In this document: positions 1 through 64,000 of the stretch, one piece after another
Layout of the letters: each line of letters begins with the position of its first letter
Position numbering within the stretch: the first letter of the stretch is position 1
Assembly (NCBI GenBank): GCA_965279515.1
Contig: CBDIID010000003.1
Coordinates: 4,224,001 to 4,288,000 of the forward strand
Direction of reading: 5' to 3'
Source: Turneriella sp.
GTDB lineage: Bacteria; Spirochaetota; Leptospiria; Turneriellales; Turneriellaceae
DNA: 64,000 nt
Program-made: the position numbers and the translations under genes
Notes under the pieces: generated by a model
Databases searched by the model: none
The model's input: the letters and a program-made list of their open reading frames with translations, nothing else
What the model was told of the DNA's origin: nothing

Positions 1-52
1 TTCGCCGCAATCAAAAATCTACTTTACTTTCGCCGCAGTTAGCCCACCTGCG

Positions 53-1978
53 TTGCCGATGCGGCTTTTCTGGGCGGTGCTTCTTCTGACGCAACCCGTG
101 TTCTCAATTATTGACAATGCTGAAATTAATCTGACAGGTCGCAACCCGGCCTTGCTGCGGGGGTTCTGGGATTTCAAAGGATTGCCCAACGCTTCCGCAG
201 GGCAGGCGTGGAGCAGGTTGCGGATAGATAAAGAATGGCGGCTCCAGGGAATTGAAAAGGCAGAGCGCGGCTTATTTCGGTTGAAACTGAATATTCCCCA
301 GCCTCTGCGCACAGGTGATTTTGCCCTGATTTTGCCGCCGGTTTCAGCGGCGCTAAAAATCTATTTTAACGGGCAGCTTGTGACCGAAAAGGGAAGGGTC
401 GTGCCGGAGTTGCGCTATCCACAGAATTCATCCGAGGCCTTTGCCTGGTACCCGATTAAGAGAGAATTACTGGTACCGGCAGAGGGGCAGTTATTGACTC
501 TTGAGATGACGGGGTATCAGGGCGGCGGCGGTATTTACGGCAACTCGCATATCTATTTCGGTGGTGTGGATGAAATCCGCGAAAAATTCAATTTCATTTT
601 TTTGACCACGGCGTTCCTTGCGGCGGCAATCTTCATGATCGCGGTTTTTCATTTTGCCCTCGTGCCCGACCGCAACTACCGTCGCGCAAACCTGCACTAC
701 GTTTTGCTTTCGCTGGCGATGGCCTGCCATATTCTTGGGATGAATGGTCTCGGTTATTACATTGTGGATAGTTTCATTTTTAACGCTGCCCTCATCCATA
801 TTATTCTCGCTGTCTTTCCCTTCACACTGATCGGCTTCTCGCTGCGGTATTTCCGCCTGAAATTTCCCCTGATCCGCGCCGTGTCGTACTGGTTTGCGGC
901 GCTCTTGGGTGCGATCCTTCTGGCCTCGGTTGTTTATCCCGGAATCATTCCCTATTACCTTTCTTACGGATTGCCCGCGGGGTTTATGGCGATGGCGCTG
1001 GCGCTGATTTTTTCAATCTACGCGGCCGTCCGGGGTGTTTTGGCGGGAACCGAAGGTGCTCGCCTGGTGCTCACCGGATTTGTTGTTTATAGTGCCACGG
1101 TCGTTAACGACATGATCTCCTATTTCTCCTACGCGACGCCGGTCACGCTTGCCGATGGGGGATTTCTCTTTGCGGTGGTGTGTATCGCCGTCGCGCTGGC
1201 AGGCAGATTGCAGCGGGCGGCGCTCGAAAAAGATGAGCTCAGGGAATGGAAAAAGGAGATCTCGCTCGCCGCGCAGATACAGAATTTGTCGCTGCCAAAG
1301 CGTTCGCTGCGCACAAAACACCTCAGTATTGAGACTCTTTTTAAACCGATGAAAATCATTGGCGGTGATTTTTTTGCCTTCCATGAAATTTCCGAGCACG
1401 CCACGGGAGTTTTTATCGCAGATGTCTCGGGCCACGGTATCGCCGCGGCGCTGCTGGTGAGTACCATCAAATCCATATTTCTCCAGCAGAAGGATTTTGC
1501 CCACGATCCGGCGTTGCTGATGCGCAATATGAATTCGGCGCTTTACCCGCATTTACAGGAACAATTTATCACCGCTGCGTACTGCATCATGGATTTCGAG
1601 ACCGGTAAAATGCGTGTCGCGCAGGCGGGGCATCCGCCTATTTATTTACTGCAGAATAATCACACCGACCTGGATAAAGTGAAGCCCAAAGGCCGTTTTT
1701 TCGGTTTTGCCCCCGACCTGCAGTATGAGACGGCCGAGCTGGATTTATCGCTGTACTCGCGTATTTTTCTCTATTCTGACGGCGTTATCGAAGCAGGTTC
1801 GCTTCAGGGCTCGCCCTATACGGTGACGCGCCTGGAAGACTTTCTGGTGGAATCGGCTTCGTATTCGGGCGACAAGCTGCTTGCGGAGCTCGAGCGCGAC
1901 GTGCATTTAAGAGCGAGAACGCAGATGAATACGGACGACGATTCGAGCTGTGTGGTGATCGATCTGCAGGCGGCCTGA
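53..1978 (+). CDS. Membrane sensor PP2C/SpoIIE-family phosphatase (N-terminal sugar-binding-like domain, 7TM-DISM-like membrane region)
   Basis: Signal peptide, about 7 hydrophobic segments, then SpoIIE motifs GGDFF, IADVSGHG, AGHPP, YSDG, DDSS. Confidence 0.85.
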   Translation: MPMRLFWAVLLLTQPVFSIIDNAEINLTGRNPALLRGFWDFKGLPNASAGQAWSRLRIDKEWRLQGIEKAERGLFRLKLNIPQPLRTGDFALILPPVSAALKIYFNGQLVTEKGRVVPELRYPQNSSEAFAWYPIKRELLVPAEGQLLTLEMTGYQGGGGIYGNSHIYFGGVDEIREKFNFIFLTTAFLAAAIFMIAVFHFALVPDRNYRRANLHYVLLSLAMACHILGMNGLGYYIVDSFIFNAALIHIILAVFPFTLIGFSLRYFRLKFPLIRAVSYWFAALLGAILLASVVYPGIIPYYLSYGLPAGFMAMALALIFSIYAAVRGVLAGTEGARLVLTGFVVYSATVVNDMISYFSYATPVTLADGGFLFAVVCIAVALAGRLQRAALEKDELREWKKEISLAAQIQNLSLPKRSLRTKHLSIETLFKPMKIIGGDFFAFHEISEHATGVFIADVSGHGIAAALLVSTIKSIFLQQKDFAHDPALLMRNMNSALYPHLQEQFITAAYCIMDFETGKMRVAQAGHPPIYLLQNNHTDLDKVKPKGRFFGFAPDLQYETAELDLSLYSRIFLYSDGVIEAGSLQGSPYTVTRLEDFLVESASYSGDKLLAELERDVHLRARTQMNTDDDSSCVVIDLQAA

Positions 1979-1981
1979 GCG

Positions 1982-2713
1982 CTACGGTTGCGCTGTGGTG
2001 GCGAATTTTGCGAAAAAAGCTGCGGAGGAAATACAGTTCTGCATGGCATGCGCAGCGACAGCGGGCCAGATACTCTGCGTGCGCCATGTCATGTACTGAA
2101 AGATTGCGGCCATCACGAGTATCGGCGGCAGGGCGCTCAGGCTGTGTTTACCTTCGATGTGGCTCGCCGTAAAGAGCAGGCCGCAGAATACTGCACCCAT
2201 CAGAATTTTTTTCGGCGACTCGACTCCATAAACCAGCACACCGAAAATCAGGCCGCGAAAGATCCATTCCTCATAGCCGGGAACGGCAACGGAAGTGACA
2301 ACGATGAAGGCCGTTTTATGCTGTAAGATATCCGCGCCGTTGAGAAATCCCAATTGCTGCGGTTCGACTTTGATGAAATGGTAGAGGGCACTGAAAAAAA
2401 CGAGGCTGGCAAAGGTTAAGGCGCAGGAAAGCAAGACATCGCGCGCCTTCACCGCACTGAATGAGAAAATGCCGCAGCGCGTGAATTTGATAAGCAGCGG
2501 CGCCGGTATCAGAAAACCTGCCATCTGCATCACGACACTCTGCATGAGAAAACGAAACGGTAATCCGTGCTCCGTAAGCATTTTGGGGTCGATCGGTTTC
2601 CACATCAGGAACAGCAAGGCGATCAGCTGGATCAACAGGAAGCTGGCGATCAGATAGACCAGAACGGCGATATAACGTTGCCACAACGGGCGCGGCGTAG
2701 GTGCAAACTCCAT
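1982..2713 (-). CDS. CPBP/Abi (CAAX protease-like) intramembrane glutamic endopeptidase
   Basis: EEWIFRG, FTASH and HAMQN motifs in a multi-TM protein. Confidence 0.85.
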   Translation of the reverse strand: MEFAPTPRPLWQRYIAVLVYLIASFLLIQLIALLFLMWKPIDPKMLTEHGLPFRFLMQSVVMQMAGFLIPAPLLIKFTRCGIFSFSAVKARDVLLSCALTFASLVFFSALYHFIKVEPQQLGFLNGADILQHKTAFIVVTSVAVPGYEEWIFRGLIFGVLVYGVESPKKILMGAVFCGLLFTASHIEGKHSLSALPPILVMAAIFQYMTWRTQSIWPAVAAHAMQNCISSAAFFAKFATTAQP

Positions 2714-2724
2714 AGGATTTGCCG

Positions 2725-3138
2725 TCAGCGTTCGTAATTGCGTGAGACTGTCGTGATAATTCCGCCGCGGGCGCCGTAGACCACGGTGACCTTCGCTCGG
2801 CGCATGTCGGCCGCGAGCAGAATGTCATCCATCACGCGGTTCACGACATTTTCATGGAAAATGCCGAGATTACGGTAGGCGAGAAAATATTCTTTCAGCG
2901 ATTTCAGCTCGAGACAATACTTATCGGGCGAGTATTCAATCACCACCGTGCCAAAATCGGGTAGCCCGGTTTTAGGGCAGATCGCCGTGAACTCGGGAAA
3001 ATCCAGGTGGATGTCATAGTCGCGGTCGACGTAGATATTCTCGAAAACGTCGATCGCCGGAAGTTCGAGGGTGCGGATGTGACTCTGCCGTCCCTCATAA
3101 CCGTCGGCGGGGGGATTTCCCCCTGGAACTTTACTCAC
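2725..3138 (-). CDS. queF: NADPH-dependent preQ0 reductase (short, type I QueF)
   Basis: EFTAICPKTGLPDFG, ELKSLKEY, HENVVNR and RGGI motifs; GTG start overlaps the upstream stop. Confidence 0.93.
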   Translation of the reverse strand: MSKVPGGNPPADGYEGRQSHIRTLELPAIDVFENIYVDRDYDIHLDFPEFTAICPKTGLPDFGTVVIEYSPDKYCLELKSLKEYFLAYRNLGIFHENVVNRVMDDILLAADMRRAKVTVVYGARGGIITTVSRNYER

Positions 3139-4877
3139 GCCGCGTTTGTTACAGCGACCGCGAGACCTGCGAGGTAGCGGCGGCTCATCTGGTGGAAGTA
3201 CGGGAATACTTTCGCCTTCGACGCCGCAATGTCGCTGATGTTTTTCTGCTTCGCGATCTGCAGTTGTTGCGCAAGCAGTATCGAGACGTAGATGTGAGCG
3301 AATGCCGTAACCATATCGATGGATACGGCTTCTTTCTCGGCGCGTTCTTTGTACTGCGGTACGAGTTTCGCCAGGGTATCTACATCGGCATTCAGCCCGG
3401 TTTTTTGCGCCGCGTCGCTGAGCTTGTTGATTTCACCACGCAGGTGTGCCAGCAAGAAGCCGTTTTCACGCAGGCCTTCGACGATACCGCCGATCGCAGC
3501 GACCGCCTGAAGCTGTGTTGTGCCTTCGTAGATCGTGCAGATACGCGCGTCGCGGTAGATTTTCGCGATGTCGTATTCTTCGGTATAACCCGAGCCACCG
3601 AAGATTTGCAGTGAGTGGTAGGCCACAAAATTGGCGTATTCGCTGCAAAACAGCTTCGCTGTGGGAGTCAGGAGTTTCGCGAGTTTATCGAGACGAACGA
3701 CATCTTCGTTCTTACGTGCCGCGCGCTCGTCGCTTTCTTTGATGAGTTTTGCGGAGAGGCCGTCGTAGTGATCGACGACTTCACAGGCGCGGTATACCAG
3801 CGCCCGCATGCCCTGGATATAGGCTTCATTGTCGTCGAGAATCCGGCGGACGGCGGCAAGTTTATCGATCGTGGCGCCGAACTGCACGCGCTCTGAAGCG
3901 TACTTGATACCTTCGGCATGGGCGGCTTGCGCGATACCCAAAGACTGTACGGCGATGCCCATGCGTGCACCGTTCATCATCCCCATCGCATAGCGTATGA
4001 GGCCTAAACCTTCTTCGCCGATGAGTTCAGCCTTGCTGTTTTCAAACACGATTTCGCAGGTGGGAGAGATATGGAGGCCCAGTTTCTCTTCGATGCGTGC
4101 GACTTCGATATCGTTGCTGTGCACGAGAAAAAAGGACAATCCTTTCGCGCCCGCACCGCCGGAACGTGCGAGAGTGAGGATCACACTGGGTTTGTCGCCC
4201 ATGCCGCAGCCGTGGGTGATGAAACGTTTGGTGCCGGTCAGGCGCCAGGCACCGGCATCGTCTTTTACGGCTTTTGTCGCCACGCGCGAAAGGTCTGAAC
4301 CGTAGTTGGGTTCGGTGAGCGCCATGGCTCCTGTGACTTCACCCGCGGACATTTTGGGCACCCATTCGTCGGTCATCTTTTGGCCGCCGAAACGTTCGAT
4401 GACTTCAGCGAGGTTATAACAACCGAGGGCAATACCGAAGGCTGGGTCGGCGCGGGATACCAGCTCCATGACGATGGAAGATGCAGAGAGATTCATACCC
4501 AAACCACCGTGGTGGCGACCCATCGCATAACCTAAGAGACCTGATTGTGTGAAGAGGTCGACGAGGCGTACCATGTCGGGGGGAAATGTAACCTTGCCGC
4601 TGTTAAATTTGAGGCCGTGTTTATCCATCGCACGTGCTGCGCCGGCAACTTCGACACCGGCGAGTTCACCCGTTTGCTGCCATACGGCTTTATAGCCTTC
4701 GACGGCTTCTTCGGTGTTGTTAGGGGCAAATTCAAGATGTTTATCGCCGGTTTTTTTGAATTCGGCGCCGTCTTTAAAGCCTTCTTCTTTGAGCGGAATG
4801 ATCGTCGCCCAGTCGATGAAATGATCCACCGTAAATGCCAGATCTGCATTGTCGTCGAAATAGTTACCTTGTACCAT
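3135..4877 (-). CDS. Acyl-CoA dehydrogenase
   Basis: MALTEPNYGSD, GTKRFIT, KLGLHISPT, QIFGGSGY and IYEGTTQLQ; start placed at ATG 4877 after a GGAGG RBS. Confidence 0.92.
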   Translation of the reverse strand: MVQGNYFDDNADLAFTVDHFIDWATIIPLKEEGFKDGAEFKKTGDKHLEFAPNNTEEAVEGYKAVWQQTGELAGVEVAGAARAMDKHGLKFNSGKVTFPPDMVRLVDLFTQSGLLGYAMGRHHGGLGMNLSASSIVMELVSRADPAFGIALGCYNLAEVIERFGGQKMTDEWVPKMSAGEVTGAMALTEPNYGSDLSRVATKAVKDDAGAWRLTGTKRFITHGCGMGDKPSVILTLARSGGAGAKGLSFFLVHSNDIEVARIEEKLGLHISPTCEIVFENSKAELIGEEGLGLIRYAMGMMNGARMGIAVQSLGIAQAAHAEGIKYASERVQFGATIDKLAAVRRILDDNEAYIQGMRALVYRACEVVDHYDGLSAKLIKESDERAARKNEDVVRLDKLAKLLTPTAKLFCSEYANFVAYHSLQIFGGSGYTEEYDIAKIYRDARICTIYEGTTQLQAVAAIGGIVEGLRENGFLLAHLRGEINKLSDAAQKTGLNADVDTLAKLVPQYKERAEKEAVSIDMVTAFAHIYVSILLAQQLQIAKQKNISDIAASKAKVFPYFHQMSRRYLAGLAVAVTNAA

Positions 4878-5069
4878 GTTTCCTCCCAAGGCTGCCGAAG
4901 CAGCTGCGCCGAAACGCGTCGATGATCGTCGACGTGTTCTGGAGACGAAACAGGTCGTCAATCCAGATGGGCATTGTAGCGATCGTTCCAGAGGTCTACA
5001 GGGTCGGTTTCGTCTAAATAGTTGGCACAAATCAGGCGCCCATTCGTCTTAAGTAGGATAGGGGGCAAA

Positions 5070-6029
5070 ATGAAACTTGCATATCAACTTACATTATTAT
5101 TGGCTGCTGTGGCAGGGTGCGCTAAGAGCAGTTCTGATACCAGCTCTTCCGATGTCAGCGATGCGATAGAGAGCCAGATCAGCACACTGAACGGGGCGAC
5201 GAGTGACGTCAATGCCGGCAATACCAGTACTGCCATCGCCTACATGAGCCCTGCCGAGCAGAAGCTGCTCGATCGTCAGAGTTTTGGGCAGAGAATCGGC
5301 GAATATGCCGGCCGGCTCTTGGATTCGAGCCTGCACGCAACATCAGTTTCTGTCAGCTGCAGTTCCGGTGGTTTTACTGATACGCCATCGACGAGTTTCA
5401 GCGGCAACAGCGGTTCTGTTCTCGTGACCCGGCAATGGAGCAACTGCACCGGTGATCTGGGCGCGTTCAAGCGCAACGGCACTGTTTACCTGCAATTCAG
5501 CGGCCTGCAGGGCACGACGCCCTATGTACAGAATGGCGCAACCCTGGTCCGCGCTACCTCATCGCTGACGATGACCCGCACCCGAACCGGCAATTATGTC
5601 GATATTTCAGGAAACGATACGGCCAATCAGGCGAGCGGCGCCAACGGAAACCAGAAATTTACCTGGACGGGAAACACTGCATACACGCTGGCTATCAATG
5701 AGACGAGGACGGGAAAAATGCCTTCGGGTTCCACGCTATTCCGCCATGTTGTCACGACGCCGACTCCGTTAGCGGTGAGCTTTAGCAACACGACGCGGAC
5801 AATCCAGTCCGGGTCAGTAAAAATCGCGCATACACTCGCGAACTTTGATGTCACCACAACGTTTTCCAATGCGGTGTGGAATACCAGCAGCTGTCAACCG
5901 GTGAGCGGCAGTGCAACAGTGACGGTTTCGGGATCGATCACCGGCACCGGTACGCTCAGCTTCAGTAACGGCACGATTAACTTTACCTACGGCGATAGCT
6001 CAGGAACCATTACGACTCCCGGCTGTTGA
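5070..6029 (+). CDS. Ser/Thr/Gly-rich beta-strand lipoprotein, unknown function
   Basis: MKLAYQLTLLLAAVAG-C lipobox; alternating beta pattern; paired Cys. Confidence 0.75.
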   Translation: MKLAYQLTLLLAAVAGCAKSSSDTSSSDVSDAIESQISTLNGATSDVNAGNTSTAIAYMSPAEQKLLDRQSFGQRIGEYAGRLLDSSLHATSVSVSCSSGGFTDTPSTSFSGNSGSVLVTRQWSNCTGDLGAFKRNGTVYLQFSGLQGTTPYVQNGATLVRATSSLTMTRTRTGNYVDISGNDTANQASGANGNQKFTWTGNTAYTLAINETRTGKMPSGSTLFRHVVTTPTPLAVSFSNTTRTIQSGSVKIAHTLANFDVTTTFSNAVWNTSSCQPVSGSATVTVSGSITGTGTLSFSNGTINFTYGDSSGTITTPGC

Positions 6030-6053
6030 CACGGGCCTTTGGCCCGCCTGGGT

Positions 6054-6275
6054 TTACATCAGGTACTTGTTGAGTTCCACAGGGTCGGTGGTCTCATCAA
6101 AGGTTTCGCCGCACTTAATGCATTGGTAGTTAATGTGAATGGGCTTCACGGAGATGCCCGTATAAAGACCAACGCTTCCCCAGAACGTATATTTGTTCTT
6201 ACGAATCACATGCGGATGACTGCGGTTATGGCCGCAGGAGCATGTTTTTGTGCCTGGCGCCGTGGTTACTTCCAT
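6054..6275 (-). CDS. Small putative zinc-ribbon protein
   Basis: CSCGH ... CIKC; 73 aa, starts 9 nt after the acyltransferase stop. Confidence 0.7.
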   Translation of the reverse strand: MEVTTAPGTKTCSCGHNRSHPHVIRKNKYTFWGSVGLYTGISVKPIHINYQCIKCGETFDETTDPVELNKYLM

Positions 6276-6284
6276 ATTGCCAAC

Positions 6285-7574
6285 TTACGTAATTTTACTC
6301 TTCACCGCAAGAATTTCTTCATTCGTAAAAAGCGGGCTTGTCAGCGACTGTGCTTCATCGAGTAGCTTTTGCATGTCGCCGCGCAGGCGGTTGGTAAAAT
6401 TCTCAACGGCCACGCGCCGGTCCTTGCGGTTCTCGGTTACAATCTCGGAAAGTTTGTACGGTTTGCCGAACAGAATATGCGCGCGGCGCGGCAGGTGCGA
6501 GGGAACTCCACCCAGTGCCCTCGGGATTTTTTTGAACATATACGATTCATAACGGTCGAGCCATTCATAGAGCCGCTCGGGCGTCGGGTTATCCAGGATA
6601 TAATCGCGTTTCATGACGATGAAGTCAAAGATCAGCACTGCATCCTTATGCGCCTCTTTAATGGTCTTGCTGCTCAGTTTCGGCAGTTTCGGGTCGGGGT
6701 ATCTTAACTGGTGGAGCTCCACCAAAGCAAAGAGCCGGCGCCACTTACGGATAGCGTCTTCATTCGGGTCAAAATTCGCCGCCTGGATCTTTTCTGCTAA
6801 TTGGTTGAGCATGGCATGGCGTACGCGGCCGATACGGAAATCAAAATCTTTTCCCGGCTCGACCGTCACTTTGAAGTCCGCTTCGGCCTTTTCGAGCAGC
6901 AACCGGCCCACCGTCAGAAAACGGTGCAACAGGTGTTTGCCCGTGGTATCGAGGCCCAGCTTTTTTTCGATCTTACCCAGCGATCGACTCAGGTCATGCA
7001 GGATCTTCTCTTTCGGCGATGTGATGACAAACTTCATGAATCCGTACCAGACGTTGATATCGGCGTTCGGGTCGATCTTGCGGGCATCTTCGAGACCCCA
7101 GAGGCCCAGCTGGGCGACGCCCGGCTGGAACGGCATCAGCGTATCGACTTCACCCGAGGTTGGCTCGCCTTCGGGAAAAATGACAAGCTTACCGGTGGGT
7201 TCGGATAAAATTTTGCGCGTGAGTTTCATTGCGTCGCGGTCGGGAACACCGGCGATGACCGAATACGCACCGATGCGGCGGATGGCCCAGCCGATCAGGC
7301 CGCCCTGCCAGTTGAAGACCTGGCGCGAGGCCATGAATTTGAAGCGCTGGCCGAGCAAACGGCCCAGGTAGAAAACCAGTGGTGGTTCAGCCGTCGAAGG
7401 ATGGTTCGTGAAAAACAGCAGGCGTTCGTTTTTAAACTTTTTCAGCGTCGCGATATCCTCATCGCGGATAATCACCTGCTTGATGTTCTGCATGGCGCCC
7501 AAAAGCGGGAAAAACAGCTTGGAGGCCAGCCAGGGTAAAAAACGGTTCTCAACGGGTGGGATAAAGTGGCGCAT
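6285..7574 (-). CDS. PlsC-family phospholipid/glycerol acyltransferase
   Basis: NHPSTAE (HxxxxD/E) and IFPEG motifs. Confidence 0.85.
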   Translation of the reverse strand: MRHFIPPVENRFLPWLASKLFFPLLGAMQNIKQVIIRDEDIATLKKFKNERLLFFTNHPSTAEPPLVFYLGRLLGQRFKFMASRQVFNWQGGLIGWAIRRIGAYSVIAGVPDRDAMKLTRKILSEPTGKLVIFPEGEPTSGEVDTLMPFQPGVAQLGLWGLEDARKIDPNADINVWYGFMKFVITSPKEKILHDLSRSLGKIEKKLGLDTTGKHLLHRFLTVGRLLLEKAEADFKVTVEPGKDFDFRIGRVRHAMLNQLAEKIQAANFDPNEDAIRKWRRLFALVELHQLRYPDPKLPKLSSKTIKEAHKDAVLIFDFIVMKRDYILDNPTPERLYEWLDRYESYMFKKIPRALGGVPSHLPRRAHILFGKPYKLSEIVTENRKDRRVAVENFTNRLRGDMQKLLDEAQSLTSPLFTNEEILAVKSKIT

Positions 7575-7671
7575 CAGAAAGGGCTGTGTGAACGGCCTGT
7601 TTTGTCAATGATTTAGGCCCTGATAAAACACAAAAACTTGACGACATGTTTAATTTTGCTATTTTTACTAC

Positions 7672-7890
7672 ATGAGCCGGATAGTCCACGTCGTCAAAGA
7701 TGATTGCACAAGCTGCAGCCTTTGCGCCGATACGCATCCGCAGTATTTTCGCCTCGACAGCGACGACCTCGCTGAGACGCACAATGCGGGCGAGAACGTA
7801 AACAACGCTTCGGTTGCCGAAGCTGACTACGCCAAGGTGCAAGAGTCGATCGACGACTGCCCGGGCGAGTGCATTAAGTGGAAAGAGTAG
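7672..7890 (+). CDS. Single-cluster ferredoxin
   Basis: CTSCSLC ... CPGECI. Confidence 0.88.
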   Translation: MSRIVHVVKDDCTSCSLCADTHPQYFRLDSDDLAETHNAGENVNNASVAEADYAKVQESIDDCPGECIKWKE

Positions 7891-7906
7891 CCAGCGCCCC
7901 AAGGCG

Positions 7907-8371
7907 ATGAGCGATTCTGACCTTGCGCTGGCCAACCGCTGGCACGAACATTACCGTAAACTCGAGAATATGTACCTGAAGAGCGCGCAGATCAACGCGT
8001 TCTTTAAGCCCGGTCTCAAAGTCGGCCGCATGGAAGCCGAAGTGACGATTCCCGTACGCCCTGATTTTTTTCATGCCGCGCAGTCCGTGCACGGTGCGGT
8101 GTATTTCAAGGCGCTCGACGATGCGGCTTTTTTTGCAGCGAACTCGATCGTGACCGACGTCTTCGTGCTGACACTGACGTTTCAGGTACAGCTGACGCGC
8201 GCCATTAAGGGCGGCGTCATGACCGCGAAGGGCAAGGTTTTACAGAACCTGGGCAACCAGATCATCGCCGAATCGATACTCTACGACGACCGCGGCAAAG
8301 AGGCCGCGCGCGGTAACGGCGTGTTTGTTAAAAGCAAGGTTGCCCTCTCGCCCGAAATCGGCTATCGGTGA
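7907..8371 (+). CDS. PaaI/hotdog-fold thioesterase
   Basis: VHGAVYFKALDDAAFFA motif; start set at ATG 7907. Confidence 0.85.
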   Translation: MSDSDLALANRWHEHYRKLENMYLKSAQINAFFKPGLKVGRMEAEVTIPVRPDFFHAAQSVHGAVYFKALDDAAFFAANSIVTDVFVLTLTFQVQLTRAIKGGVMTAKGKVLQNLGNQIIAESILYDDRGKEAARGNGVFVKSKVALSPEIGYR

Positions 8372-8395
8372 GTGGGATAACCTGCCGCAAGAGAT

Positions 8396-8818
8396 TCAGC
8401 CGACGATCTTGATCTGCAGCGAGGCCAATGCGATGAGGGCGATACCGGCGAGGCTTATTGCCCAGATTAATGTGCGGAAATATGCAACCCCGGAAAGATA
8501 CAAGGGCCAGTAAATAACCCTGCTGTAGAAAAATATTTGTGCACCGAGCGTGGTCTGCTCGCGCGCTGCGCCAGCGACAACGGCTGTGAGTGCGACGGCG
8601 GTAAAGATAATCAGGTTTTCTCCCATGTTTTTCGCCGCACGGTCGGCGCGGGCCATCGTGAGGGTGCGGTCGGGCAATTTATCGCGGCTGCCGAAAGCAA
8701 GCAGCATGCCTGGCCATGTCCAGCCTTTGACATGGTAGAGACTCGCGAATAACAGCATTACCCAGTAGAGCAAGACCGAGGCGAGCAGAAAGTAAAGAAC
8801 CGGAAAATTTTGTAGCAT
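8396..8818 (-). CDS. MAPEG family membrane protein
   Basis: RADRAAKNMGEN and SRVIYWPLY in a 4-TM protein. Confidence 0.82.
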   Translation of the reverse strand: MLQNFPVLYFLLASVLLYWVMLLFASLYHVKGWTWPGMLLAFGSRDKLPDRTLTMARADRAAKNMGENLIIFTAVALTAVVAGAAREQTTLGAQIFFYSRVIYWPLYLSGVAYFRTLIWAISLAGIALIALASLQIKIVG

Positions 8819-8877
8819 AGGTTACGAGAAAATATACCGCCGGACACGCAAGCGCTTTCCGGCGGGGGCTCCCACTT

Positions 8878-9984
8878 TTACCTGCCGACTATACCAGCGG
8901 CTTCGGGCCTGAAGCGATAGAGATAATATGGCCCCTTGGCTTTCACCGTTGCCGCGCTCTGTAAAATTACCTCGTTGAGTGAGCTTGCCGTGAGATAGGT
9001 ATATCCGTCCGGCGCGAAACTCATGCCGTCGGGCCAGCGCAGCGCCGTATCGCGGTAAAGTGTCTGCAGGTAGCGCGTGTTCGGGTCGATGAGGTGGATG
9101 GCCGAATGTTCCGGATCGGTGACATAGATATTGCCTGCGGTATCGATGCTGATGCCGTCAGTCATACTCTTGGTGGCAAAACGTTCGACGGCCGCCGCCA
9201 GGTTGGCGTTCGAAACCGAGAAGTCGGCGAGCGTTGCCGTGCGTATGCGGTAGAGATCCATCGAGTTGAAGGGCCCGTAGTAGAGCCATTCGCCCGCCGC
9301 ATCGAGTGTAATCGAGTCGGCGTTGAACACCACTGGATATCCCAACACTTTGAACGGTGCGCCGTTGACGCGGATCTGGTAATCGCCGCCTGTCACCGAC
9401 GTGGTACCTTCAAGCACCCGGCGCGCTTTTTTCTGCACAATGTCATAGACGATGAGCGCGCCCTTGCGGCCGAGTGGATTTGTATCGGTGATGTAAATAC
9501 GGTTGCGGGCGACATCGATCTGCATATCGTTCAGCACCGAGTCTTTCACTGCGATATCTTTCGGAAAAACAAACTCGTGCACAAGCGCGTGTGACGTTAT
9601 ATCGAATGCGTAGAGTTTTGGCGTCGTTGTCAGCGTGCCGAGCAGTGAAGGGTTTGCATAGTCGAGCACCCAGAGGCGGTTCAGTGCATCGACGCGCAGC
9701 GAAAGCACGCTCACGAACTTCGCCTGGAAGGCCGCGTCGGGAAACGGAACCACCGCGCCGGCTGCGAGTTCGGCTACTTTAACGGGTGGCTGTCCCTCGG
9801 GGAAAAAGGAAAAAAATATCCGGCCGTTAGGCGCGGCAGAGACATTGCCCGATGGGTATTCGAGCGTGGCCACGCTCTCCATTTCAGAGAAAGCGTGGCG
9901 TGGCAGCGTCGAAAGGTCGGGAAAGTCGGTCACGGCGCAGGCGCTTAGCGCGACTACGGGCAAAAATCGTATGATTCGATTCAT
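8878..9984 (-). CDS. Major royal jelly protein/Yellow-like beta-propeller lipoprotein
   Basis: Lipobox LSA-C; RLWVLD, LNDMQID, ALIVYD, DGISID and LRWPDG motifs. Confidence 0.82.
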   Translation of the reverse strand: MNRIIRFLPVVALSACAVTDFPDLSTLPRHAFSEMESVATLEYPSGNVSAAPNGRIFFSFFPEGQPPVKVAELAAGAVVPFPDAAFQAKFVSVLSLRVDALNRLWVLDYANPSLLGTLTTTPKLYAFDITSHALVHEFVFPKDIAVKDSVLNDMQIDVARNRIYITDTNPLGRKGALIVYDIVQKKARRVLEGTTSVTGGDYQIRVNGAPFKVLGYPVVFNADSITLDAAGEWLYYGPFNSMDLYRIRTATLADFSVSNANLAAAVERFATKSMTDGISIDTAGNIYVTDPEHSAIHLIDPNTRYLQTLYRDTALRWPDGMSFAPDGYTYLTASSLNEVILQSAATVKAKGPYYLYRFRPEAAGIVGR

Positions 9985-9999
9985 GTTGTTCTCCTTGGC

Positions 10000-11424
10000 C
10001 TATATTGCGGGCGCGTAGATGACGCCTGTCTTATCGACTTCATCGCCCGAACGGCCGTGGAAGCCGACGATCGCCATGCCGGCGGGAGCTTCAAAGGTAG
10101 TGCATTCTGAAGTCGTCGAGCCGCCAGCAAGCGTGCGGCCCGTGCTTGTCGTGTAGCGGACATAGTAGATGCGCGTATGGTCGTTCTTTTTCCCTGAACA
10201 AACATAGAGCGACTTCAGGTACTCGCCGCCCGAAAGAATCAGTTCTTTGTAAGAGCCACCGTTGCCACCGTGGATCAGCGCAGTGTTGTCGTTCAAGGCG
10301 GCGCCGAGGCGGTCCACACGCGATCCGGCACGGAGGAAAATTTTATTCACCTTAGGCGCAGCGGGTAGCAGATTGGCGTCATTGTAATTCGTGCCGTGCG
10401 GGCCGCCGAATTGCGCGCTCATCGCGCGGTTTGTCGCCGTGGTAATGTTCCAGCGCACTTCGAGTGGCTTATGGTCTGAGAGCGGCAGGCCAGTCGCGGG
10501 GTTTGTGAACAGTGCGTCGTCGAGAACATACGCCGTCGGGCTCAGCGCCACAAAGGCGTTATTGCGGTAGAGTACCTTGTCGACAATTTCGCACTGCGAC
10601 GAAACATAGCCCGACGCGCAGTCGGTGAGCGGCAGCGTGCCATTGACCGGTGGGACGCCGTCGCGCACCAAATCAATCCACACGTCGCGGAAGCCCGCGG
10701 CGAGAAAATCGTGCATGTTCTGTCCCGCGCGGGTATAACGCGTGTTGGTATCGCCGAAGATGACGACGGCATTGCCCGCGGAGTTCTCGTTGATGTAGTT
10801 CAGAAGCTGGGTGATATCGGATCTGCTGGCCGCGAGTGCCGCTTCATCCCACGATGCCGTGGAAAAGGGGTCGGTTTGCCCCGCTTGTGCATGCAGGTTG
10901 TAAAAGTCGACGGCGACGCCCGGGGCTATCCAGGTGCGCGCCATGGTAAAACCTTTCGGCGTCAGCGCATCGGGGCCAACGCGGTTGGTCCAGGTGACGC
11001 GGTCAAAATCACTGTAGGGAAAATTGCTCAGCTGGTTGAGACCCGAGCCGAACGGTACGCCGCCCGAGGTCGCAGAACGGTAGAGATGATTATCGCAGCT
11101 GTCGTAGAGGGTCGCATGGTAGTTGAAATCCTCCTGCACCTGAACGACGTCGTACGCGCGTATCAGGCAGCTGATGTAAGCTGTATTCTGTGTCGGGTCT
11201 GAACTCGAGAGAATTGCGGGCAAGCCGGCTACATTATAACTCAGCATCCGGAAATTGCCGCTGGTCTGGCCCACGGGCGAAGTGCTGACCAGGTATTTTT
11301 GCACAGCATCGCCGGCGAGCACCGGGCCCGCGGGGGGCAGATTATTCACGGCACAGCCGGTGATGACCCCGAAAGATATGAGAAGGCCCCAGCGGAGCCA
11401 TTTTCGATCGAATGTAGATTGCAT
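10000..11424 (-). CDS. Endonuclease/exonuclease/phosphatase-fold lipoprotein with C-terminal jacalin-like lectin domain
   Basis: SYNVAGLP, VQEDF, GDTN and SDH (EEP motifs); GGPHG, HGGNGG and GFHGRSGDEVD (jacalin). Confidence 0.85.
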   Translation of the reverse strand: MQSTFDRKWLRWGLLISFGVITGCAVNNLPPAGPVLAGDAVQKYLVSTSPVGQTSGNFRMLSYNVAGLPAILSSSDPTQNTAYISCLIRAYDVVQVQEDFNYHATLYDSCDNHLYRSATSGGVPFGSGLNQLSNFPYSDFDRVTWTNRVGPDALTPKGFTMARTWIAPGVAVDFYNLHAQAGQTDPFSTASWDEAALAASRSDITQLLNYINENSAGNAVVIFGDTNTRYTRAGQNMHDFLAAGFRDVWIDLVRDGVPPVNGTLPLTDCASGYVSSQCEIVDKVLYRNNAFVALSPTAYVLDDALFTNPATGLPLSDHKPLEVRWNITTATNRAMSAQFGGPHGTNYNDANLLPAAPKVNKIFLRAGSRVDRLGAALNDNTALIHGGNGGSYKELILSGGEYLKSLYVCSGKKNDHTRIYYVRYTTSTGRTLAGGSTTSECTTFEAPAGMAIVGFHGRSGDEVDKTGVIYAPAI

Positions 11425-11520
11425 GTTTCCTCCTGTCTTAGCGACGGGTGGAACATAACACGGCGGTAAGAGGATTTCGACCGGAGGGATTATCCGGACG
11501 TCCGGATCGTCATTGCAGGA

Positions 11521-11883
11521 CTAATCGGACATGCCGAAAAAGCGCATGACCTGCGCCTTAACGCGCTTCATGTCTGCGGGGGGCAGGCGGCCAATCTTTT
11601 TCATGATCAGCGCGTTCGCGATGGTGACAAATTTCATGCGTACGAGAGTCGGCTTGGGCAAACCTGCATCCGCATATTTTTGAATCAGTACGTCACCTTC
11701 ACGGGGCAATGTCACGACATTCGAGGTCATAAAAAGAATTGTGGTGTCGCCGGATTTATTGAATACTTTGGGTGAGATGACGAGCCCCGGGCGGCGTTTG
11801 GTTGTTTTTAGGTTAGTGAACGGAAATGGAAGAAGAACGATGTCGCCTTTATCAAAAGCGTCATAACGAATTATAGACTTCAT
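11521..11883 (-). CDS. PemK/MazF-family toxin
   Basis: KGDIVLLPFPFTNLKTTKRRPGLVIS and AGLPKPT; start 11883 or 11892 overlaps the antitoxin end. Confidence 0.88.
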   Translation of the reverse strand: MKSIIRYDAFDKGDIVLLPFPFTNLKTTKRRPGLVISPKVFNKSGDTTILFMTSNVVTLPREGDVLIQKYADAGLPKPTLVRMKFVTIANALIMKKIGRLPPADMKRVKAQVMRFFGMSD

Positions 11884-12103
11884 CTTCTTCATTATCCCAT
11901 TCGGCGAAACCGGTTTCCGCATATTTATACCAGGCATCGTCTTCTGCCGTGTATTTACGCAGCACGAGTTCGTTGCCGTGTGCGACGAAGAGCACTGCGT
12001 CGCCGTCGTGGATGTCGGCGATCTGCCGCATTGCAGAAGGGACGGTAATCTGGGCCTTGGATGAAATATGCGTCATCGTCGCGGGCATGGATAAAACAGA
12101 CAT
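11861..12103 (-). CDS. AbrB/MazE/SpoVT-family antitoxin
   Basis: ISSKAQITVPSAMR ... GDAVLF; acidic tail EWDNEEDEVY; AAGGAGG RBS. Confidence 0.85.
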   Translation of the reverse strand: MSVLSMPATMTHISSKAQITVPSAMRQIADIHDGDAVLFVAHGNELVLRKYTAEDDAWYKYAETGFAEWDNEEDEVYNSL

Positions 12104-12175
12104 TTTTCCTCCTTACTTTTTCTGGAATATATTTAAGCGCGTCACTTTCGCCCAGAAAAAGTAAGGCACCGCGCG

Positions 12176-14002
12176 TCAGGCCGCAGCGTGTCTGCCGGGC
12201 AGCCGGCGTATGCGCGGCGCCGGGTCGGCCGGCAAGGCGCGCCGCAGCTCTGCCATCGCCTGATCGGGATGCCCGAGATAGAAATGGGCGTGGGCCGACC
12301 AATACAGAGATTGCGCATCGGTCGCGCCGAGTTCGCCCAGGCGCCTGGCAAAGATACCCGCCAGTGAAAACTGGTGAATCTGCAGCGCGAGTTTCAGGCA
12401 GCCGATAGTCGCAGAGCGTCCGGTACTGCTTTCAGACATTGCCGCAAGTATACTCTCCGCCGCAGCCAGGTCGCCGGCCGAAACCGCATCACGCGCCTGG
12501 CGCAGGGCCGCTGCCGGGCGCAGGGCAAAGGGGCTTGCCAGCGGGCGGTAGGCGATGCGCACCAGGGACATGTCGTCGCTCACTTCACCCGAAGCGGCAA
12601 TTTGTTTTGCGATCGCATCGAGTTCTCCGCGGCTGCGTTCGACCGCGTGCAGAAATTTTTCCGCGTCTGTGTTGATGCGCATGCGGCCCGTTTTCTCCGC
12701 GGCCTGTACAATATCGTCGCGCCCGTCTGAGCCGATGATGAGGATATCCCCCGCTTGCAGACGGCCAGTATTGATTTTAAAATCTTCTTTAAACTCGGGC
12801 ATGCCGAGTTTTAACAGGCTGTGCTCGCTGCCGAGAAACCGGGCTGCCGCGCCGCGGTAAAGCACGGCACGCGGATGTTCCGCGCTGATCGAATAATATT
12901 CTCCCGTGGCATTATCAATCAGGAAAAAATACGCTGAGACCAGCATCGAGCAGTCGAAGGTTTCGAAAATTTTCTGCAATTCAATGACTGTCTGCCTGAG
13001 CCAGAATCCCGGGTCGCTGAGTTCCTGTGTCCGGGAGCGGTCGATGATCGCCTTAAATACCGCACCGAAGACGAGGCAGCCACCGGCGCCCTGGATCGAT
13101 TTTCCCATGGCATCCGCGTTGACGATGACGCTGATCGTTCTGCCGGGAAAATGCAGTGTGTACGCAAGCGACAGATCGCCGCCGATGGTCAACCGTTCGT
13201 TGCGGAATTCAAATTCCTTTTTCTGTTTTGTGAAGAAGCTGAGCTCAAGGCGCGAATCGCCCTCGGTAGCATTCACCGCGAGGGGTTTAATGAGTTGGTG
13301 GGTCAGGTAATAGTCGTGGTCCTGCTGTTCCTTGAGATCCTGCACCAGCTGCAGGTTCGCGGCGATTTCATTGCGTTCGTCGCGCGACTGTAATTCCGCT
13401 TTGATGAGTTCGACCCGGCGCTGGTAATCTTTCCCGCAGAGCACGGTCAGAAGGCCCAGATAGGGAACACTCATCGCTCCCAAAATGATATATCCCAACT
13501 CGCCCGTGAAGAACATGAGGTAGATGGAAATCGGTATGAGCCAGGGATAGGTAAAGAGAATAAAGATAAAACGATGGCAGGCGAGCGTGAAGGCGCTGGC
13601 GCCTGCGACCCCGACGACAAGCGCAACGATGGCAATCTGCATTTTCGGGTTCGCGACGCCGGGAAATTGGGCGAGAAATCCTATGCCCAAAAGTATGCCA
13701 TTGAGACAGGCGGAGATAACCGAGATGCCTACGCGCAGCCGCGTATCGCGGATGAGTTTTTCAGCCCTGAAGTGGTAGATGAGTATGGCGAGATTCCAGA
13801 TTCCCTGCACAATCATCCACGGAATGTATTTGCCGGCGCGCGAGTCGACGACGAGCATCGCATAGTAGAGAGTCAGGGCGGCGATGAGGCCGGCCATGGC
13901 AAAGCGCAGGTTGGCGAACATCTCAGAGGCGAGTATCTCATAGACAACCGCCGCCCAGGTGCGACCGACCGCCTTTTCGAGCGGCAAGGGAATAATAGCC
14001 AT
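12176..14002 (-). CDS. Membrane SpoIIE/PP2C-family phosphatase with C-terminal TPR-like helices
   Basis: About 6 TM; GGDL, NADAMGKS, AEHP, GSDGRDD and DDMS motifs. Confidence 0.8.
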   Translation of the reverse strand: MAIIPLPLEKAVGRTWAAVVYEILASEMFANLRFAMAGLIAALTLYYAMLVVDSRAGKYIPWMIVQGIWNLAILIYHFRAEKLIRDTRLRVGISVISACLNGILLGIGFLAQFPGVANPKMQIAIVALVVGVAGASAFTLACHRFIFILFTYPWLIPISIYLMFFTGELGYIILGAMSVPYLGLLTVLCGKDYQRRVELIKAELQSRDERNEIAANLQLVQDLKEQQDHDYYLTHQLIKPLAVNATEGDSRLELSFFTKQKKEFEFRNERLTIGGDLSLAYTLHFPGRTISVIVNADAMGKSIQGAGGCLVFGAVFKAIIDRSRTQELSDPGFWLRQTVIELQKIFETFDCSMLVSAYFFLIDNATGEYYSISAEHPRAVLYRGAAARFLGSEHSLLKLGMPEFKEDFKINTGRLQAGDILIIGSDGRDDIVQAAEKTGRMRINTDAEKFLHAVERSRGELDAIAKQIAASGEVSDDMSLVRIAYRPLASPFALRPAAALRQARDAVSAGDLAAAESILAAMSESSTGRSATIGCLKLALQIHQFSLAGIFARRLGELGATDAQSLYWSAHAHFYLGHPDQAMAELRRALPADPAPRIRRLPGRHAAA

Positions 14003-14066
14003 GCCAGAGCATAAGATATCCCGGGCGTTTTGTCGTCCGAAATGTATTTTCGGACGCGGTTATGTG

Positions 14067-14474
14067 TCAGAGTTTTTTGTTGCAGGCGGCTTTATAGCCC
14101 AGCGAGCAGGCCTTGGCAAACAGGGCCGCTGCCTTCTTCAGATCTTTCGCAGTGCCGCGGCCGTATTGATATAGCAGTGCCAGTTCTTTGCAGCCCTCTT
14201 GGTCGCCGGCATTGCAGCCTTTTTCAAACAGCGGTTTCGCCTTCGTATAATCTTTTTTATGGCCCCAGGTGCCGAAAGCATAGAAGATGCCTTCGCGCGT
14301 GCATGAATGCGCTTTGCCCGCATCACACTCACGTTGGTAGCGCAGCGGGTCTTTGTCCATTTCTGATTTCATTTTATGATGGGCGTCAATAATCGTGTCT
14401 TTGTCTGATTTGGCGACACCTGCGGTGCTGATGGCGAGGGGGATGACCACGGCATAGAGAAAAAATTCACGCAT
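14067..14474 (-). CDS. Secreted Sel1-repeat (Cys-bridged, HcpA-like) protein
   Basis: Signal peptide; KDYTKAKPLFEKGC and KDLKKAAALFAKAC repeats. Confidence 0.82.
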   Translation of the reverse strand: MREFFLYAVVIPLAISTAGVAKSDKDTIIDAHHKMKSEMDKDPLRYQRECDAGKAHSCTREGIFYAFGTWGHKKDYTKAKPLFEKGCNAGDQEGCKELALLYQYGRGTAKDLKKAAALFAKACSLGYKAACNKKL

Positions 14475-14517
14475 GTGTCGCCCTTAACCCTGACGGGGCC
14501 GCGTCAAGAACAGTAGG

Positions 14518-15045
14518 TTAGTTTGATCGCAAGCCTTCAAGCAAGACGGCGACCAGGTCTGTGAGTTGTTTCGTGCGTTTCTGGTCCCGGCGTTCCAGCA
14601 CCATTTTCGGATGGTGGAAAGACATCGTCGTTTCGAGCAATAAGTCGGCGATTTTTTCCGCGTTGTTCCTGTGGATTTCCTTTTCGGCGATTGCGCGGGC
14701 AATGAGACCTGAAAGCTGCGCATGCACCACGGCGAGATGGCGCGCGACATAGGGTTTGGCGATTTCCAGGCCGGCATTGAAACATTTAAAGAGTTCAATA
14801 TCTTTCAGCACCTTTTGGAGTTTCAGGGCATGGTATTTCTGAAACCAGGCCTGGATCAGCTTTGTGGGTGAATCTTTTTTCGCCGCGATGCGCCCAAGCT
14901 CATCGTCGATGTGCGTGAGCCAGCGCTCTGAGATCGCATCGAGCAACGCGGCCTTGTCGGGAAAATGGTTGTAGAGCGCGGCGTGGCTGACCTTGAGCTC
15001 GTGCGCAATGTCGGTGAGATGGAATTTTTCAAACCCGAAACGGCG
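14518..15045 (-). pseudogene. TetR-family regulator lacking its N-terminus and start codon
   Basis: HTH RRFGFEKFHLTDIAHELKVSHAALYNHFPDK is in frame above the ORF call; no start codon before an in-frame TGA at about 15110. Confidence 0.8.
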
Positions 15046-15192
15046 TTGGGCCGCGTGGGCTTGCCCGACGACATCGGCGGGGTGATTGCGGCGCTTCTCG
15101 GTGAAGGTTCAAAGTGGATCAACGCACAGCGCATAGAAGTGTCGGGGGGGAATTTTCGTTTAAAAGTTCTTCTTAAGATTGTTAAAGATTAA
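15037..15192 (+). pseudogene. C-terminal fragment of an SDR oxidoreductase
   Basis: ETALGRVGLPDDIGGVIAALLGEGSKWINAQRIEVSGG is a classic SDR C-terminus; Rossmann fold and catalytic part are absent. Confidence 0.82.
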
Positions 15193-15982
15193 GCCGGGGG
15201 AAATCCTTAGCGAACTGGCCGTTTGCTATCAGATCAACCCGGCCACCAACGGAGATTTTATCCTCATCTGTCTGGTTATCCAGCAATAGTTCTCCGCGTG
15301 ATTGCGCGTTACCTGATCCTTGTCTAATCTTCCATTTTGTCCGGGGTAACAATGCGGCAAGGCCTGCAACGGCACCTCCTGTCGAGGCATCTTCTTTGCC
15401 GTCGAGTGACACTGTGAATACCCGCAAATCCACCTCTTTTTCGTTGCAATATGCATAATAGCACAGCCCACTCAGCTGATTTTCTTTACAGATATGCATA
15501 ACCTCAGCTGGTTCATGCTGCAGGGTTTTGAGCTGTTCAGGTTCCATTCGCCGGAATAAGCGGCGCCTTCCGCTATCAATGATAGTGCCTAGGTGCTCTG
15601 GCCCTGCGCTTGATTGGATCCGGTTTCGTGGTATTTCAAACCATGAATGGCCCGGCGAATTTTCAAATGCTAAGGTGGTGACGTTACCAGTTTGGCTGAG
15701 GAATTCGATCCGCCCCGCCAACCCGTACGCGCGCCTCAGCACACTATCCGCTGCGATAAATCCCTGGCCGCAAAATGCCATTTCACCTTCCCATGGCGAA
15801 AAAAAGCGGATGCTCACATTCTTTGCCTGGATATTTATGAACGCGGTATCCGGTGCCCGCAATGCTCGAGCTGCCGCAGCGTAGTCCCGTTCATTTTGTA
15901 CCGGCGAATCGAATACGACACAAGTGGCATTTCCCTCTGCGCCGTTACCGACGAATGCGTTGACCCACCAGACTTCATTCAT
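15182..15982 (-). CDS. PhzF/diaminopimelate-epimerase-like protein (divergent)
   Basis: VNAF, GNATCVV, DTAF, IRFFSP, FCGQG and EDASTGG; ATG 15982 overlaps the upstream stop. Confidence 0.78.
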   Translation of the reverse strand: MNEVWWVNAFVGNGAEGNATCVVFDSPVQNERDYAAAARALRAPDTAFINIQAKNVSIRFFSPWEGEMAFCGQGFIAADSVLRRAYGLAGRIEFLSQTGNVTTLAFENSPGHSWFEIPRNRIQSSAGPEHLGTIIDSGRRRLFRRMEPEQLKTLQHEPAEVMHICKENQLSGLCYYAYCNEKEVDLRVFTVSLDGKEDASTGGAVAGLAALLPRTKWKIRQGSGNAQSRGELLLDNQTDEDKISVGGRVDLIANGQFAKDFPRLNL

Positions 15983-16445
15983 GCCGCTTATTCTGCTCCT
16001 TCGCAGCCATTTGAAAATCCACGAATGCGGTTTCCCAATTTTCGCCATCAAAATGGTGTATCGTGGGTTTACTTGCGGCCATGTTGAAATCATCAAGGCA
16101 GTTGACATTGATGGCATAAAGGTGGGGAGCAGCGCGCGGATGAGAAAATACGTGAATACCGCAAACCGGGCAAAAACAGTGCCTGGCGATAAAAGTACCA
16201 AACTGGTATTCGCCGACTGAATTTGGGTCTGTCAGTAAGGTAAAATTTTGTGGCGAAACACGATAGTGCAATACCCCCTTTTTACGGCAAATCGAGCAGT
16301 TACATTTCGTCACGCTTTCAATGACTGCCTTCACGGAGAAAAGAATGCGACGGCAATGGCAGCTACCGTGGTAAGTATTCATCGCGTTCTCAGGATCGGT
16401 ATGTAATTTCTTTTCCAAATGCTCCTCTTCTCCTTCAGTCATCAA
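15975..16445 (-). CDS. GFA/CENP-V family Zn-binding protein
   Basis: GSCHC, CNCSICRK, FCPVCG and FDGENWE; start may be 16382. Confidence 0.88.
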   Translation of the reverse strand: MMTEGEEEHLEKKLHTDPENAMNTYHGSCHCRRILFSVKAVIESVTKCNCSICRKKGVLHYRVSPQNFTLLTDPNSVGEYQFGTFIARHCFCPVCGIHVFSHPRAAPHLYAINVNCLDDFNMAASKPTIHHFDGENWETAFVDFQMAAKEQNKRHE

Positions 16446-16986
16446 AAAACCTTTCGAGTAATAAATAAGACTCTTTTATGCGGACCACCTCAGGCTGTAT
16501 GAGCCATTGCAGAAAAATACCGTCGAGAGCACCGATGAAAACAGTGATGAGGTCCCTGTTCCCTTCATTATCAGGCAAGGAGAGATTTACCAGCACATAT
16601 TGGCGAAATTTTCCGAACAGTTCCTGAATTTTTTTCCGCATTTTTTTATTGTCGCGCTTTTGCAGTAAGAAGGATAAGATGATGACGTTGATTTCGGGAC
16701 GCTTCACGCAAAAATCAGCATACTTTCCGAGAAATATCCGTAATTTTTCTTTGCGCGTCTTGCAATTTTGAAAGTCGATCTGTAGTTTTTCCACGAAGTC
16801 CTGAAAAATCAGGTCCATGCAAGCGAGCAGCAAACCTTCTTTGCTCTTAAAATGCCAGAAAATACTGCCGCGCGAAATTTTAGCGTTTTTTGCGACGTCG
16901 TCGAGGGAGATCGTGTCAGGGGTACTGTTGGCCAGCAATCTCAGGGTTTCACGCATAATAAGGATAGGCGTCTCTGACTTTTGCAC
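16435..16986 (-). CDS. TetR/AcrR-family transcriptional regulator
   Basis: SLDDVAKNAKISRGSIFWHFKSKEGL HTH; start assumed at GTG 16986. Confidence 0.85.
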   Translation of the reverse strand: MQKSETPILIMRETLRLLANSTPDTISLDDVAKNAKISRGSIFWHFKSKEGLLLACMDLIFQDFVEKLQIDFQNCKTRKEKLRIFLGKYADFCVKRPEINVIILSFLLQKRDNKKMRKKIQELFGKFRQYVLVNLSLPDNEGNRDLITVFIGALDGIFLQWLIQPEVVRIKESYLLLERFFDD

Positions 16987-17013
16987 TCTAGACTGACGAG
17001 TCAGTATAGAGTG
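16984..17013. promoter_or_regulatory. Candidate TetR autoregulatory operator
   Basis: CACTCTAGACTGAC-GA-GTCAGTATAGAGTG: 14-bp arms, 1 mismatch, overlapping the TetR start. Confidence 0.65.
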
Positions 17014-17186
17014 ACTTGTCAAGAAATTTATAGGGTCTGGCTGGGTCTGGCAAGATTGCCCAGAGGGCAACTGTCTCGACGCGTCGATGCAAATCGACGC
17101 GTTTTTTGTTTACGGCCTGACGTAACCGGGGATATCCGCCTTAACGTGCATATGCACGTATAAACTGTAGTATAAGGCAGGTAATT

Positions 17187-18428
17187 ATGGCAGAAGCATA
17201 TATAGTCGATGCAATCCGCACGCCGCGTGCGCGCGGCAATAAAAGAGGATCTCTCGCCGATGTCCATCCGCAAGAGCTCGTCGCAGGTCTACTCAATGAG
17301 TTGCCCAGACGCAACAAGTCGCTCAAGGTAGATAAAATCAATGATGTTATTTTAGGCTGCGTGACGCAGGTCGGCGATCAGGCCGCATGCATCGCGCGTT
17401 ATGGTGTGATGGCGGCGCAGTGGCCGCAGGATGTACCCGGCTATACCGTGAATCGTTTTTGCGGTTCGGGCCTTCAGGCCGTGAACGACGCGGCTGCTTA
17501 TATCAAGGGCGGCACTTTTGATCTCGTCGTTGCTGGCGGTGTCGAATCGATGAGCCGTTGCAAGATGGGCTCTGACGCGGGCGAAGTGACTGAAGAGAAC
17601 ATGGCGACGGGCATGTCGATCGGCAATCCGAAAATCGCTGCTCACTACAACCTCGTACCACAGGGTATTTCGGCCGATATCATCGCGACAAAATATAACA
17701 TCACGCGCGAAGAGGCCGACCAGTTTGCCGCATCGTCGCAAAAAAAAGCCGACGAAGCAATCAAAGACGGCCGTTTTAAGAACTCGGTGATTCCCGTTAA
17801 GAAAGATGACGGCACCGTTGTCGACAAAGATGAATACCCGAACGCAAAATGGGATTTCGCATACCTGTCGCGCATGCCGGCTCTGTTCCGCGGCGTGGGT
17901 GAAAAAGTTTTTGATGCTATGGCGCTCAAAACTTACCCCGAACTCGGCAAGATCAACCACATCCACGGCGGCGGCAATGCCTCGGGCGTCGTCGACGGCG
18001 CAGGAGTCGTGCTGCTCGCATCAGAAGCTGCTGTCAAAGAGCACGGCCTCAAGAAGCGTGCGCGCATCGTTTCCATGGCTGTCTCTGGCGAAGAGCCAAC
18101 GATCATGCTGACGGGCCCTGTCTCGGCTTCGAAAAAAGCACTCGAACAGGCTGGCCTCAAAGTTGAAGACATTGACCTCTGGGAAATCAACGAGGCGTTT
18201 GCCGCGGTTCCTCTCTATGTGCAGAAACAACTGAACATTCCATCAGAGAAAATCAATGTGAACGGCGGATCGATCGCCCTCGGACACCCGCTGGGTGGTA
18301 CGGGAGCTATCCTCCTGGGTACTGCAGTCGATGAGCTCGAACGCCGCAAAGCGCGTTACGCTCTCATCACGCTCTGCATCGGCGGCGGTATGGGCATCGC
18401 CACGATTATTGAGCGCGTCGAAGGATAA
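17187..18428 (+). CDS. Acetyl-CoA C-acyltransferase (thiolase)
   Basis: NRFCGSG, EINEAF, GHPLG and CIGGGMG. Confidence 0.95.
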
Positions 18429-18437
18429 TTCAAAACC

Positions 18438-18467
18438 CCGCGCAGCAGCCGCTGCGCGGTGAATTTT
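18438..18467 (+). terminator. Probable intrinsic terminator after the thiolase
   Basis: CCGCGCAGC-AGCC-GCTGCGCGG stem followed by a weak T tract. Confidence 0.5.
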
Positions 18468-18554
18468 CAATAAAAAAATCTGATTGAGAGGAAATCCCCG
18501 CCGCAGGTTTTGGGATTGACCGCCTCTATATGCCGGGACAGCGATTGTACAGCT

Positions 18555-19631
18555 ATGCTGCACAAATCCGGGTTCGTTTTCTTTATTCTGATCCAGGTGT
18601 CTTGTGCCCAATCGTGGGGAAAATTTTGGGAACTCCATGATAGCGGCAGTACCGCCGTTTACCGCCTCATTGCGGATACGGGGCAAACGTTCTGCGCCAG
18701 CGGCGCGATCGGCGAAAGCGCCATGATGTCTTGTAACGGATTGCCCATCAGCGGGCAGGATGGCCATTTCGTGAATATTCCGAATGCGCGTTCGTTTTCC
18801 GGCCCAACGGCTTTTGGCGGAACGACGCAGCGCACGACGCGGGACAATCTGACGGGTCTTACCTGGAAGACCTGTGCCGAGGGTTACAGCGATCCGGGCT
18901 GCACCGCAGGACCTGCGAGTACATCGGATTGGCATAATGCACCGAATTTCTGCGCTGCGCTCAACGTGGCTAACTATGGGGGAATCAATACCTGGCGGTT
19001 ACCGAGCATCGAAGAGTTTCAGACGATTATGTATTATGGCGGCACCGCCCCGTTTATCGAGACAGCTTATTTTACGGCGGCGGATACCGGGGTGTACTGG
19101 GCTTCTAATACGAGCGCGGCGAATTCGAATAACGCCTGGATTGCCAGTTTTAATTTTGGCTGGGCCGACACGCAGCCCAAAGCGACGGCGTCGGGTAGAA
19201 CTCGCTGCGTTTCGGGTGCAGGATTGAAAACCGCGGCCTACCGCGATAATAACGATGGCACCGTAAGCGATTTGAGTACGCGGCTGCGCTGGCAAAAATG
19301 CAATGCGGGGTTTGATGCGCTGAGTTGTACGGGCACGGTTTCGAATCTCACGTGGCAGGCCGCTTTAACGTATTGCCAGGGCCTTTCTCTTGCGGCGCGC
19401 TCCTGGCGGTTACCCAATGTGAACGAGCTAGCCAATCTTGTGGATTATTCCATGGCGAGCCCCGCCATTAATTCGACATATTTTCCCAATACGGAGCTCA
19501 ATCTGCATTGGGCATCGACCAGCGATACAGGCACAACAAATGCCGTGAACGTTAGCTTCAGCCTGGGTTTTATGGGTAGTGGCGTGAAAAGCGGAACGAC
19601 GATGCCGATACGCTGTGTGGCGACAGAATAA
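18555..19631 (+). CDS. Tandem DUF1566 (Lcl C-terminal) domain exported protein
   Basis: DTGQT, DNLTGLTWKTC, WRLPSIEE, DNNDGTVSD, WRLPNVNEL and IRCV; signal or lipobox QVS-C. Confidence 0.85.
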   Translation: MLHKSGFVFFILIQVSCAQSWGKFWELHDSGSTAVYRLIADTGQTFCASGAIGESAMMSCNGLPISGQDGHFVNIPNARSFSGPTAFGGTTQRTTRDNLTGLTWKTCAEGYSDPGCTAGPASTSDWHNAPNFCAALNVANYGGINTWRLPSIEEFQTIMYYGGTAPFIETAYFTAADTGVYWASNTSAANSNNAWIASFNFGWADTQPKATASGRTRCVSGAGLKTAAYRDNNDGTVSDLSTRLRWQKCNAGFDALSCTGTVSNLTWQAALTYCQGLSLAARSWRLPNVNELANLVDYSMASPAINSTYFPNTELNLHWASTSDTGTTNAVNVSFSLGFMGSGVKSGTTMPIRCVATE

Positions 19632-19655
19632 AGAACGACCGCCCAAGCCCACTCT

Positions 19656-21029
19656 GTGAAAAGGCGGGTCGTGAAGCCTTATAAACCATCGTTCTTTGAC
19701 CGGCCGGTCTTCGGACTCATTGTCGGCGCCTCTTCGTTGCTTTCGTTGCTGCTGGTCGCATACTTCATCGATTTTGTTCCCGGTCTAAAGGGCCTCGATA
19801 TCCGGATTTTCTCCGGTGTAAAACCCGGCGGCTACAACGCCACGGTTGAGAAGCTGAGCGCGATCGCCGCGAAAAAGAAGGGGGTCATCCGCAACGTGCC
19901 GACGAATGGATCGCTCGAGAATTTAGAACAGCTCGCCGACGCGCCCGACAAAAACGCCTTCGCGCTGGCGCAGACGGGCCTCAAAATTCCCGAGGGTTTT
20001 GAACTCGTCGCCCGCCTGTCGAAATCGGAAACTGTTTTCTTTTTCGGCCGCAACGCCTTTAGAATTAAAAATTTCTCGGATCTGAAGGGCAAGCGTATCG
20101 GCATCGGCCCAGAGGGCAGCGGCGCGGCGCATTTTGCCCGCACGCTCTACGAAAAAATGCATATGGCGTCGCTCGACGTGAAGCTGTCGAACCACACGCC
20201 CGAAGAACAGATGAAGCTGCTCAAGGCGGGCGTTCTCGATCTTGCGGTGTTGGTTTTTGCCGACAATGCCGAGATTGTTGAGAATGCGGTACTTAAAGAG
20301 GGAATGGAATTTGCGACTTTCCGGCAGGCGGAAAGCATTGCGAAAAAGCTGCATTTTTTGCGCACGGCGTATATCCGCGAGGGATATTATGATCCGATCA
20401 AGAATATTCCCGACGCCGATAAGCAGGTATTGAAGCTCGACACGATGGTGCTGTGTAAAAAGGGCACGCGCCGCTCGCAGATTGTGGGGCTGCTCAGCAC
20501 GATCCAGGAACTCGAGCCCGATCTTATTACCTTCAACAATACGATTCCCAACCTTACGGGTGTGGCGTATGCATCGGCCTCACGGGATTATTTTGCGAAC
20601 CAGGGCCCGGAGATTTTCGACCAGTTCGCGCCGCGGCTGATGGATTTTATGCCACTGGGCAATCTCGTGCAGATTCTCATGGCAATCAGCGTGTTCTTTA
20701 ATCTCATGAATGTGGCGAACCGGTTTTTTCTGTGGCGCGTCGACGCGAACCGTGTCGATATCGAGACTGAACTCCGGAGTTTTTTCGGACGGCCGGTTAC
20801 CGCAGAGGAGATTGCGCTCGAGCAAATGGAAACGCGGCATGCGAATGAGGAGTCGCGCGTCATTCTCGACGCCCTGATCGACCGCCTGACGCGCCTGGGA
20901 GAGAAGTGCCGCAAGAATTCGCTGTCACTCCTGGTACCCATGGGTAAAGAGCAGGCTTACCGCTACCAGGAAGAGATCATTAATCGCTTTCTGTCGGCGA
21001 TGAAGGCATACCGCGCACGCATGGGATAA
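19656..21029 (+). CDS. TAXI-type TRAP solute-binding-like protein with flanking TM segments
   Basis: PTNGSLENL, DLKGKRIGIGPEGSG and GVLDLA; N- and C-terminal hydrophobic helices. Confidence 0.75.
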   Translation: MKRRVVKPYKPSFFDRPVFGLIVGASSLLSLLLVAYFIDFVPGLKGLDIRIFSGVKPGGYNATVEKLSAIAAKKKGVIRNVPTNGSLENLEQLADAPDKNAFALAQTGLKIPEGFELVARLSKSETVFFFGRNAFRIKNFSDLKGKRIGIGPEGSGAAHFARTLYEKMHMASLDVKLSNHTPEEQMKLLKAGVLDLAVLVFADNAEIVENAVLKEGMEFATFRQAESIAKKLHFLRTAYIREGYYDPIKNIPDADKQVLKLDTMVLCKKGTRRSQIVGLLSTIQELEPDLITFNNTIPNLTGVAYASASRDYFANQGPEIFDQFAPRLMDFMPLGNLVQILMAISVFFNLMNVANRFFLWRVDANRVDIETELRSFFGRPVTAEEIALEQMETRHANEESRVILDALIDRLTRLGEKCRKNSLSLLVPMGKEQAYRYQEEIINRFLSAMKAYRARMG

Positions 21030-21032
21030 GGC

Positions 21033-21389
21033 TTGGAAAATCATCTAAACTGGCGGTTCAGCCCCTTCGGTATTAACGGAAAATTTCTGGGAAAGGTCGT
21101 GTCGGCTGATGGAACCGATGACGCCACTTTCGGCGAAAATGATGTGGCGGAAATTATCCAGACGGCGGAAACGGGCAATCAGTTCGACGGCATGGTGGTC
21201 GTCGTGATGCGCCTCAGCGACGGGCGCGTGGCGGCTTTCGATACTACTTATGCCAGTTATGCGGGTAATGATTTTACTGACGGGAACGGCGTGGTTTTCG
21301 TGAGGCAATCGCTGGAGGCCCTGGTGGGCCGGCTGTCAGTATACGGGCAGAGACTTCTGGGTGAAAAAATGCGAAAGCTTAAAGCCTAG
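21033..21389 (+). CDS. Hypothetical protein
   Basis: 118-aa ORF 3 nt after the previous stop (TTG start). Confidence 0.55.
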   Translation: MENHLNWRFSPFGINGKFLGKVVSADGTDDATFGENDVAEIIQTAETGNQFDGMVVVVMRLSDGRVAAFDTTYASYAGNDFTDGNGVVFVRQSLEALVGRLSVYGQRLLGEKMRKLKA

Positions 21390-21409
21390 GCGACATTGAG
21401 AGGCGCTAT

Positions 21410-21976
21410 ATGAGAAAGTTAATTGCAGCAATCAATATGACGATCGACGGTTTTTGTGATCATACCTCAGGTATTCCCGACGAAGAAATACATCAGCATT
21501 ACGCGGACCTGTTGAGAAATGCGGGTGTCGCTTTATATGGCAGGATAACCTACCAGCTTATGGAATATTGGCGAACCGTGCTGGGAAATCCCACAGGTGA
21601 TAAAGCAACCGACGACTTTGCAGTCGCCATAGACAATACCCCGAAGATAGTTTTTTCCCGCACCCTGCGAAGTGTAGATTGGAAAAGTGCGAAATTAGCA
21701 ACTCAAGACCTTGAGAAAGAAGTTCTGGAACTCAAACAACAATCGGGTAAAGACGTTTTTGCGTGCAGCCCGAGCCTGATTGTCGCTTTGACGAAGCTTA
21801 ATCTAATAGACGAATATCAACTTTGTGTTCACCCGGTTATCGCCGGAAGTGGTTTGCCGCTATTTAAAAACATCAGCGAAAAAATTACGCTTAAACTCAC
21901 AAAGACCAAAACGTTTAGCGGTGGTGCAGTTATTCTTTATTATGAACCGGGAAACGCAAGAACAACGCATAGCTAA
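21410..21976 (+). CDS. Dihydrofolate reductase-like / RibD C-terminal family protein
   Basis: INMTIDGF, YGRITYQ, KIVFSRTL and LIDEYQLCVHPVIAGSGLPLF. Confidence 0.88.
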   Translation: MRKLIAAINMTIDGFCDHTSGIPDEEIHQHYADLLRNAGVALYGRITYQLMEYWRTVLGNPTGDKATDDFAVAIDNTPKIVFSRTLRSVDWKSAKLATQDLEKEVLELKQQSGKDVFACSPSLIVALTKLNLIDEYQLCVHPVIAGSGLPLFKNISEKITLKLTKTKTFSGGAVILYYEPGNARTTHS

Positions 21977-22107
21977 TAGCTAACAGCGAATTGGAGTTTG
22001 TGCTCGTGCGTGGCCTCTGGTGGCCTGAGATGCTGATGCCCGGACTGTATTGAGTCGTCAGTATTGATGACGGCTCGACAATTTCAAACGCCCTCCGAAG
22101 ATGCCGT

Positions 22108-22794
22108 ATGCGTTATCTGAAAAGGGTGAAGAATGCAGCTACCTGTGCCTTACTGCTTGTCGCGCCAGGCCTGTTGGTCGCCGGCAGTAAGCCGACAGTC
22201 TTAGACTTGGCCAAACTGCAAAACCCGGCATTCTACAATGAACTCGAAGAATTGAAGAGGACGGGTAACCTGGAATTTACGGGCGCAGTGATTGATATCC
22301 CTAACGGCTATCTTTCCAATGTCTCCACCACTGGTGCCGGCCATATCGGGGAAACCTACGTCGTGTATTATCCGGATGGCCGCGGTGCCCTGCTCGCACA
22401 TACCAACTGGCATGAAGCGGGTACGCCGATTGAATTTTTCGAACACAAAGAGGGCAAGATGGTGAAAATCAAGTCATTGCTGCCTGACCTCACTTGCGCA
22501 TCGCTATCTTCTGCTGCGGCGCGTGATGCTGCCTATCGGCTGGTGAAGCAAAAAGATTGGCTGAAGAAGTTTCGCGTTTTCTACGATTTGCCACGGACGG
22601 GCACGACGATTTCGGCCTATTGCAGTCTCCAGGAAGATTTTCTTGTACTGCAAAGCATCTTGCAAGAGTCAAAAACCGATAGCGACAAATTTGACGCCGC
22701 CCTTAAGGACGGCGGACCTATCAACGGGCTTTTTTCCATTCGCGCGGAGTTTCGCTGGAACAAAAAGACAGGGACGTTCAGTCGCGTGAAATAG
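22108..22794 (+). CDS. Exported hypothetical protein
   Basis: Signal peptide; IDIPNGYL and C-terminal FRWNKKTGTF. Confidence 0.65.
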   Translation: MRYLKRVKNAATCALLLVAPGLLVAGSKPTVLDLAKLQNPAFYNELEELKRTGNLEFTGAVIDIPNGYLSNVSTTGAGHIGETYVVYYPDGRGALLAHTNWHEAGTPIEFFEHKEGKMVKIKSLLPDLTCASLSSAAARDAAYRLVKQKDWLKKFRVFYDLPRTGTTISAYCSLQEDFLVLQSILQESKTDSDKFDAALKDGGPINGLFSIRAEFRWNKKTGTFSRVK

Positions 22795-22948
22795 GGGGTG
22801 GCTTAAGGTTAACGAGTTTTCCGTTGCTGTGCTGCTTATATGCAACGGTCTGGATGCTTTTGCCTAAAAAAACGATTGTAGAGGAAAATATTTGGCAACG
22901 AGTGCGTCGTATAAGCGTAAATTAAGGGAGCTTCGGGGAAAATAGCGA

Positions 22949-23326
22949 ATGTCAAATATTTTCTCAATGAAAGGCCGGATTGGTAGAATCGAATTTCTCA
23001 TGGGTCAGGCGTTAACGGCTGCTTGTATTCTTGGCAGCATTATACTCGAAATTCAGATGTCAGAATTAGGTTACGTGTGGGTGGCATTTCCTGCCTTTAC
23101 GTTCGTGTGTACGGCTTTATTTGCAAACCTCTGTTATACTCTCAAAAGAGTTCATGACTTGTATCCATCGGTTAATCCATGGCTGCTATTTATTCCAATA
23201 TACAATCTTAATATTTTTTTGATTCTTTTGGTCACTCCAGGTAAAAAAGGAATAAATCAATATGGCCTCAGTCCTTACGCCCTGAAACGGAAAGGCCACC
23301 TGAAGAAAACCCAGGATATTCCGTAG
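22949..23326 (+). CDS. DUF805 (YhaH-like) membrane protein
   Basis: FSMKGRIGRIEF, KRVHD and NQYG. Confidence 0.82.
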   Translation: MSNIFSMKGRIGRIEFLMGQALTAACILGSIILEIQMSELGYVWVAFPAFTFVCTALFANLCYTLKRVHDLYPSVNPWLLFIPIYNLNIFLILLVTPGKKGINQYGLSPYALKRKGHLKKTQDIP

Positions 23327-23439
23327 CGTCGTAAACGGGATAGTTTACTCTTTTCAATGAGCCCCGGATCCTTTATTTTCAGATTAGAAGCGGCACCGCG
23401 CTAGGTACAAAAAATATCTGGTGTGCCCAGTGCTTTGCT

Positions 23440-23712
23440 TCAGGCTTTTACGATCGTCCAGATGCCGATAAAGACGAAGCCAACACCCGCGGCATAGTTT
23501 AAGTATTTGGTACTCACATATTTACCAACAAGAGCGCCGGCAAATACGCCGATCGCAGCTGCCACGACTAAAGCGGCTGCCGAGCCGAGAAATACATGCA
23601 TGTTGTTGACTTCTTTATCAGCCGCAAAGAGCATCGTTGCAAGCTGTGTTTTGTCGCCAATTTCAGCTAAGAAGACAGTGACGAATACGGTGGAGAAAGT
23701 TTTCCAGAACAT
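23440..23712 (-). CDS. Half-size TMEM165/GDT1 (UPF0016) Ca2+/Mn2+ transporter
   Basis: Single FLAEIGDKTQLA motif, 3 TM. Confidence 0.88.
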   Translation of the reverse strand: MFWKTFSTVFVTVFLAEIGDKTQLATMLFAADKEVNNMHVFLGSAAALVVAAAIGVFAGALVGKYVSTKYLNYAAGVGFVFIGIWTIVKA

Positions 23713-23859
23713 AAACCTTGCACGGAATGCCAAATTCATATCACGTAAACAGGATTTTGCTTGCTTACGGAAATACCTGCGACAGTGTATTCCCGCTCTT
23801 TTTTGTTGCCGACAGGAACCCGCAGGGGTGCGGTTGCCATGATGGTTTGAGGAGGTTCC

Positions 23860-25233
23860 ATGCGAAAAGTCATCGGTTTATTATTCACCCTGACATTGCT
23901 TGTGGCCAATTCCATTCTGCCTGAAAAAGGCACCCGCGCCAAGACGATGCATAACCAGACGCAGCGCAGCCCCAGAAGCTCACCCTCGCATGCATCTCCG
24001 TCCCGGCCATCCGCCAGCCCATCGAATTCGTCATCACGGCCGCAGGGGAGCGGCACAACCACGCGCACCAGTTATCCCGCGGGCTCGAGGGGGAATTCGG
24101 CTACGCAAGGCATGCCTGCTACCGATGGCTGCGCCGAATGCGACTACGACAGCATCGACGCCGAAGCCCGTAAGGAAAAAAAAGCTTTCGTGCGGAATAC
24201 TGTTTCTGTTAACTCCAGGGTCGCCTTCACCAGCTGGGATTTTAATTTTAGTCCCGCGATCCAATACCAGAGCGCATTTGTCCCTACCTATGAGCTGGAT
24301 CTGAACGTTCTGGGCTTTGAATTCTCTTACCTGACGACGCTTCCCGTGCAATCGTCCAATTTGTTCCGCGAGATTCCGGTGATCGAACAGAGGAGTCTCT
24401 CGCGCAGTCTGCTGTTTGAATCGCTGAGCCTGGCGGCATATCCGCTGATGTTCCTCGAAGATCCGCTGCTCAGAAACCTGTTCTCCGCCGAATTCAGAAA
24501 AACCACCAAGGCAACGACCATTCGGGCGAACCAGAAACTGTATTATTTTCCCGCAACAAGCTCTCCCGGACTCACGGAGCAGGATTCCGACCTGGGTACT
24601 ATCTTTTATGAAGAAAAAGCTGCCGGCAGCGAACTGTCTTATACCATTAAGGAACGTGACTGGCTTTTTACCGTCGGCTTCTATGCGCTGCGCGCCGGGT
24701 TCTTCGACCTCAGTTATTCCAAACCTTACCAGATGGACGCCGATATCTACCAGAATGATGTACTGATCGATAAGCGCGTTTACCTGTTCGAGGGCCAGGC
24801 CACGGGCCAGGGGTTCATGGTGGGTCTACAGAACCTTTATTTTCCGAACCTGGATAAGAGCCGCTTCTATTTCTCTTCGCCCGACCAGTTGGATGACGGG
24901 TTTTTCTGGGGCTTGAAAGAGCTGGGATTCTATTGGGGCTCGGGAAACATCCGTCTACAGAACAATATCGACCTCGTCGAAAAATACCGGGCCTTTTACC
25001 AGAATGAGAGCGGTCATGACCCCTCGGTATCTTTCGTGCGCCTGGTGTTTCACCCGGTCATCGGCTACAAGATCAGCCGGCACTTCAAGCTATTCATCGA
25101 ATACCGTTATGTGAACTATTCCCTGAGCCTGAGAGACAGCTATGAAGATGCCTCTTATAACTATTTCCTGAACCATGCGATCAACAAAGATACCGTTCAG
25201 CAATTGGCCATCAATCTCACGGTGGGTTTTTAG
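23860..25233 (+). CDS. Putative outer-membrane beta-barrel protein with Ser/Pro-rich N-terminus
   Basis: GGAGG RBS, signal peptide, aromatic-rich alternating strands, terminal ...LTVGF. Confidence 0.6.
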   Translation: MRKVIGLLFTLTLLVANSILPEKGTRAKTMHNQTQRSPRSSPSHASPSRPSASPSNSSSRPQGSGTTTRTSYPAGSRGNSATQGMPATDGCAECDYDSIDAEARKEKKAFVRNTVSVNSRVAFTSWDFNFSPAIQYQSAFVPTYELDLNVLGFEFSYLTTLPVQSSNLFREIPVIEQRSLSRSLLFESLSLAAYPLMFLEDPLLRNLFSAEFRKTTKATTIRANQKLYYFPATSSPGLTEQDSDLGTIFYEEKAAGSELSYTIKERDWLFTVGFYALRAGFFDLSYSKPYQMDADIYQNDVLIDKRVYLFEGQATGQGFMVGLQNLYFPNLDKSRFYFSSPDQLDDGFFWGLKELGFYWGSGNIRLQNNIDLVEKYRAFYQNESGHDPSVSFVRLVFHPVIGYKISRHFKLFIEYRYVNYSLSLRDSYEDASYNYFLNHAINKDTVQQLAINLTVGF

Positions 25234-25269
25234 AGTTGACGTTCTATTTTTGTTCTATATGTGTGGGCG

Positions 25270-26358
25270 ATGCCGCAAATCAACGAGTCGGAGATCCAGC
25301 GTGGCCGCGGCGCCGGTATTCAGCCTGCAGGGCGCTTCGCTAAAAGCCGCCGCGAAAATTTTGACGACGGCTGGGAGCAACCCGAAGAAGAGAGCCCGCT
25401 TCGAACGCAGATTTTTCCCGACGAAAGCAAATCCATATTTTCAAAAAATGAGTCTCCCGATATACCGTTCTCGGTCTCGATCAATGCCTACCGCGGCTGC
25501 GAGCACGGCTGCGTCTATTGTTTTGCCCGGCCGACGCATAATTATTTCGATCTCTCGTCAGGGTTTGATTTCGAGAGCAAGATTTTTGCGAAGTTCGAAG
25601 CCGCGCGCCTGTTAGAGAAAGAGTTTCGTAAACCAAAGTACATCCCACAGACAATTGCCATGTCGGGTGTGACAGATATTTACCAACCGGTCGAGCGCCG
25701 GCTGAAGATTACCCGCAGCCTGCTCGAAGTCTTTGAGGCGTATAATCACCCTGTCGCGCTCATCACCAAGAACCACCTGATTCGCCGCGACATCGATATT
25801 CTCGCACGCCTGGCGGAGAAAAATCTCGTGCGCGTGTACATGTCGATCACGAGCCTGAATGGCGATCTCGCGCGGCGTATGGAACCGCGGGCATCGACGC
25901 CCGGCGCACGGCTCGCCGCGCTCAAGGCCTTGAGTGATACCGGCGTCGAGACGGGGGTCATGCTCGCGCCGCAGATTCCCTTCGTGAATGACCATGAGAT
26001 CGAGGCGATACTCGAAGCCGCGGCTGAGGCGGGTGCGACATCCGCAGGATATATTACCCTGCGGTTGCCGTGGGATATCAAAGACCTTTTCCATGACTGG
26101 CTAAAGCGGCATTTTCCGGAACGTGAAGAGAAAGTTTTTGCGCAACTGAGAGCGATGCACGGCGGCGAAGAATATAAGGCCGAATTCTTCGACCGCATGC
26201 GGGGTACGGGTCACTATGCAGAAATGCTGGGGCAAAGATTTCACATTACAGCCAAAAGATTAGGATTAACCCGGGAGAAGAGCCCTATGACAACCATGCT
26301 GTTTGAACGGCCCACGGAAGCCCTGTTCGGCGACGAAACCCAGCTCCGCCTGTTTTGA
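25270..26358 (+). CDS. PA0069/Rv2578c-family (SplB-like) radical SAM protein
   Basis: SINAYRGCEHGCVYCFARPTH, TDIYQPVE and MEPRAS. Confidence 0.9.
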   Translation: MPQINESEIQRGRGAGIQPAGRFAKSRRENFDDGWEQPEEESPLRTQIFPDESKSIFSKNESPDIPFSVSINAYRGCEHGCVYCFARPTHNYFDLSSGFDFESKIFAKFEAARLLEKEFRKPKYIPQTIAMSGVTDIYQPVERRLKITRSLLEVFEAYNHPVALITKNHLIRRDIDILARLAEKNLVRVYMSITSLNGDLARRMEPRASTPGARLAALKALSDTGVETGVMLAPQIPFVNDHEIEAILEAAAEAGATSAGYITLRLPWDIKDLFHDWLKRHFPEREEKVFAQLRAMHGGEEYKAEFFDRMRGTGHYAEMLGQRFHITAKRLGLTREKSPMTTMLFERPTEALFGDETQLRLF

Positions 26359-26410
26359 CGGCGTGTCTCCGAAATGCTCGACGCGCCCGGTTCGCTTTGC
26401 ATTTTTTCCC

Positions 26411-26881
26411 GTGATTCTTGTACACCTGCTTCTCGTTCTGGTTGTTCTTGTTGCCCTCATTCTCGAACTCATCACCCCGCTGCTGCTGAATATTCCCCTG
26501 ATTGCACTATGCCTTGCCATTCTGCTCTTTACTATCTGGCATTTCCGGCGGGTGCGCCGGCAGGGTAAGATTCCGTTTGTCGCTTCGATTGCCTTGGGCT
26601 TGCAGAGTATTCTCTTCATTATAAGCATCGCGATTCTCGCCGTGGTGACGATTCCGCACGAACGTCCTGAAGACTCGCCTGCGGTGGTGCAGGGCATACG
26701 GCGTTTTCTCGTTGCGCAGGGTTTAATCGAGAAACCCAAGACGATTGCGCCGCCGATTGTTTCTGTGGGCGGCGAGAAGCCCCCCGCCGAAACTGTGAAC
26801 GCGCCCGACGCCGCGAAGATCCAGATCAAAATCGACGGCGATGAACCCAAAAAAGAAGAAGAAAAGAAAACGAATCCGTGA
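26411..26881 (+). CDS. Hypothetical membrane protein
   Basis: 3 TM plus a Pro/charged tail; GTG 26411 assumed as start. Confidence 0.6.
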   Translation: MILVHLLLVLVVLVALILELITPLLLNIPLIALCLAILLFTIWHFRRVRRQGKIPFVASIALGLQSILFIISIAILAVVTIPHERPEDSPAVVQGIRRFLVAQGLIEKPKTIAPPIVSVGGEKPPAETVNAPDAAKIQIKIDGDEPKKEEEKKTNP

Positions 26882-27252
26882 AGACTGCCCTTAAAATACT
26901 CCTCGTTGCCTATCTCGTTGTGCTGCTCGTGCTGGCCTTTCTGCCGCTCACGGGTTATTATGCCGGGCTCGGATCGCTTCCGGTGATCGGTTTCTATCTC
27001 TACCGGAAAATTATTCTCGAACGCAGCGCCGAAGGCGAGGTGCTGACACGGCCGGTTTTCCTTCTGGCCTGTGTGGTCTTTGTATTCGGTTTTGTGTTAA
27101 ATCTTTTCTGCACGCTCTACACGACATACAAGATGGCCGAGTTCCGCATGGGCATTGAAGAGCAGAAAAAGAAAATATATGGTGAACCTGGGGCCATGGA
27201 TGGCCAGGGTTCGCGCAGCACAGGAGGCGCCTCCGGGCGCGAAACCAAGTGA
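26878..27252 (+). CDS. Hypothetical membrane protein (C-terminal tail encoded by the repeat element)
   Basis: 3 TM; overlaps both neighbours by 4 nt. Confidence 0.65.
   Translation: MKTALKILLVAYLVVLLVLAFLPLTGYYAGLGSLPVIGFYLYRKIILERSAEGEVLTRPVFLLACVVFVFGFVLNLFCTLYTTYKMAEFRMGIEEQKKKIYGEPGAMDGQGSRSTGGASGRETK
27184..27246 (+). repeat. Twin GGA-loop hairpin element, copy A
   Basis: GGCC-ATGGAT-GGCC, then TTCGCGC..GCAC-AGGAG-GCGC..GCGCGAA. Confidence 0.7.
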
Positions 27253-28595
27253 AATTCGATTCCGCAACGCTGAAATTCTCCATTTCGGGACTCAGGGGTG
27301 TTTACCCCAACGACATCTCTCCCGATAAATGGGTCGAGTACGTGCGCGCCTTTGCGGCGACTGTACCCGCGGGCGGTATCGCGTTGGCGCGCGATGCCCG
27401 TGCGACGGGGCCTGCGCTGGTGAAAATCGCGGCCGGTGTGCTGACACTTTTGGGCCGCGAAGTGCATGATCTCGGTCTTGTGCCGACTCCGACCATTAAG
27501 GCTTATGTAAAAATCAAAAAACTGGCCGGTGGGCTGATGGTCAGTGCCTCGCACAACCCCGCCGAGTACAATGCGCTTAAATTCATCGGCAAAGAAGGCT
27601 TTTTTTTCGACGTAGCCGCTAACGAACGTTTCTCTTCGGCGCTCGATGCCTTGCCCGACTGGGGCGACTGGCGCAAGCAGGGTAAAATTATTGAGGCGCA
27701 TGCAGCGGCGATTGAGTTGCATACCGCGAGTATTCTTAAAGTAATAAAGAAACCCAGGCGCCGGCTGAAAGTCGTAATCGATCCTGTCGGATCGTGCGGC
27801 GGCGAGATTGCGGTGCATCTGCTGAAGAAACTGGGAGTCAAATACGAAGCGATCCATCTTGCCGAAGTCAATGAGTTCCCGCGCCCACCCGAGCCGACCG
27901 CCGACGCGCTGGGTAAGCTCGCAGCGGCCGTCAAAAAACATAAAGCCGATGTCGGTTTTGCTTTCGATCCCGATGCAGACCGCCTTTCCCTGGTAGACGA
28001 AAAAGGCCGTGCGATCGGCGAAGAGTATACCTTACCTTTGGCTATCCTGTCAGCGGCAAAGCCGGGCGGCATGATCGTCGCTAACCTTTCTACCTCGATG
28101 CTGACGGAGAGCGCTGCGCAGTTAAAGAAATGCAGGTTCATCCGCTCGATGGTCGGTGAGGCCAATGTCGTTGCCGAAATGTTGCGCCGCAAATCCGTTC
28201 TGGGTGGCGAAGGCAATGGTGGTGTCATTGATGCGCGTGTGCCGTCGTTCGGCCGCGACGCGCTCGCTGGTATGGCGCACGTGATAGCCCTCGTTGCTTC
28301 GGGCAAAAAGCCGCTTTCTGCGTGGGTTGCTACGCTGCCGCGCTTTACCATGGTGAAGCAGGTGCGTAAAGGTGTGAGCGCCGAGGGTATTGCGGCGGCG
28401 GCCGACCAGGCGAAGAAGCTCATCACCGGTGCCATCGTCGATATGCGCGACGGCGTGCATGTCAGCGGCAAACTTGCCGGCTCCCCCGTCTGGATTCACC
28501 TGCGTTCGTCGAATACCGAACCCGTTGTACGTCTCATCGCCGAAGCCGATTCTGAAAAAAATCTACAGTTGCTCCTCGATGGAGTTCACCTATGA
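27249..28595 (+). CDS. Phosphohexomutase (PGM/PMM/GlmM family)
   Basis: SASHNP, FDPDADR, GGEGNGG and RSSNTEP. Confidence 0.92.
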   Translation: MKFDSATLKFSISGLRGVYPNDISPDKWVEYVRAFAATVPAGGIALARDARATGPALVKIAAGVLTLLGREVHDLGLVPTPTIKAYVKIKKLAGGLMVSASHNPAEYNALKFIGKEGFFFDVAANERFSSALDALPDWGDWRKQGKIIEAHAAAIELHTASILKVIKKPRRRLKVVIDPVGSCGGEIAVHLLKKLGVKYEAIHLAEVNEFPRPPEPTADALGKLAAAVKKHKADVGFAFDPDADRLSLVDEKGRAIGEEYTLPLAILSAAKPGGMIVANLSTSMLTESAAQLKKCRFIRSMVGEANVVAEMLRRKSVLGGEGNGGVIDARVPSFGRDALAGMAHVIALVASGKKPLSAWVATLPRFTMVKQVRKGVSAEGIAAAADQAKKLITGAIVDMRDGVHVSGKLAGSPVWIHLRSSNTEPVVRLIAEADSEKNLQLLLDGVHL

Positions 28596-29092
28596 AAGTT
28601 CTCTACCGCGACAAAGAAATCGCTTTTACCCTGGTGAAAACGCGTTTTGGCGATAAGCCGCTATTGCAGTATCCGCCTGCCGCCGGTATTCTCGCCGTCG
28701 AACAGGTGAAATCGAAAAAAAAGTTCCTCTGGCTGGTCGAACAGTACCGGCTCGGTTCGGGCGCAAAATCGTGGGAGATTCCCGCAGGCAAAAAGAAACC
28801 CAACGAGACTATTCTGCAGTGTGCCAAGCGTGAGCTTGCCGAAGAGGCGGGTTTTGCCGCGCGCCGCTGGAAGAAATGCCTGCAGTACCATCCCGCCATC
28901 AGTTTTTCAACCGAAGTTTTGCACCTTTTTTCGGCGCGCGGGTTATCTGAGGCGATCGCCGAGCACGACGACGACGAAGTGTTTTCGAATAAAAAGGCAT
29001 TTAGCCAGACCGAGATGCTGCGGATGATGAAAAGCGGCAAGATCAGCGATTCGAAGACGTTGCTTGCGCTCTGGTTGTTCGATAAACTTTAG
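28592..29092 (+). CDS. NUDIX hydrolase (ADP-ribose pyrophosphatase-like)
   Basis: EIPAGKKKPNETILQCAKRELAEEAG Nudix box; ISDSKT. Confidence 0.88.
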   Translation: MKVLYRDKEIAFTLVKTRFGDKPLLQYPPAAGILAVEQVKSKKKFLWLVEQYRLGSGAKSWEIPAGKKKPNETILQCAKRELAEEAGFAARRWKKCLQYHPAISFSTEVLHLFSARGLSEAIAEHDDDEVFSNKKAFSQTEMLRMMKSGKISDSKTLLALWLFDKL

Positions 29093-29141
29093 TTGAAACT
29101 CTTTCTCTTGCCGTCGGGGCCGCGATCTTTCACAAGGTTGT

Positions 29142-30137
29142 ATGCGTATATCTGTTATCGGTGCGGGCTCGTTCGGCACCGCGCTTGCAAAACTGACGGC
29201 CGAGAACGGCCACGACGTACTGATCTGGAGCCATAGCGCTGATACCGCCGAAGCAATCCGCGCGAATAAAGAAAATTCGATTTATCTGAAAGGCATTACT
29301 TTGCCTGATTCGATCAGGGTCACGACAGATTTTGCAGAGGCAGCGCAGCATGCCGAACTTGTCGTCAGCGCAACGCCGACGCAGGCGATCCGCGAAGTTT
29401 ACTCAAAAGATGGCCGGGCGGCGAAACTGAACGTACCGATTGTCGTCGCCTCCAAGGGCATTGAAAAGAAATCGCATATGCTCGTCTGCGATATCTTCAA
29501 GGATATTTTCGGCGATGCAAAGAAGGGAAACCTGTTCTTTCTCTCTGGGCCGTCGTTCGCGCGCGAGATGGCGCTGAAAATGCCGACGGCGATCACGATA
29601 GCCGGCTACGATAGCACGCGCTTGCCTGATATACAGAAGGTATTTCACAATGAATATTTTCGCGCCTATGCGACGCCCGACGTGATCGGCGTCGAGCTCG
29701 GCGGCGCGCTGAAAAACGTCATGGCGATTGCCACGGGCATCGCCGACGGCCTCAAGTTTGGCAGCAATACGCGCTCGGCGATTATCACGCGCGGCCTCGC
29801 GGAGATAGCCCGGCTGGGTGAAAAGCTCGGCGCGAAACCCATCACTTTCATGGGTCTTGCCGGTATGGGTGACCTCGTGCTCACATGCACCGGCGATCTC
29901 TCGCGTAACCGTACTGTTGGCCTCAAGCTCGGGCAGGGCATGACGCTCGCTGCGGTGCAGAGCGAGATGCGTATGGTTGCCGAGGGTGTGCCGACGACCG
30001 AAAGCGCGCATGAACTCGCGCAGAATCTGGGTGTCGAGATGCCGATCACCGATGCAGTCTTTAAGGTGCTTTATGAAAACAAACCTGCACTCGAGGCCAT
30101 CAAAGAACTCATGGGCAGGTCTATTAAATTTGAGTAA
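29142..30137 (+). CDS. gpsA: NAD(P)H-dependent glycerol-3-phosphate dehydrogenase
   Basis: GAGSFGTA, SKGIE, SGPSFA, GGALKN, GDLVLTC and SRNR. Confidence 0.96.
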   Translation: MRISVIGAGSFGTALAKLTAENGHDVLIWSHSADTAEAIRANKENSIYLKGITLPDSIRVTTDFAEAAQHAELVVSATPTQAIREVYSKDGRAAKLNVPIVVASKGIEKKSHMLVCDIFKDIFGDAKKGNLFFLSGPSFAREMALKMPTAITIAGYDSTRLPDIQKVFHNEYFRAYATPDVIGVELGGALKNVMAIATGIADGLKFGSNTRSAIITRGLAEIARLGEKLGAKPITFMGLAGMGDLVLTCTGDLSRNRTVGLKLGQGMTLAAVQSEMRMVAEGVPTTESAHELAQNLGVEMPITDAVFKVLYENKPALEAIKELMGRSIKFE

Positions 30138-30173
30138 TTTGTAATCAGGTAGGATTTCCGTCGACTAACAAGC

Positions 30174-30674
30174 ATGAAAAATACGAACGTATGGCTCACT
30201 GCCGTTGCAGCAGTTTTTTTACTCAGCTGCGGCCGTGGCCCCGAAGCCGCGCCACCTAAGGTAAAAGGAGGATTTCCTATGTCACAAAAAATCCAAAAAT
30301 CCGATGCCGAATGGCAGAAAACTTTGACGCCCGAACAGTTCTATATTCTGCGCAAGCAGGGCACCGAGCGCCCCTTTACCGGCAAATACCACGACCACCA
30401 TGAGAAGGGTATCTACCTCTGTGCCGCGTGCAAAACCCCGCTTTTCGATTCGCAGACCAAATTCGAGTCCGGTACGGGATGGCCGAGTTTTTACCAATCC
30501 GTGAAAACGGAAAATGTCGAAGAGTTGAGCGACACCAGCCATGGCATGGTGCGCGTCGAAGTGCGCTGCGGCAAATGCGGCGGCCATTTGGGGCATGTCT
30601 TTGACGACGGCCCGAAGCCGACGGGCCAGCGCTACTGCATCAATTCAGCGTCGCTGGATTTTCAAAAGAAGTAA
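30174..30674 (+). CDS. msrB: Peptide-methionine (R)-S-oxide reductase with N-terminal lipoprotein signal
   Basis: [23 protein letters not shown] and RYCINS; lipobox LLS-C. Confidence 0.95.
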
Positions 30675-31946
30675 CTAATCTTTCAGCGCGGATTTCAGTT
30701 CGCGCATCGAATATTCTTTGCTGTAAAAACCCGTCAGCGTATGGATCAGTTCGCCGTCGGGTTTGGTCAGCACAACCGTCGGCAAACCGCGGATGTTGTA
30801 GCTCTGCGCGAGGCGGTCGAGCTCGTCGGTCGGGCTGGAATAATCGATGCGTACGGGTAAGATTTTATTTTCAAGGGCAAAATTGATGAACTCATCCTTG
30901 ACAAAGAGCTTTTTTTCCATCTCTTCGCAGGCGGTGCACCAGTCGGCCCAAAAATCAATGAAAAGAATCTTGCCTTCTTTAGCTGCGACAGCTTTGGCTT
31001 CAGCGAGGTCTTTATACCATTTGAGTTTGCCTTGCGGCAGCGACATGGTGATTTTTTTGCCCGCGTCGCTGACAGCGCCGTTATTGTTTTTCACCTCGAC
31101 GCCCCAGTATTTTACGAAGGGCGAGGTGAAGAGAAAGAGTCCCAAACCGGAGATCATGAGCATTCCCGCGGTGTTGATTTTGAGTCGTGTCGGCATCGGA
31201 TGCTCCCTTTTCATGGGTTCTGAAAGAATAAAAAATGTCACGCACATGGCGAAGCCAATGACTGCGAACGGAAACGCCTGCGCTACCGGGGGGAAATCCC
31301 CCGCAAGATCTTCGAGATAATGAAAGCCGGCGGCGATCAGCGTCACGGCGCCTGCATATTCAACCGCATGCAACCAGACGCCGGGTTTCGGCAGGCGGAT
31401 CGAAAAAAGACCGATAAGCAGAAACGGCACACCCATGCCGAAGGCAAAGGCGAACGCCGCGAGCGACGGCAAAATGACCGATTGCTGCTCGCCCGCGTTT
31501 TTGCCGATCTGCACGAGCAGGTTGCCGAAGAACGGCGCTGTGCACGGCGCGGCGATGAAGGCTGAAAAGATACCGAGAATCAGCGGGTATGCCAGGCCAT
31601 CTTTCTTACCCACCTGCAGCCGGTTGGCAAAATTAGGTAGTGGCAGGGGCAAAAGATGCGCATAGGCGAGGCCGAGATAGATAAGGATTAAACTGATGGT
31701 CGTGATGACATAGGGGTTGCCGAAATATTTGCCGAACACGGCGCCTGTGAGCGCGGCGATGACACCCAGTGAACCATAGGTCAGCGACATGCCGAGCGTA
31801 TAGATGCCCGCGGCTTTAAAACCCTGCAGCCAGCTTTTACGCTCGCCGCCGACAAAGATGGCGGTGGTGATCGGTATCAGCGGATAGACGCAGGCGGAAA
31901 AGGAGGAGATGAGGCCCCAGCTGAATGCCGCAAAGAGCATGGACAT
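30675..31946 (-). CDS. DsbD/CcdA-type transmembrane disulfide reductase with C-terminal thioredoxin
   Basis: ACVYPLIP and APCTAP (TM Cys pair); FWADWCTAC. Confidence 0.88.
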   Translation of the reverse strand: MSMLFAAFSWGLISSFSACVYPLIPITTAIFVGGERKSWLQGFKAAGIYTLGMSLTYGSLGVIAALTGAVFGKYFGNPYVITTISLILIYLGLAYAHLLPLPLPNFANRLQVGKKDGLAYPLILGIFSAFIAAPCTAPFFGNLLVQIGKNAGEQQSVILPSLAAFAFAFGMGVPFLLIGLFSIRLPKPGVWLHAVEYAGAVTLIAAGFHYLEDLAGDFPPVAQAFPFAVIGFAMCVTFFILSEPMKREHPMPTRLKINTAGMLMISGLGLFLFTSPFVKYWGVEVKNNNGAVSDAGKKITMSLPQGKLKWYKDLAEAKAVAAKEGKILFIDFWADWCTACEEMEKKLFVKDEFINFALENKILPVRIDYSSPTDELDRLAQSYNIRGLPTVVLTKPDGELIHTLTGFYSKEYSMRELKSALKD

Positions 31947-32035
31947 GCGGGTAATATATCAAATGTCAAACGCCGCGGCGAGAAGTAAGCCGCCGGATAG
32001 CGCTTGACGGTTACGGCGGCTCAGCAAGTAAAAAT

Positions 32036-32944
32036 ATGCGAATTTTTCTTCTGCCGCTGGCGCTGTTATTTCTGGCCTGCGCTTCAGGCACTACATCGTC
32101 CGGTACCGAAGTCAAAACAATTCTCGAAAAACAAAACTCCCGGTTTGGCCTCGTCAGCGTCCATGATGCCGGTGGAAAAAGATTCATCAGCATCGGCCAG
32201 CAGGAACAATCCGGTGTGAATCTGGCGAATAAGAGAGAATGGGTCTATACCTACATGTATCTGCTCTCGCTCGGCATTCTGGCGGTCGAGCACGGCGCCG
32301 CTGAGCGTCCGGCGCGTGTTCTCGTGATCGGGCTCGGCGGCGGCAGTTTTTCCGATTTTCTCGCCGAAGTTTATCCGCGCTGGAATGTCGACGTCGTCGA
32401 AATCAATCCCGCAGTCATTCGGCTCGCGAAAAAATATTTCCCGATCGATAAACGTGTTAATATCATTGAAGACGATGGCCGCGCTTACCTCAAAAAAACC
32501 AAACAGAAGTACGACGTCATTCTCATGGATGCATTCGGGGAACATTATATTCCGCCCGAACTCTATACCCTCGAATATTTTAACCTGCTAAAAAGCCGCC
32601 TGGTTCCCGGAGGACTTACCCTCATGAATACCTGGGAAGGGAACCCGCTCGAAGCGCAGGAGATTATGACGCTGCGAAACGTGTTCGCGCGCGGCTACTG
32701 GATTCATAACCCGAGGGAGACGCCGGGGAACCGTATCTATATACTGGGGGATAAACTCGACAGCGAGGAGATAATCAAAAAGAGAATTGCTGAAGAATTT
32801 TCCCGGAATAAATTCACGGGCTCATCGCCCGGCGACATTCTGGCGGCGATGCAGAACCTCTATAAACAAAACCTAACCGCAGAACCCATGACCGACCGGA
32901 ACATCGGTGCGCTGTTCAAAAAATACCGCAAGACCTGGGAGTAG
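32036..32944 (+). CDS. Spermidine-synthase-like SAM-dependent transferase with lipoprotein signal
   Basis: LVIGLGGG, VVEINP, DDGRAY and YDVILMDAF; LFLA-C. Confidence 0.82.
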   Translation: MRIFLLPLALLFLACASGTTSSGTEVKTILEKQNSRFGLVSVHDAGGKRFISIGQQEQSGVNLANKREWVYTYMYLLSLGILAVEHGAAERPARVLVIGLGGGSFSDFLAEVYPRWNVDVVEINPAVIRLAKKYFPIDKRVNIIEDDGRAYLKKTKQKYDVILMDAFGEHYIPPELYTLEYFNLLKSRLVPGGLTLMNTWEGNPLEAQEIMTLRNVFARGYWIHNPRETPGNRIYILGDKLDSEEIIKKRIAEEFSRNKFTGSSPGDILAAMQNLYKQNLTAEPMTDRNIGALFKKYRKTWE

Positions 32945-32946
32945 CG

Positions 32947-35136
32947 CTACTTTTCCGTTAACACTTCAAAGCCGCGCCAGTCGGCCGGTGGGAATTTCAG
33001 GTGCCTTTCGATGCGCTCAAGGTAGAGTTTGAGCGTCTTGTCGGCGGTATTCTCTGCCGCCATTTGCAGGAAGGCCGTCTTGGCATCGCTGAACTTGCCT
33101 TCCTGGTAGAGTGCCAGGGCTTTGGTAAAATCGGCGGCCTGTCTTTGTTTCATGCGCTTCTTCTCATCGCTATCGCTGTTGAAGACCTCGATGAGTCCGA
33201 CCGGTTCGTTCTTGCCTTTGACCGCTACACGATCGACGAGCCGGTAGAGGTACTTTTCTTTCTGCTGAATGTCGTTCCACGAGACGTCGGAGATCAGCGT
33301 ACCCGCACCATAATTTTTCGTGAGGCTTTCAATGCGCGAAGCGAGGTTGACGGCATCGGCGATGACTGTACCGTCCATTCTCTGGTGCTCGCCGATCGTA
33401 CCCAGCATCACGCGGCCGTGGTGCACGCCGATGCCGATTGCAACGGGGAGGAAATTATGCTTCGCGCGGCGGTTATTCCAGTCAAAAACACGTTCATGCA
33501 TCGAGAGCGCCGCCTCAAGGGCATCGGTTGCTGCACCGCTCCGCGGCAAAGAGGGCATCCTGCCCGCCGCGGAGTCAGGGCCTCCGTGCCCTCCAGGAAA
33601 TAGCGCCATCACGGCATCACCGATATACTTGTCGATAAAGCCGTGGTGGTCGCGTATGACCGGACCGACCTTGTCGAGGTATGAATTAATAAAGTCAAAA
33701 TTTTCCTTGGGTGTCATCTTCTCTGACAGCGAGGTGAATCCGCGGATATCTGAAAAGAGCACCGCCATATCGCGCTGTACCTGGTCGCCGAGGTTGACGT
33801 CGAGAATGCTCTTCTTATCGAGCATGGTGAGGAATTCAAACGGCACAAAGCGCCGCGAAGCCGCATTAAATTTAGAAAGGCTTTCGTTTAATGCCTCGGT
33901 TTCATCATGGAGACGTACGAATCGGTTGGCCAGCACGAGCGCCATTGATATTATAAAGAAGATAAAAACATAGGTCAATAGCGGTGGCAGGTTGATTTTC
34001 GCCTGCCCGCTGAGAATATCGAGAATCATCGCTGCCAGCAGAACGACGAAGCTGACAATCATGATGATTGCATCGCGGTTTTTTCGTGCCACTTCGCGGA
34101 ACAGTATGAAAGCAATGCCGATAATGTAAAAGAACCAGATATACGTAACGACATTGTTCTGCAGGAAATCCCAGGTTTTGACATCCGGAGAAAACACCAC
34201 CGCCGCGGCCACGCCTGTGATAATAACATTGGCACCAATCACCGAATAGTCCCAGATCTTCACCCAGCCCGTAACAGGCCACTTGTAATAATGCCGGATA
34301 AAATAATAGAACGAAGGTACTAGCGTGAAGAGCGACAGGTACTGGATGCGTTTCCAGAAATACAGATTTAACCCGTATTGGTATTTAAGCTGCGTGTGCA
34401 GCGCACTGTAGACGACCAGTGCCAGGGCAAACAGCGCAAAATAAAAATTTTCGCGATCATGGCGGCGGCGGATAAAAAACAGGAAAAAATAAAGCCCGAA
34501 GGTCAGGTAACAGACGAGGGCAAGCGAACTCCATAGATTTTGCAGGTAGAACTCACGGTACATAAGCGCTGCCGGCCCGATTTCGGTGCGATCGCGGTAG
34601 ATGCCCAGTTCTTTTTCCAGCACACCCTGAACCTCGACGGCAATCTCGTTGACCCCGGCCTTGAGCGCACCCGCAGGGATCGAGTAGAGCCGCGTCTTAT
34701 CATAGGCCTGCGGTTCGGGCCGGCCCATCTCACCGGTTTCGCCGATCAGCACGCCGTTGAGGTAGGTGCGGTCGCGGTCGTTGATTTCACCCAGGCGGAT
34801 TGCGTACGCCTCGGTGGGTATTTTTTCCAAACGAAAGCGCATGCGGTAGTGGGCGATGCCCAGGCCGCTCATTCCGAGCTGGGGAGCCAGATTCTCCGGG
34901 GTTTTGACGATTTTATAGCCTGCGAATTCATCTTCTGCGACTTTTATTTTTCTGACGAGATTGCCTGCGCTGGGCTGGAATGAAGCGTTTTTTGCATACC
35001 AGATAAAACCGTCCGCCGACGAAAATCCTGCGACTTTTCCCGGCTGAATCTCTTTCGGCACGTTCTCTTCGAGGGCCGCAAGACTACCGCCGCCTGCCAG
35101 AGAGAAGAGGAGCAGAAAGCGCAGTTGTTGTTTCAT
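32947..35136 (-). CDS. 7TM-DISM class III adenylate/guanylate cyclase
   Basis: LFSDIRGFT, DKYIGDAVMALF, GIGVH and DAVNLASRIESL; 7 TM; N-terminal sugar-binding-like domain. Confidence 0.9.
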   Translation of the reverse strand: MKQQLRFLLLFSLAGGGSLAALEENVPKEIQPGKVAGFSSADGFIWYAKNASFQPSAGNLVRKIKVAEDEFAGYKIVKTPENLAPQLGMSGLGIAHYRMRFRLEKIPTEAYAIRLGEINDRDRTYLNGVLIGETGEMGRPEPQAYDKTRLYSIPAGALKAGVNEIAVEVQGVLEKELGIYRDRTEIGPAALMYREFYLQNLWSSLALVCYLTFGLYFFLFFIRRRHDRENFYFALFALALVVYSALHTQLKYQYGLNLYFWKRIQYLSLFTLVPSFYYFIRHYYKWPVTGWVKIWDYSVIGANVIITGVAAAVVFSPDVKTWDFLQNNVVTYIWFFYIIGIAFILFREVARKNRDAIIMIVSFVVLLAAMILDILSGQAKINLPPLLTYVFIFFIISMALVLANRFVRLHDETEALNESLSKFNAASRRFVPFEFLTMLDKKSILDVNLGDQVQRDMAVLFSDIRGFTSLSEKMTPKENFDFINSYLDKVGPVIRDHHGFIDKYIGDAVMALFPGGHGGPDSAAGRMPSLPRSGAATDALEAALSMHERVFDWNNRRAKHNFLPVAIGIGVHHGRVMLGTIGEHQRMDGTVIADAVNLASRIESLTKNYGAGTLISDVSWNDIQQKEKYLYRLVDRVAVKGKNEPVGLIEVFNSDSDEKKRMKQRQAADFTKALALYQEGKFSDAKTAFLQMAAENTADKTLKLYLERIERHLKFPPADWRGFEVLTEK
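33539..33592 (-). repeat. Twin GGA-loop hairpin element, copy B (in-frame within the cyclase domain)
   Basis: Minus strand: AGGGC-ACGGAG-GCCCT-GA-CTCCGCGGC-GGGC-AGGAT-GCCC-TCTTT-GCCGCGGAG. Confidence 0.82.
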
Positions 35137-35999
35137 TTTTTCGCCCCCATCTGTGTGATATAGGCGCCGATAACGTCGCTGATTTTATCATCCGGAGTAT
35201 GTACATTCATCACCATATCCGAATGGTCTGTTTCTTTAATCCATTCAACCCGGATCTGGCGCAGGCCCGCAGCAGCGGATTTCTCAGCTAATTTTTTGCC
35301 CTGTTCAATGAGGTAGTTATAATCTTTTTCACCGAAAAGAATCAGCGCGGCCGTGGCATCGCGCGAAGCGTAGGTTGCCGGAGAATATTTCGCATCTTCG
35401 GCGCCTTCACCGAAGAACGGCACGGTCAGTTCTTTATTAAAATCAGCTTCTTTATGCTGGCGCATATGTGCGATATCGAGAATCGGCGAAAGCGCTATAA
35501 CTCCGCGGACATCCGCATTTTTTTTCTGCCACGCGGCCAGGAGTGCAAGGTGCCCCCCGGCTGAATGGCCCACCAGGTAAACCTGCGCCGGATCGATGGC
35601 AAACTTATCTGCTCTTTTTTTCAGGTATTGCACAGCGTTCGCGATATCGTTCAGTTGGTCTTCGACTTTCGCGCGCGGAAAAAGGGGGTAGTCGATAACT
35701 GCTGTCGCGATACCGCGGCTCGCGAGTGCGAGGCCGAAATTCTGGTAGAGGCCGGTAAATGCCTGGTGGTAACTGCGCGTCTGGTTGCGCCAGTAGCCGC
35801 CATGGATAAAAATGACCGCCGGTACTTTGCCGGCGGCTGTTTTCGGCGTATAAAGATCGAAACCCGCGTCCTTGTCTGCCGTATCTGAATAATTCAGGTC
35901 GTCGTGGAATGCGACTTTTTCTTCAACCTTCGCTCGTGCACGCAGATGGCAGCCGCTAAGCGCCGCCAGAATCGCCGCAATCGTCATAAAACGTATCAT
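35133..35999 (-). CDS. Alpha/beta hydrolase (HSL/esterase-like) lipoprotein
   Basis: HGGYW and GHSAGG; lipobox LSG-C. Confidence 0.88.
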   Translation of the reverse strand: MIRFMTIAAILAALSGCHLRARAKVEEKVAFHDDLNYSDTADKDAGFDLYTPKTAAGKVPAVIFIHGGYWRNQTRSYHQAFTGLYQNFGLALASRGIATAVIDYPLFPRAKVEDQLNDIANAVQYLKKRADKFAIDPAQVYLVGHSAGGHLALLAAWQKKNADVRGVIALSPILDIAHMRQHKEADFNKELTVPFFGEGAEDAKYSPATYASRDATAALILFGEKDYNYLIEQGKKLAEKSAAAGLRQIRVEWIKETDHSDMVMNVHTPDDKISDVIGAYITQMGAKK

Positions 36000-37297
36000 C
36001 GTATTAACCCCGGATTTTCAAGATATTGCGCGAGCGTTGCGAGAAATTTTGCACCAACGGCGCCGTCGACGATGCGGTGATCGCAGGCGAGGTTTAAGGC
36101 CATAAATTCCCCGAATAAAACTTCGCCATTTTTGCCCTCGTAAGGCCGCCGTTCGCTGGTACCGACGGCGAGAATACACGCCTCGGGCGCATTGATGATG
36201 GCCTGGAACGAAGTGACGCCGAGCATGCCGAGGTTTGAGATCGTAAAGCCTGCGCCGGTGTACTCATCGGGTTTAAGGCGTCGTGCCCGGGCGCGTGCGC
36301 CGAGCTCTTGCGCGGCTGCAGCGATCTGGAAGAGGCTGTACTGATCGGCGTTGCGGATGACCGGCGTGATGAGCCCGTCTTCGATGCTCACAGCGAAGCC
36401 GACGTCGACGTTGCCGAGTTGCACGATGTGGCCATTACCGAATTGACGGAGAACTTCCGGATGGCGCACAAGACTCTGTGCGACCGCCGCGATAATGAAA
36501 TCATTCACCGAGACTTTTTTCGGTAGGTGGGCGTTTTCGGGATTTTCCTGTGCTTGCAGCGTCGCAAGGCCTTTGTTTGTCTCTTCGCGCAATTTCACGA
36601 GGCTCGTCACATTGATGCTGCGCGAGAGGTAGAAGTGCGGTACATTTTGTTTGGCATACGTCAGGCGCTCGGCAATGGTCTGGCGCATCGGCGAGAGCGG
36701 TAGTGTTGTGTCGGGTATGCGCTGACCATGCGCGGCGTGGATCACAATAGAGCCTGCTGTTGTACCGGCGCGGGCCGGCAGTTGCGCGCCTGCCGAAAGA
36801 TCGCGGCTGACGATGCGGCCACCGGGTCCCGTACCCTGAATCGTTTTGAGGTCGATGCCATTTTGCCCGGCGATTTTTTTAGCCAGCGGCGAGCCCTTGA
36901 TGCGGCCCGACACTTGCCCCTGATTTAAATCAGGGGCGAGCGAAGGTTTTGCTGGCGCGGCCTGAGTCGCGCTACCGGTGGTTTGGCTGGTTTGCCCCCG
37001 ATCTGAAGCCGGCTTAGCTTCGGTTTTAATCCCACTCAGCAGGCTGTCGAAATTCTCACCTGGCTCGCCGACGACGGCGATGGGGGCGCCGACCGGAAGT
37101 TTGTCGCCCTTGTTTGCGAGAAGTTTTAATACGACACCACCGTCGTAGGCTTCGAGGTCCATGACCGCCTTGTCGGTCTCAATGGCTGCAAGCACATCGC
37201 CGGGCTTTACCCTGTCGCCTTCTTTTTTCAGCCATTCGACGAAGACGCCTTCCTTCATGGTGGGCGAGAGCTGTGTGATTGTTATTAGTTTAGCCAT
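35996..37297 (-). CDS. pdhC: Pyruvate dehydrogenase E2 dihydrolipoamide acetyltransferase
   Basis: Lipoyl IETDKA, PSBD SPLAKK..GTGPGGRI, catalytic DHRIVDG. Confidence 0.9.
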   Translation of the reverse strand: MAKLITITQLSPTMKEGVFVEWLKKEGDRVKPGDVLAAIETDKAVMDLEAYDGGVVLKLLANKGDKLPVGAPIAVVGEPGENFDSLLSGIKTEAKPASDRGQTSQTTGSATQAAPAKPSLAPDLNQGQVSGRIKGSPLAKKIAGQNGIDLKTIQGTGPGGRIVSRDLSAGAQLPARAGTTAGSIVIHAAHGQRIPDTTLPLSPMRQTIAERLTYAKQNVPHFYLSRSINVTSLVKLREETNKGLATLQAQENPENAHLPKKVSVNDFIIAAVAQSLVRHPEVLRQFGNGHIVQLGNVDVGFAVSIEDGLITPVIRNADQYSLFQIAAAAQELGARARARRLKPDEYTGAGFTISNLGMLGVTSFQAIINAPEACILAVGTSERRPYEGKNGEVLFGEFMALNLACDHRIVDGAVGAKFLATLAQYLENPGLIR

Positions 37298-37785
37298 ATC
37301 AGCATTGTGTTAAATGAACTCTGTCACGTCAAACAATCGGGCGTGCCGGTGCACCAACGGTACGACCGGATGTTGAGGTTGGATTAACTTTTTTTAAGGG
37401 ACGGTCGTCCAGGACGCCACACCGGCGGTCGGCGAGTAGAGAAAGCCGCTGAAACTGCCGCCCGAAAGGGCACTCTGCAGAAAACCCTTGTCATTGCCAC
37501 AGACGGTGGGATAGACAATTATTGCCATCAACCTTTTTAATGACTGCCTTTAATTTGCCCGATTTGTCCGTCGCAGAGTTGGATCTACATTGTTGCCAGC
37601 GCAATTGGTGGCGCATACGCTGAAATACAGGGCAAGCGAAACTAAACGGCAAAAGAAGTTTTTGTCACGCATCGGTTACCAGATCGGTGCTTTCAAATGG
37701 CTGTGGCGCAGCAGCCTGTAAAGGGATATTGTTTTGTAGGCAGTTTTTATCTGTACAATCCGTTCGGCCGCGTATCGCTGGAAGC

Positions 37786-38547
37786 ATGCATATATTTCTG
37801 ACGGGCGCATCGACCGGTATTGGCAACGCCATCGCCAGGGAACTCGATACACATTTCAAGGGCGAAGCATTTTTCTCTCTGGCCTCGCGTAAAAAAGAAT
37901 TGCTCGGCGATTTGGCAAAAACACTGAAAAGTAAATCCGCCGTCTACGCTGCGGACCTGTCAGAACCGGCCGTTGCAGAAATGACGCTCGAGCGTGCCGT
38001 GAAAGAAAACGGCCCGATCGACATTCTCATCAACAACGCGGGCATGCAGAACATCGACCACTTTACTTCCATCAAAAACGAAGATGCCGAGAAACTTTTG
38101 AAACTCAATTACACCACGCCGGCACGGCTCATGCGCAAGGTGTTACCGTCGATGGCCGAGCGCAATTCCGGAACGATTATCAATATCGCGAGTTTAGGCG
38201 GAATCACACCGACGCCGTATATGGCAGAGTACTGTGCCTCGAAAGCCGCCCTGGCGTCGCTGGCGATTGCGCTTTCAGGGGAATACAAAGATACCAAATT
38301 GCATTTTCTTACCGTCTATCCAGGCCCCGTCGAGACGCCGATGTCAAACTATGCCGGCGATCGTTATGAAAAAGATGCCATGAGCCGTGTGCCCTTCGGT
38401 ACGGCGGCCGGCCTTGCGAAGGAAATCCGCATAGCTATGGAAAAACGCAACCACAAGGTTGTCTATCCGGCTGTCTACAAGACGGCTGAAATGTTCCGGG
38501 ATTTTTCTATCTGGGTGACTGCCCAGATGGCCCCTAAACCAAGGTAA
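37786..38547 (+). CDS. Short-chain dehydrogenase/reductase
   Basis: TGASTGIG, NNAG and YCASK; start 37786. Confidence 0.9.
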   Translation: MHIFLTGASTGIGNAIARELDTHFKGEAFFSLASRKKELLGDLAKTLKSKSAVYAADLSEPAVAEMTLERAVKENGPIDILINNAGMQNIDHFTSIKNEDAEKLLKLNYTTPARLMRKVLPSMAERNSGTIINIASLGGITPTPYMAEYCASKAALASLAIALSGEYKDTKLHFLTVYPGPVETPMSNYAGDRYEKDAMSRVPFGTAAGLAKEIRIAMEKRNHKVVYPAVYKTAEMFRDFSIWVTAQMAPKPR

Positions 38548-38602
38548 CGGCGCAGACCTGCGGTGAGCTTGTCGAACCGTGGCACCTAAACCACGCTAGT
38601 GG

Positions 38603-40450
38603 TTAAAGAGCCTCTGATTTCGCGCATGCCAGCGGCTTATCCGCATACCAGGTGAAGAACTTGCGGATGGCCACTTTGCCCTTATAACCAAACAGCCGAA
38701 ACATTTCATCCCATTCTGATGAACTCGTCTGCATTTTTTTGGATTGAAAAACGTGCAGGGATGCACACCGCGCCAAAATATCGGGCCTCCAGGTTTCCGG
38801 TTTCATTCGACCCGTGAACACGAAGCAACGATTGCCAGAGATGAGAATTTCCGCGGGTTGATTTTTCGACGGTGCGATCTCAGCTTTTCCTCTGACGGGA
38901 AAACAGTATTTCGGTTCAGCGGGTCTGCCGTCGGCAAAAAGTTGCGCACCGGTTGAAATAATTTTCCGATCGCTGTAGATCCAAACCTTATTCGGTACCG
39001 CATAAATCGCCTCAGCAGGGTAGGTGGCGAGAAGATACGGCAGAATCAGAATCGCCGCCGCGGCCGGGGCGATGTAGAGTAAGTTGCGGCGCGCCGACCA
39101 AAGCCGGTGGCGGATTTTCAGAACGTAGAGTATGGCGAGCGCCACTGCGATGCAGACCAGAGAGACGATCTGGGTAGTTTTCTCGGCGGAGGGAAATGCC
39201 GTGCTGACATACGCTGCATGCCATGCGGCGAATTTGAGGTAGAGTGTATCGAGGGCAAAAAGCAGGTATTTTGCCGGCTCAAAGGCCATGAAGACCAGCG
39301 ATGTAAAAAGATAGAGCCCGGAAAACGGCACCAGCAGCAGGTTATAAAGAAGAGAGAGTGGCTGCGCACTGCCGAACAAAAGGTATCCCAGGACAAGGGC
39401 GGGCAACCCGGCGGCGAGTGTCAGTGCAGTGTGTTCGCTGAGCAGATTCAAAAATTTATTTTTCGCAGCGAAACAAAAGTGCAGTGGTTCATAAAAAACC
39501 AAAATCGCCGCGGTGATGCCAAACGAGAGAATAAACGACATCGAAAACGTGGAGAGCGGAAAAAGCAGTTCGACGACGATGGCGGTCAGAAACAGCAAGG
39601 CCCACGAAGGAATGCGCCGGTCGAGAAGACGCATGCCGAGGCCAATCGTCATAAAAAGCCAGGCGCGCAAGAGCGGCACGGGAAAATCGAGTAGCAGTAA
39701 GAACGCGGTCGCTACGGTGTAGCCCAGAGCGGCACCCAATGAGGGAATGCCAGCAAAGCGGAATGGCAGGTAGAGAATCGCGAAGAGCAGGGCGATGTTT
39801 AGTCCCGAGACCGCAAAGAGGTGCATGAGCCCCATGTCGCGGAAGGCGTCGAGCTCCTGGGGCGTCAGATCATCGGTGTCTCCCAGGAGAAAGGCTGCAA
39901 TTAAAGAGCGTTCGCCCATCTTATCAAATTTCGCATGGAGGTAATCGAGCGTCTTTTTCCTGAATTGAACGAGAAAGCCCTCAGGTTGTTTGAGTGTTTT
40001 GATCTCATTCACACGGCACCATGAGGCGACGCCCGAAAGCCGTTCGAACACCATGAAGGTCGATTCGGGCACAACCTGAATTGAACAGCGGTAGCTGACG
40101 CGCGAATGTTTAGCGGGTAGCTGCTCCTTTTTTAAGCCTGTAAGGCGCAGTTTCAGTCTTTGATCATTCTGAATAACGACGGACTTTCTGGAAACGCCAA
40201 TCACCTGCGCTTCGCCGGATAAAGGCAACGCGGCCGGCGCACTCAAAATATTTAAGCGGAGAATGAAGAGCCAGGCACCCAGAACGATGCCGCCGGCCAC
40301 CGAAGCAATAAATAGACTGCGGTCCGAACGCCGGAAATCGGCAATGAGAAAACCCGCTGCCGTTGCGGTACAGATGATTGCTGCCGCGAGAAATCCTGAT
40401 CTAAAAAGAACGGCTGCTACAAATGTAAAAAAGGCGTATGGCCACAGCAT
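38603..40450 (-). CDS. comEC: ComEC/Rec2 competence membrane protein
   Basis: GLMHLFAVSGLNI, PLLRA and SFILSF. Confidence 0.85.
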   Translation of the reverse strand: MLWPYAFFTFVAAVLFRSGFLAAAIICTATAAGFLIADFRRSDRSLFIASVAGGIVLGAWLFILRLNILSAPAALPLSGEAQVIGVSRKSVVIQNDQRLKLRLTGLKKEQLPAKHSRVSYRCSIQVVPESTFMVFERLSGVASWCRVNEIKTLKQPEGFLVQFRKKTLDYLHAKFDKMGERSLIAAFLLGDTDDLTPQELDAFRDMGLMHLFAVSGLNIALLFAILYLPFRFAGIPSLGAALGYTVATAFLLLLDFPVPLLRAWLFMTIGLGMRLLDRRIPSWALLFLTAIVVELLFPLSTFSMSFILSFGITAAILVFYEPLHFCFAAKNKFLNLLSEHTALTLAAGLPALVLGYLLFGSAQPLSLLYNLLLVPFSGLYLFTSLVFMAFEPAKYLLFALDTLYLKFAAWHAAYVSTAFPSAEKTTQIVSLVCIAVALAILYVLKIRHRLWSARRNLLYIAPAAAAILILPYLLATYPAEAIYAVPNKVWIYSDRKIISTGAQLFADGRPAEPKYCFPVRGKAEIAPSKNQPAEILISGNRCFVFTGRMKPETWRPDILARCASLHVFQSKKMQTSSSEWDEMFRLFGYKGKVAIRKFFTWYADKPLACAKSEAL

Positions 40451-40453
40451 AAA

Positions 40454-40747
40454 TTATTGCTCACGCCTCCAATAATCAGGCTCGCGACTCTGATGAGCAA
40501 CCGCATCGATCAGGATATATTCTCCTAAGTCAGTGTAAAAAATGGTGTATGGAAATTTTTTTAGCGGATAATGACGGTATGTTTCATCGTATGGCGCCCA
40601 TGCTTCCGGAAATTGCCGGATATCTTGTATGGCAGCTTGGATATTCTCAAAAAAACGTGCCGCCAAAAGCGGATCAACACGCTGATACCATTGCTTAGCT
40701 GCGGTAAACTCCTGATCAGCTTCGACGGAAAGTCTGATCGGTTTCAT
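40454..40747 (-). CDS. RelE/ParE-family toxin
   Basis: EADQEFTAAKQWY, KFPYTIFY and AVAHQSREPDYW. Confidence 0.88.
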   Translation of the reverse strand: MKPIRLSVEADQEFTAAKQWYQRVDPLLAARFFENIQAAIQDIRQFPEAWAPYDETYRHYPLKKFPYTIFYTDLGEYILIDAVAHQSREPDYWRREQ

Positions 40748-40955
40748 GCTTCGCGCGAAATTCTTCGAATGAAATCGTTTTCAAGTAACCTGTTTTGATG
40801 CGCTCTGCGCGTTTCTTCAACTCATCGCGCCAGAGTGTATCTGTTTCTGCGGTCATTCCCGTCGATGACAAGAGTATATCAGCCAATGCGATCTTTTCTG
40901 AATCTGAAAGAGATTCGGTTTCGGCCCGAATCCTCTCTAGTTTACCCGTGATCAT
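40716..40955 (-). CDS. Addiction-module antitoxin component (TIGR02574-like)
   Basis: LSDSEKIALADILL..WRDELKKR..ISFEE; overlaps the toxin start. Confidence 0.8.
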   Translation of the reverse strand: MITGKLERIRAETESLSDSEKIALADILLSSTGMTAETDTLWRDELKKRAERIKTGYLKTISFEEFRAKHETDQTFRRS

Positions 40956-40996
40956 AAGTTAGCACGGCGCGCCAAACCGGGCGCGACAAGCATTTA

Positions 40997-42178
40997 TTAC
41001 CCTTCTACTTTCGGCATCTTGCGCAGAAAGGTGGGGATGTCATACGCCGCTGCCTGTACCGAGGCGTCGACGCGGGGGAAATCCAAACCTTGCTGTGCCG
41101 GCGTGCGGTAGGTTGTGTCTTCCGTGCCCGTGCGCGGCAGAACCTGGGGTTTGAACTGTGACTGCGATTGCTGCGGTTTCAGGTCGATCTGCTCTTTGCG
41201 GCGGTAACCTGTGGCGATGACGGTGATCGAGACATGATTGTCTTTGGTTTCGTCTTCGGTGAAGCCGACGATGATGACCGCATCCTTCGAAACCTGTTCG
41301 TGGATCTGCTTCTGGATCTCGTGGTATTCGTAGAGCGCAAAATCTGAACCGCCGACCACGTTGATGAGCACGGCCTGGGCGCCGTCGATGGTCTTGCCGT
41401 TGAGGAGGGGGTGGTGGATCGCACTTTGCAGCGCTTCAGCCACACGGTTCTCGCCGGTACCTTCGCCGAGGCCGATGACGGCGTCACCGTTCTGGCCCAT
41501 AACTGTGCGCACGTCGGCAAAGTCGACGTTCACAAAGCCGGTCGAATTGATAATGTTGCTGATGCCGCGCACCGCGCGGTAGAGCATGTCGTCGATGAGC
41601 TTGTAAGCTGCACCGACAGACGTCTTTTTATCGATAACTTTAAATATGGCTTCGTTGGGTATAGTGATGAGCGTATCGACGCGGTCGCGCAGATTGTTCT
41701 GGCCCGCTTTCGCATAACTCATGCGCTTGTCGCCTTCGACGATGAAGGGCAGCGTTACAACGCCGACCGTCAGGGCCTTGAGCTCGCGCGCGACTTCGGC
41801 GACAATCGGTGCCGCACCGGTACCGGTACCGCCGCCCATGCCCGCCGTAACAAACACCATGTCGGCGCCCTTGAGCACGTTCATGATCTTCTCGCGGTCT
41901 TCCATTGCCGCCTGCGCGCCGATGTCCGGTATGCCGCCTGCGCCCATGCCGCGCGTCAGTTTCGCGCCCAGCGCGACCTTGATCGGAGCATGCGAACGTT
42001 CGAGTACCTGTTCGTCGGTATTCATCGCGATGAGTTCGACGCCCTCGAGGTTCATCGACACCATGCGTTCGATGGCGTTCATGCCGCCACCGCCGACACC
42101 CACAACCTTAATCATTGCGGGGGATTTTTTCTTTTCCTCAAATGCTAACATAACTTGCTCCTGTCCGGGTTGTCGCAT
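40997..42178 (-). CDS. ftsZ: Cell division protein FtsZ
   Basis: GVGGGG, GMGGGTGTG, NVDFAD and C-terminal DIPTFLRK; start may be 42151. Confidence 0.97.
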   Translation of the reverse strand: MRQPGQEQVMLAFEEKKKSPAMIKVVGVGGGGMNAIERMVSMNLEGVELIAMNTDEQVLERSHAPIKVALGAKLTRGMGAGGIPDIGAQAAMEDREKIMNVLKGADMVFVTAGMGGGTGTGAAPIVAEVARELKALTVGVVTLPFIVEGDKRMSYAKAGQNNLRDRVDTLITIPNEAIFKVIDKKTSVGAAYKLIDDMLYRAVRGISNIINSTGFVNVDFADVRTVMGQNGDAVIGLGEGTGENRVAEALQSAIHHPLLNGKTIDGAQAVLINVVGGSDFALYEYHEIQKQIHEQVSKDAVIIVGFTEDETKDNHVSITVIATGYRRKEQIDLKPQQSQSQFKPQVLPRTGTEDTTYRTPAQQGLDFPRVDASVQAAAYDIPTFLRKMPKVEG

Positions 42179-42209
42179 CGCTCCACCCCGGCAGGGTGGA
42201 CGGGACGCG

Positions 42210-42248
42210 TTTAAGGGGGCGGTTGCACCACCCCCTTAACAACCCCCG
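42210..42248. repeat. AAGGGG/CCCCTT palindromic repeat, copy 1
   Basis: TTTAAGGGGGC..CCCCCTTAACAACCCCCG; matches 48490-48523. Confidence 0.6.
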
Positions 42249-42265
42249 CAGATACGACTGGTTCC

Positions 42266-43504
42266 TCATAAGTTTTTTTGTAACCAATTTTTCATTTTTC
42301 CGAACAGATTCTTGCCGCTTTTTTGTATATCTGGTTCCCCATAGCGCGCCTGGTACAGGAGTAACCCCGTCGCCGTGCTATAAGGTGGCGATGCAACCTT
42401 ATCCGAAATCCCCAACAAGCCCTTTGGATAGGCAACCGACGCACCCAGCTGCAGAACTTCTTCTGCAAGGCCGACAAGGCCTTCGAGCTGCGCGGCGCCA
42501 CCCGTAAAAATAATACCACCGGCCAATATGTTTTTTCTGCCGGATCGCAAAAGTTCATGATCGATGAGTTCGAGCATCTCGCGCATACGCGCTTCGATGA
42601 TGAGCGCCATGTCGCGGCGCGGAATCTGGCGCGGTGCGCGTTCGCCGACCGAAGGCACGTCGACCATTTCCATCGGGTCGACGTCGGCCGCACGCGCGGT
42701 GCCTTTTCTTTTTTTCAGCATTTCGGCCGAATCGATCGGTGTTTTGAGGCCGATCGAAAGATCTTGTGTGACGTGCTGGCCGCCGAGACAGATCGTTGCC
42801 GAATATTCGACGCCACCGTCGACATAGATGATGAGATCGATGACACCCGAGCCGATGTCGCAGATCGCGACGCCTAAATCTTTTTCGGCTTCGGTGAGTA
42901 GAGCCTGGCTGGATGCGAGGGCCGAGAGAACTTTGTTCGAGACACGCACGCCGGCTTGTTCCACGGCTTTTTCCGTGTTCTGGAGTTGTGTAACAGGCGC
43001 TGTAACGATGTGAACCTGCGCGTCGAGGCGAACTCCCACCATGCCCAACGGGTCTTTGATGCCCGACTGGTCGTCGACCTTGAACTCGCGCGACAGTACG
43101 TGCAGAATTTCCTGGTCGGCGGGAATGCGCACATTCTGCGCGGTATCGATGACACGAAAAACGTCGGCGTGCGTGATGATACGGTCGCGGCCGGTGATTG
43201 TCACCATGCCGGTCGCGTTGTCGCCGCGTACGTTTTTGCCTGAAATATTGATGACGACTTCGTCTATCTCAAGCGCCGACATGAGTTCGGCCTCTTCGAT
43301 CGCGTCCTGGATGCTTTTGACGGTCTGCTCGATGTTCGTCACCGAGCCGGATTTCACGCCGCGGGACTCGACGACGCCGAGGCCGATAATTTCTACCTCG
43401 TCGGGGGAGGTGATGCGGGCGACGATCGCGACTGTCTTACTCGAACCCAAATCGAGAGCAGCGACGAGGCGCCCTGAGCCGACGCCTGTGCCGTCATAGC
43501 TCAT
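42266..43504 (-). CDS. ftsA: Cell division protein FtsA
   Basis: LDLGSSK, DIGSG, LGGQHVTQD and FTGGAA. Confidence 0.96.
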   Translation of the reverse strand: MSYDGTGVGSGRLVAALDLGSSKTVAIVARITSPDEVEIIGLGVVESRGVKSGSVTNIEQTVKSIQDAIEEAELMSALEIDEVVINISGKNVRGDNATGMVTITGRDRIITHADVFRVIDTAQNVRIPADQEILHVLSREFKVDDQSGIKDPLGMVGVRLDAQVHIVTAPVTQLQNTEKAVEQAGVRVSNKVLSALASSQALLTEAEKDLGVAICDIGSGVIDLIIYVDGGVEYSATICLGGQHVTQDLSIGLKTPIDSAEMLKKRKGTARAADVDPMEMVDVPSVGERAPRQIPRRDMALIIEARMREMLELIDHELLRSGRKNILAGGIIFTGGAAQLEGLVGLAEEVLQLGASVAYPKGLLGISDKVASPPYSTATGLLLYQARYGEPDIQKSGKNLFGKMKNWLQKNL

Positions 43505-44325
43505 ATATCAGCCTCTGCCTTCGTTTGGCTCTGTTTCATTTCGCGTATAATGGCGCTGTTTTCCTGTAAGTCTACCAAAGTGACAGAACGCGGCAGTTTT
43601 GTCTCGAGATACGCATAGACCGCCCAGAGGCGCCGCAGCGTTTCTTCGGAAAAGCGCCCCTCGTACACAACGCACGAGCGGATGCCCGCCGAATAGATGC
43701 GGTACCGCCAGAGACCACCGGACTTTCCGTTGCCGGGTCCCGGACTCTCTTCACCCACCGCACTGCCGGTCCCTTTCAGGGGCCGGATCTCGATCTCTGC
43801 GAAACGCTGCCAGAGAAATGCATACTTCTCGCGCGTCTCTTTCCAGAGCCGTATTATGTCACTTTTCGGTGACAACGATGATTCGCCGCCAAAAGTCAAG
43901 TAGAAAATGACTTTGTCTGGCGTGAGATCCTTGTGTAAATACGCGGCATTTTCAACGATCGTCGTTCCACCCGGATCTTTCTCTGCGACACCTTCCTGTT
44001 CGTTTTGCAGATATTCAAGCTGGCGTTCCGTGATGGTGATATTGACCTTACGGCCAGGCAATACCGTCACCTTCGCGGTGGCGATGCGCGGGTTTAAGAG
44101 TAAGCTGTCACGGATTTCATCGGAGCTGACGCCGTCTTTCGCGGCCTTGAGCAGGTACGACACCACATCCTGCACATCTTTTTCGCTTAAGATGCGGTTG
44201 CCTTCGACGCTGATCTGCCAGCCGTCACCGCCGCCGTGGCGCTTCACGATAAACCAGGTGGTGAGAACGGCGCCGAGCGTCATCAGCGTGACCCCAGCGA
44301 TCAGAATTTTCTTACGCAGAGGCAT
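43501..44325 (-). CDS. ftsQ: FtsQ/DivIB-like POTRA protein
   Basis: Single TM, then VEGNRILS..NPRIATAKV..ITITER; directly upstream of ftsA. Confidence 0.78.
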   Translation of the reverse strand: MPLRKKILIAGVTLMTLGAVLTTWFIVKRHGGGDGWQISVEGNRILSEKDVQDVVSYLLKAAKDGVSSDEIRDSLLLNPRIATAKVTVLPGRKVNITITERQLEYLQNEQEGVAEKDPGGTTIVENAAYLHKDLTPDKVIFYLTFGGESSLSPKSDIIRLWKETREKYAFLWQRFAEIEIRPLKGTGSAVGEESPGPGNGKSGGLWRYRIYSAGIRSCVVYEGRFSEETLRRLWAVYAYLETKLPRSVTLVDLQENSAIIREMKQSQTKAEADI

Positions 44326-44333
44326 GGATGGCT

Positions 44334-45473
44334 TTATTCACGCGGTATGTCCGCCGCATTCCCGGGTGGCTGTGAATCCGGTGGTGAAGGAGGAATCTCC
44401 TGGTCCGAGAAATTACCGTTCCATTCACTGATGAGCTTCCAAATCGTGACGAACATCGTGACGATGAAGGGGCCAAGAATGAGGCCCTTGACGCCGAAGG
44501 CATTCAGGCCGCCGACGATGGCGAGAAATAAAAATAATGGATGCAGATTGAGGTCGCGGTCAAGCAGCATCGGTTTCAAAAGATTTTCGAGCAGAAAATA
44601 GAATGTCGTACACGTGATCGCCATGATGACAGCGGTCGTATGCTGGTCGTGCGAGTAGAGGTAGATGGCGCCGGGCAGCCAGACAACCGCTGTGCCGATC
44701 ACGGGGATCAGCGCAAAGGGCACGGCAACCGCGCCCCAGAGCAGGGGTGTGCTGAGACCGCAGAGCCAGAACACAATGCCTACCACAGCACCCTGCATGG
44801 CCGAGATGACAAGGTTGCCTTTCACCACCGCATCGAAAATGCGCACCATGCGGTCGCCGATGTGTTTTTCAATTTTATCGGGGAAGGGCAGACTGCGGTA
44901 AATCGCCTGGCCGACGCGATCGACGCTGCGGAACAGGAAAAACAGGATAAACAAGGCGAAGGTGAAGTCGATGAAGAACTTCATCCCCGTGATCACCCAT
45001 TTCCAGCCCTGCTTTAACGTTTCCAGTTGATTCGAAAGAATTACGTCGAGCGCATGTGCACGGTATGCCACAAGCTGGTCGACGCTGATTCCGAATTTAT
45101 TTTCAATCCAGGTGTTGTTTCTATAGATCTCGAGCAGCTTTTCCGGGGTGAACCATTCGCGCGCGAGATCGGCGGCATGCCGCGCTTCGGTAACGAGCGC
45201 AATGGCGAGAAACACCACGGGTATGATGAGTATCAGTATCACCGAAAAAGTCGAGATGATCGCGGCGATGGTGCGCCGGCCATCGAGCCGCCTCAGCAGC
45301 CAGCGGTGCGGCGTGCGAAACAAAATGAACAGTATGCCTGAAATAAAGAATGCGTAGATGTAGCTGTAATAAACGTAACTGACGAGTCCCAGAAGGAAAA
45401 GGAATAATCCGAAAAAAACATAAGGCAGAAACCGTTGGAAATCCAGGAAGCTGTAGCTGCGATCAAGTTTCAT
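44334..45473 (-). CDS. AI-2E family transporter
   Basis: LIPVIGTAVVWLP, ENLLKP, HPLFLFLAIVGG and GLILGP. Confidence 0.9.
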   Translation of the reverse strand: MKLDRSYSFLDFQRFLPYVFFGLFLFLLGLVSYVYYSYIYAFFISGILFILFRTPHRWLLRRLDGRRTIAAIISTFSVILILIIPVVFLAIALVTEARHAADLAREWFTPEKLLEIYRNNTWIENKFGISVDQLVAYRAHALDVILSNQLETLKQGWKWVITGMKFFIDFTFALFILFFLFRSVDRVGQAIYRSLPFPDKIEKHIGDRMVRIFDAVVKGNLVISAMQGAVVGIVFWLCGLSTPLLWGAVAVPFALIPVIGTAVVWLPGAIYLYSHDQHTTAVIMAITCTTFYFLLENLLKPMLLDRDLNLHPLFLFLAIVGGLNAFGVKGLILGPFIVTMFVTIWKLISEWNGNFSDQEIPPSPPDSQPPGNAADIPRE

Positions 45474-45474
45474 G

Positions 45475-45978
45475 CTATTCTTGTTTGCCGCGGTTGTAAT
45501 CGACCTCAGAGCGGCCAATGCGGATGAGATAATTTTCGGCGTAGGGAAGTTTCGAGACGTCGACGGAGATGAGTTCCTTCACCTCTTTCGCGCTGCGCTC
45601 GTACTGCAGCAGCGCGCTGCCGCTCTGTTCGAGACGCGCGGTTTCCGTAAAATTATGTTTGCGGAAACTCGATTCATAATAGGCGACAATGTCCTTCAGG
45701 TTGTGGTTCGTTTTCTGTAAAATCGTCGACGCACGGCCATCCGTGGCCGCGTCGACCTTGGCACGTCCGTGTGCCATCGGATTATCGACGCGGTAAATTT
45801 CTGCCTGGGGGTAGAGAAGCGAAAGCGAACGGACAAAATCCGGCGCGTCGGAAGGAGAACCTTTGGGCGGTAACTTATCTGACACCGCAATCGCCGTTTC
45901 GGAGTCCTTTTTACCGCACGCGGAAGCCGCCAAGGCAAGTAAGCTGGCGCAAAAAAACGAGGTTATCCGCCTCTGCAT
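45475..45978 (-). CDS. Hypothetical lipoprotein containing repeat copy C
   Basis: Lipobox ASA-C; 1 nt from the AI-2E start. Confidence 0.72.
   Translation of the reverse strand: MQRRITSFFCASLLALAASACGKKDSETAIAVSDKLPPKGSPSDAPDFVRSLSLLYPQAEIYRVDNPMAHGRAKVDAATDGRASTILQKTNHNLKDIVAYYESSFRKHNFTETARLEQSGSALLQYERSAKEVKELISVDVSKLPYAENYLIRIGRSEVDYNRGKQE
45725..45776 (-). repeat. Twin GGA-loop hairpin element, copy C (inside the lipoprotein CDS)
   Basis: Minus strand: TGGCAC-ACGGAC-GTGCCA-AG-GTCGACGC-GGCC-ACGGAT-GGCC-GT-GCGTCGAC. Confidence 0.82.
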
Positions 45979-46056
45979 AATGCGACATAATGAAGTTTGG
46001 GCCGGGCGTACAGTAAAAACCAGGTGCCGGGTTGATGGCCGGAACCCGGTTTTAGA

Positions 46057-46260
46057 TCAGCGTGCGCTGCGCTCTTTTGGTCTTCGCGGGGTATTTTCGA
46101 GGGGATAGAGGATGGCGTTGGCAATAGATGCCCGGCGCTGCAGCGTGTTTTCCGTTTTGGTTTCAGATTCAGACATCTGCGTAATGATAGCATGGTCGAG
46201 CCAGTCACGCAGCGGGGCGGGAATATACGAGGCTTCGGCCGCTTTCATGGTATCATTCAT
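46057..46260 (-). CDS. Small hypothetical protein
   Basis: 67-aa ORF filling the gap, divergent from tatA; no motif. Confidence 0.4.
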   Translation of the reverse strand: MNDTMKAAEASYIPAPLRDWLDHAIITQMSESETKTENTLQRRASIANAILYPLENTPRRPKERSAR

Positions 46261-46364
46261 GGGAAATACCCTCTGGTTTCTATACGAGATGCTGCAGAAA
46301 AAGGTTACAATCCCTGCGTTCAATTTATACTTTACACTCTGTCTTTTTTGAGTATATTCTCTTT

Positions 46365-46679
46365 ATGGTATTCTTATTCGGTATGCCCAATCTCGGCGAG
46401 ATGATCTTCCTCGTCATCATCATCCTTCTGCTCTTTGGCGGCAAGAAGCTCCCTGAACTCGCGCGCGGCCTCGGTGCCGGTATCCACGAGTTCCGCCGTG
46501 GCATGAATGCAGGTAACGAACCAGCATCGACGCAGACACATGCTCCGGCGCCAGCAACTGAGCGTGACGTGACCCCCGGTGAGAACGAAGCACCGCGCAA
46601 GTCGCGCGCCCTGCCGCAGCCCAAACGGGCCGCGCGCCCCGCAGCAAAAAAGAAAGCCGCTGCGAAAAAGAAAAAATAA
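46365..46679 (+). CDS. tatA: Twin-arginine translocase TatA/E subunit
   Basis: LLLFGGKKLPELARGLG..EFRR. Confidence 0.92.
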   Translation: MVFLFGMPNLGEMIFLVIIILLLFGGKKLPELARGLGAGIHEFRRGMNAGNEPASTQTHAPAPATERDVTPGENEAPRKSRALPQPKRAARPAAKKKAAAKKKK

Positions 46680-46683
46680 TCGT

Positions 46684-46737
46684 GATGCACGAGGCATCTG
46701 ATAGGCGACGGGCAAGGATGCCCTCTCAAGTCGCCTA
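46684..46737 (+). repeat. Twin GGA-loop hairpin element, copy D (tatA-argB intergenic)
   Basis: GATGC-ACGAG-GCATC-TGA-TAGGCGAC-GGGC-AAGGAT-GCCC-TCTCAA-GTCGCCTA. Confidence 0.82.
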
Positions 46738-46752
46738 ATTTTAGCCAGACAG

Positions 46753-47643
46753 GTGATCAGCATCGAATCCGGTCTGGCCCACTCCCGCGAACGCATCGAA
46801 ACCCTGCTTGAGGCGCTGCCCTATATACAGCGCTTCGCGGGTAAGACCATCGTCATCAAATATGGCGGTGCGGCGATGGAGAAGGCCGACCTCTCCGCCA
46901 AGTTCGCCCAGGACGTTGTTTTACTCAAACTCTGCGGCATAGACCCTGTGATTGTGCACGGCGGCGGCCCGCAGATCAACCAGCTGCTCGAGCGCCTCGG
47001 CGTGAAATCCACCTTTATCGACGGCCACCGTGTCACGGGCGACGCTGAAATGGCCGCGGTCGAAATGGTACTTTCGGGCGACGTAAATAAAAAGATCGTC
47101 GCGCAGATTGCTCGAGCCGGCGGCAAGGCCGTGGGTTTGTCGGGCCGCGACGGTGCGCTCGCGCATGCAGAAAAACATTTTCTCGAACGCAGCGGCAAAG
47201 AGAATGTCGATCTGGGCCGTGTCGGCGCGGTGAAACCCGGCGGTGTCAATATCCAGGTTCTCAACGTGCTGAAGCAGGGCGGGTTTATCCCCGTGATTGC
47301 CCCGGTGGGTTTTGACGCCGACGGTAACTCGCTCAACATTAATGCCGATACCATGGCAGGTGCGATCGCCGCGGCGCTGGGCGCTGAAAAACTGCTGCTG
47401 CTCACGGATACGCCGGGTGTCATGCACGAAGGCAAAACCCTGACGCGGCTCTCTCCCGGTGATGTGAAAAAGCTCAAGGCGGATGGCATCATTTCAGGCG
47501 GTATGATTCCGAAAGTCGACTGCGCTGTGTCCGCTGTGGAAAACCATGTCAACGCGGCGCACATCATCGACGGCCGCGTGCCGAATGCACTCCTGCTCGA
47601 AATTTTTACGGATTCGGGTGTTGGTACGATGCTCGTTCGCTGA
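46753..47643 (+). CDS. argB: Acetylglutamate kinase
   Basis: IKYGGAAM, VHGGGPQI, NINAD, GGMIPK and LLEIFT. Confidence 0.96.
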   Translation: MISIESGLAHSRERIETLLEALPYIQRFAGKTIVIKYGGAAMEKADLSAKFAQDVVLLKLCGIDPVIVHGGGPQINQLLERLGVKSTFIDGHRVTGDAEMAAVEMVLSGDVNKKIVAQIARAGGKAVGLSGRDGALAHAEKHFLERSGKENVDLGRVGAVKPGGVNIQVLNVLKQGGFIPVIAPVGFDADGNSLNINADTMAGAIAAALGAEKLLLLTDTPGVMHEGKTLTRLSPGDVKKLKADGIISGGMIPKVDCAVSAVENHVNAAHIIDGRVPNALLLEIFTDSGVGTMLVR

Positions 47644-47717
47644 TTCATCGCCACAGCCGTCACAAAGCCCCCCTTTTGCAGGTTGACAGATGAAAACAGA
47701 TGCTGTAGCTTGTCATA

Positions 47718-48479
47718 ATGAAAAAAATAATTATCTGCCTCACTGCCGTAGCTGCGATCAGCCCGGCGTTTGGCTATGCTTCTTTGAACGTGGCGGGGCA
47801 AACCGGCCTCATTGCGACACCCACGGCGCGTATTAACAGCGAAGGCCAGGGCGGTAACGCTGTTACTGGCGGCTTCACCTATTTCAATAACGGGCGTACG
47901 TACAATGTTCCGCAGGTGAATGTGGCGCTGTTCGAACGTTGGGAGATCGGTGGCGCCTATAATTCAACCGAAGGAACAAACCAGAACGATTACCTCGTGC
48001 ACACAAAACTGCGTTTTGCACCATGGTCGGGCCGCGGCAATTCTGCGATGGCGATCGGCGGTAGCTACCAGAGCCTTAACTCATCGCCGGGAACAACCGC
48101 AGGACAGGTCTATTTCGCAGCGACGTACGAGGCGAATTTTTTCGGTATGGAAGCCGATACTTCGATCGTTGTCGGTAAGACTTTTGGTACCGGCGTGCGC
48201 GACGGCGATGTCGACTTCTCGATGGGCTTCGATTTGAATTTTTTCCCCAGCGCATTCAATGGTTATGTGCGCTGGCTGAACGAACTTTCAAACTATGATT
48301 TCCTTTACCTGAACGCTCCCACTGCTGCTGCTGCCCGTGGTGCTTTCAATACCGGCCTGCGCATTCCGGTGCTGAAAAATATGACTAACCTGCGGTTTGA
48401 TATCACACTGAAGATGACTGACGCTCTCGACAACGAACGTGGTTTCGGTGCCGGTGCTGTCTTCGGCGCGAAATTCTAA
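47718..48479 (+). CDS. Putative outer-membrane beta-barrel protein (YjbH-like N-terminus)
   Basis: Signal peptide, GQTGLIATPTA, terminal Phe. Confidence 0.65.
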   Translation: MKKIIICLTAVAAISPAFGYASLNVAGQTGLIATPTARINSEGQGGNAVTGGFTYFNNGRTYNVPQVNVALFERWEIGGAYNSTEGTNQNDYLVHTKLRFAPWSGRGNSAMAIGGSYQSLNSSPGTTAGQVYFAATYEANFFGMEADTSIVVGKTFGTGVRDGDVDFSMGFDLNFFPSAFNGYVRWLNELSNYDFLYLNAPTAAAARGAFNTGLRIPVLKNMTNLRFDITLKMTDALDNERGFGAGAVFGAKF

Positions 48480-48489
48480 CATCTATCGC

Positions 48490-48523
48490 TTTAAGGGGGC
48501 CTGTGGCCCCTTGACAAACCCCG
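48490..48523. repeat. AAGGGG/CCCCTT palindromic repeat, copy 2 (possible bidirectional terminator)
   Basis: TTTAAGGGGGCCTGTGGCCCCTTGACAAACCCCG between convergent genes. Confidence 0.6.
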
Positions 48524-48529
48524 GTTAGT

Positions 48530-50557
48530 TTACTTCGATTTGAAACCCATGAATTTTTTAAAGCGGGCCCACGCCGTGGCAGGTTTGCGTTTTTGTCCCG
48601 GCACCGCCGATCCCGCGGGATAAACCAGCATAAAGTTACGGTCGCCGAAGGCCCTGAGCATCATCTCGGGCAACCGCGCATGGATTTTCTCCTGCGGAAA
48701 AAAAGTTGCGCGCTCGAGCACGGCTATCCAGAGCGAATTTTCGCCGCCGTTCAGCGTCAAGAGATCGAGACCTGCATGGATCTGCCCCGCGCGCACAGCG
48801 TAGCGGCGGCGGTGGTCAAGGTGCGCCAGGTGTTCGGTGATGGAGGGCAAAATTTCCGGTTCAGCGAAAAAAACCGGGTTTGCTTTGAGCCGCCGCGCCA
48901 GGTTCAACACCACGGGCAGCCAGACATCCTGTGTGGCGACGAGTCGTTCGTTGGCGATAATGACGTTGATCTGCGACGAAAGCGACAGGTCGGTTTGTAT
49001 GTGCGCGGCGATGATGGTATTGCCCGGCGCGCTTTCGGTCAGGCTTTCAAGAAACGAATATCCCTGCGGTTTTTGCAGTGTGGGGATAGCCCCCAGGCCC
49101 AGGAGTATCTTCTCTGTTAAGAGCTCGCGCGCCGCATGCGCCACGGCCTTGATACGGTCATTTTCTATGCGCGCGGTGAGCTCGATGTGCTCGTCGCGCA
49201 TTGCATAGAGGGGCTTGAGCTCGTTGAACTGCGCCTCGACCGTACGGATTCGCTCTTCCGCGCCGGGGCCGTCGGGAACGACATTGAGCGGAAAGATCTT
49301 AGCGGGAGAATTTTCGTTGCGAAAATGCCCCGCGAGCGTCAGCAGCGGCATCATGGTTTCGGGATTACTCACCGGCAATAGAATACGCGCCGCCCCGTCG
49401 TCGGCTGTGCTTGTTTTTTCGGGCCGCGAAAAACGCGAGAGCAGAACGACAAAAATTTCATTGAGGACCGCATAGAGCATCAGGCCGTGCAGCGCCGGGG
49501 TTGGGATAATGCCGCGCGCGTAGGCGACATAGATCAGCACCAGCACCAGGGGGTTCTTGCGCAGCAGTTGCCTCAGTGAGACTTTTGCGTCCCGGCGGGT
49601 GACCCTCATCACGAATGCAAACGCTGCCCGGGCGATGATTGTGGTTACGAGAATTGCCAGCGCGCTAAGCAGCGTCGTCCATTGTAAAGAGCCCAGGATA
49701 TTACTCGATATACCCAGCTGAACATAAAATGCGGGCACAATGATACTGTGCCCGGTAAAGCGCAGCCGTTCAAGCACGCGCGAACCTTCTGCAACAAAAC
49801 GTGTCAGCACAAAACCCGCGGCATAGGCGCCCATGAGCGGCTCGACACCCGCTTTACGGACGGCGATCGTGACGGAGATCAACAGGACGAGCATCAGGTA
49901 AAAGAGGGCATACGAATCTTCACCAACCCGCCGCACCAGAAAGCGCAGTGATGGGGGTATAAATGAAATCAGTATCAGCATGATGAGCATCGCGCCCACG
50001 GCTTCTTGCAGAAGGTCGCCGGTTGCAGTCGCGCGTTGTGCATAGGCAACGAGCAACGACACGGCGAGCAGTGCGGAAATCTCAGAGATGAGACCCATGA
50101 AGGCGATATCGCTCGAAACCCGGCTCGCGCGGAAGCTTTCGCTGACGATCGACTGGCGCCGTTCGGGCGCATGCATGGCAGTGATGCTGGCGACCGCTAT
50201 GGAGGCGAGCAGGTCGCTTTTCAGGACAAAAAAGAAAAACGCCGCCACGGGAATTGCCGTCATGAGCTGCAGCAGAAAGGCCGCCAGAATGGTGCGGCCG
50301 CGCCAGGCAAAGTGGAGATCCCACTCGATTTCAAGCGCCGAAAGAAAGATAACAAAGAGTGCCCCGAGTTCAGAGAGCTGCACCAAGAGGCTCTGCGCCG
50401 GAAAACTGAACGGCAGGTAGATGCTAAGCGCCACGCCGCAGGCGAGGAAAAAAAACGCGGGATGGATGCGCGTCGCACGGGCAAGCGCGATGCTGAGCAC
50501 GCCGCCCGCTGTGATAATCAGAATCGAGTAGAGGGCCAGCTCGAAACTTTCGGGCAC
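48530..50557 (-). CDS. Cation:proton antiporter (CPA2) with USP-like C-terminal domain
   Basis: About 12 TM, GAYAAG and RILLPVSNPET; start at GTG 50557 just after glyQ. Confidence 0.8.
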   Translation of the reverse strand: MPESFELALYSILIITAGGVLSIALARATRIHPAFFFLACGVALSIYLPFSFPAQSLLVQLSELGALFVIFLSALEIEWDLHFAWRGRTILAAFLLQLMTAIPVAAFFFFVLKSDLLASIAVASITAMHAPERRQSIVSESFRASRVSSDIAFMGLISEISALLAVSLLVAYAQRATATGDLLQEAVGAMLIMLILISFIPPSLRFLVRRVGEDSYALFYLMLVLLISVTIAVRKAGVEPLMGAYAAGFVLTRFVAEGSRVLERLRFTGHSIIVPAFYVQLGISSNILGSLQWTTLLSALAILVTTIIARAAFAFVMRVTRRDAKVSLRQLLRKNPLVLVLIYVAYARGIIPTPALHGLMLYAVLNEIFVVLLSRFSRPEKTSTADDGAARILLPVSNPETMMPLLTLAGHFRNENSPAKIFPLNVVPDGPGAEERIRTVEAQFNELKPLYAMRDEHIELTARIENDRIKAVAHAARELLTEKILLGLGAIPTLQKPQGYSFLESLTESAPGNTIIAAHIQTDLSLSSQINVIIANERLVATQDVWLPVVLNLARRLKANPVFFAEPEILPSITEHLAHLDHRRRYAVRAGQIHAGLDLLTLNGGENSLWIAVLERATFFPQEKIHARLPEMMLRAFGDRNFMLVYPAGSAVPGQKRKPATAWARFKKFMGFKSK

Positions 50558-50562
50558 TGGCT

Positions 50563-51441
50563 CTACGCAGCTCCCGCTTTGGAGAGGGATTTTTCCTGGA
50601 TCGCGACATAACGCTCGGCGATACGCTGCGCGAGATGGCGCACGCGGGCGATATACGTCTGCCGTTCTGTCGGCGAAACGGCGCCGCGCGCATGCAGCAG
50701 ATTGAAGGTGTGCGAACACTTCAGCATGTAGTCATAGGCGGGAAAAACCAGCGGTTCTTTTTCCCAGTCAAGAATACGTTTCGATTCTTCTTCATATTCA
50801 TCGAACCACTTGAAGAGTTTTTTTGTATCGGCGAGCTCGAAGTTATAGTGCGAATATTCCCACTCGGTCTGCGTGTGGATATCGCCGTACTTCATGGTCT
50901 TGTTCCACTGGACCTCGAAAATGCTTTCAACACCTTGCAGGTACATCGCGAGGCGTTCGAGGCCATAGGTGTATTCGACCGAAATTGGTTTCAGCGGCAG
51001 AGATCCGCATTGCTGAAAGTAAGTGAACTGTGTGACTTCCATGCCATTGAGCCAGACTTCCCACCCGAGACCCGAGGCGCCGAGCGTGGGGGACTCCCAA
51101 TCGTCTTGCACGAAACGGATATCGTGCTCTTCGAGCTTGAAGCCCAGCGCTCGCAGGCTGCCGAGGTAAACTTCCTGGGCATCGGGCGGCGACGGCTTCA
51201 TGATAACCTGGTACTGGTAATAATGCTGCCCGCGGTTGGGATTTTCACCGTAGCGGCCATCGGTCGGCCGGCGTGAAGGTTCGACGTAGGCCACGGACCA
51301 CGGCTTGGGCCCCAGCACGCGCAGGAACGTATGCGGGTTAAAAGTGCCCGCGCCGACCTCCATGTCGATGCCCTGGGCGATGACGCAGCCCTGGGCCGCC
51401 CAGTACTGGTTCAGTGTGGCGATGATGTCCTGAAAATACAT
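50563..51441 (-). CDS. glyQ: Glycine--tRNA ligase alpha subunit
   Basis: [33 protein letters not shown] and TYGLERL. Confidence 0.97.
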
Positions 51442-51591
51442 GCGGTAGATTCGCCGCGCTGCGACAGCACGTCACGCGATGTCGGTGCCATGCCCCCCGT
51501 AAACAAGGTAGTTATCCGCGGTTTTCCATGGAATTCCCCCGATTGACCCGGAGCAAAATCTGCGTTAAACCAGCCCTACACGGAGATAACC

Positions 51592-53121
51592 ATGGCAAAA
51601 AAACTCAGGGATCAATATGATGCAATTGTTATCGGTGCCGGTTGCGGCGGCGTGACGGTAGCATCGCTGCTGGCCAAAAAAGGCAGGGATGTCTTGCTTC
51701 TCGAGCAGGGCGATTTTATCGGCGGTTGTTGTTCGACCTTCGAGAAAAAAGGGTTCCGGTTCGATGCCGGCGCTTCCATTCTCGAAGATATCGAAATCAT
51801 TGATCAGGTCTACCAGCGCCTGGGTTCTTCTCTGGCAAAAGAAGTTAAACTCAAGGTCTGCGACCCCGTTTATGATGTGTTGCTCAGCGATGGTTCGAAG
51901 CTGCGTATTCCCCTCGATTCTGACAAGACCGCTGACGAGATCGCGCATATTTCACCGGGGGATGGCAGGCGCTGGAAAAAATACGCCCGCCGCCTCGGTG
52001 AGTTTCTCGACACCGCGCTGCGCGGTTTTTTCGTCATGCCGGCCAATACCCTCGGCGATATGCTGAGAATTTTTAAACGCACGCCTGCGCTCCTGAAATT
52101 CGGTACTCTGTTCGCCGGCAGTTACCAGGGGCTGATGCAGAGATATTTTAAAGACAAACGCATTCTCGAAAGTATGTCGTTCCAGAGCTTCTATGTGGGA
52201 TTACCCCCGGCGCTCGCTCCGGCGTATTTTGCGATGCTGCCTTATTCCGAACACCGCGGCGTCTATTATCCCGAGGGCGGCATGGGGCGCGTTCCCGAAG
52301 GTATCTTACGTCTCGGAAAAAAAACGGGTCTTGAGGTGGCACTGAAAACCGCGGTCGCAAAAATTCTGGTAAAGAACCGCAAGGCATACGGCGTCGAACT
52401 CGCCGATGGCCGAAAGATTTTAAGCTCTGTGGTCGTCTCCGGTATCAATGCCAAGAGCATGTACCAGAAGATGATCGGTCATGAACACCTGCCGTGGATT
52501 GTGCGTGCGGGCCTCAAGAGCTATGAATATTCGATGGCGACGCCGATGATCTATCTCGGCCTCGACTACCGCCCGCCGCTCACGGCGCACCATACATTGG
52601 TGACGATACCCACTGCGGCGATGAACCGATATTGGTACGATTATTATAAGAAGGGGATCTATCCCAAAGAACAGTTCGGCATTATTTGCTGGCCGACATT
52701 TTCTGACCCTGGTATGGCGCCGCGCGGCAAACATATTCTGATTCTGACGCTTGCGCCGGGACCTTACCGGTTAAAAGATAAAAACTGGGATGAGGTAAAG
52801 GAGGAACTGATGGCAGGTATCATCGACTATTATTCGAATAAATATATTCCGGGCCTGAAGGAACATGTCCGGGTCGCCGAGTTTTCGACGCCGCTCGATT
52901 TCGAACGCCGCCTTTTGTCACCCGAGGGCGCCATCTATGCGTTGCGCCAGGATGTGACGAATGCGAGCGTATTTCGTCCCGCGGCGCGCTCGAAAAGTAT
53001 CCGGAATCTCTACCTGGTGGGTGCATCGACGCATCCCGGGGGCGGAGTGCCCACGACGATTGCATCGGGAATGATCGGCGCAGATCTCATCGAAGCTGAT
53101 CTTGCGGGGCGCAAGATATGA
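51592..53121 (+). CDS. Phytoene desaturase (CrtI)-family FAD oxidoreductase
   Basis: IGAGCGG, GFRFDAG, YYPEGG and NLYLVGASTHPGGGVP. Confidence 0.88.
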   Translation: MAKKLRDQYDAIVIGAGCGGVTVASLLAKKGRDVLLLEQGDFIGGCCSTFEKKGFRFDAGASILEDIEIIDQVYQRLGSSLAKEVKLKVCDPVYDVLLSDGSKLRIPLDSDKTADEIAHISPGDGRRWKKYARRLGEFLDTALRGFFVMPANTLGDMLRIFKRTPALLKFGTLFAGSYQGLMQRYFKDKRILESMSFQSFYVGLPPALAPAYFAMLPYSEHRGVYYPEGGMGRVPEGILRLGKKTGLEVALKTAVAKILVKNRKAYGVELADGRKILSSVVVSGINAKSMYQKMIGHEHLPWIVRAGLKSYEYSMATPMIYLGLDYRPPLTAHHTLVTIPTAAMNRYWYDYYKKGIYPKEQFGIICWPTFSDPGMAPRGKHILILTLAPGPYRLKDKNWDEVKEELMAGIIDYYSNKYIPGLKEHVRVAEFSTPLDFERRLLSPEGAIYALRQDVTNASVFRPAARSKSIRNLYLVGASTHPGGGVPTTIASGMIGADLIEADLAGRKI

Positions 53122-53255
53122 GCCCGGTGATCTGGGTGATTCTGGGTGTTGGCGCGGTGCTGCTGGTTTGGCTGTTTGCCAGCAGCGCGCGCCGTCATTT
53201 TATCGCCAGCCTGTTGCGGCAGGCGATCTACCTGATTCCCCGCTATTTCGTCTGA
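53118..53255 (+). CDS. 45-aa single-TM small protein (absent from the ORF track)
   Basis: MSPVIWVILGVGAVLLVWLFASSARRHFIASLLRQAIYLIPRYFV; ATGA overlap with the desaturase stop. Confidence 0.7.
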   Translation: MSPVIWVILGVGAVLLVWLFASSARRHFIASLLRQAIYLIPRYFV

Positions 53256-54014
53256 TTATTTCAGGAATTTTTCCAGGGTAATCAGGCGGTTCACCTCGCC
53301 GGTGGTGTCGAACAGCTTGCCGTTATCGTTCAGTTTAAAGTTGCCGTGCTGCAGGTGGCAGTTGGTGCAGCCGACATTGTTCTTCGCCGACAGCGCCATC
53401 ATCTTCTTGACGATGCGGGCCTTGGCGCCGAGCTTCTTAAAATTCCACCAGGTGGTGATATCGTCACCGCCATCGAGCCACTCTGTCTTCACGATTTCAT
53501 TGGGGGCAATTTCTGACGCGGCGCTGGCACCGTTGGGTTGGAATTTCAGCTTCTCGCCCTCGGCGACGATCTTGCCGGTGAACTCGCCCTTGTCTTTGAT
53601 GGTTACACGATAGTTACAGTTATTAACCCGGGGCAGGTGGCAGGTGCCGCAGGATTTTAAGGAATCGCTGCAGGAATCCGATTCTGCAGGTACTGCTACT
53701 GCAGGCTTGGCAGGAGCGGGAGACGCCGGTTTTTTAGGGGCCGCGATCAGCATTGCAGCGCCTAATTGGGCAAACTCATTGTCATTGAAGCTTTGGTTGA
53801 TTTTGGTTTCTTTTCCCTTGAGTCGGTTCAGTACCTGCTCAATGCATTCATCCTTGATTGGCGCCACGAGGTGGTGGGTCATCTTCAGCATGAAGCGGAC
53901 TTTTTCATCGTCGTTGTTCCAGAGTTTGCCCGGCGTTACTTGCGGTTGTACCGGGGTAGATCCGCATTGGGCGAGAACCGCAAGGAGCAGGGTGGGGATA
54001 AGCAGGCTGCGCAT
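53256..54014 (-). CDS. Diheme c-type cytochrome lipoprotein
   Basis: Lipobox LAQ-C; CGTCH and CTNCH heme motifs. Confidence 0.75.
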   Translation of the reverse strand: MRSLLIPTLLLAVLAQCGSTPVQPQVTPGKLWNNDDEKVRFMLKMTHHLVAPIKDECIEQVLNRLKGKETKINQSFNDNEFAQLGAAMLIAAPKKPASPAPAKPAVAVPAESDSCSDSLKSCGTCHLPRVNNCNYRVTIKDKGEFTGKIVAEGEKLKFQPNGASAASEIAPNEIVKTEWLDGGDDITTWWNFKKLGAKARIVKKMMALSAKNNVGCTNCHLQHGNFKLNDNGKLFDTTGEVNRLITLEKFLK

Positions 54015-54102
54015 CGGCCATTCTGGGCCGGCCCTAAACGGCGGCGACGAAAATTTCAATCTGCTTGACTCGGCTCCCTTAAATCCCGGCTTTGCCTGAA
54101 GC

Positions 54103-54765
54103 ATGAGCGCCAGGGCCCCCTATATCGCCTTCTTTGATCTCGATGAAACGCTGCTCGCGAAAAACAGCGGCCGCGTTTTTTGGGATTATTGCCTCGAACA
54201 CAAGATCTATTCTGCTACCGATGTCAGTTACCTCGGCTTTGCGTTGTTTAAATTCCTGGTGGGCATCGATGACACCGAAGATTTTGTCCGTACCTGGGCC
54301 AGCGTCTTCAGAGGCTGGAGCCAGGAAAAAATGGAAGAAGTGACGCGCGAACTCTTCGATCTGAGAATCAAGCAGATCATACGGCAGGGCGCCGAAGCAG
54401 AAGTCCAAAAACATAAGGCAGCGGGTGCCCGCACAGTGATTCTTTCGGCTTCGACACGTTATGTCTGCGAGCCGGTCAAAAACCACCTCGCCATGGATGA
54501 GGCGCTGTGCACTGCGCTCGCGATCGAGAACGGTAAATTTACCGGTACGCTCGCAAGCCCCTATATCTTCGGCGAACAGAAATATCTCTCGGCGCTGTCT
54601 TATGCGCAGGAACACGGCTACGACCTCTCGCAATGTTATTATTACGGCGATGCCTATACCGACCGTTTTGTCATGGAGGCGGTGGGTTTTCCGGTCTGCG
54701 TCACTCCCGACAGGAAACTCAGGGCGCACGCGGCGCAAAAGAACTGGAGCATCGTAGAATGGTAG
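54103..54765 (+). CDS. HAD-IB family hydrolase
   Basis: FFDLDETL, ILSAS and YGDAYTD. Confidence 0.9.
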   Translation: MSARAPYIAFFDLDETLLAKNSGRVFWDYCLEHKIYSATDVSYLGFALFKFLVGIDDTEDFVRTWASVFRGWSQEKMEEVTRELFDLRIKQIIRQGAEAEVQKHKAAGARTVILSASTRYVCEPVKNHLAMDEALCTALAIENGKFTGTLASPYIFGEQKYLSALSYAQEHGYDLSQCYYYGDAYTDRFVMEAVGFPVCVTPDRKLRAHAAQKNWSIVEW

Positions 54766-54802
54766 TCACGGTAAGGCCGATTTAAGTTCAGTCGGAATCG
54801 GC

Positions 54803-55306
54803 ATGGCAGACGCGGCTCACACGGCCACATACAGTTTCTCACCCCCCTTCGAAAAAAGGTTCCTGGAGATAGAGAAAAAATTTCCCAAACGTTCATCGCT
54901 GGTGCTGTGGTCGTTGCACCTCGCGCAGGAAGATATCGGCTATATTACCCCCGCCGTCGTTGACTATGTCGCCGCGCGTGTCGGGGTCTCTCCCGCATGG
55001 GTCAAGGGCGTCGTTTCGTTCTATTCGATGTTCCGTGAAAAGCCCATCGGCAAGTACCATCTCAATGTCTGCGGCAATCTCATTTGCCAGCTGATGGGTT
55101 CAGATAAGATCGAGAAGTGTATCAAAGACAAGCTGAATATCGGTGACGGCCAAACCACCCCCGACGGCAAGTTTACCTACACCCGCCAGGTCGAGTGCCT
55201 GGCCGCCTGTGGTTATGCCCCGGCGATGCTGGTGAACAATGATTTCCATGAACTTTTGACCCCCGAGTCAGTCGCCAAGCTCATCGACGAACTTTCAGCA
55301 AAATAA
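54803..55306 (+). CDS. nuoE: NADH-quinone oxidoreductase subunit E (2Fe-2S)
   Basis: VSFYSMF, VCGNLIC and ECLAACGYAP. Confidence 0.9.
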   Translation: MADAAHTATYSFSPPFEKRFLEIEKKFPKRSSLVLWSLHLAQEDIGYITPAVVDYVAARVGVSPAWVKGVVSFYSMFREKPIGKYHLNVCGNLICQLMGSDKIEKCIKDKLNIGDGQTTPDGKFTYTRQVECLAACGYAPAMLVNNDFHELLTPESVAKLIDELSAK

Positions 55307-55422
55307 GCAACCACAAGCCTGCCATAGCGAAAACAGCCCGTATCCTTGTTGACGCGGTGTTTTATTTACCTGTTTCTCCGCACGCGGGGATTTGGATCTA
55401 ACCCTTTCGAAAAACCGCATTT

Positions 55423-55495
55423 GCTGCCTTAGCTCAGCCGGTAGAGCAACTGCCTTGTAAGCAGTAGGTCGTCAGTTCGATTCTGACAGGCAGCT
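55423..55495 (+). tRNA. tRNA-Thr (UGU)
   Basis: GCTGCCT/AGGCAGC acceptor stem, CT-TGT-AA anticodon loop, TTCGA T-loop; CCA not encoded. Confidence 0.96.
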
Positions 55496-55497
55496 CA

Positions 55498-55548
55498 AGA
55501 CACGAGGTCTAGAGGTCGGCGGCGCGCATGGACGCGCTCCGTGCCGAC
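55498..55548 (+). repeat. Twin GGA-loop hairpin element, copy E (tRNA spacer)
   Basis: AGAC-ACGAG-GTCT-AGAG-GTCGGC-GGC-GCGC-ATGGAC-GCGC-TCCGT-GCCGAC. Confidence 0.78.
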
Positions 55549-55561
55549 GACCCAGTCTTAG

Positions 55562-55644
55562 GGGTAGGTGGCCGAGTGGTTAATGGCGCTAGACTGTAAA
55601 TCTAGTCTCTCCGGAGTACGAAGGTTCGAATCCTTCCCTGCCCA
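55562..55644 (+). tRNA. tRNA-Tyr (GUA)
   Basis: GGGTAGG/CCTGCCC acceptor stem, CTAGA-CTGTAAA-TCTAG anticodon arm, long variable arm; CCA not encoded. Confidence 0.96.
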
Positions 55645-55651
55645 CAATTGG

Positions 55652-55690
55652 ATCCCTTGCGTGGAGCACCCACGCAGGGGATTTTTATTT
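55652..55690 (+). terminator. Intrinsic terminator after the tRNA pair
   Basis: ATCCCTTGCGTGG-AGCAC-CCACGCAGGGGAT followed by TTTTATTT. Confidence 0.8.
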
Positions 55691-56462
55691 AAAGCTTAAT
55701 CTCCAGCACGACCGGGCAGTGGTCCGAGCCCATATGATCGTTCAGATGGCGAATGTCTTTCACCGCCTTATACAACGGTTCATCGATCACAAAATAGTCA
55801 ATTCTCCAACCGATATTACGCGCCCGCGCATTTGTGATCACCTGCCACCAGGTATACGATACCTTCTCAGGGTATTTCGTCCGGAAAACGTCGACCCACT
55901 TGTCGGCAACGAGGCGGTCGACCCAGGCGCGCTCTTCGGGGCGAAAACCCACGGTTTTCTCGTTCTCTTTGGGGCGCGCGAGGTCGATCGGCTGGTGCGC
56001 GACATTGAGGTCGCCGGTGAAAATGACCTTGTTCTTCTTCTTACGCAGGTCTTTGATGTACTTGTGGAAATGATCGAAAAACACGAGCTTCTCTTTCCAT
56101 GCGGCGTCGGATTTCCCGCCGTTCGGGAAGTAGTTACCGAAGACGACTAAATCCCCCGCTTTGACGCCTAAAACGCGGCCTTCATGGTCGTTCCACTTCG
56201 GCATACCGCGCAGAATCTCTACCTTCGGAAAGAGCTTCTTCTTGATGAAGACCCCTGTGCCCGAATAGCCGGGTTTCTCAGCGCTGTGGTAATGTGCTTC
56301 ATAGCCCGGCGGATTGACCAGTGCGTCGGAGAGTTGCTCGACCTTGGCCTTGATCTCCTGGATAAAGAGGATATCCGGCTTTTCTTCTTTAATCAGCTTA
56401 TCGAGCTCACCTTTTTTCTCAATGGCGCGGATGCCGTTGACATTGAATGAAATAATTTTCAT
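55689..56462 (-). CDS. xth: Exodeoxyribonuclease III
   Basis: SFNVNGIRA, IQEIK, YFPNG, GDLNVAH, GWRIDY and SDHCP; start 56462. Confidence 0.95.
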   Translation of the reverse strand: MKIISFNVNGIRAIEKKGELDKLIKEEKPDILFIQEIKAKVEQLSDALVNPPGYEAHYHSAEKPGYSGTGVFIKKKLFPKVEILRGMPKWNDHEGRVLGVKAGDLVVFGNYFPNGGKSDAAWKEKLVFFDHFHKYIKDLRKKKNKVIFTGDLNVAHQPIDLARPKENEKTVGFRPEERAWVDRLVADKWVDVFRTKYPEKVSYTWWQVITNARARNIGWRIDYFVIDEPLYKAVKDIRHLNDHMGSDHCPVVLEIKL

Positions 56463-56550
56463 GGTACAAGGATGTACCTTGGTCGGCGGCGACAAGGATG
56501 TTCAAGCCCGCCGACCATGGTACCAGGATGTTACCCAAGGTCGGCGGCGA
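56463..56550 (+). repeat. Twin GGA-loop hairpin element, copy F (1.5 tandem units)
   Basis: GGTAC-AAGGAT-GTACC-T-TGGTCGGCGG-C-GAC-AAGGAT-GTT-CAAGC-CCGCCGACCA-T-GGTACC-AGGAT-GTTACC-CAA-GGTCGGCGGCGA. Confidence 0.82.
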
Positions 56551-56627
56551 AAATAACTAAAACAGCCCTTATTTTCAGCGCTGTGAATGCCGAAATTGAA
56601 CTGACGGGGTATAAACCGTTAACCTAT

Positions 56628-57503
56628 ATGCGCGCCTTGGTAATTATGTCTCTTGCCGTCCTGGCAACCCTGTCTCCCCTCGCGGCGCAGTTTCTCTCCC
56701 CCGAAGATACGGTCAAATTTGCCCCCGCAAGCGAACCCTCGCCGGTCTATACGCCACCTGCAACGCCTGCCCCGCAGGCCGCGCCTGCGATTGCGGCGCC
56801 GGGCAGCGACGGTTACTTCGCCGATTTTGCCGCCTATGGCCGCGACAAGAATGTCATTCTCACCTGGCACCTGATGACGGGCCGCGCGATCGACAAGCGC
56901 ATGCAGATTTACCGTTTTTCTGAAGAGCCGCGTGTCATACACGACATCTCGAAAGGCACGCTGATTGCGAAACTCACGGGCGAAATCAATCTCTATGAGG
57001 ATGTACCGCCCGGGCGCGGCATGTATTATTATGCCATCTTTGTCGAAACGACACGCGGCCTCGAACCCGGTGCGTTTACCATGTCGCGCAACCTTGTGGG
57101 GCCGGTTTCATACCTGGGAACGGGCGCTGCCGCGAAGACAAGTTTTGATCCCGAGAAGGGCTCTTACAAGCGCCCCGAGTTTTCATCCAACGAACTCGAC
57201 AGCGAAGACATGCCGGCGCGCCACGATGATTTGGACGACGGCGCGGGCCGCGGGATTAACGGCGTCATCCGCCGTACCTACCTGAAAGGTGATTTTTCCG
57301 GAACCGTGCGCGGCATGAAACCCTTTTTGCGCAACAGCTCGGCGAAGGTGCGGGCGAAGGCGATGTTTTATACCGGGCTGGCGCGCTACCGCATGGAACA
57401 GTTTGACCGCGCGCTTAAGTATTTTGAGCATCCGCTGACACAAAAATTTTACCGCCGTAACGCGGAATTCTGGATCAACCGCATGGCGGAGAACTCGAGG
57501 TAA
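56628..57503 (+). CDS. Exported protein with FN3-like segment and C-terminal TPR
   Basis: Signal peptide from MRALVIMSL; VILTW..YYYAIF; AMFYTGLARY. Confidence 0.65.
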   Translation: MRALVIMSLAVLATLSPLAAQFLSPEDTVKFAPASEPSPVYTPPATPAPQAAPAIAAPGSDGYFADFAAYGRDKNVILTWHLMTGRAIDKRMQIYRFSEEPRVIHDISKGTLIAKLTGEINLYEDVPPGRGMYYYAIFVETTRGLEPGAFTMSRNLVGPVSYLGTGAAAKTSFDPEKGSYKRPEFSSNELDSEDMPARHDDLDDGAGRGINGVIRRTYLKGDFSGTVRGMKPFLRNSSAKVRAKAMFYTGLARYRMEQFDRALKYFEHPLTQKFYRRNAEFWINRMAENSR

Positions 57504-57504
57504 T

Positions 57505-58716
57505 ATGCGCAGTATAACAATCTGGGTCGGAGCAATCGTTTTTACTATTGGCGCCGGCGTCTTTCTTATCGAGCGCGAGTATATCTCGGGCGACAAGGCG
57601 GCGCGAGTGCGCCTCGAGCAGGGCAAGCTGCAGCTCGAGCGTTTCGATGAAGATGGCCTGCGCAAAGGCATCGATGACCTGACGGCGGTCGTCGCGCAAT
57701 TCCCTGACAGCATTCACGCGCGTTCGGCGCGTTACCATCTCGCCGAGGCCTACGAGCGCCTCGGTATGCGTGATGTCGCGCTCGGCAAATACAAGAAGCT
57801 GCTCGAGATGCCGCTGACCGAAGAGCTGAAGACCCATGTGCGTTTCAAAATCGCCAAGCTGCAGGTGATGCGCAACTATTCTGACGAAGGCATGAACCAG
57901 CTGTTGCAGCTGCTCAATGGTACGGCAGATAAGCCCCTGCGTTCTGAAATTTATCTCGAAATCGGCAAGTACTACCACCGCAAGGGCCTTGGCCGCGACG
58001 CGGTCCGCAATTTCCAGAATGCGCTGACCGAGAATCCCGAAAACCGCGAGGTGCGCGCTGCACTGGGTTACGGCGACGCAGACTATAAGAACTCCGTCGC
58101 GCTCCACGGCATTCTGGACAAAACCGAATCCGTACCGGCCAAAGAAGAAAATCCTGCCAAGGCCGAAGGCAAATATGATCTCGCCGGGGGCATCCGCGCC
58201 TTTACCGTCGGCGAATACGGCAAAGCCGTGCGCCTGTTAACTCCCGCAGCGCGCTCTACTGGCCGCGACAGCGAAGATGCGCTGTATTACCTGGGCAATG
58301 CCTACCTGAAACTGAAACAATACCGCAATGCGATTCACTTTCTCAACAGAGCGGTGAGTAACAAATACCTCGACCGCGACGAAGCGGCGTATATCAAGAA
58401 GGGCGAAGCGTATTACCTGAGCAACCAGTTCTCGCGCGCGCTACGGGTTTTTACCTTTGCACGCACGCATTATCCGAATGGCAAGTATGCCCAGATCGCC
58501 CGCGACTGGGAAGCTGAAACCCGCAGCATGCTGGGTGAGAAGACCGGCGTCAAAAGCCTCGACGACGATGGCGACGACGACGATGAAGACGAAGATGTCC
58601 TCGGCGGCGTTGCGCATGCCGGGGACGAAGCCGCACCACGCCCGAAACAGCGCACGCAGACGGTGGCTAAATCAGAAGAAGTTACACTCGACGACGACGT
58701 CGAGGTGACGCCGTAA
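57505..58716 (+). CDS. Membrane-anchored TPR protein with acidic tail
   Basis: N-terminal TM; multiple TPRs (ARYHLAEAY, ALYYLGNAY, AYIKKGEAY). Confidence 0.8.
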   Translation: MRSITIWVGAIVFTIGAGVFLIEREYISGDKAARVRLEQGKLQLERFDEDGLRKGIDDLTAVVAQFPDSIHARSARYHLAEAYERLGMRDVALGKYKKLLEMPLTEELKTHVRFKIAKLQVMRNYSDEGMNQLLQLLNGTADKPLRSEIYLEIGKYYHRKGLGRDAVRNFQNALTENPENREVRAALGYGDADYKNSVALHGILDKTESVPAKEENPAKAEGKYDLAGGIRAFTVGEYGKAVRLLTPAARSTGRDSEDALYYLGNAYLKLKQYRNAIHFLNRAVSNKYLDRDEAAYIKKGEAYYLSNQFSRALRVFTFARTHYPNGKYAQIARDWEAETRSMLGEKTGVKSLDDDGDDDDEDEDVLGGVAHAGDEAAPRPKQRTQTVAKSEEVTLDDDVEVTP

Positions 58717-58719
58717 CGG

Positions 58720-60141
58720 TCAGAACTTCAGTTCTTCAATCATTTCTTCGATCTGCATCTGCAGGGCAGGGTCGGTATCAATGAGTTCCTTCACTTTCTG
58801 ATCGGCGTGCAGTACCGTTGTGTGGTCACGCTTGCCGAACGCGCTCGCGATATAACTTAACGTCGCGCCCTGTATCATACTTTTCGCGAGATGCATACAG
58901 ACGTGGCGGGCGAGAGCCACCTGTTCGGTGCGGTTTGAACCCAGAATCAGCGCTTCATCGACATGCAGAGTGCGCGACACAACCCTTAAGATATCTTCAA
59001 TCGTCACCTGGTGGATGCCGTTTTCCTGCGGCAGGGCCTTCAGTGACATTTTTGCCATCTGCAGGTCGATCGGGCGCTTTTCGTGCTGCGCTGTGAAGTG
59101 GAGAATGCTGAGCGCGGCTTCCATGGGACGCACCTGCGAAGTGAAACGGGTCGCGAGGTATTTCAGAACGTCGGGACCGATGGGTATTTCACCTTCCTGC
59201 GCCTTGGTTTTGAGGATCGCCATGCGCGTTTCAAAGTTCGGTGACTTGACGTCGACGATGAGACCCTGCTGAAAGCGGCTCTGTAAGCGGTCGTGTAGTT
59301 GCGGCAATGCCTGCGGGGGGCGGTCGGCTGAAATCACGATCTGTTTTTTATTCTGGTAGAAATAGTTGAAGGTGTGGAAAATCTCTTCTTGCGTGAAGTC
59401 GGCGTTCTTGCTGATGAACTGTACGTCGTCGAGCAGGAAGACATCCACGCTGCGGTAGCGCGTGCGGAAATAGGAGAGATTCTTGTCTTTCATCGCCTCG
59501 ATGAGGTCGCTCTGGAAGATCTCCGACGGGCAGTATTTGACCTTGAGCCAGGGATAAGCTGCCGCGACATGGTTGCCGATCGCCATCATCAGGTGCGTCT
59601 TACCCAGGCCCACACCGCCATAGATATAAAGAGGGTTATGGTAGTCATTGGGCTTCTGCGCGGCGCCGAATGCCGCGGCGTATGCATGCTCGTTCGAAGG
59701 GCCTTTGATAAAGCGATCGAAGGTATAGTTGGGATTCAGGTCGATTCTGTTCGGGAACGCCGTTTCGGGATTCTTTTGCTTTGCTGCGGGCAGGGCATCG
59801 AGGCGGGGAAGTCTCTCGGCTTCTGCCTGGCGGAAAATAATTTTGCCGGCAAAGCCCGTCGCAGCCGCCTCGTCGGCAATTCTCTTGCCGTACTGGCTTT
59901 GCAGGTGGCGTTCAATCTCGCTGTTGGGGCAGACGAGCACTAAATCGCCTGCGGAAAGGTCCGCTTTAACGTCTTTAAAGAACACGGCAAAAACAGGTGC
60001 GGAAATCTTCTTTCTCAGGCTCTCCTGGATGGGCAGCCAGACCTGGTTGGCCTCGGAAATACGTACAGATTCGGTAGGTGGGTTTAGATGTGTGTCGGCG
60101 TGGAGCATGGGAGAACTTGTGAAACCGGTTTGTAAGTTCAA
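58720..60141 (-). CDS. dnaA: Chromosomal replication initiator DnaA
   Basis: LNPNYTFDRF, NPLYIYGGVGLGKTHL, LLDDVQF, QEEIFHTFN and KRDHTTVLHA; start may be 60108. Confidence 0.95.
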   Translation of the reverse strand: MNLQTGFTSSPMLHADTHLNPPTESVRISEANQVWLPIQESLRKKISAPVFAVFFKDVKADLSAGDLVLVCPNSEIERHLQSQYGKRIADEAAATGFAGKIIFRQAEAERLPRLDALPAAKQKNPETAFPNRIDLNPNYTFDRFIKGPSNEHAYAAAFGAAQKPNDYHNPLYIYGGVGLGKTHLMMAIGNHVAAAYPWLKVKYCPSEIFQSDLIEAMKDKNLSYFRTRYRSVDVFLLDDVQFISKNADFTQEEIFHTFNYFYQNKKQIVISADRPPQALPQLHDRLQSRFQQGLIVDVKSPNFETRMAILKTKAQEGEIPIGPDVLKYLATRFTSQVRPMEAALSILHFTAQHEKRPIDLQMAKMSLKALPQENGIHQVTIEDILRVVSRTLHVDEALILGSNRTEQVALARHVCMHLAKSMIQGATLSYIASAFGKRDHTTVLHADQKVKELIDTDPALQMQIEEMIEELKF

Positions 60142-60272
60142 GCGGCTGGTAAAAAAGACAGGGCGATTTCAGTAGAAATACGAGGGGGAAGACTGTATAT
60201 TTTTGAAACAGGTATTATGTCACATCTTACGAAGGAAAATCCGGGATTTCAGCCACCTAATGCATTAGGTCG

Positions 60273-60707
60273 TTATTGTTCGAGGATGAGTAAGGCTTCG
60301 AAGTCTTCGAAAATAAAACGCCGCGCTGTTTTTTTTGTATCGGTATCGAAACGCAGCGGGTAACTGTCGCCTTTGTATGCGCTGGGCAGTGAAAAATCGT
60401 AACGCACTGCAGAGCTGCGCTGCGCCGAACCGGCGATGATGTTCAGAAGTTCGCCGGCGGTATCCATCAGCATACGATCTTCATCGGTACTCTGAACATT
60501 CAGCCTTTCCATGGCGATCTGGATACCCGGATGTGAAATGTTCAGCCACAGCGTGCCCTGGGTCTCTCCGCTCAGCTCCATTTTGGCCGTGATGCTCTGG
60601 TATTTATCGGGCAGCGTCGCCATCGCTTCACTCGTCAGATCTTTCAAACCGATGAATTGCGAGAAAACATGCCGCAGCGCGGCTGTGAAAATTTCAAAAT
60701 CCAGCAT
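60273..60707 (-). CDS. CheX-like phosphatase
   Basis: DTAGELLNIIAG (ExxN) and FSLPS; start 60707. Confidence 0.75.
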   Translation of the reverse strand: MLDFEIFTAALRHVFSQFIGLKDLTSEAMATLPDKYQSITAKMELSGETQGTLWLNISHPGIQIAMERLNVQSTDEDRMLMDTAGELLNIIAGSAQRSSAVRYDFSLPSAYKGDSYPLRFDTDTKKTARRFIFEDFEALLILEQ

Positions 60708-61077
60708 TTCTGAAAAACATCCCGATCTGATTCCAGAGTTGTGGTCCCCGCACGGGTTTCTCCACATAGCTGTTGACCCCGGCCGCCGCAGCCTGCAGTA
60801 TCTTTTCGCTGTCTGTAACAGAAGTAATCATGACTATCGGCACTTTGTTGCCGCTCGAACGGATTTCCCGCACAAATTCAACGCCGTCGAGCACTGGCAT
60901 ATTCCAGTCGAGAAAAACGAGGTCGATCTTGCCGGCCTCAAAGATGTCCATCGCGTCCTTACCGTTTGCGGCGTGATGGAATCCCACGCGCTCGGCCGCT
61001 TCCTTGAGGTTCTCGCGTATCACCTGCTCGACAATCGTACGCATGAGTTCGGAGTCGTCGACGATAAGAATCTGCAT
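60694..61077 (-). CDS. CheY-like single-domain response regulator
   Basis: ILIVDDS, FLDWNMP, MITS and YVEKP. Confidence 0.92.
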   Translation of the reverse strand: MQILIVDDSELMRTIVEQVIRENLKEAAERVGFHHAANGKDAMDIFEAGKIDLVFLDWNMPVLDGVEFVREIRSSGNKVPIVMITSVTDSEKILQAAAAGVNSYVEKPVRGPQLWNQIGMFFRNAGF

Positions 61078-61081
61078 AGAC

Positions 61082-63418
61082 TTAGCGGGGGATTGTAATT
61101 CGGGTCGTTGTGACGTTTGCAGTTGCGGAAACCCAGGCTTCTCCGCCTAATTCTGCGATTTTCCCTGCGATATATTCCATGCCGAGTCCCCGACCGGCCT
61201 CAAGCGTTACGGAGACGGGCGCTGCCGTCAATCCATTTTGGATGAGACTTTGGAGCGCGACGGGTTTTGCATCAACTCCCCGGGCAAAGCCCTTGCCGTC
61301 TTCTTCGTAAACAAGCTCGACTGCCGCGGGGCTGAGGTTTGTTGCTACCGAAATACGGAGTTCGGCCTTTTTACCCGATATTATGCGGGCAGCGGGGGAT
61401 TCCACTCCATGCGCGAAGGTGTTGCGCACCAGCTGTACGAGCACATTGTGCAATTCATGGATGGCACCGTCGCTGCCCTCGGCAAATCTGATATCTACCG
61501 CCACCGGCACTTCATTGTTCGCTGCCTTTTGTTCGATCTGGTTTGACCAGAAGGCTGTGAGTTGCCTGATTTTCAGGGCAGGGTCGTCACTCACCGGGTT
61601 GCCCACGAGTGCACGTATGCGGGTAATGAGTTTGTCGCGGTCGAGCATCGCCGTTTCAGAGGCATTGATGCAACGGGATATCTCATGGCGCAGGTATTTG
61701 GCGTCGTGCGACTGGCCCTCGGTTTTTGTCTGCAGATGGCTTTCCAGGTTGTGGAGAATTTCAGCAAGTTCGTTAAAACCCAGTTGCAGCGCATTGCCCT
61801 TGAGGGCATGGACGCGCTTGGCAAAGTCCGCAAAGCGGTCGGCCTCCGTCGCCTCGAATCTGCCGATAATCTCTTTGCCGCGCTGCAGAATATCTTTCTG
61901 CTGGGCAATGAAGTTTTCCAGGATCACCGGGGGAATCTGCATCAAATTAATAAGCACATCAAATTCTGACCGCTTATCGGCTTCCGCCAGGTTGATCTTT
62001 TCGCGCAGCGAAAACTCGGCAGTGTCATCGATAATGCTGACCAGAATTTTCTGGGGTGAACTGTCGCCCGAAGAAACAATCGTGCGGAACAGGAACCTGA
62101 GGTTGCGCTTTTCTCTCCGGTAGTTCAGGTAAGTGATTTCGCGTAACGGATTTGCACGCTCGAGCATTTGGTCGCTGATGGCGTTTTCCTGGAAAAAAAG
62201 TTCAAGGTATCGTTCGACAGCGGTGGAGAGTTTTTCGTCTTCGAACAGCGAGCTGAACTTGCGGTGCGCAATTTCACTAAGGCCGAAAATGGCGAGCGTC
62301 GCGCGCGAGTATTCCGCCTGGATAATGCCCTGGGTGTCTACGGTCAGCAGACCCTGCTCGAGGCTTTCGAGAATTCCCGAGATTTCCTGTGTACGCACGG
62401 CGATGCGTTTTTCCATGTGCGTCGAATATTCGCCGAGTTCCTGCGCCATGAGATTCATCGCATACGCGAGGTCAGCGAGTTCGTCGGTATTGCGGCTTTC
62501 GATGCGCACCGAGAAATCACGCTGGCCAATGCGTATCGCCGCGCGCTGCATGTTTTCCAACGGCTTCAGCAGAAAACGGCTCGTTGCCGAAGCGGCGATG
62601 ATCGAAAATAACAGCACGCAGATGATGATGTAATAACCGGTTATCTTCAGGCCAAAGAGCGCGTCGAATTCGGTCGCGGCCGAAAAATCGATAATCATAA
62701 TGGCGATGATTTTACCGCGGTTATTTTTTATCGGCGTATATCCTGAAATATAGACGCCCGAGCTTTCGGTCCGGTACCCTGTGCCGACGGCGACCTCGCC
62801 GGCGAGCGCCGATGTGATGCCGCTCTGGCCGCGGCCGTTGAAGACGTCGCCGATGTGGTAAATGCTTTCTTCAGGATCGATGCGCCGGTTATTGTTACGG
62901 TCGATTTCCTCGAATTCGTCGGCGCACAGCACGCGCAGATACTGCGGCGCGTATTCGTGCATCTTCACCCCGGCAATCCAGACGCGGTGAATCTGCGCAT
63001 TTTGTTCGACTGTCGTCGCCGCGGGCAGCGTCGCGTCATAAACCGGGTTTTTTCCCGACGCATGGCGGATGCGGCGCAGCTTCTGCGCGATGAACTGGAA
63101 TTCGTTGCGGCGGATGATTGCGGTTTTTTCGGCGTCGGCGAGCGCCGAGAGCTGCACGCCACCGCCCACCGTGGCTGTTCCCCGCTTTTGCGCAGGGTTC
63201 AGGTCAGAGTCGAGGCGTTCGAGGTATTTGAGATCTTCGGGCTTGAGCAGCGTAATGCCGATCTTGCCGAAATCCTTAACCCGGCTCATCATCTGCGACC
63301 AGACCTGGGTCGAGACGATTTTATAGTAGTAGGCAAGGCCCGTGACCGTGGCGCCTACCGCGACAAGAAAAATTGCCGCATTCAGCCTGAAGCGGAAATT
63401 GAAGAAGCTTTTCAGCAT
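61082..63418 (-). CDS. Membrane sensor with HAMP, PAS-like, Hpt and CheA-type HATPase domains (no CheW domain)
   Basis: 2 TM, HAMP DELADLAYAMNLM, Hpt VHALKGNA, LVRNTFAHGVE, EDGKG and GRGLGM. Confidence 0.82.
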   Translation of the reverse strand: MLKSFFNFRFRLNAAIFLVAVGATVTGLAYYYKIVSTQVWSQMMSRVKDFGKIGITLLKPEDLKYLERLDSDLNPAQKRGTATVGGGVQLSALADAEKTAIIRRNEFQFIAQKLRRIRHASGKNPVYDATLPAATTVEQNAQIHRVWIAGVKMHEYAPQYLRVLCADEFEEIDRNNNRRIDPEESIYHIGDVFNGRGQSGITSALAGEVAVGTGYRTESSGVYISGYTPIKNNRGKIIAIMIIDFSAATEFDALFGLKITGYYIIICVLLFSIIAASATSRFLLKPLENMQRAAIRIGQRDFSVRIESRNTDELADLAYAMNLMAQELGEYSTHMEKRIAVRTQEISGILESLEQGLLTVDTQGIIQAEYSRATLAIFGLSEIAHRKFSSLFEDEKLSTAVERYLELFFQENAISDQMLERANPLREITYLNYRREKRNLRFLFRTIVSSGDSSPQKILVSIIDDTAEFSLREKINLAEADKRSEFDVLINLMQIPPVILENFIAQQKDILQRGKEIIGRFEATEADRFADFAKRVHALKGNALQLGFNELAEILHNLESHLQTKTEGQSHDAKYLRHEISRCINASETAMLDRDKLITRIRALVGNPVSDDPALKIRQLTAFWSNQIEQKAANNEVPVAVDIRFAEGSDGAIHELHNVLVQLVRNTFAHGVESPAARIISGKKAELRISVATNLSPAAVELVYEEDGKGFARGVDAKPVALQSLIQNGLTAAPVSVTLEAGRGLGMEYIAGKIAELGGEAWVSATANVTTTRITIPR

Positions 63419-63421
63419 CTC

Positions 63422-64000
63422 CTAGGGAAACAGTTTTTTCAGCGTAGTTGCGTGCAGGCCCGGCGCGGCCGCGACAATGGATTTACCGGTTACGGGATTT
63501 GCGCCGCCAAAATCTGTCGCGACGCCGCCCGCGCCGCGGATCACAGGCACCACGGCCATGATATCCCACGGATTCATGACGGGGTCGAGCATGATATCGG
63601 CATAACCTGTGGCGAGCAGTGCATAACCGTAACCATCGGCCCAGGTGCGCCAGAAACGGGTCTCTTTCGCCAGGGCGTCGAAATCCGCTTTGGGATGGTG
63701 CTCTTTGAGATGGCGTGCGTCGGTGATGAGCAACGTCGCTTCGCCAAGGGATGAGACATTTCTCATCTGTGTTTTTTTACCGTTGAAAAAACATTCCTTG
63801 TTGTTTCCCCAGACAAGTTCGTCAAGAATCGGCTGGTAGATGGCGCCGCACTGCGGCTCGCCCTTATGCATCAGGGCGATGAGGGTGGTAAAAAGCGGGA
63901 CACCTGTAATAAAACTTTTGGTGCCGTCGATCGGATCCAGAACCCAGACAAATTCAGCGTCGGTGCGTACGTCGTCATGCTCTTCGCCGATGATGCCGTG
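63422..64000 (-). CDS. hisN: Histidinol-phosphatase, inositol-monophosphatase family (5' end outside the window)
   Basis: HGIIGEE, WVLDPIDGTKSF, DGYGYALLATG and WDIMAVVPVIRGAGG. Confidence 0.82.
   Translation of the reverse strand, partial: HGIIGEEHDDVRTDAEFVWVLDPIDGTKSFITGVPLFTTLIALMHKGEPQCGAIYQPILDELVWGNNKECFFNGKKTQMRNVSSLGEATLLITDARHLKEHHPKADFDALAKETRFWRTWADGYGYALLATGYADIMLDPVMNPWDIMAVVPVIRGAGGVATDFGGANPVTGKSIVAAAPGLHATTLKKLFP

Follow-up and report, generated by a model that had tools for sequence, protein, structure and literature searches.

The genome of Turneriella sp. (GCA_965279515.1) carries approximately 100 copies of a short twin-hairpin element, which form a genus-restricted insertional family whose GGA-strand transcripts should, judging from loop sequence and geometry, dock CsrA, a reading that we hold with moderate confidence. 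The insertional nature of the family is directly observed: copies are found in both orientations, in intergenic DNA, in a tRNA spacer and in frame within coding genes, and they have undergone tandem amplification. We found no earlier description of this element in the literature on Turneriella palindromes, on CsrA together with REP sequences, or on miniature inverted repeats of Leptospira.

Identification of a twin-hairpin family in a 64-kb window

The window (i.e., the whole stretch of 64,000 nucleotides of contig CBDIID010000003.1 that was analyzed) was searched in full with a covariance model (R1), with filters off. The six loci that the original prediction had grouped as copies of one element were all matched by this single model at 25.9-56.5 bits, versus 11.2 bits for the next best match in the window, which supports their assignment to one family. 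These copies are:

27189..27247, + strand: copy 1 (R1 25.9 bits, E 0.001), the weakest member of the family
33539..33594, - strand: copy 2 (R1 50.1 bits), sense, within the cyclase gene 32947-35136 (-)
45724..45777, - strand: copy 3 (R1 51.3 bits), sense, in frame within the lipoprotein-like ORF 45475-45978 (-)
46682..46738, + strand: copy 4 (R1 32.4 bits), intergenic
55495..55553, + strand: copy 5 (R1 32.4 bits), in the spacer between tRNA-Thr (55423-55496) and tRNA-Tyr (55562-55645)
56461..56517, + strand: copy 6 (R1 56.5 bits), a complete unit between divergent genes
56518..56550, + strand: partial second unit after copy 6, limited to hairpin 1 and the outer stem's 5' arm

Copy 1 constitutes the 3' end of ORF 26878-27252, where it encodes the C-terminal tail in sense orientation, and has one mismatch in the inner stem of hairpin 2. 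The ORF hosting copy 3 has no Pfam family. Copy 4 begins 2 nt past the stop codon of a TatA/B-like gene (46365-46679, +; Pfam) and is followed, after 14 nt, by an amino-acid kinase gene (46753-47643, +; Pfam). Copy 6 touches the start codon of a gene of the exo/endo/phosphatase family (55689-56462, -; Pfam); the region 56463-56550, previously taken as a single copy, contains this full unit, and its remainder is the partial second unit, which duplicates the beginning of the full unit and has no R1 match of its own. As originally proposed, all six copies are sense to their local transcription unit. A structure descriptor blind to loop sequence returned 13 loci in the window, including five of the six copies (copy 1 was missed).

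Conserved loops on freely drifting stems

The unit is 54-60 nt long (most often 57 nt) and is composed of hairpin 1, a linker of 2-4 nt, and hairpin 2, whose outer and inner stems are accompanied by a mostly TCT-rich 3' bulge. Hairpin 1 lies outside the outer stem, which surrounds hairpin 2 alone. Each loop has a C-G closing pair and the sequence A(N)GGA(T/G), or an ACGAG-type variant of it, so that the twin-hairpin architecture with C-G-closed GGA loops holds as first described. The structure was analyzed on an 11-copy seed alignment (A2); a MAFFT alignment of the full set of 54 copies (A1) was set aside, as its stems were displaced by the mix of 5-nt and 6-nt loops. The claim that stem sequences vary and remain complementary was confirmed: 97.9% of 885 stem cells are paired, 15 of the 17 stem pairs vary on both sides, and none of 500 shuffles equaled the observed values. 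Both loops and the TCT-rich bulge remain constant, whereas the stems drift freely but keep pairing. This is also seen in situ, as the stems of orthologous copies in flgN and upstream of flaB1 differ yet pair, and such visible compensatory evolution makes the family useful for asking how repeats move and persist. The two loops of a unit are identical in 7 of 54 copies (by eye), which is about the chance level.

Several known types of element were compared with this anatomy. The terminal inverted repeats of a MITE are not seen: the two unit ends do not mirror each other, and base pairs form only within each hairpin. Anatomy led us to drop integron attC sites, DGRs, group II intron fragments and ribozymes, given the lack of R'/R'' core sites and a conserved core restricted to the loops and the bulge.

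Genome-wide abundance and variation among species

R1 gave 99 matches in the genome at E<=1. A loop-only motif (two loops at fixed spacing, stems not required) matched the genome 47 times versus 1, 0 and 2 times in three Markov-3 shuffles, and 44 of these 47 matches have full hairpin-1 pairing. With relaxed loops plus pairing, there were 89 genome matches versus 2 and 1 in shuffled controls. The element is thus far more frequent than in shuffled sequence. No replichore strand bias was found (28+/20- and 18+/17-). Tandem arrays reach three units in this genome and up to five in a relative. The dispersed copies have a mean pairwise identity of 63%, with only three dispersed pairs at >=85%; they are old, and the sole evidence for recent mobility comes from species-specific insertions.

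A search of relatives, as the original prediction had suggested, detected the element in 13/13 genomes of the genus and in 2/27 genomes outside it. The element is gained and lost between species, and both its presence and its copy number vary. The cyclase site holds none, a remnant, one, or two or more units among 10 orthologues, and the flgN copy is found in 5/14 species. Among 10 species, the copy in the tRNA-Thr/tRNA-Tyr spacer is found only in the genome studied here; in nine further species of the genus, this spacer contains simple hairpins unrelated to the element. A two-protein species tree, with 3/9 inner branches supported, has too little resolution to order these gains and losses.

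In-frame insertion into conserved genes

Alignment showed in-frame inserts of 54-57 nt in three genes. Copy 2 adds 57 nt (19 aa) to a 7TMR-DISM adenylate/guanylate cyclase, within its catalytic domain (Pfam Guanylate_cyc over residues 455-644). The PDH-E1beta gene of this genome harbors a 54-nt antisense insert, also in frame, which is missing from five of six other aligned species; the remaining one (G009) has a shorter, different stretch, and match length indicates that the insert is also missing in the other six species with a match. The third insert is found in sense orientation 24 nt into flgN. Further hosts, identified by coordinates and Pfam, are RecG, AroA, ThiC, RnpA and TatD. Being scattered about 100 times, even within essential genes, the element behaves like a small mobile element.

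A putative docking site for CsrA

The genes csrA and fliW are both present in this genome and adjacent, in agreement with the original prediction. The loops, which had been proposed to be of the CsrA type, agree with the consensus for CsrA sites given in PMC8668096 (RUACARGGAUGU, the GGA being located in the loop of a hairpin). Moreover, the two GGA motifs of the element are 26 nt apart, the same distance (26-27 nt) that separates the hairpin site from the Shine-Dalgarno site in the organism's own flaB leader, and the flaB1 leader aligns to R1 via hairpin 1 and the second loop (14.8 bits). Transcription of the GGA strand of any copy would yield an RNA with two hairpin loops of the form C-A(N)GGA(U/G)-G, spaced by 26 nt, and, since this geometry matches the native flaB leader, a copy transcribed in this way should dock one CsrA dimer via both of its faces. 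A docked copy could act as a local tag or as a decoy, summed over copies and arrays. The former may apply to flgN, the first gene of the operon flgN-flgK-flgL-fliW-csrA. As the spread of the element is not governed by transcription direction (see below), any binding of CsrA would belong to the element itself and would not determine where it sits. A genus-wide module of about 100 copies, with two consensus CsrA loops at flagellin-leader spacing, offers concrete and cheap test objects.

Alternative explanations

The element could be purely selfish palindromic DNA, similar to REP sequences or to Rickettsia palindromic elements (RPE), in which a DNA-level enzyme reads the loops and the bulge in folded single-stranded DNA and the likeness to CsrA sites is coincidental or irrelevant. 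We consider this possible, although rather unlikely. In its favor, copies occur in both orientations in and beside genes, and antisense copies score level with sense copies and are equally well kept within genes and near start codons, which is unexpected if selection worked via host mRNAs. Likewise, stem mismatches on the GGA strand are not significantly more often G-U (18) than A-C (11), and thus neither strand is marked as RNA. The in-frame housekeeping inserts also resemble those of RPE, as portrayed in the relevant part of PMC10969869. The flanks point in the same direction: CC is present at -5/-4 in 33/53 copies, the PDH-E1beta insert lies immediately 3' of CC and ends in CC, and the 5' flank and the 3' junction share short direct repeats (mean 4.54/6 versus 4.12 +/- 0.12, reached in 0/200 shuffles; z ~3.8 in one register). 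At the flgN site, the 5' CCCAG is absent from the empty sites, and so may belong to the insert and not to a target-site duplication. On the other hand, two 7-8 nt consensus matches at the spacing of the flaB leader are unlikely to arise by chance, and the lack of replichore strand bias also counts against this explanation. Nor does a mobilizing enzyme emerge from the Y1_Tnp genes examined. The sole Y1 (HUH) transposase gene (Y1_Tnp, C3:2616152-2616472) is flanked by another, unrelated palindrome, found twice in the genome, and the flanking 1.5 kb of six Y1_Tnp genes, from six genomes, contain no R1 match at E<=0.1. The suggestion of an HUH/RAYT transposase flanked by the element therefore failed at these genes, and a RAYT/REP link was rejected. 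Y1_Tnp is present in 11/13 genomes of the genus and in 9/27 outside it, only one of those nine having the element.

A more far-reaching version of the CsrA reading is that of a mobile CsrA decoy, i.e., a selfish insertion that is tolerated, and partly kept, because its GGA-strand transcripts would each bind one CsrA dimer. The flgN copy would then place flgN-flgK-flgL-fliW-csrA under CsrA's own control, the arrays would serve as sponge RNAs and, together with the mirror-image family Bacillaceae-1 (see below), the element would represent a missing class of RNA antagonists for FliW-type CsrA outside Gammaproteobacteria. To our knowledge, RNA antagonists of CsrA are established in Gammaproteobacteria only; spirochaetes and Bacillaceae have FliW-type CsrA systems, for which reliance on the protein FliW is assumed. 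Taken as a whole, this proposal is unlikely.

The original prediction was a distributed CsrA sponge or tag system, sense-oriented and placed in mRNAs and pre-tRNAs by selection. Its structure-conserved, sequence-variable twin hairpins stand, but the data do not show a dedicated sense-oriented system, given the in-frame housekeeping inserts and the species-variable presence and copy number; we regard such a system as very improbable. Besides the six sense copies of the window, a mild sense excess is seen genome-wide, with 35 sense versus 21 antisense copies within genes (p=0.08) and 28 versus 15 in an independent set (p=0.066; strict subset 16 versus 10), but it is not significant (p=0.07-0.33 over the sets), and sense orientation as a rule does not extend to the genome. 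Intergenic copies are co-directional with both neighbors in 17 cases, opposed to both in 12 and mixed in 14. Several sense copies lie 8-36 nt ahead of start codons, but antisense copies come equally close. Similarly, the sense copy at the head of the csrA operon would suit a dedicated system, but most species lack both this copy and that of the cyclase gene, and the tRNA-spacer copy is particular to this species.

The element might instead act as RNA punctuation without CsrA (protecting RNA from 3' exonucleases, providing a processing site or terminating transcription weakly, at gene ends and within operon or tRNA spacers). Consistent with this, 46/89 copies are intergenic or at gene edges versus 10.6% non-coding DNA in the genome, about a dozen copies lie <=16 nt from a stop codon, the tRNA spacers of other species hold other hairpins at the same place, and a terminator-like hairpin follows one, although only one, of the two arrays scanned. 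Against it, many copies lie deep within genes, those at gene ends are found in either orientation, the unit itself lacks a T-run, and fixed loops on drifting stems are left unexplained. This role seems to us very doubtful.

Finally, it is highly improbable that the opposite strand is the functional one, with AUCC(N)U loops pairing with GGA/Shine-Dalgarno sequences and not with CsrA: Rfam models Bacillaceae-1 on the UCCU-loop strand, which the elements match on their reverse strand, 3/4 flaB genes of this genome have a copy 130-200 nt upstream and antisense to flaB, and 5/11 aligned species retain the copy upstream of flaB1, but this copy is also sense to a divergent GGDEF-EAL gene whose ORF is 23 nt away, the mild in-gene excess favors the GGA strand, and the discoverers of Bacillaceae-1 were unsure of its strand, according to the section of Gardner and Eldai that deals with it (PMC4333381).

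Comparison with known systems

REP/BIME sequences are likewise short GC-rich hairpin repeats, dispersed and clustered, at about 100 per genome, and their heads follow a GTAG rule. Unlike REP, the element is not confined to extragenic DNA and has CC at its 5' flank instead of a GTAG head.

The CsrB/CsrC/RsmX-Y-Z RNAs (Rfam clan CL00106) also present GGA in hairpin loops; with two per unit, arrays of 3-5 units of the element would present 6-10. In contrast to these RNAs, the element does not appear to form discrete sRNA genes, and the majority of copies occur singly, embedded in other transcripts or running antisense to them. No sigma-70-like site, the one promoter type searched for, was found beside either of the two arrays scanned. 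The Rsm/CsrB models scored at chance level (RsmW 16.2 versus 52, RsmV 11.7 versus 100, and CsrB 9.9 versus 71 bits).

RPE, as described in part of PMC10969869, are genus-restricted, inserted in frame in unrelated housekeeping genes as well as in intergenic DNA, and lack an identified transposase. The element shares with them, by this description, in-frame entry into unrelated conserved genes, and after Rickettsia it is the second clear case of palindromic repeats colonizing housekeeping genes in frame. RPE are about 150 bp long with a conserved sequence and peptide, whereas the element is typically 57 nt long, with variable stems and CsrA-type loops.

No Rfam family matched the window at gathering score, including RF01731 (TwoAYGGAY), which gave no match in 42 element loci at E<=1 or E<=10 either. 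By predicted architecture, the closest known relative is Bacillaceae-1 (RF01690; Weinberg et al. 2010, PMC2864571, as far as the section used describes it) on its reverse strand, followed by TwoAYGGAY. The latter consists of two small AYGGAY-loop hairpins, is multi-copy and dispersed in Pseudomonas with no function assigned, and is described as intergenic in the available part of bioRxiv 10.64898/2026.09.22.753630; it is also a predicted CsrA binder in the corresponding passage of PMC4333381. The loops of the element include AYGGAY as a subset, but in TwoAYGGAY one basal stem holds both hairpins, whereas hairpin 1 of the element stands outside the outer stem, and the element also occurs within genes.

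The reverse strand of Bacillaceae-1 is a mirror match in architecture (cmscan), with a free hairpin of 4-5 bp, a 3-nt linker, an outer stem around a second small hairpin, an asymmetric bulge containing UCUU, and AGGA(U/C) in both loops. The alignments are full-length (model positions 1-67) on the strand opposite the GGA strand, with the same helices and UCCU/AGGA loops, at scores below the 35-bit gathering score (best 26.0, 23.6 and 19.0 bits; 3/42 element loci match); among the 150 of 663 whole-genome candidates scored, the best reached 22.5 bits and none passed the cut-off. The element differs in its outer stem (9 versus 7 bp), its loops (mostly 6 versus 5 nt), its GGA spacing (26 versus 28 nt) and its phylum, and it is dispersed, tandemly amplified and present in genes, features that we did not find reported for Bacillaceae-1. 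Since the reverse strand of Bacillaceae-1 has been predicted to bind CsrA, in the pertinent section of Gardner and Eldai 2015 (PMC4333381), the architectural match suggests that this family should be re-examined on its other strand.

Identification and modeling of the twin-hairpin element

Our analysis identified the element as a real, old, genus-wide, insertional and structure-constrained repeat with CsrA-consensus loops. Each unit is about 57 nt long and comprises hairpin 1, a linker and hairpin 2 (outer and inner stems with a TCT-rich 3' bulge), with GGA in the loops. The six stretches for which the original prediction had claimed this architecture all fold as twin hairpins, and the sixth contains one full unit, the remainder being only a partial second unit:

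27189..27247 (+), copy 1
33539..33594 (-), copy 2
45724..45777 (-), copy 3
46682..46738 (+), copy 4
55495..55553 (+), copy 5
56461..56517 (+), copy 6

A structural descriptor based on twin-hairpin geometry alone, disregarding loop sequence, detected 13 loci in the window, including five of the predicted copies, and 713 across the genome. Among the 105 loci with the strongest stems, GGA was present in loop 1 in 44, in loop 2 in 44 and in both in 34. Genome-wide, both hairpins had loops of the A(N)GGA or ACGA type at 56 descriptor loci; two were removed as plainly unrelated (AT-rich, with other loops), leaving a working set of 54 copies. The geometry is tight, with an inter-loop stretch of 20 nt in most copies. 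A covariance model (R1; 58 positions, 17 pairs) was built from an 11-copy seed alignment (A2) and, run on the window with filters off, returned exactly the six copies (56.5-25.9 bits, copy 1 scoring lowest), the next-best match reaching 11.2 bits.

Copy number and structural constraint

A loop-only motif (C-A(N)GGA(T/G/C)-G twice at 18-nt spacing, stems not required) occurs 47 times in the genome vs 1, 0 and 2 times in three Markov-3 shuffles. Three further hairpin-1 pairs are all present in 44 of these 47 loci, 42 are structured throughout, and 43 have distinct outer arms. Relaxed loops combined with pairing gave 89 genome loci, compared with 2 and 1 in shuffles. Scoring 150 of 2424 first-look candidates, the genome search with R1 yielded at least 99 matches at E<=1; 77 of the 89 loci overlap R1 matches and 12 are additional, which puts the total at about 100-110 copies, every one of them on the large contig.

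In a model-fitted alignment of 53 copies, pairing was found in 97.9% of 885 cells, 15 of the 17 pairs vary on both sides, and neither shuffles nor slid registers came near the observed pairing; this set was preselected for pairing, the loop-only set of 47 serving as the unbiased check. Mean pairwise identity among 83 copies is 63%, with only three dispersed pairs at >=85%. Stem mismatches on the GGA strand, whose loops read A(N)GGA, are G-U in 18 cases vs A-C in 11, a difference that is not significant, and the pairing constraint therefore points to no RNA strand.

Taxonomic distribution

Each of the 13 other congeneric genomes has R1 matches (17-62 per genome at E<=0.001). Of 27 genomes from elsewhere in the family, order and class, two had matches, four in one and two in the other, all weak. 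Searching 185,579 species representatives for the exact pattern returned 68 loci, about the chance expectation; R1 supports 12 of them, all in six assemblies titled Turneriella sp., Spirochaetota or Spirochaetes bacterium.

Genomic context and orientation

Orientation was judged by the GGA strand relative to our own, crude gene calls (4277 ORFs, together 89% of the genome). The predicted sense orientation holds for all six window copies, but genome-wide the excess of sense copies is not significant: the 99 R1 matches comprise 35 sense and 21 antisense copies within genes (p=0.08) and 43 intergenic or gene-edge copies, whose neighbors are both co-directional in 17 cases, both opposed in 12 and mixed in 14. 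The independent 89-locus set gave 28 sense, 15 antisense (p=0.066) and 46 intergenic or edge loci, and a strict subset gave 16 sense vs 10 antisense (p=0.33). Since there is no significant bias, and sense and antisense copies do not differ in their proximity to start codons and score similarly with R1, the all-sense pattern of the window is not general. The window is also dense (six copies in 64 kb vs about one per 45-50 kb genome-wide), and both features flattered the earlier reading. A genome-wide search for replichore bias found none. We infer that the element spread blind to orientation. Non-coding DNA is strongly favored (46 of 89 loci intergenic or edge, compared with 10.6% of the genome).

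Host genes other than those discussed below include RecG, AroA, ThiC, RnpA (two units), TatD, an old-yellow-enzyme homologue and DUF2071. The RnpA C-terminus is extended by two tandem units with a 60-nt period (C3, the large contig, 3054291-3054410), which lie past the Pfam domain (residues 22-131 of a 183-residue protein); the modal period of tandem arrays is 57 nt. A three-unit array on the minus strand (C3:4813335-4813505) lies between two terminator-like hairpins, the first belonging to the upstream gene and the second directly following the array, a layout that could release a discrete RNA. Another array of this genome occupies C3:4131222-4131388.

Insertion sites across species

Comparison with other species of the genus revealed both empty and occupied sites. 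Within the window, the element forms a 57-nt, 19-aa insert in a cyclase (7TMR-DISM_7TM and Guanylate_cyc), located after GDAVMALFP; of the 10 homologues compared, the site is empty in six, has a 6-aa remnant in one, holds one unit in the Turneriella sp. genome of the window and two units plus a partial third in two. In PDH-E1beta of this genome, the two domains are separated by a 54-nt antisense insert, which is missing in five of six other aligned species, the sixth (G009) having a shorter, different stretch, and, judged by match length, in the remaining six species with a match. One or two in-frame units follow codon 8 of flgN in five of 14 species, and an orthologous copy is found upstream of flaB1 in five of 11 aligned species, one of which has five units.

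At the cyclase, flgN and flaB1 sites, several stem positions vary between orthologous copies, with each change matched on the opposite arm, and the loops and the TCT-rich bulge are retained; some old units have decayed to a lone hairpin 1.

The tRNA-Thr/tRNA-Tyr spacer contains the element in this genome alone and unrelated hairpins in nine other species. This spacer (window 55497-55561) has a different strong hairpin in each species of the genus, with lengths of 47-154 nt, and it seems that some stem-loop is wanted there regardless of sequence.

Element ends and candidate mobilizing enzyme

End analysis of 53 copies (copy 914813 was dropped as misaligned) showed CC at positions -5/-4 of the 5' flank in 33. 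There is also a tendency for the 5 nt preceding hairpin 1 to be repeated at the 3' junction, across the final 2 nt of the outer arm and the 3 nt that follow. In the E1beta gene, CC immediately precedes the insert and also forms its last two bases, and at the flgN site the 5' CCCAG is missing in empty sites. The end repeat is either a short target duplication or a terminal redundancy.

A RAYT transposase flanked by the element, which the original prediction had raised, did not emerge: the sole Y1 (IS200-like) transposase gene is flanked by its own, unrelated palindromes. This gene (134 aa; ORF 1486-1890 within C3:2614652-2617972) is bracketed by two near-perfect palindromes with the common core GGGAATTAATTCCC, which occurs only at these two sites in the genome and is unrelated to the twin-hairpin family. 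No elements were found near six Y1 transposase genes in six genomes.

CsrA and the flaB leaders

The genome encodes both csrA and fliW, adjacent to each other and downstream of flgN and of a 419-aa ORF with a flagellin N domain, which is taken to be flgL; flgK is assumed to lie between the two. This arrangement agrees with the Leptospira operon order flgN-flgK-flgL-fliW-csrA given in PMC8668096, which also shows that Leptospira CsrA binds flaB leaders in a GGA-dependent manner and quotes RUACARGGAUGU as the CsrA consensus, the GGA lying in a hairpin loop. Many element hairpins are identical to this consensus letter for letter, and the closing C-G and the following A are almost invariant in the 53-copy alignment. 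As judged from sequence, transcripts of the GGA strand would be expected to bind a CsrA dimer.

The flaB leaders of this genome have a hairpin with an AAGGAA loop, followed 26-27 nt on by the Shine-Dalgarno sequence ACGGAGG. The flaB1 leader aligns to R1 via hairpin 1 and the second loop (14.8 bits, E 0.048). The leader hairpin of other species carries an A(U/G)GAG loop, resembling the ACGAG-type variants of the element. The flaB1 leaders of 11 species take two forms with an invariant Shine-Dalgarno region: a short form in three species, with a GGGC-AAGGA(A/C)-GCCC hairpin, and a long form in eight, in which these GGGC and GCCC arms flank a multi-hairpin insert that includes a GAGAC-A(U/G)GAG-GUCUC hairpin.

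A copy lies 130-200 nt upstream of three of the four flaB genes, and one of these copies also has sense orientation relative to a divergent GGDEF-EAL gene:

C3, L170 1281-1338, antisense to flaB
C3, L172 1307-1363, antisense to flaB
C3, L173 1328-1382, antisense to flaB

By rough arithmetic this is far above chance, but it may simply be that insertions are tolerated in long non-coding regions.

Comparison with known families

In-frame colonization of genes is already known for Rickettsia palindromic elements (PMC10969869). Rfam at gathering thresholds gave no match for the element in the window. TwoAYGGAY (RF01731), a multi-copy motif in Pseudomonas and still unexplained according to bioRxiv 10.64898/2026.09.22.753630, gave no match in the window at gathering or at 42 element loci at E<=1 to 10, and its topology differs from that of the element. 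At relaxed thresholds the sole recurring match was Bacillaceae-1 (RF01690), found on the complement of the GGA strand, with full-length matches of 26.0, 23.6 and 19.0 bits vs a gathering score of 35 and a genome-wide best of 22.5 bits (150 of 663 candidates scored). In the alignments, the helices, bulge and loops of Bacillaceae-1 correspond to those of the element as a mirror image. Gardner and Eldai (PMC4333381) proposed CsrA binding both for TwoAYGGAY and for Bacillaceae-1 read on its reverse strand.

What the first reader, a model, noticed from the sequence alone, without database searches (positions are those of the whole stretch)
55498..55548. Element fills the tRNA-Thr/tRNA-Tyr spacer: possible processed sponge RNA
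Seen: copy E starts 3 nt after tRNA-Thr and occupies most of the 66-nt spacer, on the transcribed strand. Established: tRNA processing releases spacers, and an excised pre-tRNA spacer (E. coli 3'ETS of leuZ) is known to act as an sRNA sponge. Inference: an abundant, growth-rate-coupled small RNA of about 60 nt with GGA-type loops may be produced here.
Basis: partly seen in the sequence, partly recalled or inferred. Interest (0 to 1): 0.72.

Follow-up and report, generated by a model that had tools for sequence, protein, structure and literature searches.

The report
Mobile two-hairpin repeat lands behind tRNA
The structured stretch between the two tRNA genes is one of about 100 copies of a tiny two-hairpin repeat that, in this group of spirochaetes, inserts behind tRNA genes and in frame inside protein genes, so it looks like mobile DNA related to the unexplained TwoAYGGAY motif rather than a dedicated sponge RNA.

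Summary
The element is real (55497-55552, tRNA strand), but it has one GGA loop, not several. It is one of 98 genome copies of a 55-59-nt unit: two hairpins with CA(N)GGANG/CACGANG loops, freely covarying stems and a 5-nt bulge. The family is in 13 of 13 same-genus genomes but in 0 of 10 orthologous Thr-Tyr spacers, which hold unrelated hairpins. Filled and empty sites in three protein genes show exact one-unit (57-nt) in-frame insertions. Between co-directional genes, orientation is random (16 sense, 20 antisense). Best reading: a minimal, mobile, TwoAYGGAY-like repeat that recently landed in this spacer; any CsrA binding is incidental. It fails Rfam TwoAYGGAY membership (no basal stem; 24 vs 43 bits). 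No mobilising enzyme was found. Expression could not be tested.

The parts
55423..55496 (+). tRNA-Thr(TGT), first gene of the two-tRNA operon
55497..55552 (+). Copy E of the two-hairpin repeat (family register)
   Evidence: descriptor 44.9; model R1 34.4 bits
55498..55510 (+). Hairpin 1 (P1): 3-4-bp stem, 7-nt cap CACGAGG without GGA; outcompeted in the predicted fold of the spacer
55514..55552 (+). Hairpin 2 (P2): 10-bp stem, 5-nt bulge on the 3' side, 3-bp stem, cap CATGGACG (the only GGA, exposed)
55562..55645 (+). tRNA-Tyr(GTA)
55650..55692 (+). Intrinsic terminator closing the tRNA operon
   Evidence: 15-pair stem with T tail; z -6.7
56463..56550 (+). Second copy plus a partial further unit, abutting the start codon of the exonuclease III-like gene on the opposite strand; absent in 7 of 7 relatives read
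33538..33592 (-). Copy inserted in frame (57 nt, 19 aa) in the catalytic domain of an adenylate/guanylate cyclase gene
27191..27245 (+). Copy at the 3' end of an unannotated ORF
45720..45775 (-). Copy inside an unannotated ORF
46684..46739 (+). Intergenic copy with the same GGA-less loop 1 as E

Best explanation
Copy E is a lineage-specific insertion of a small dispersed mobile repeat, a stripped-down relative of the TwoAYGGAY motif. Shown: the unit is kept by structure and loop words, not stem sequence; it comes and goes at orthologous sites as whole 55-59-nt units, singly or head to tail; it sits in frame in protein genes, in either orientation between genes, and preferentially right behind tRNA 3' ends. 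Inferred: it moves as a folded single strand (DNA or RNA) whose two capped hairpins are recognised by a host or mobile-element protein not yet identified. It inserts where the target resembles the short stretch between the end of hairpin 2 and the first bases of loop 1, which leaves variable 3-13-nt direct repeats and lets stems drift with compensation. tRNA trailers are favoured probably because they are heavily transcribed, often end in the preferred CC, and tolerate inserts. E is transcribed as part of the pre-tRNA and removed during processing; its one GGA loop may bind CsrA in passing, but the locus is not maintained for that.
For: 98 copies in G000, none in controls. Stems 47% identical vs loops 80% among 23 same-length copies. 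Test not selected on the long stem: 82% of cells paired with a 5-nt bulge vs 29-48% in 10 other registers, 56 loop pairs. Filled and empty sites: cyclase empty in 5 of 8 orthologues, remnant in 1, two units in 2; TatD exactly 57 nt longer, empty in 13 of 13; a RibD-domain gene carries two copies in opposite orientations, site 2 empty in 9 of 9. Thr-Tyr spacer: 0 of 10 orthologues match. Orientation in co-directional intergenic regions 16 sense, 20 antisense; both loops with GGA in 9 of 10 antisense vs 17 of 26 sense deep-CDS copies. Exact junction repeats of 7 nt or more in 20 of 128 single copies vs about 1 expected (7 of the 20 repeat all of loop 1, i.e. are array ends). tRNA 3' ends duplicated by 10-12 nt behind the unit in G002, G011 and G113, a member of another family.
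Against: No mobilising gene found: 0 of 23 Y1-transposase loci carry the unit, reverse transcriptases are in only 5 of 13 same-genus genomes, no transposase among 62 + 31 neighbouring proteins. 108 of 128 single copies, E included, show no junction repeat of 7 nt or more. Sense bias in genes (26 vs 10, p 0.011) and at tRNA ends (17 vs 0), and G-T over A-C pairs (29 vs 14, p 0.03), fit an RNA-level role as well. The cyclase copy shared by G000, G003 and G008 has kept its pairing through changes after insertion, which suggests selection or arm correction at the resident site. Gene calls came from a crude script.
Confidence: 0.68

Rival explanations
1. Distributed CsrA buffer: the repeat is mobile, but the host keeps copies behind highly transcribed tRNAs because pre-tRNA trailers carrying GGA loops titrate CsrA. 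The dose matters, not the locus.
For: 17 of 173 distinct tRNA 3' flanks carry the unit, all sense, at 10 different tRNA species, each with at least one GGA. In G000, 3 of 39 tRNA ends vs 8 of 4456 CDS ends (Fisher p 9.5e-5). Loops match the CsrA consensus and the 18-nt spacing the reported optimum for dimer bridging (PMC7652899 passages). The host flagellin leader has two such loops 18 nt apart. Leptospira CsrA needs GGA (PMC8668096 passage).
Against: 9 of 17 trailer copies have a GGA-less loop, no better than the family overall (34 of 98). Antisense copies keep GGA equally. The host has the FliW protein antagonist next to csrA. The 173 flanks include loci fetched because a model hit lay near a tRNA. 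27 of 27 genomes of the sister family f8 lack the unit.
Confidence: 0.15
2. Structural filler: in this genus a long hairpin between tRNAs helps precursor folding or processing, and E is one of several palindromes that supply it. Loop words are irrelevant here.
For: All 10 orthologous Thr-Tyr spacers fold into long hairpins of unrelated sequence (-23.5 to -56.5 kcal/mol). Most G000 tRNA spacers of 30 nt or more are hairpins. E folds as one long hairpin, not in the family fold.
Against: Many more distant relatives have 4-11-nt unstructured spacers, so a hairpin is not needed for processing. Accumulation of palindromic repeats explains the pattern without selection.
Confidence: 0.12
3. One reading: the Thr-Tyr spacer yields a stable, dedicated ~60-nt CsrA sponge RNA.
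For: Sense orientation; exposed AUGGA loop; ends can pair and might protect the fragment; CsrA-binding sRNAs from stable-RNA operons have a precedent in E. coli rRNA operons (PMC8144298 passages).
Against: One GGA only; absent from 10 of 10 orthologous spacers; no RNase E/G found, an RNase J-like 5' exonuclease candidate is present (203 bits, below cut-off).
Confidence: 0.05

Closest known systems
TwoAYGGAY RNA motif (Rfam RF01731; Weinberg et al. 2010, PMC2864571; Li et al. 2026 preprint 10.64898/2026.09.22.753630)
   Same: Two consecutive hairpins, a short one then a longer one, capped by the same loop words, including 7-nt and GGA-less variants seen in Weinberg's alignment; multicopy; some copies in CDS; Csr/Rsm binding proposed, mobility suspected but unresolved.
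   Different: No common basal stem and no extensions; 18-nt loop spacing with a one-sided 5-nt bulge; 55-59 nt instead of about 170; best Rfam score 24.4 vs cut-off 43; frequent in-frame insertion and tRNA 3'-end targeting with junction repeats, which I did not see in the passages read.
Rickettsia palindromic elements (RPE) and intragenic REPs (PMC10969869, PMC3733652 passages)
   Same: Palindromic repeat inserted in frame into unrelated protein genes and between genes.
   Different: RPEs are about 150 bp and recognisable by sequence; this unit is 57 nt, has free stems, and has no terminal inverted repeat or GTAG/CGTC tag.
REP/RAYT systems
   Same: Short dispersed hairpins, tandem arrays, presumed single-strand intermediate.
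   Different: No GTAG or CGTC tag; no Y1 transposase locus is flanked by it (0 of 23).
CsrB/RsmZ-type sponges, E. coli RrA/B/F and 3'ETS-leuZ
   Same: GGA hexaloop; origin in a stable-RNA precursor.
   Different: One GGA instead of many; locus not conserved; 3'ETS-leuZ pairs with RyhB/RybB and depends on RNase E.

Membership tests
TwoAYGGAY (RF01731) | Two sequential hairpins with AYGGAY-type terminal loops | tested here: inconclusive
   E: loop 2 fits, loop 1 (CACGAGG) does not; family-wide 64 of 98 have GGA in both loops; the same variants occur in the published alignment.
TwoAYGGAY (RF01731) | Common basal stem enclosing both hairpins | tested here: not met
   Flank pairing 3.99 vs 3.93 +/- 0.09 in shuffled partners, 50 of 200 shuffles as high, 185 copies.
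TwoAYGGAY (RF01731) | Score at or above the Rfam gathering threshold (43 bits) | tested here: not met
   Best in genome 24.4 bits, E not among the 6 hits; no match.
MITE | Terminal inverted repeats | tested here: not met
   Mean 2.3 Watson-Crick pairs between first and last 8 nt over 98 copies.
MITE | Target duplication of fixed length | tested here: not met
   Junction repeats vary: about 3 nt (TatD), 5 nt (RibD-domain gene), 10-13 nt (tRNA ends and others); none of 7 nt or more in 108 of 128.
REP/RAYT | GTAG or CGTC tag at the hairpin foot | tested here: not met
   3-9 of 98 per tag and end.
REP/RAYT | Copies flank a Y1 tyrosine transposase gene | tested here: not met
   0 of 23 Y1_Tnp loci from 12 genomes.
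RPE-like intragenic repeat | In-frame insertion in unrelated protein genes with empty orthologues | tested here: met
   Cyclase, TatD and RibD-domain genes; 36 of 93 collapsed copies deep inside called CDS.
Csr/Rsm sponge sRNA | Several GGA motifs in loops | tested here: not met
   One GGA in the spacer.
Csr/Rsm sponge sRNA | Host encodes CsrA with intact RNA-binding residue | tested here: met
   PF02599 81.9 bits; Arg at position 44 counted in the translation (R44 importance).
Csr/Rsm sponge sRNA | Stable, abundant RNA that binds CsrA | not testable with these tools
   Needs Northern blot, small-RNA-seq, EMSA or CLIP.

The most novel reading that the evidence does not exclude
The unit is a minimal mobile element that travels as a 55-59-nt dumbbell circle capped at both ends by CA(N)GGANG loops and picks targets by base-pairing its interior with the target strand, which gives one-turn insertions, variable junction repeats, head-to-tail arrays and free but paired stems. 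The same loops mark both ends of the gene cassettes of this genome's integron-like arrays (85 of 87 such hairpins on one strand, although cassette genes run both ways), and the cassette recombination site has an arm with the same tip geometry. One unknown single-strand-processing activity may therefore both spread TwoAYGGAY-like repeats and package DNA into cassettes, while mimicking CsrA sites.
Probability: 0.15. Interest if true: 0.88.

Novelty: new variant of a known kind. Interest (0 to 1): 0.48.

Why it matters
TwoAYGGAY-type elements are widespread and unexplained; the 2026 preprint calls the link between mobility and Csr regulation unresolved. This minimal version gives direct comparative evidence of mobility (exact one-unit filled and empty sites, junction repeats at tRNA ends), adds 19-residue peptides to dozens of proteins, and is small enough to test: circle-junction PCR, CsrA binding and strand of action are simple experiments. 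The shared loop at integron-like cassette ends is a lead on how cassettes are made. As a single tRNA-spacer sponge the finding would be weak.

Tried and rejected
Sequence-level repeat search of the window and BLAST of the spacer miss the family because stems diverge. Rfam: no family for E or for 8 array loci. RAYT/IS200 as mover: rejected. Reverse transcriptase as co-distributed mover: not supported. Neighbouring genes: no transposase in 62 of the 96 genes on my fetched G000 loci that were scanned, nor in 31 of 36 ORFs near distant hits. Replication-strand bias: none (45 of 93 leading). Stop codons do not explain the sense bias in genes (open frames 225 sense vs 225 antisense of 294 each). A universal cut after the CA of loop 1 was considered and dropped: the TatD insertion falls before hairpin 1. 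Expression: no RNA holder listed; laying two guessed-RNA and two DNA contig sets showed no joint or empty allele; neither is evidence on expression. No sigma-70 promoter passed the scan, though a TTGAC hexamer upstream is visibly shared with relatives. RNase Z was inconclusive (best 82 bits vs cut-off 293). Exact-pattern scan of genome contigs: 51 loci, 16 with model scores of 39 bits or more, all spirochaete-labelled; the other 35 (best 29 bits) were treated as chance. Four of 13 same-genus genomes gave no locus with both tRNAs.

Full report
Observation. ARAGORN and Rfam place tRNA-Thr(TGT) at 55423-55496 and tRNA-Tyr(GTA) at 55562-55645, followed by a strong terminator. The spacer holds a two-hairpin unit at 55497-55552 on the tRNA strand. 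Loop 1 is CACGAGG and loop 2 is CATGGACG; the spacer has one GGA. The spacer folds at -28.5 kcal/mol (z -2.35), but as one long hairpin: the family's first hairpin and stem register have probabilities of 0.06 or less, while the GGA loop stays unpaired.

The family. Sequence searches miss it. Loop words capped by 3-bp stems occur in pairs 69 times within 40 nt, 57 of them 25-27 nt apart, against 0, 0 and 1 in three shuffles. A descriptor whose weights I set by hand from those pairs found 98 non-redundant copies at score 28 or more and none in three shuffled genomes or the reversed genome. The layout is fixed: 4-bp stem with a 7- or 8-nt cap, one linker base, 10-bp stem, 3-bp stem with a second cap, and a 5-nt pyrimidine-rich bulge on the 3' side. 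Among 23 equal-length copies stems are 47% identical and loops 80%. In 13 aligned copies 14 of 19 pairs change on both sides; that set was chosen for pairing, so I also tested 56 loop pairs chosen without regard to the long stem: 82% of cells pair with a 5-nt bulge, 29-48% in the ten other registers. G-T pairs outnumber A-C pairs 29 to 14 (p 0.03), so the GGA strand is the one that folds. Six copies lie in the window.

Distribution. A covariance model finds it in 13 of 13 same-genus genomes (22-72 matches, lower bounds because 93 candidates were scored per genome), 1 of 6 other genomes of the family, 3 of 14 of the order and 0 of 27 of the sister family f8, and in 8 of 150 genomes sampled from the phylum, where the hits show the same layout. 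Named records with strong matches are labelled Turneriella, Spirochaetes/Spirochaetota or Leptospiraceae (16 of 51 pattern loci).

It moves. In a cyclase gene of this window a copy adds 57 nt in frame; of 8 orthologues 5 are empty, 1 has an 18-nt remnant and 2 have two units with compensated stems. TatD is exactly 57 nt longer than in 13 of 13 relatives, the nearest 92% identical. A RibD-domain gene carries two copies in opposite orientations. The array next to the exonuclease III-like gene is absent in 7 of 7 relatives read (10 loci fetched; my anchor found 7). Of 93 copies after collapsing arrays, 36 lie deep in called genes (26 sense, 10 antisense), 36 between co-directional genes (16 sense, 20 antisense), 14 in divergent and 7 in convergent gaps (crude gene caller). 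Antisense copies keep two GGA loops as often as sense ones. Twenty of 128 single copies have an exact junction repeat of 7 nt or more, against about 1 expected; 7 of these repeat the whole first loop and are array ends, and 108, E included, show none. The cleanest cases are tRNA-Leu(TAG), tRNA-Arg(TCG) and, in another family, tRNA-Ser(CGA), whose last 10-12 bases reappear behind the unit and pair with the unit's interior. The repeat always lies between the end of hairpin 2 and the start of loop 1 but varies in length, as expected if one turn of a circle were opened in that segment; this step is inference.

The spacer itself. Ten orthologous Thr-Tyr spacers (9 same genus, 1 same family) are unrelated in sequence; each folds into a long hairpin, none has an unpaired GGA and none matches the model. 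Many more distant relatives have 4-11-nt spacers. So E is a recent local arrival. Against a purely random picture, tRNA 3' ends are a hot spot: 3 of 39 in this genome, all sense, against 8 sense and 7 antisense at 4456 stop codons; 2 of 13 co-oriented tRNA spacers and neither rRNA Ile-Ala spacer; and 17 of 173 distinct tRNA flanks in all loci held, 17 sense and 0 antisense, at 10 tRNA species (some loci were fetched because a hit lay near a tRNA, and the strict pattern missed a few copies visible). Nine of the 17 have a GGA-less loop.

CsrA. The genome has csrA beside fliW in the flagellar operon. The loops match the SELEX consensus and the 18-nt spacing matches the reported optimum for dimer bridging (PMC7652899, passages). 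A flagellin leader here has two such loops 18 nt apart, and Leptospira CsrA binding needs GGA (PMC8668096, passages). Sense copies with GGA are therefore likely to bind CsrA if transcribed; E offers one site. No RNase E/G was found, RNase Z was inconclusive, an RNase J-like gene is present below cut-off, and 0 of 39 tRNA genes encode CCA by a crude rule. How and whether the spacer is released intact is open.

Mover. Not found: 0 of 23 Y1-transposase loci carry the unit, reverse transcriptases are patchy, and sampled neighbours are ordinary genes. One lead: the genome's integron-like arrays carry single hairpins with the same loop set about 40 nt before, or 30-43 nt after, their recombination sites; 85 of 87 lie on one strand while cassette genes run both ways, and 61 of the 85 were assigned to a site by a strict pattern. 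The site's bottom strand has an arm ending in a 3-bp stem, GGA loop and 5-nt bulge. This points to recognition tied to recombination geometry, not to messenger RNA, but no protein link was tested.

Comparison. The closest family is TwoAYGGAY: same loop vocabulary in the published alignment (PMC2864571, supplement search and one part of supplement 5), multicopy, CsrA binding proposed and mobility suspected (10.64898/2026.09.22.753630, outline and passages; its supplements were not seen and may show similar variants). It is not a member by test: no basal stem and 24.4 of 43 bits. It behaves like RPEs and intragenic REPs (PMC10969869, PMC3733652, passages) without their ends or tags. Geobacter multicopy elements inside genes are a looser parallel (PMC2700814, passages). 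I found no description of this unit in searches, which cover open papers only. Earlier scan notes report mobile TwoAYGGAY-like repeats in many other genomes, so the class is common and this is a variant.

Verdict. Real element, one-GGA copy, recent insertion of a structure-conserved mobile repeat (0.68). Distributed CsrA buffering by tRNA trailers remains possible (0.15); a dedicated sponge from this spacer is unlikely (0.05). New variant of a known kind; interest 0.48.

Noticed in passing
G000:C3:93000-171000 and 3734000-3805000: Integron-like cassette arrays with about 215-nt folded sites; cassette ends carry single 5-11-bp hairpins with the same loop words as the repeat, 85 of 87 on one strand, and the site has an arm with the repeat's tip geometry.
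   Followed up: partly
G000:C3:3984912-3984965 (L081): Flagellin leader with two CsrA-type loops 18 nt apart, the second over the ribosome-binding site; an antisense copy of the repeat lies 120 nt upstream, and another flagellin gene has an antisense copy upstream too.
   Followed up: partly
L004-L013, Thr-Tyr spacers: Every relative has a different long palindrome in this spacer, one of them (G001, 156 nt) with terminal inverted repeats like a MITE.
   Followed up: no
G000:C3:2667424-2667591, 940790-940881, 1513073-1513160; L175-L179: Degenerate partial copies of the neighbouring tRNA gene, with short inserted repeats, lie in tRNA spacers and trailers across the genus.
   Followed up: no
L002 (G000:C3:2616100-2616560): A 134-aa Y1 transposase flanked on both sides by a short palindrome unrelated to this repeat, a possible REP/RAYT or IS200-like element.
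   Followed up: no
window 56463-56550: The repeat sits antisense directly before the start codon of the exonuclease III-like gene, where the ribosome-binding site should be; several other copies abut start codons the same way.
   Followed up: partly
G000:C3:1300966-1301850: The genome's only reverse transcriptase lies next to a cassette-end hairpin and site, so it is probably cassette cargo.
   Followed up: no
L195 (G002): Seven or more near-identical head-to-tail units inside a protein gene, reading frame apparently kept.
   Followed up: no
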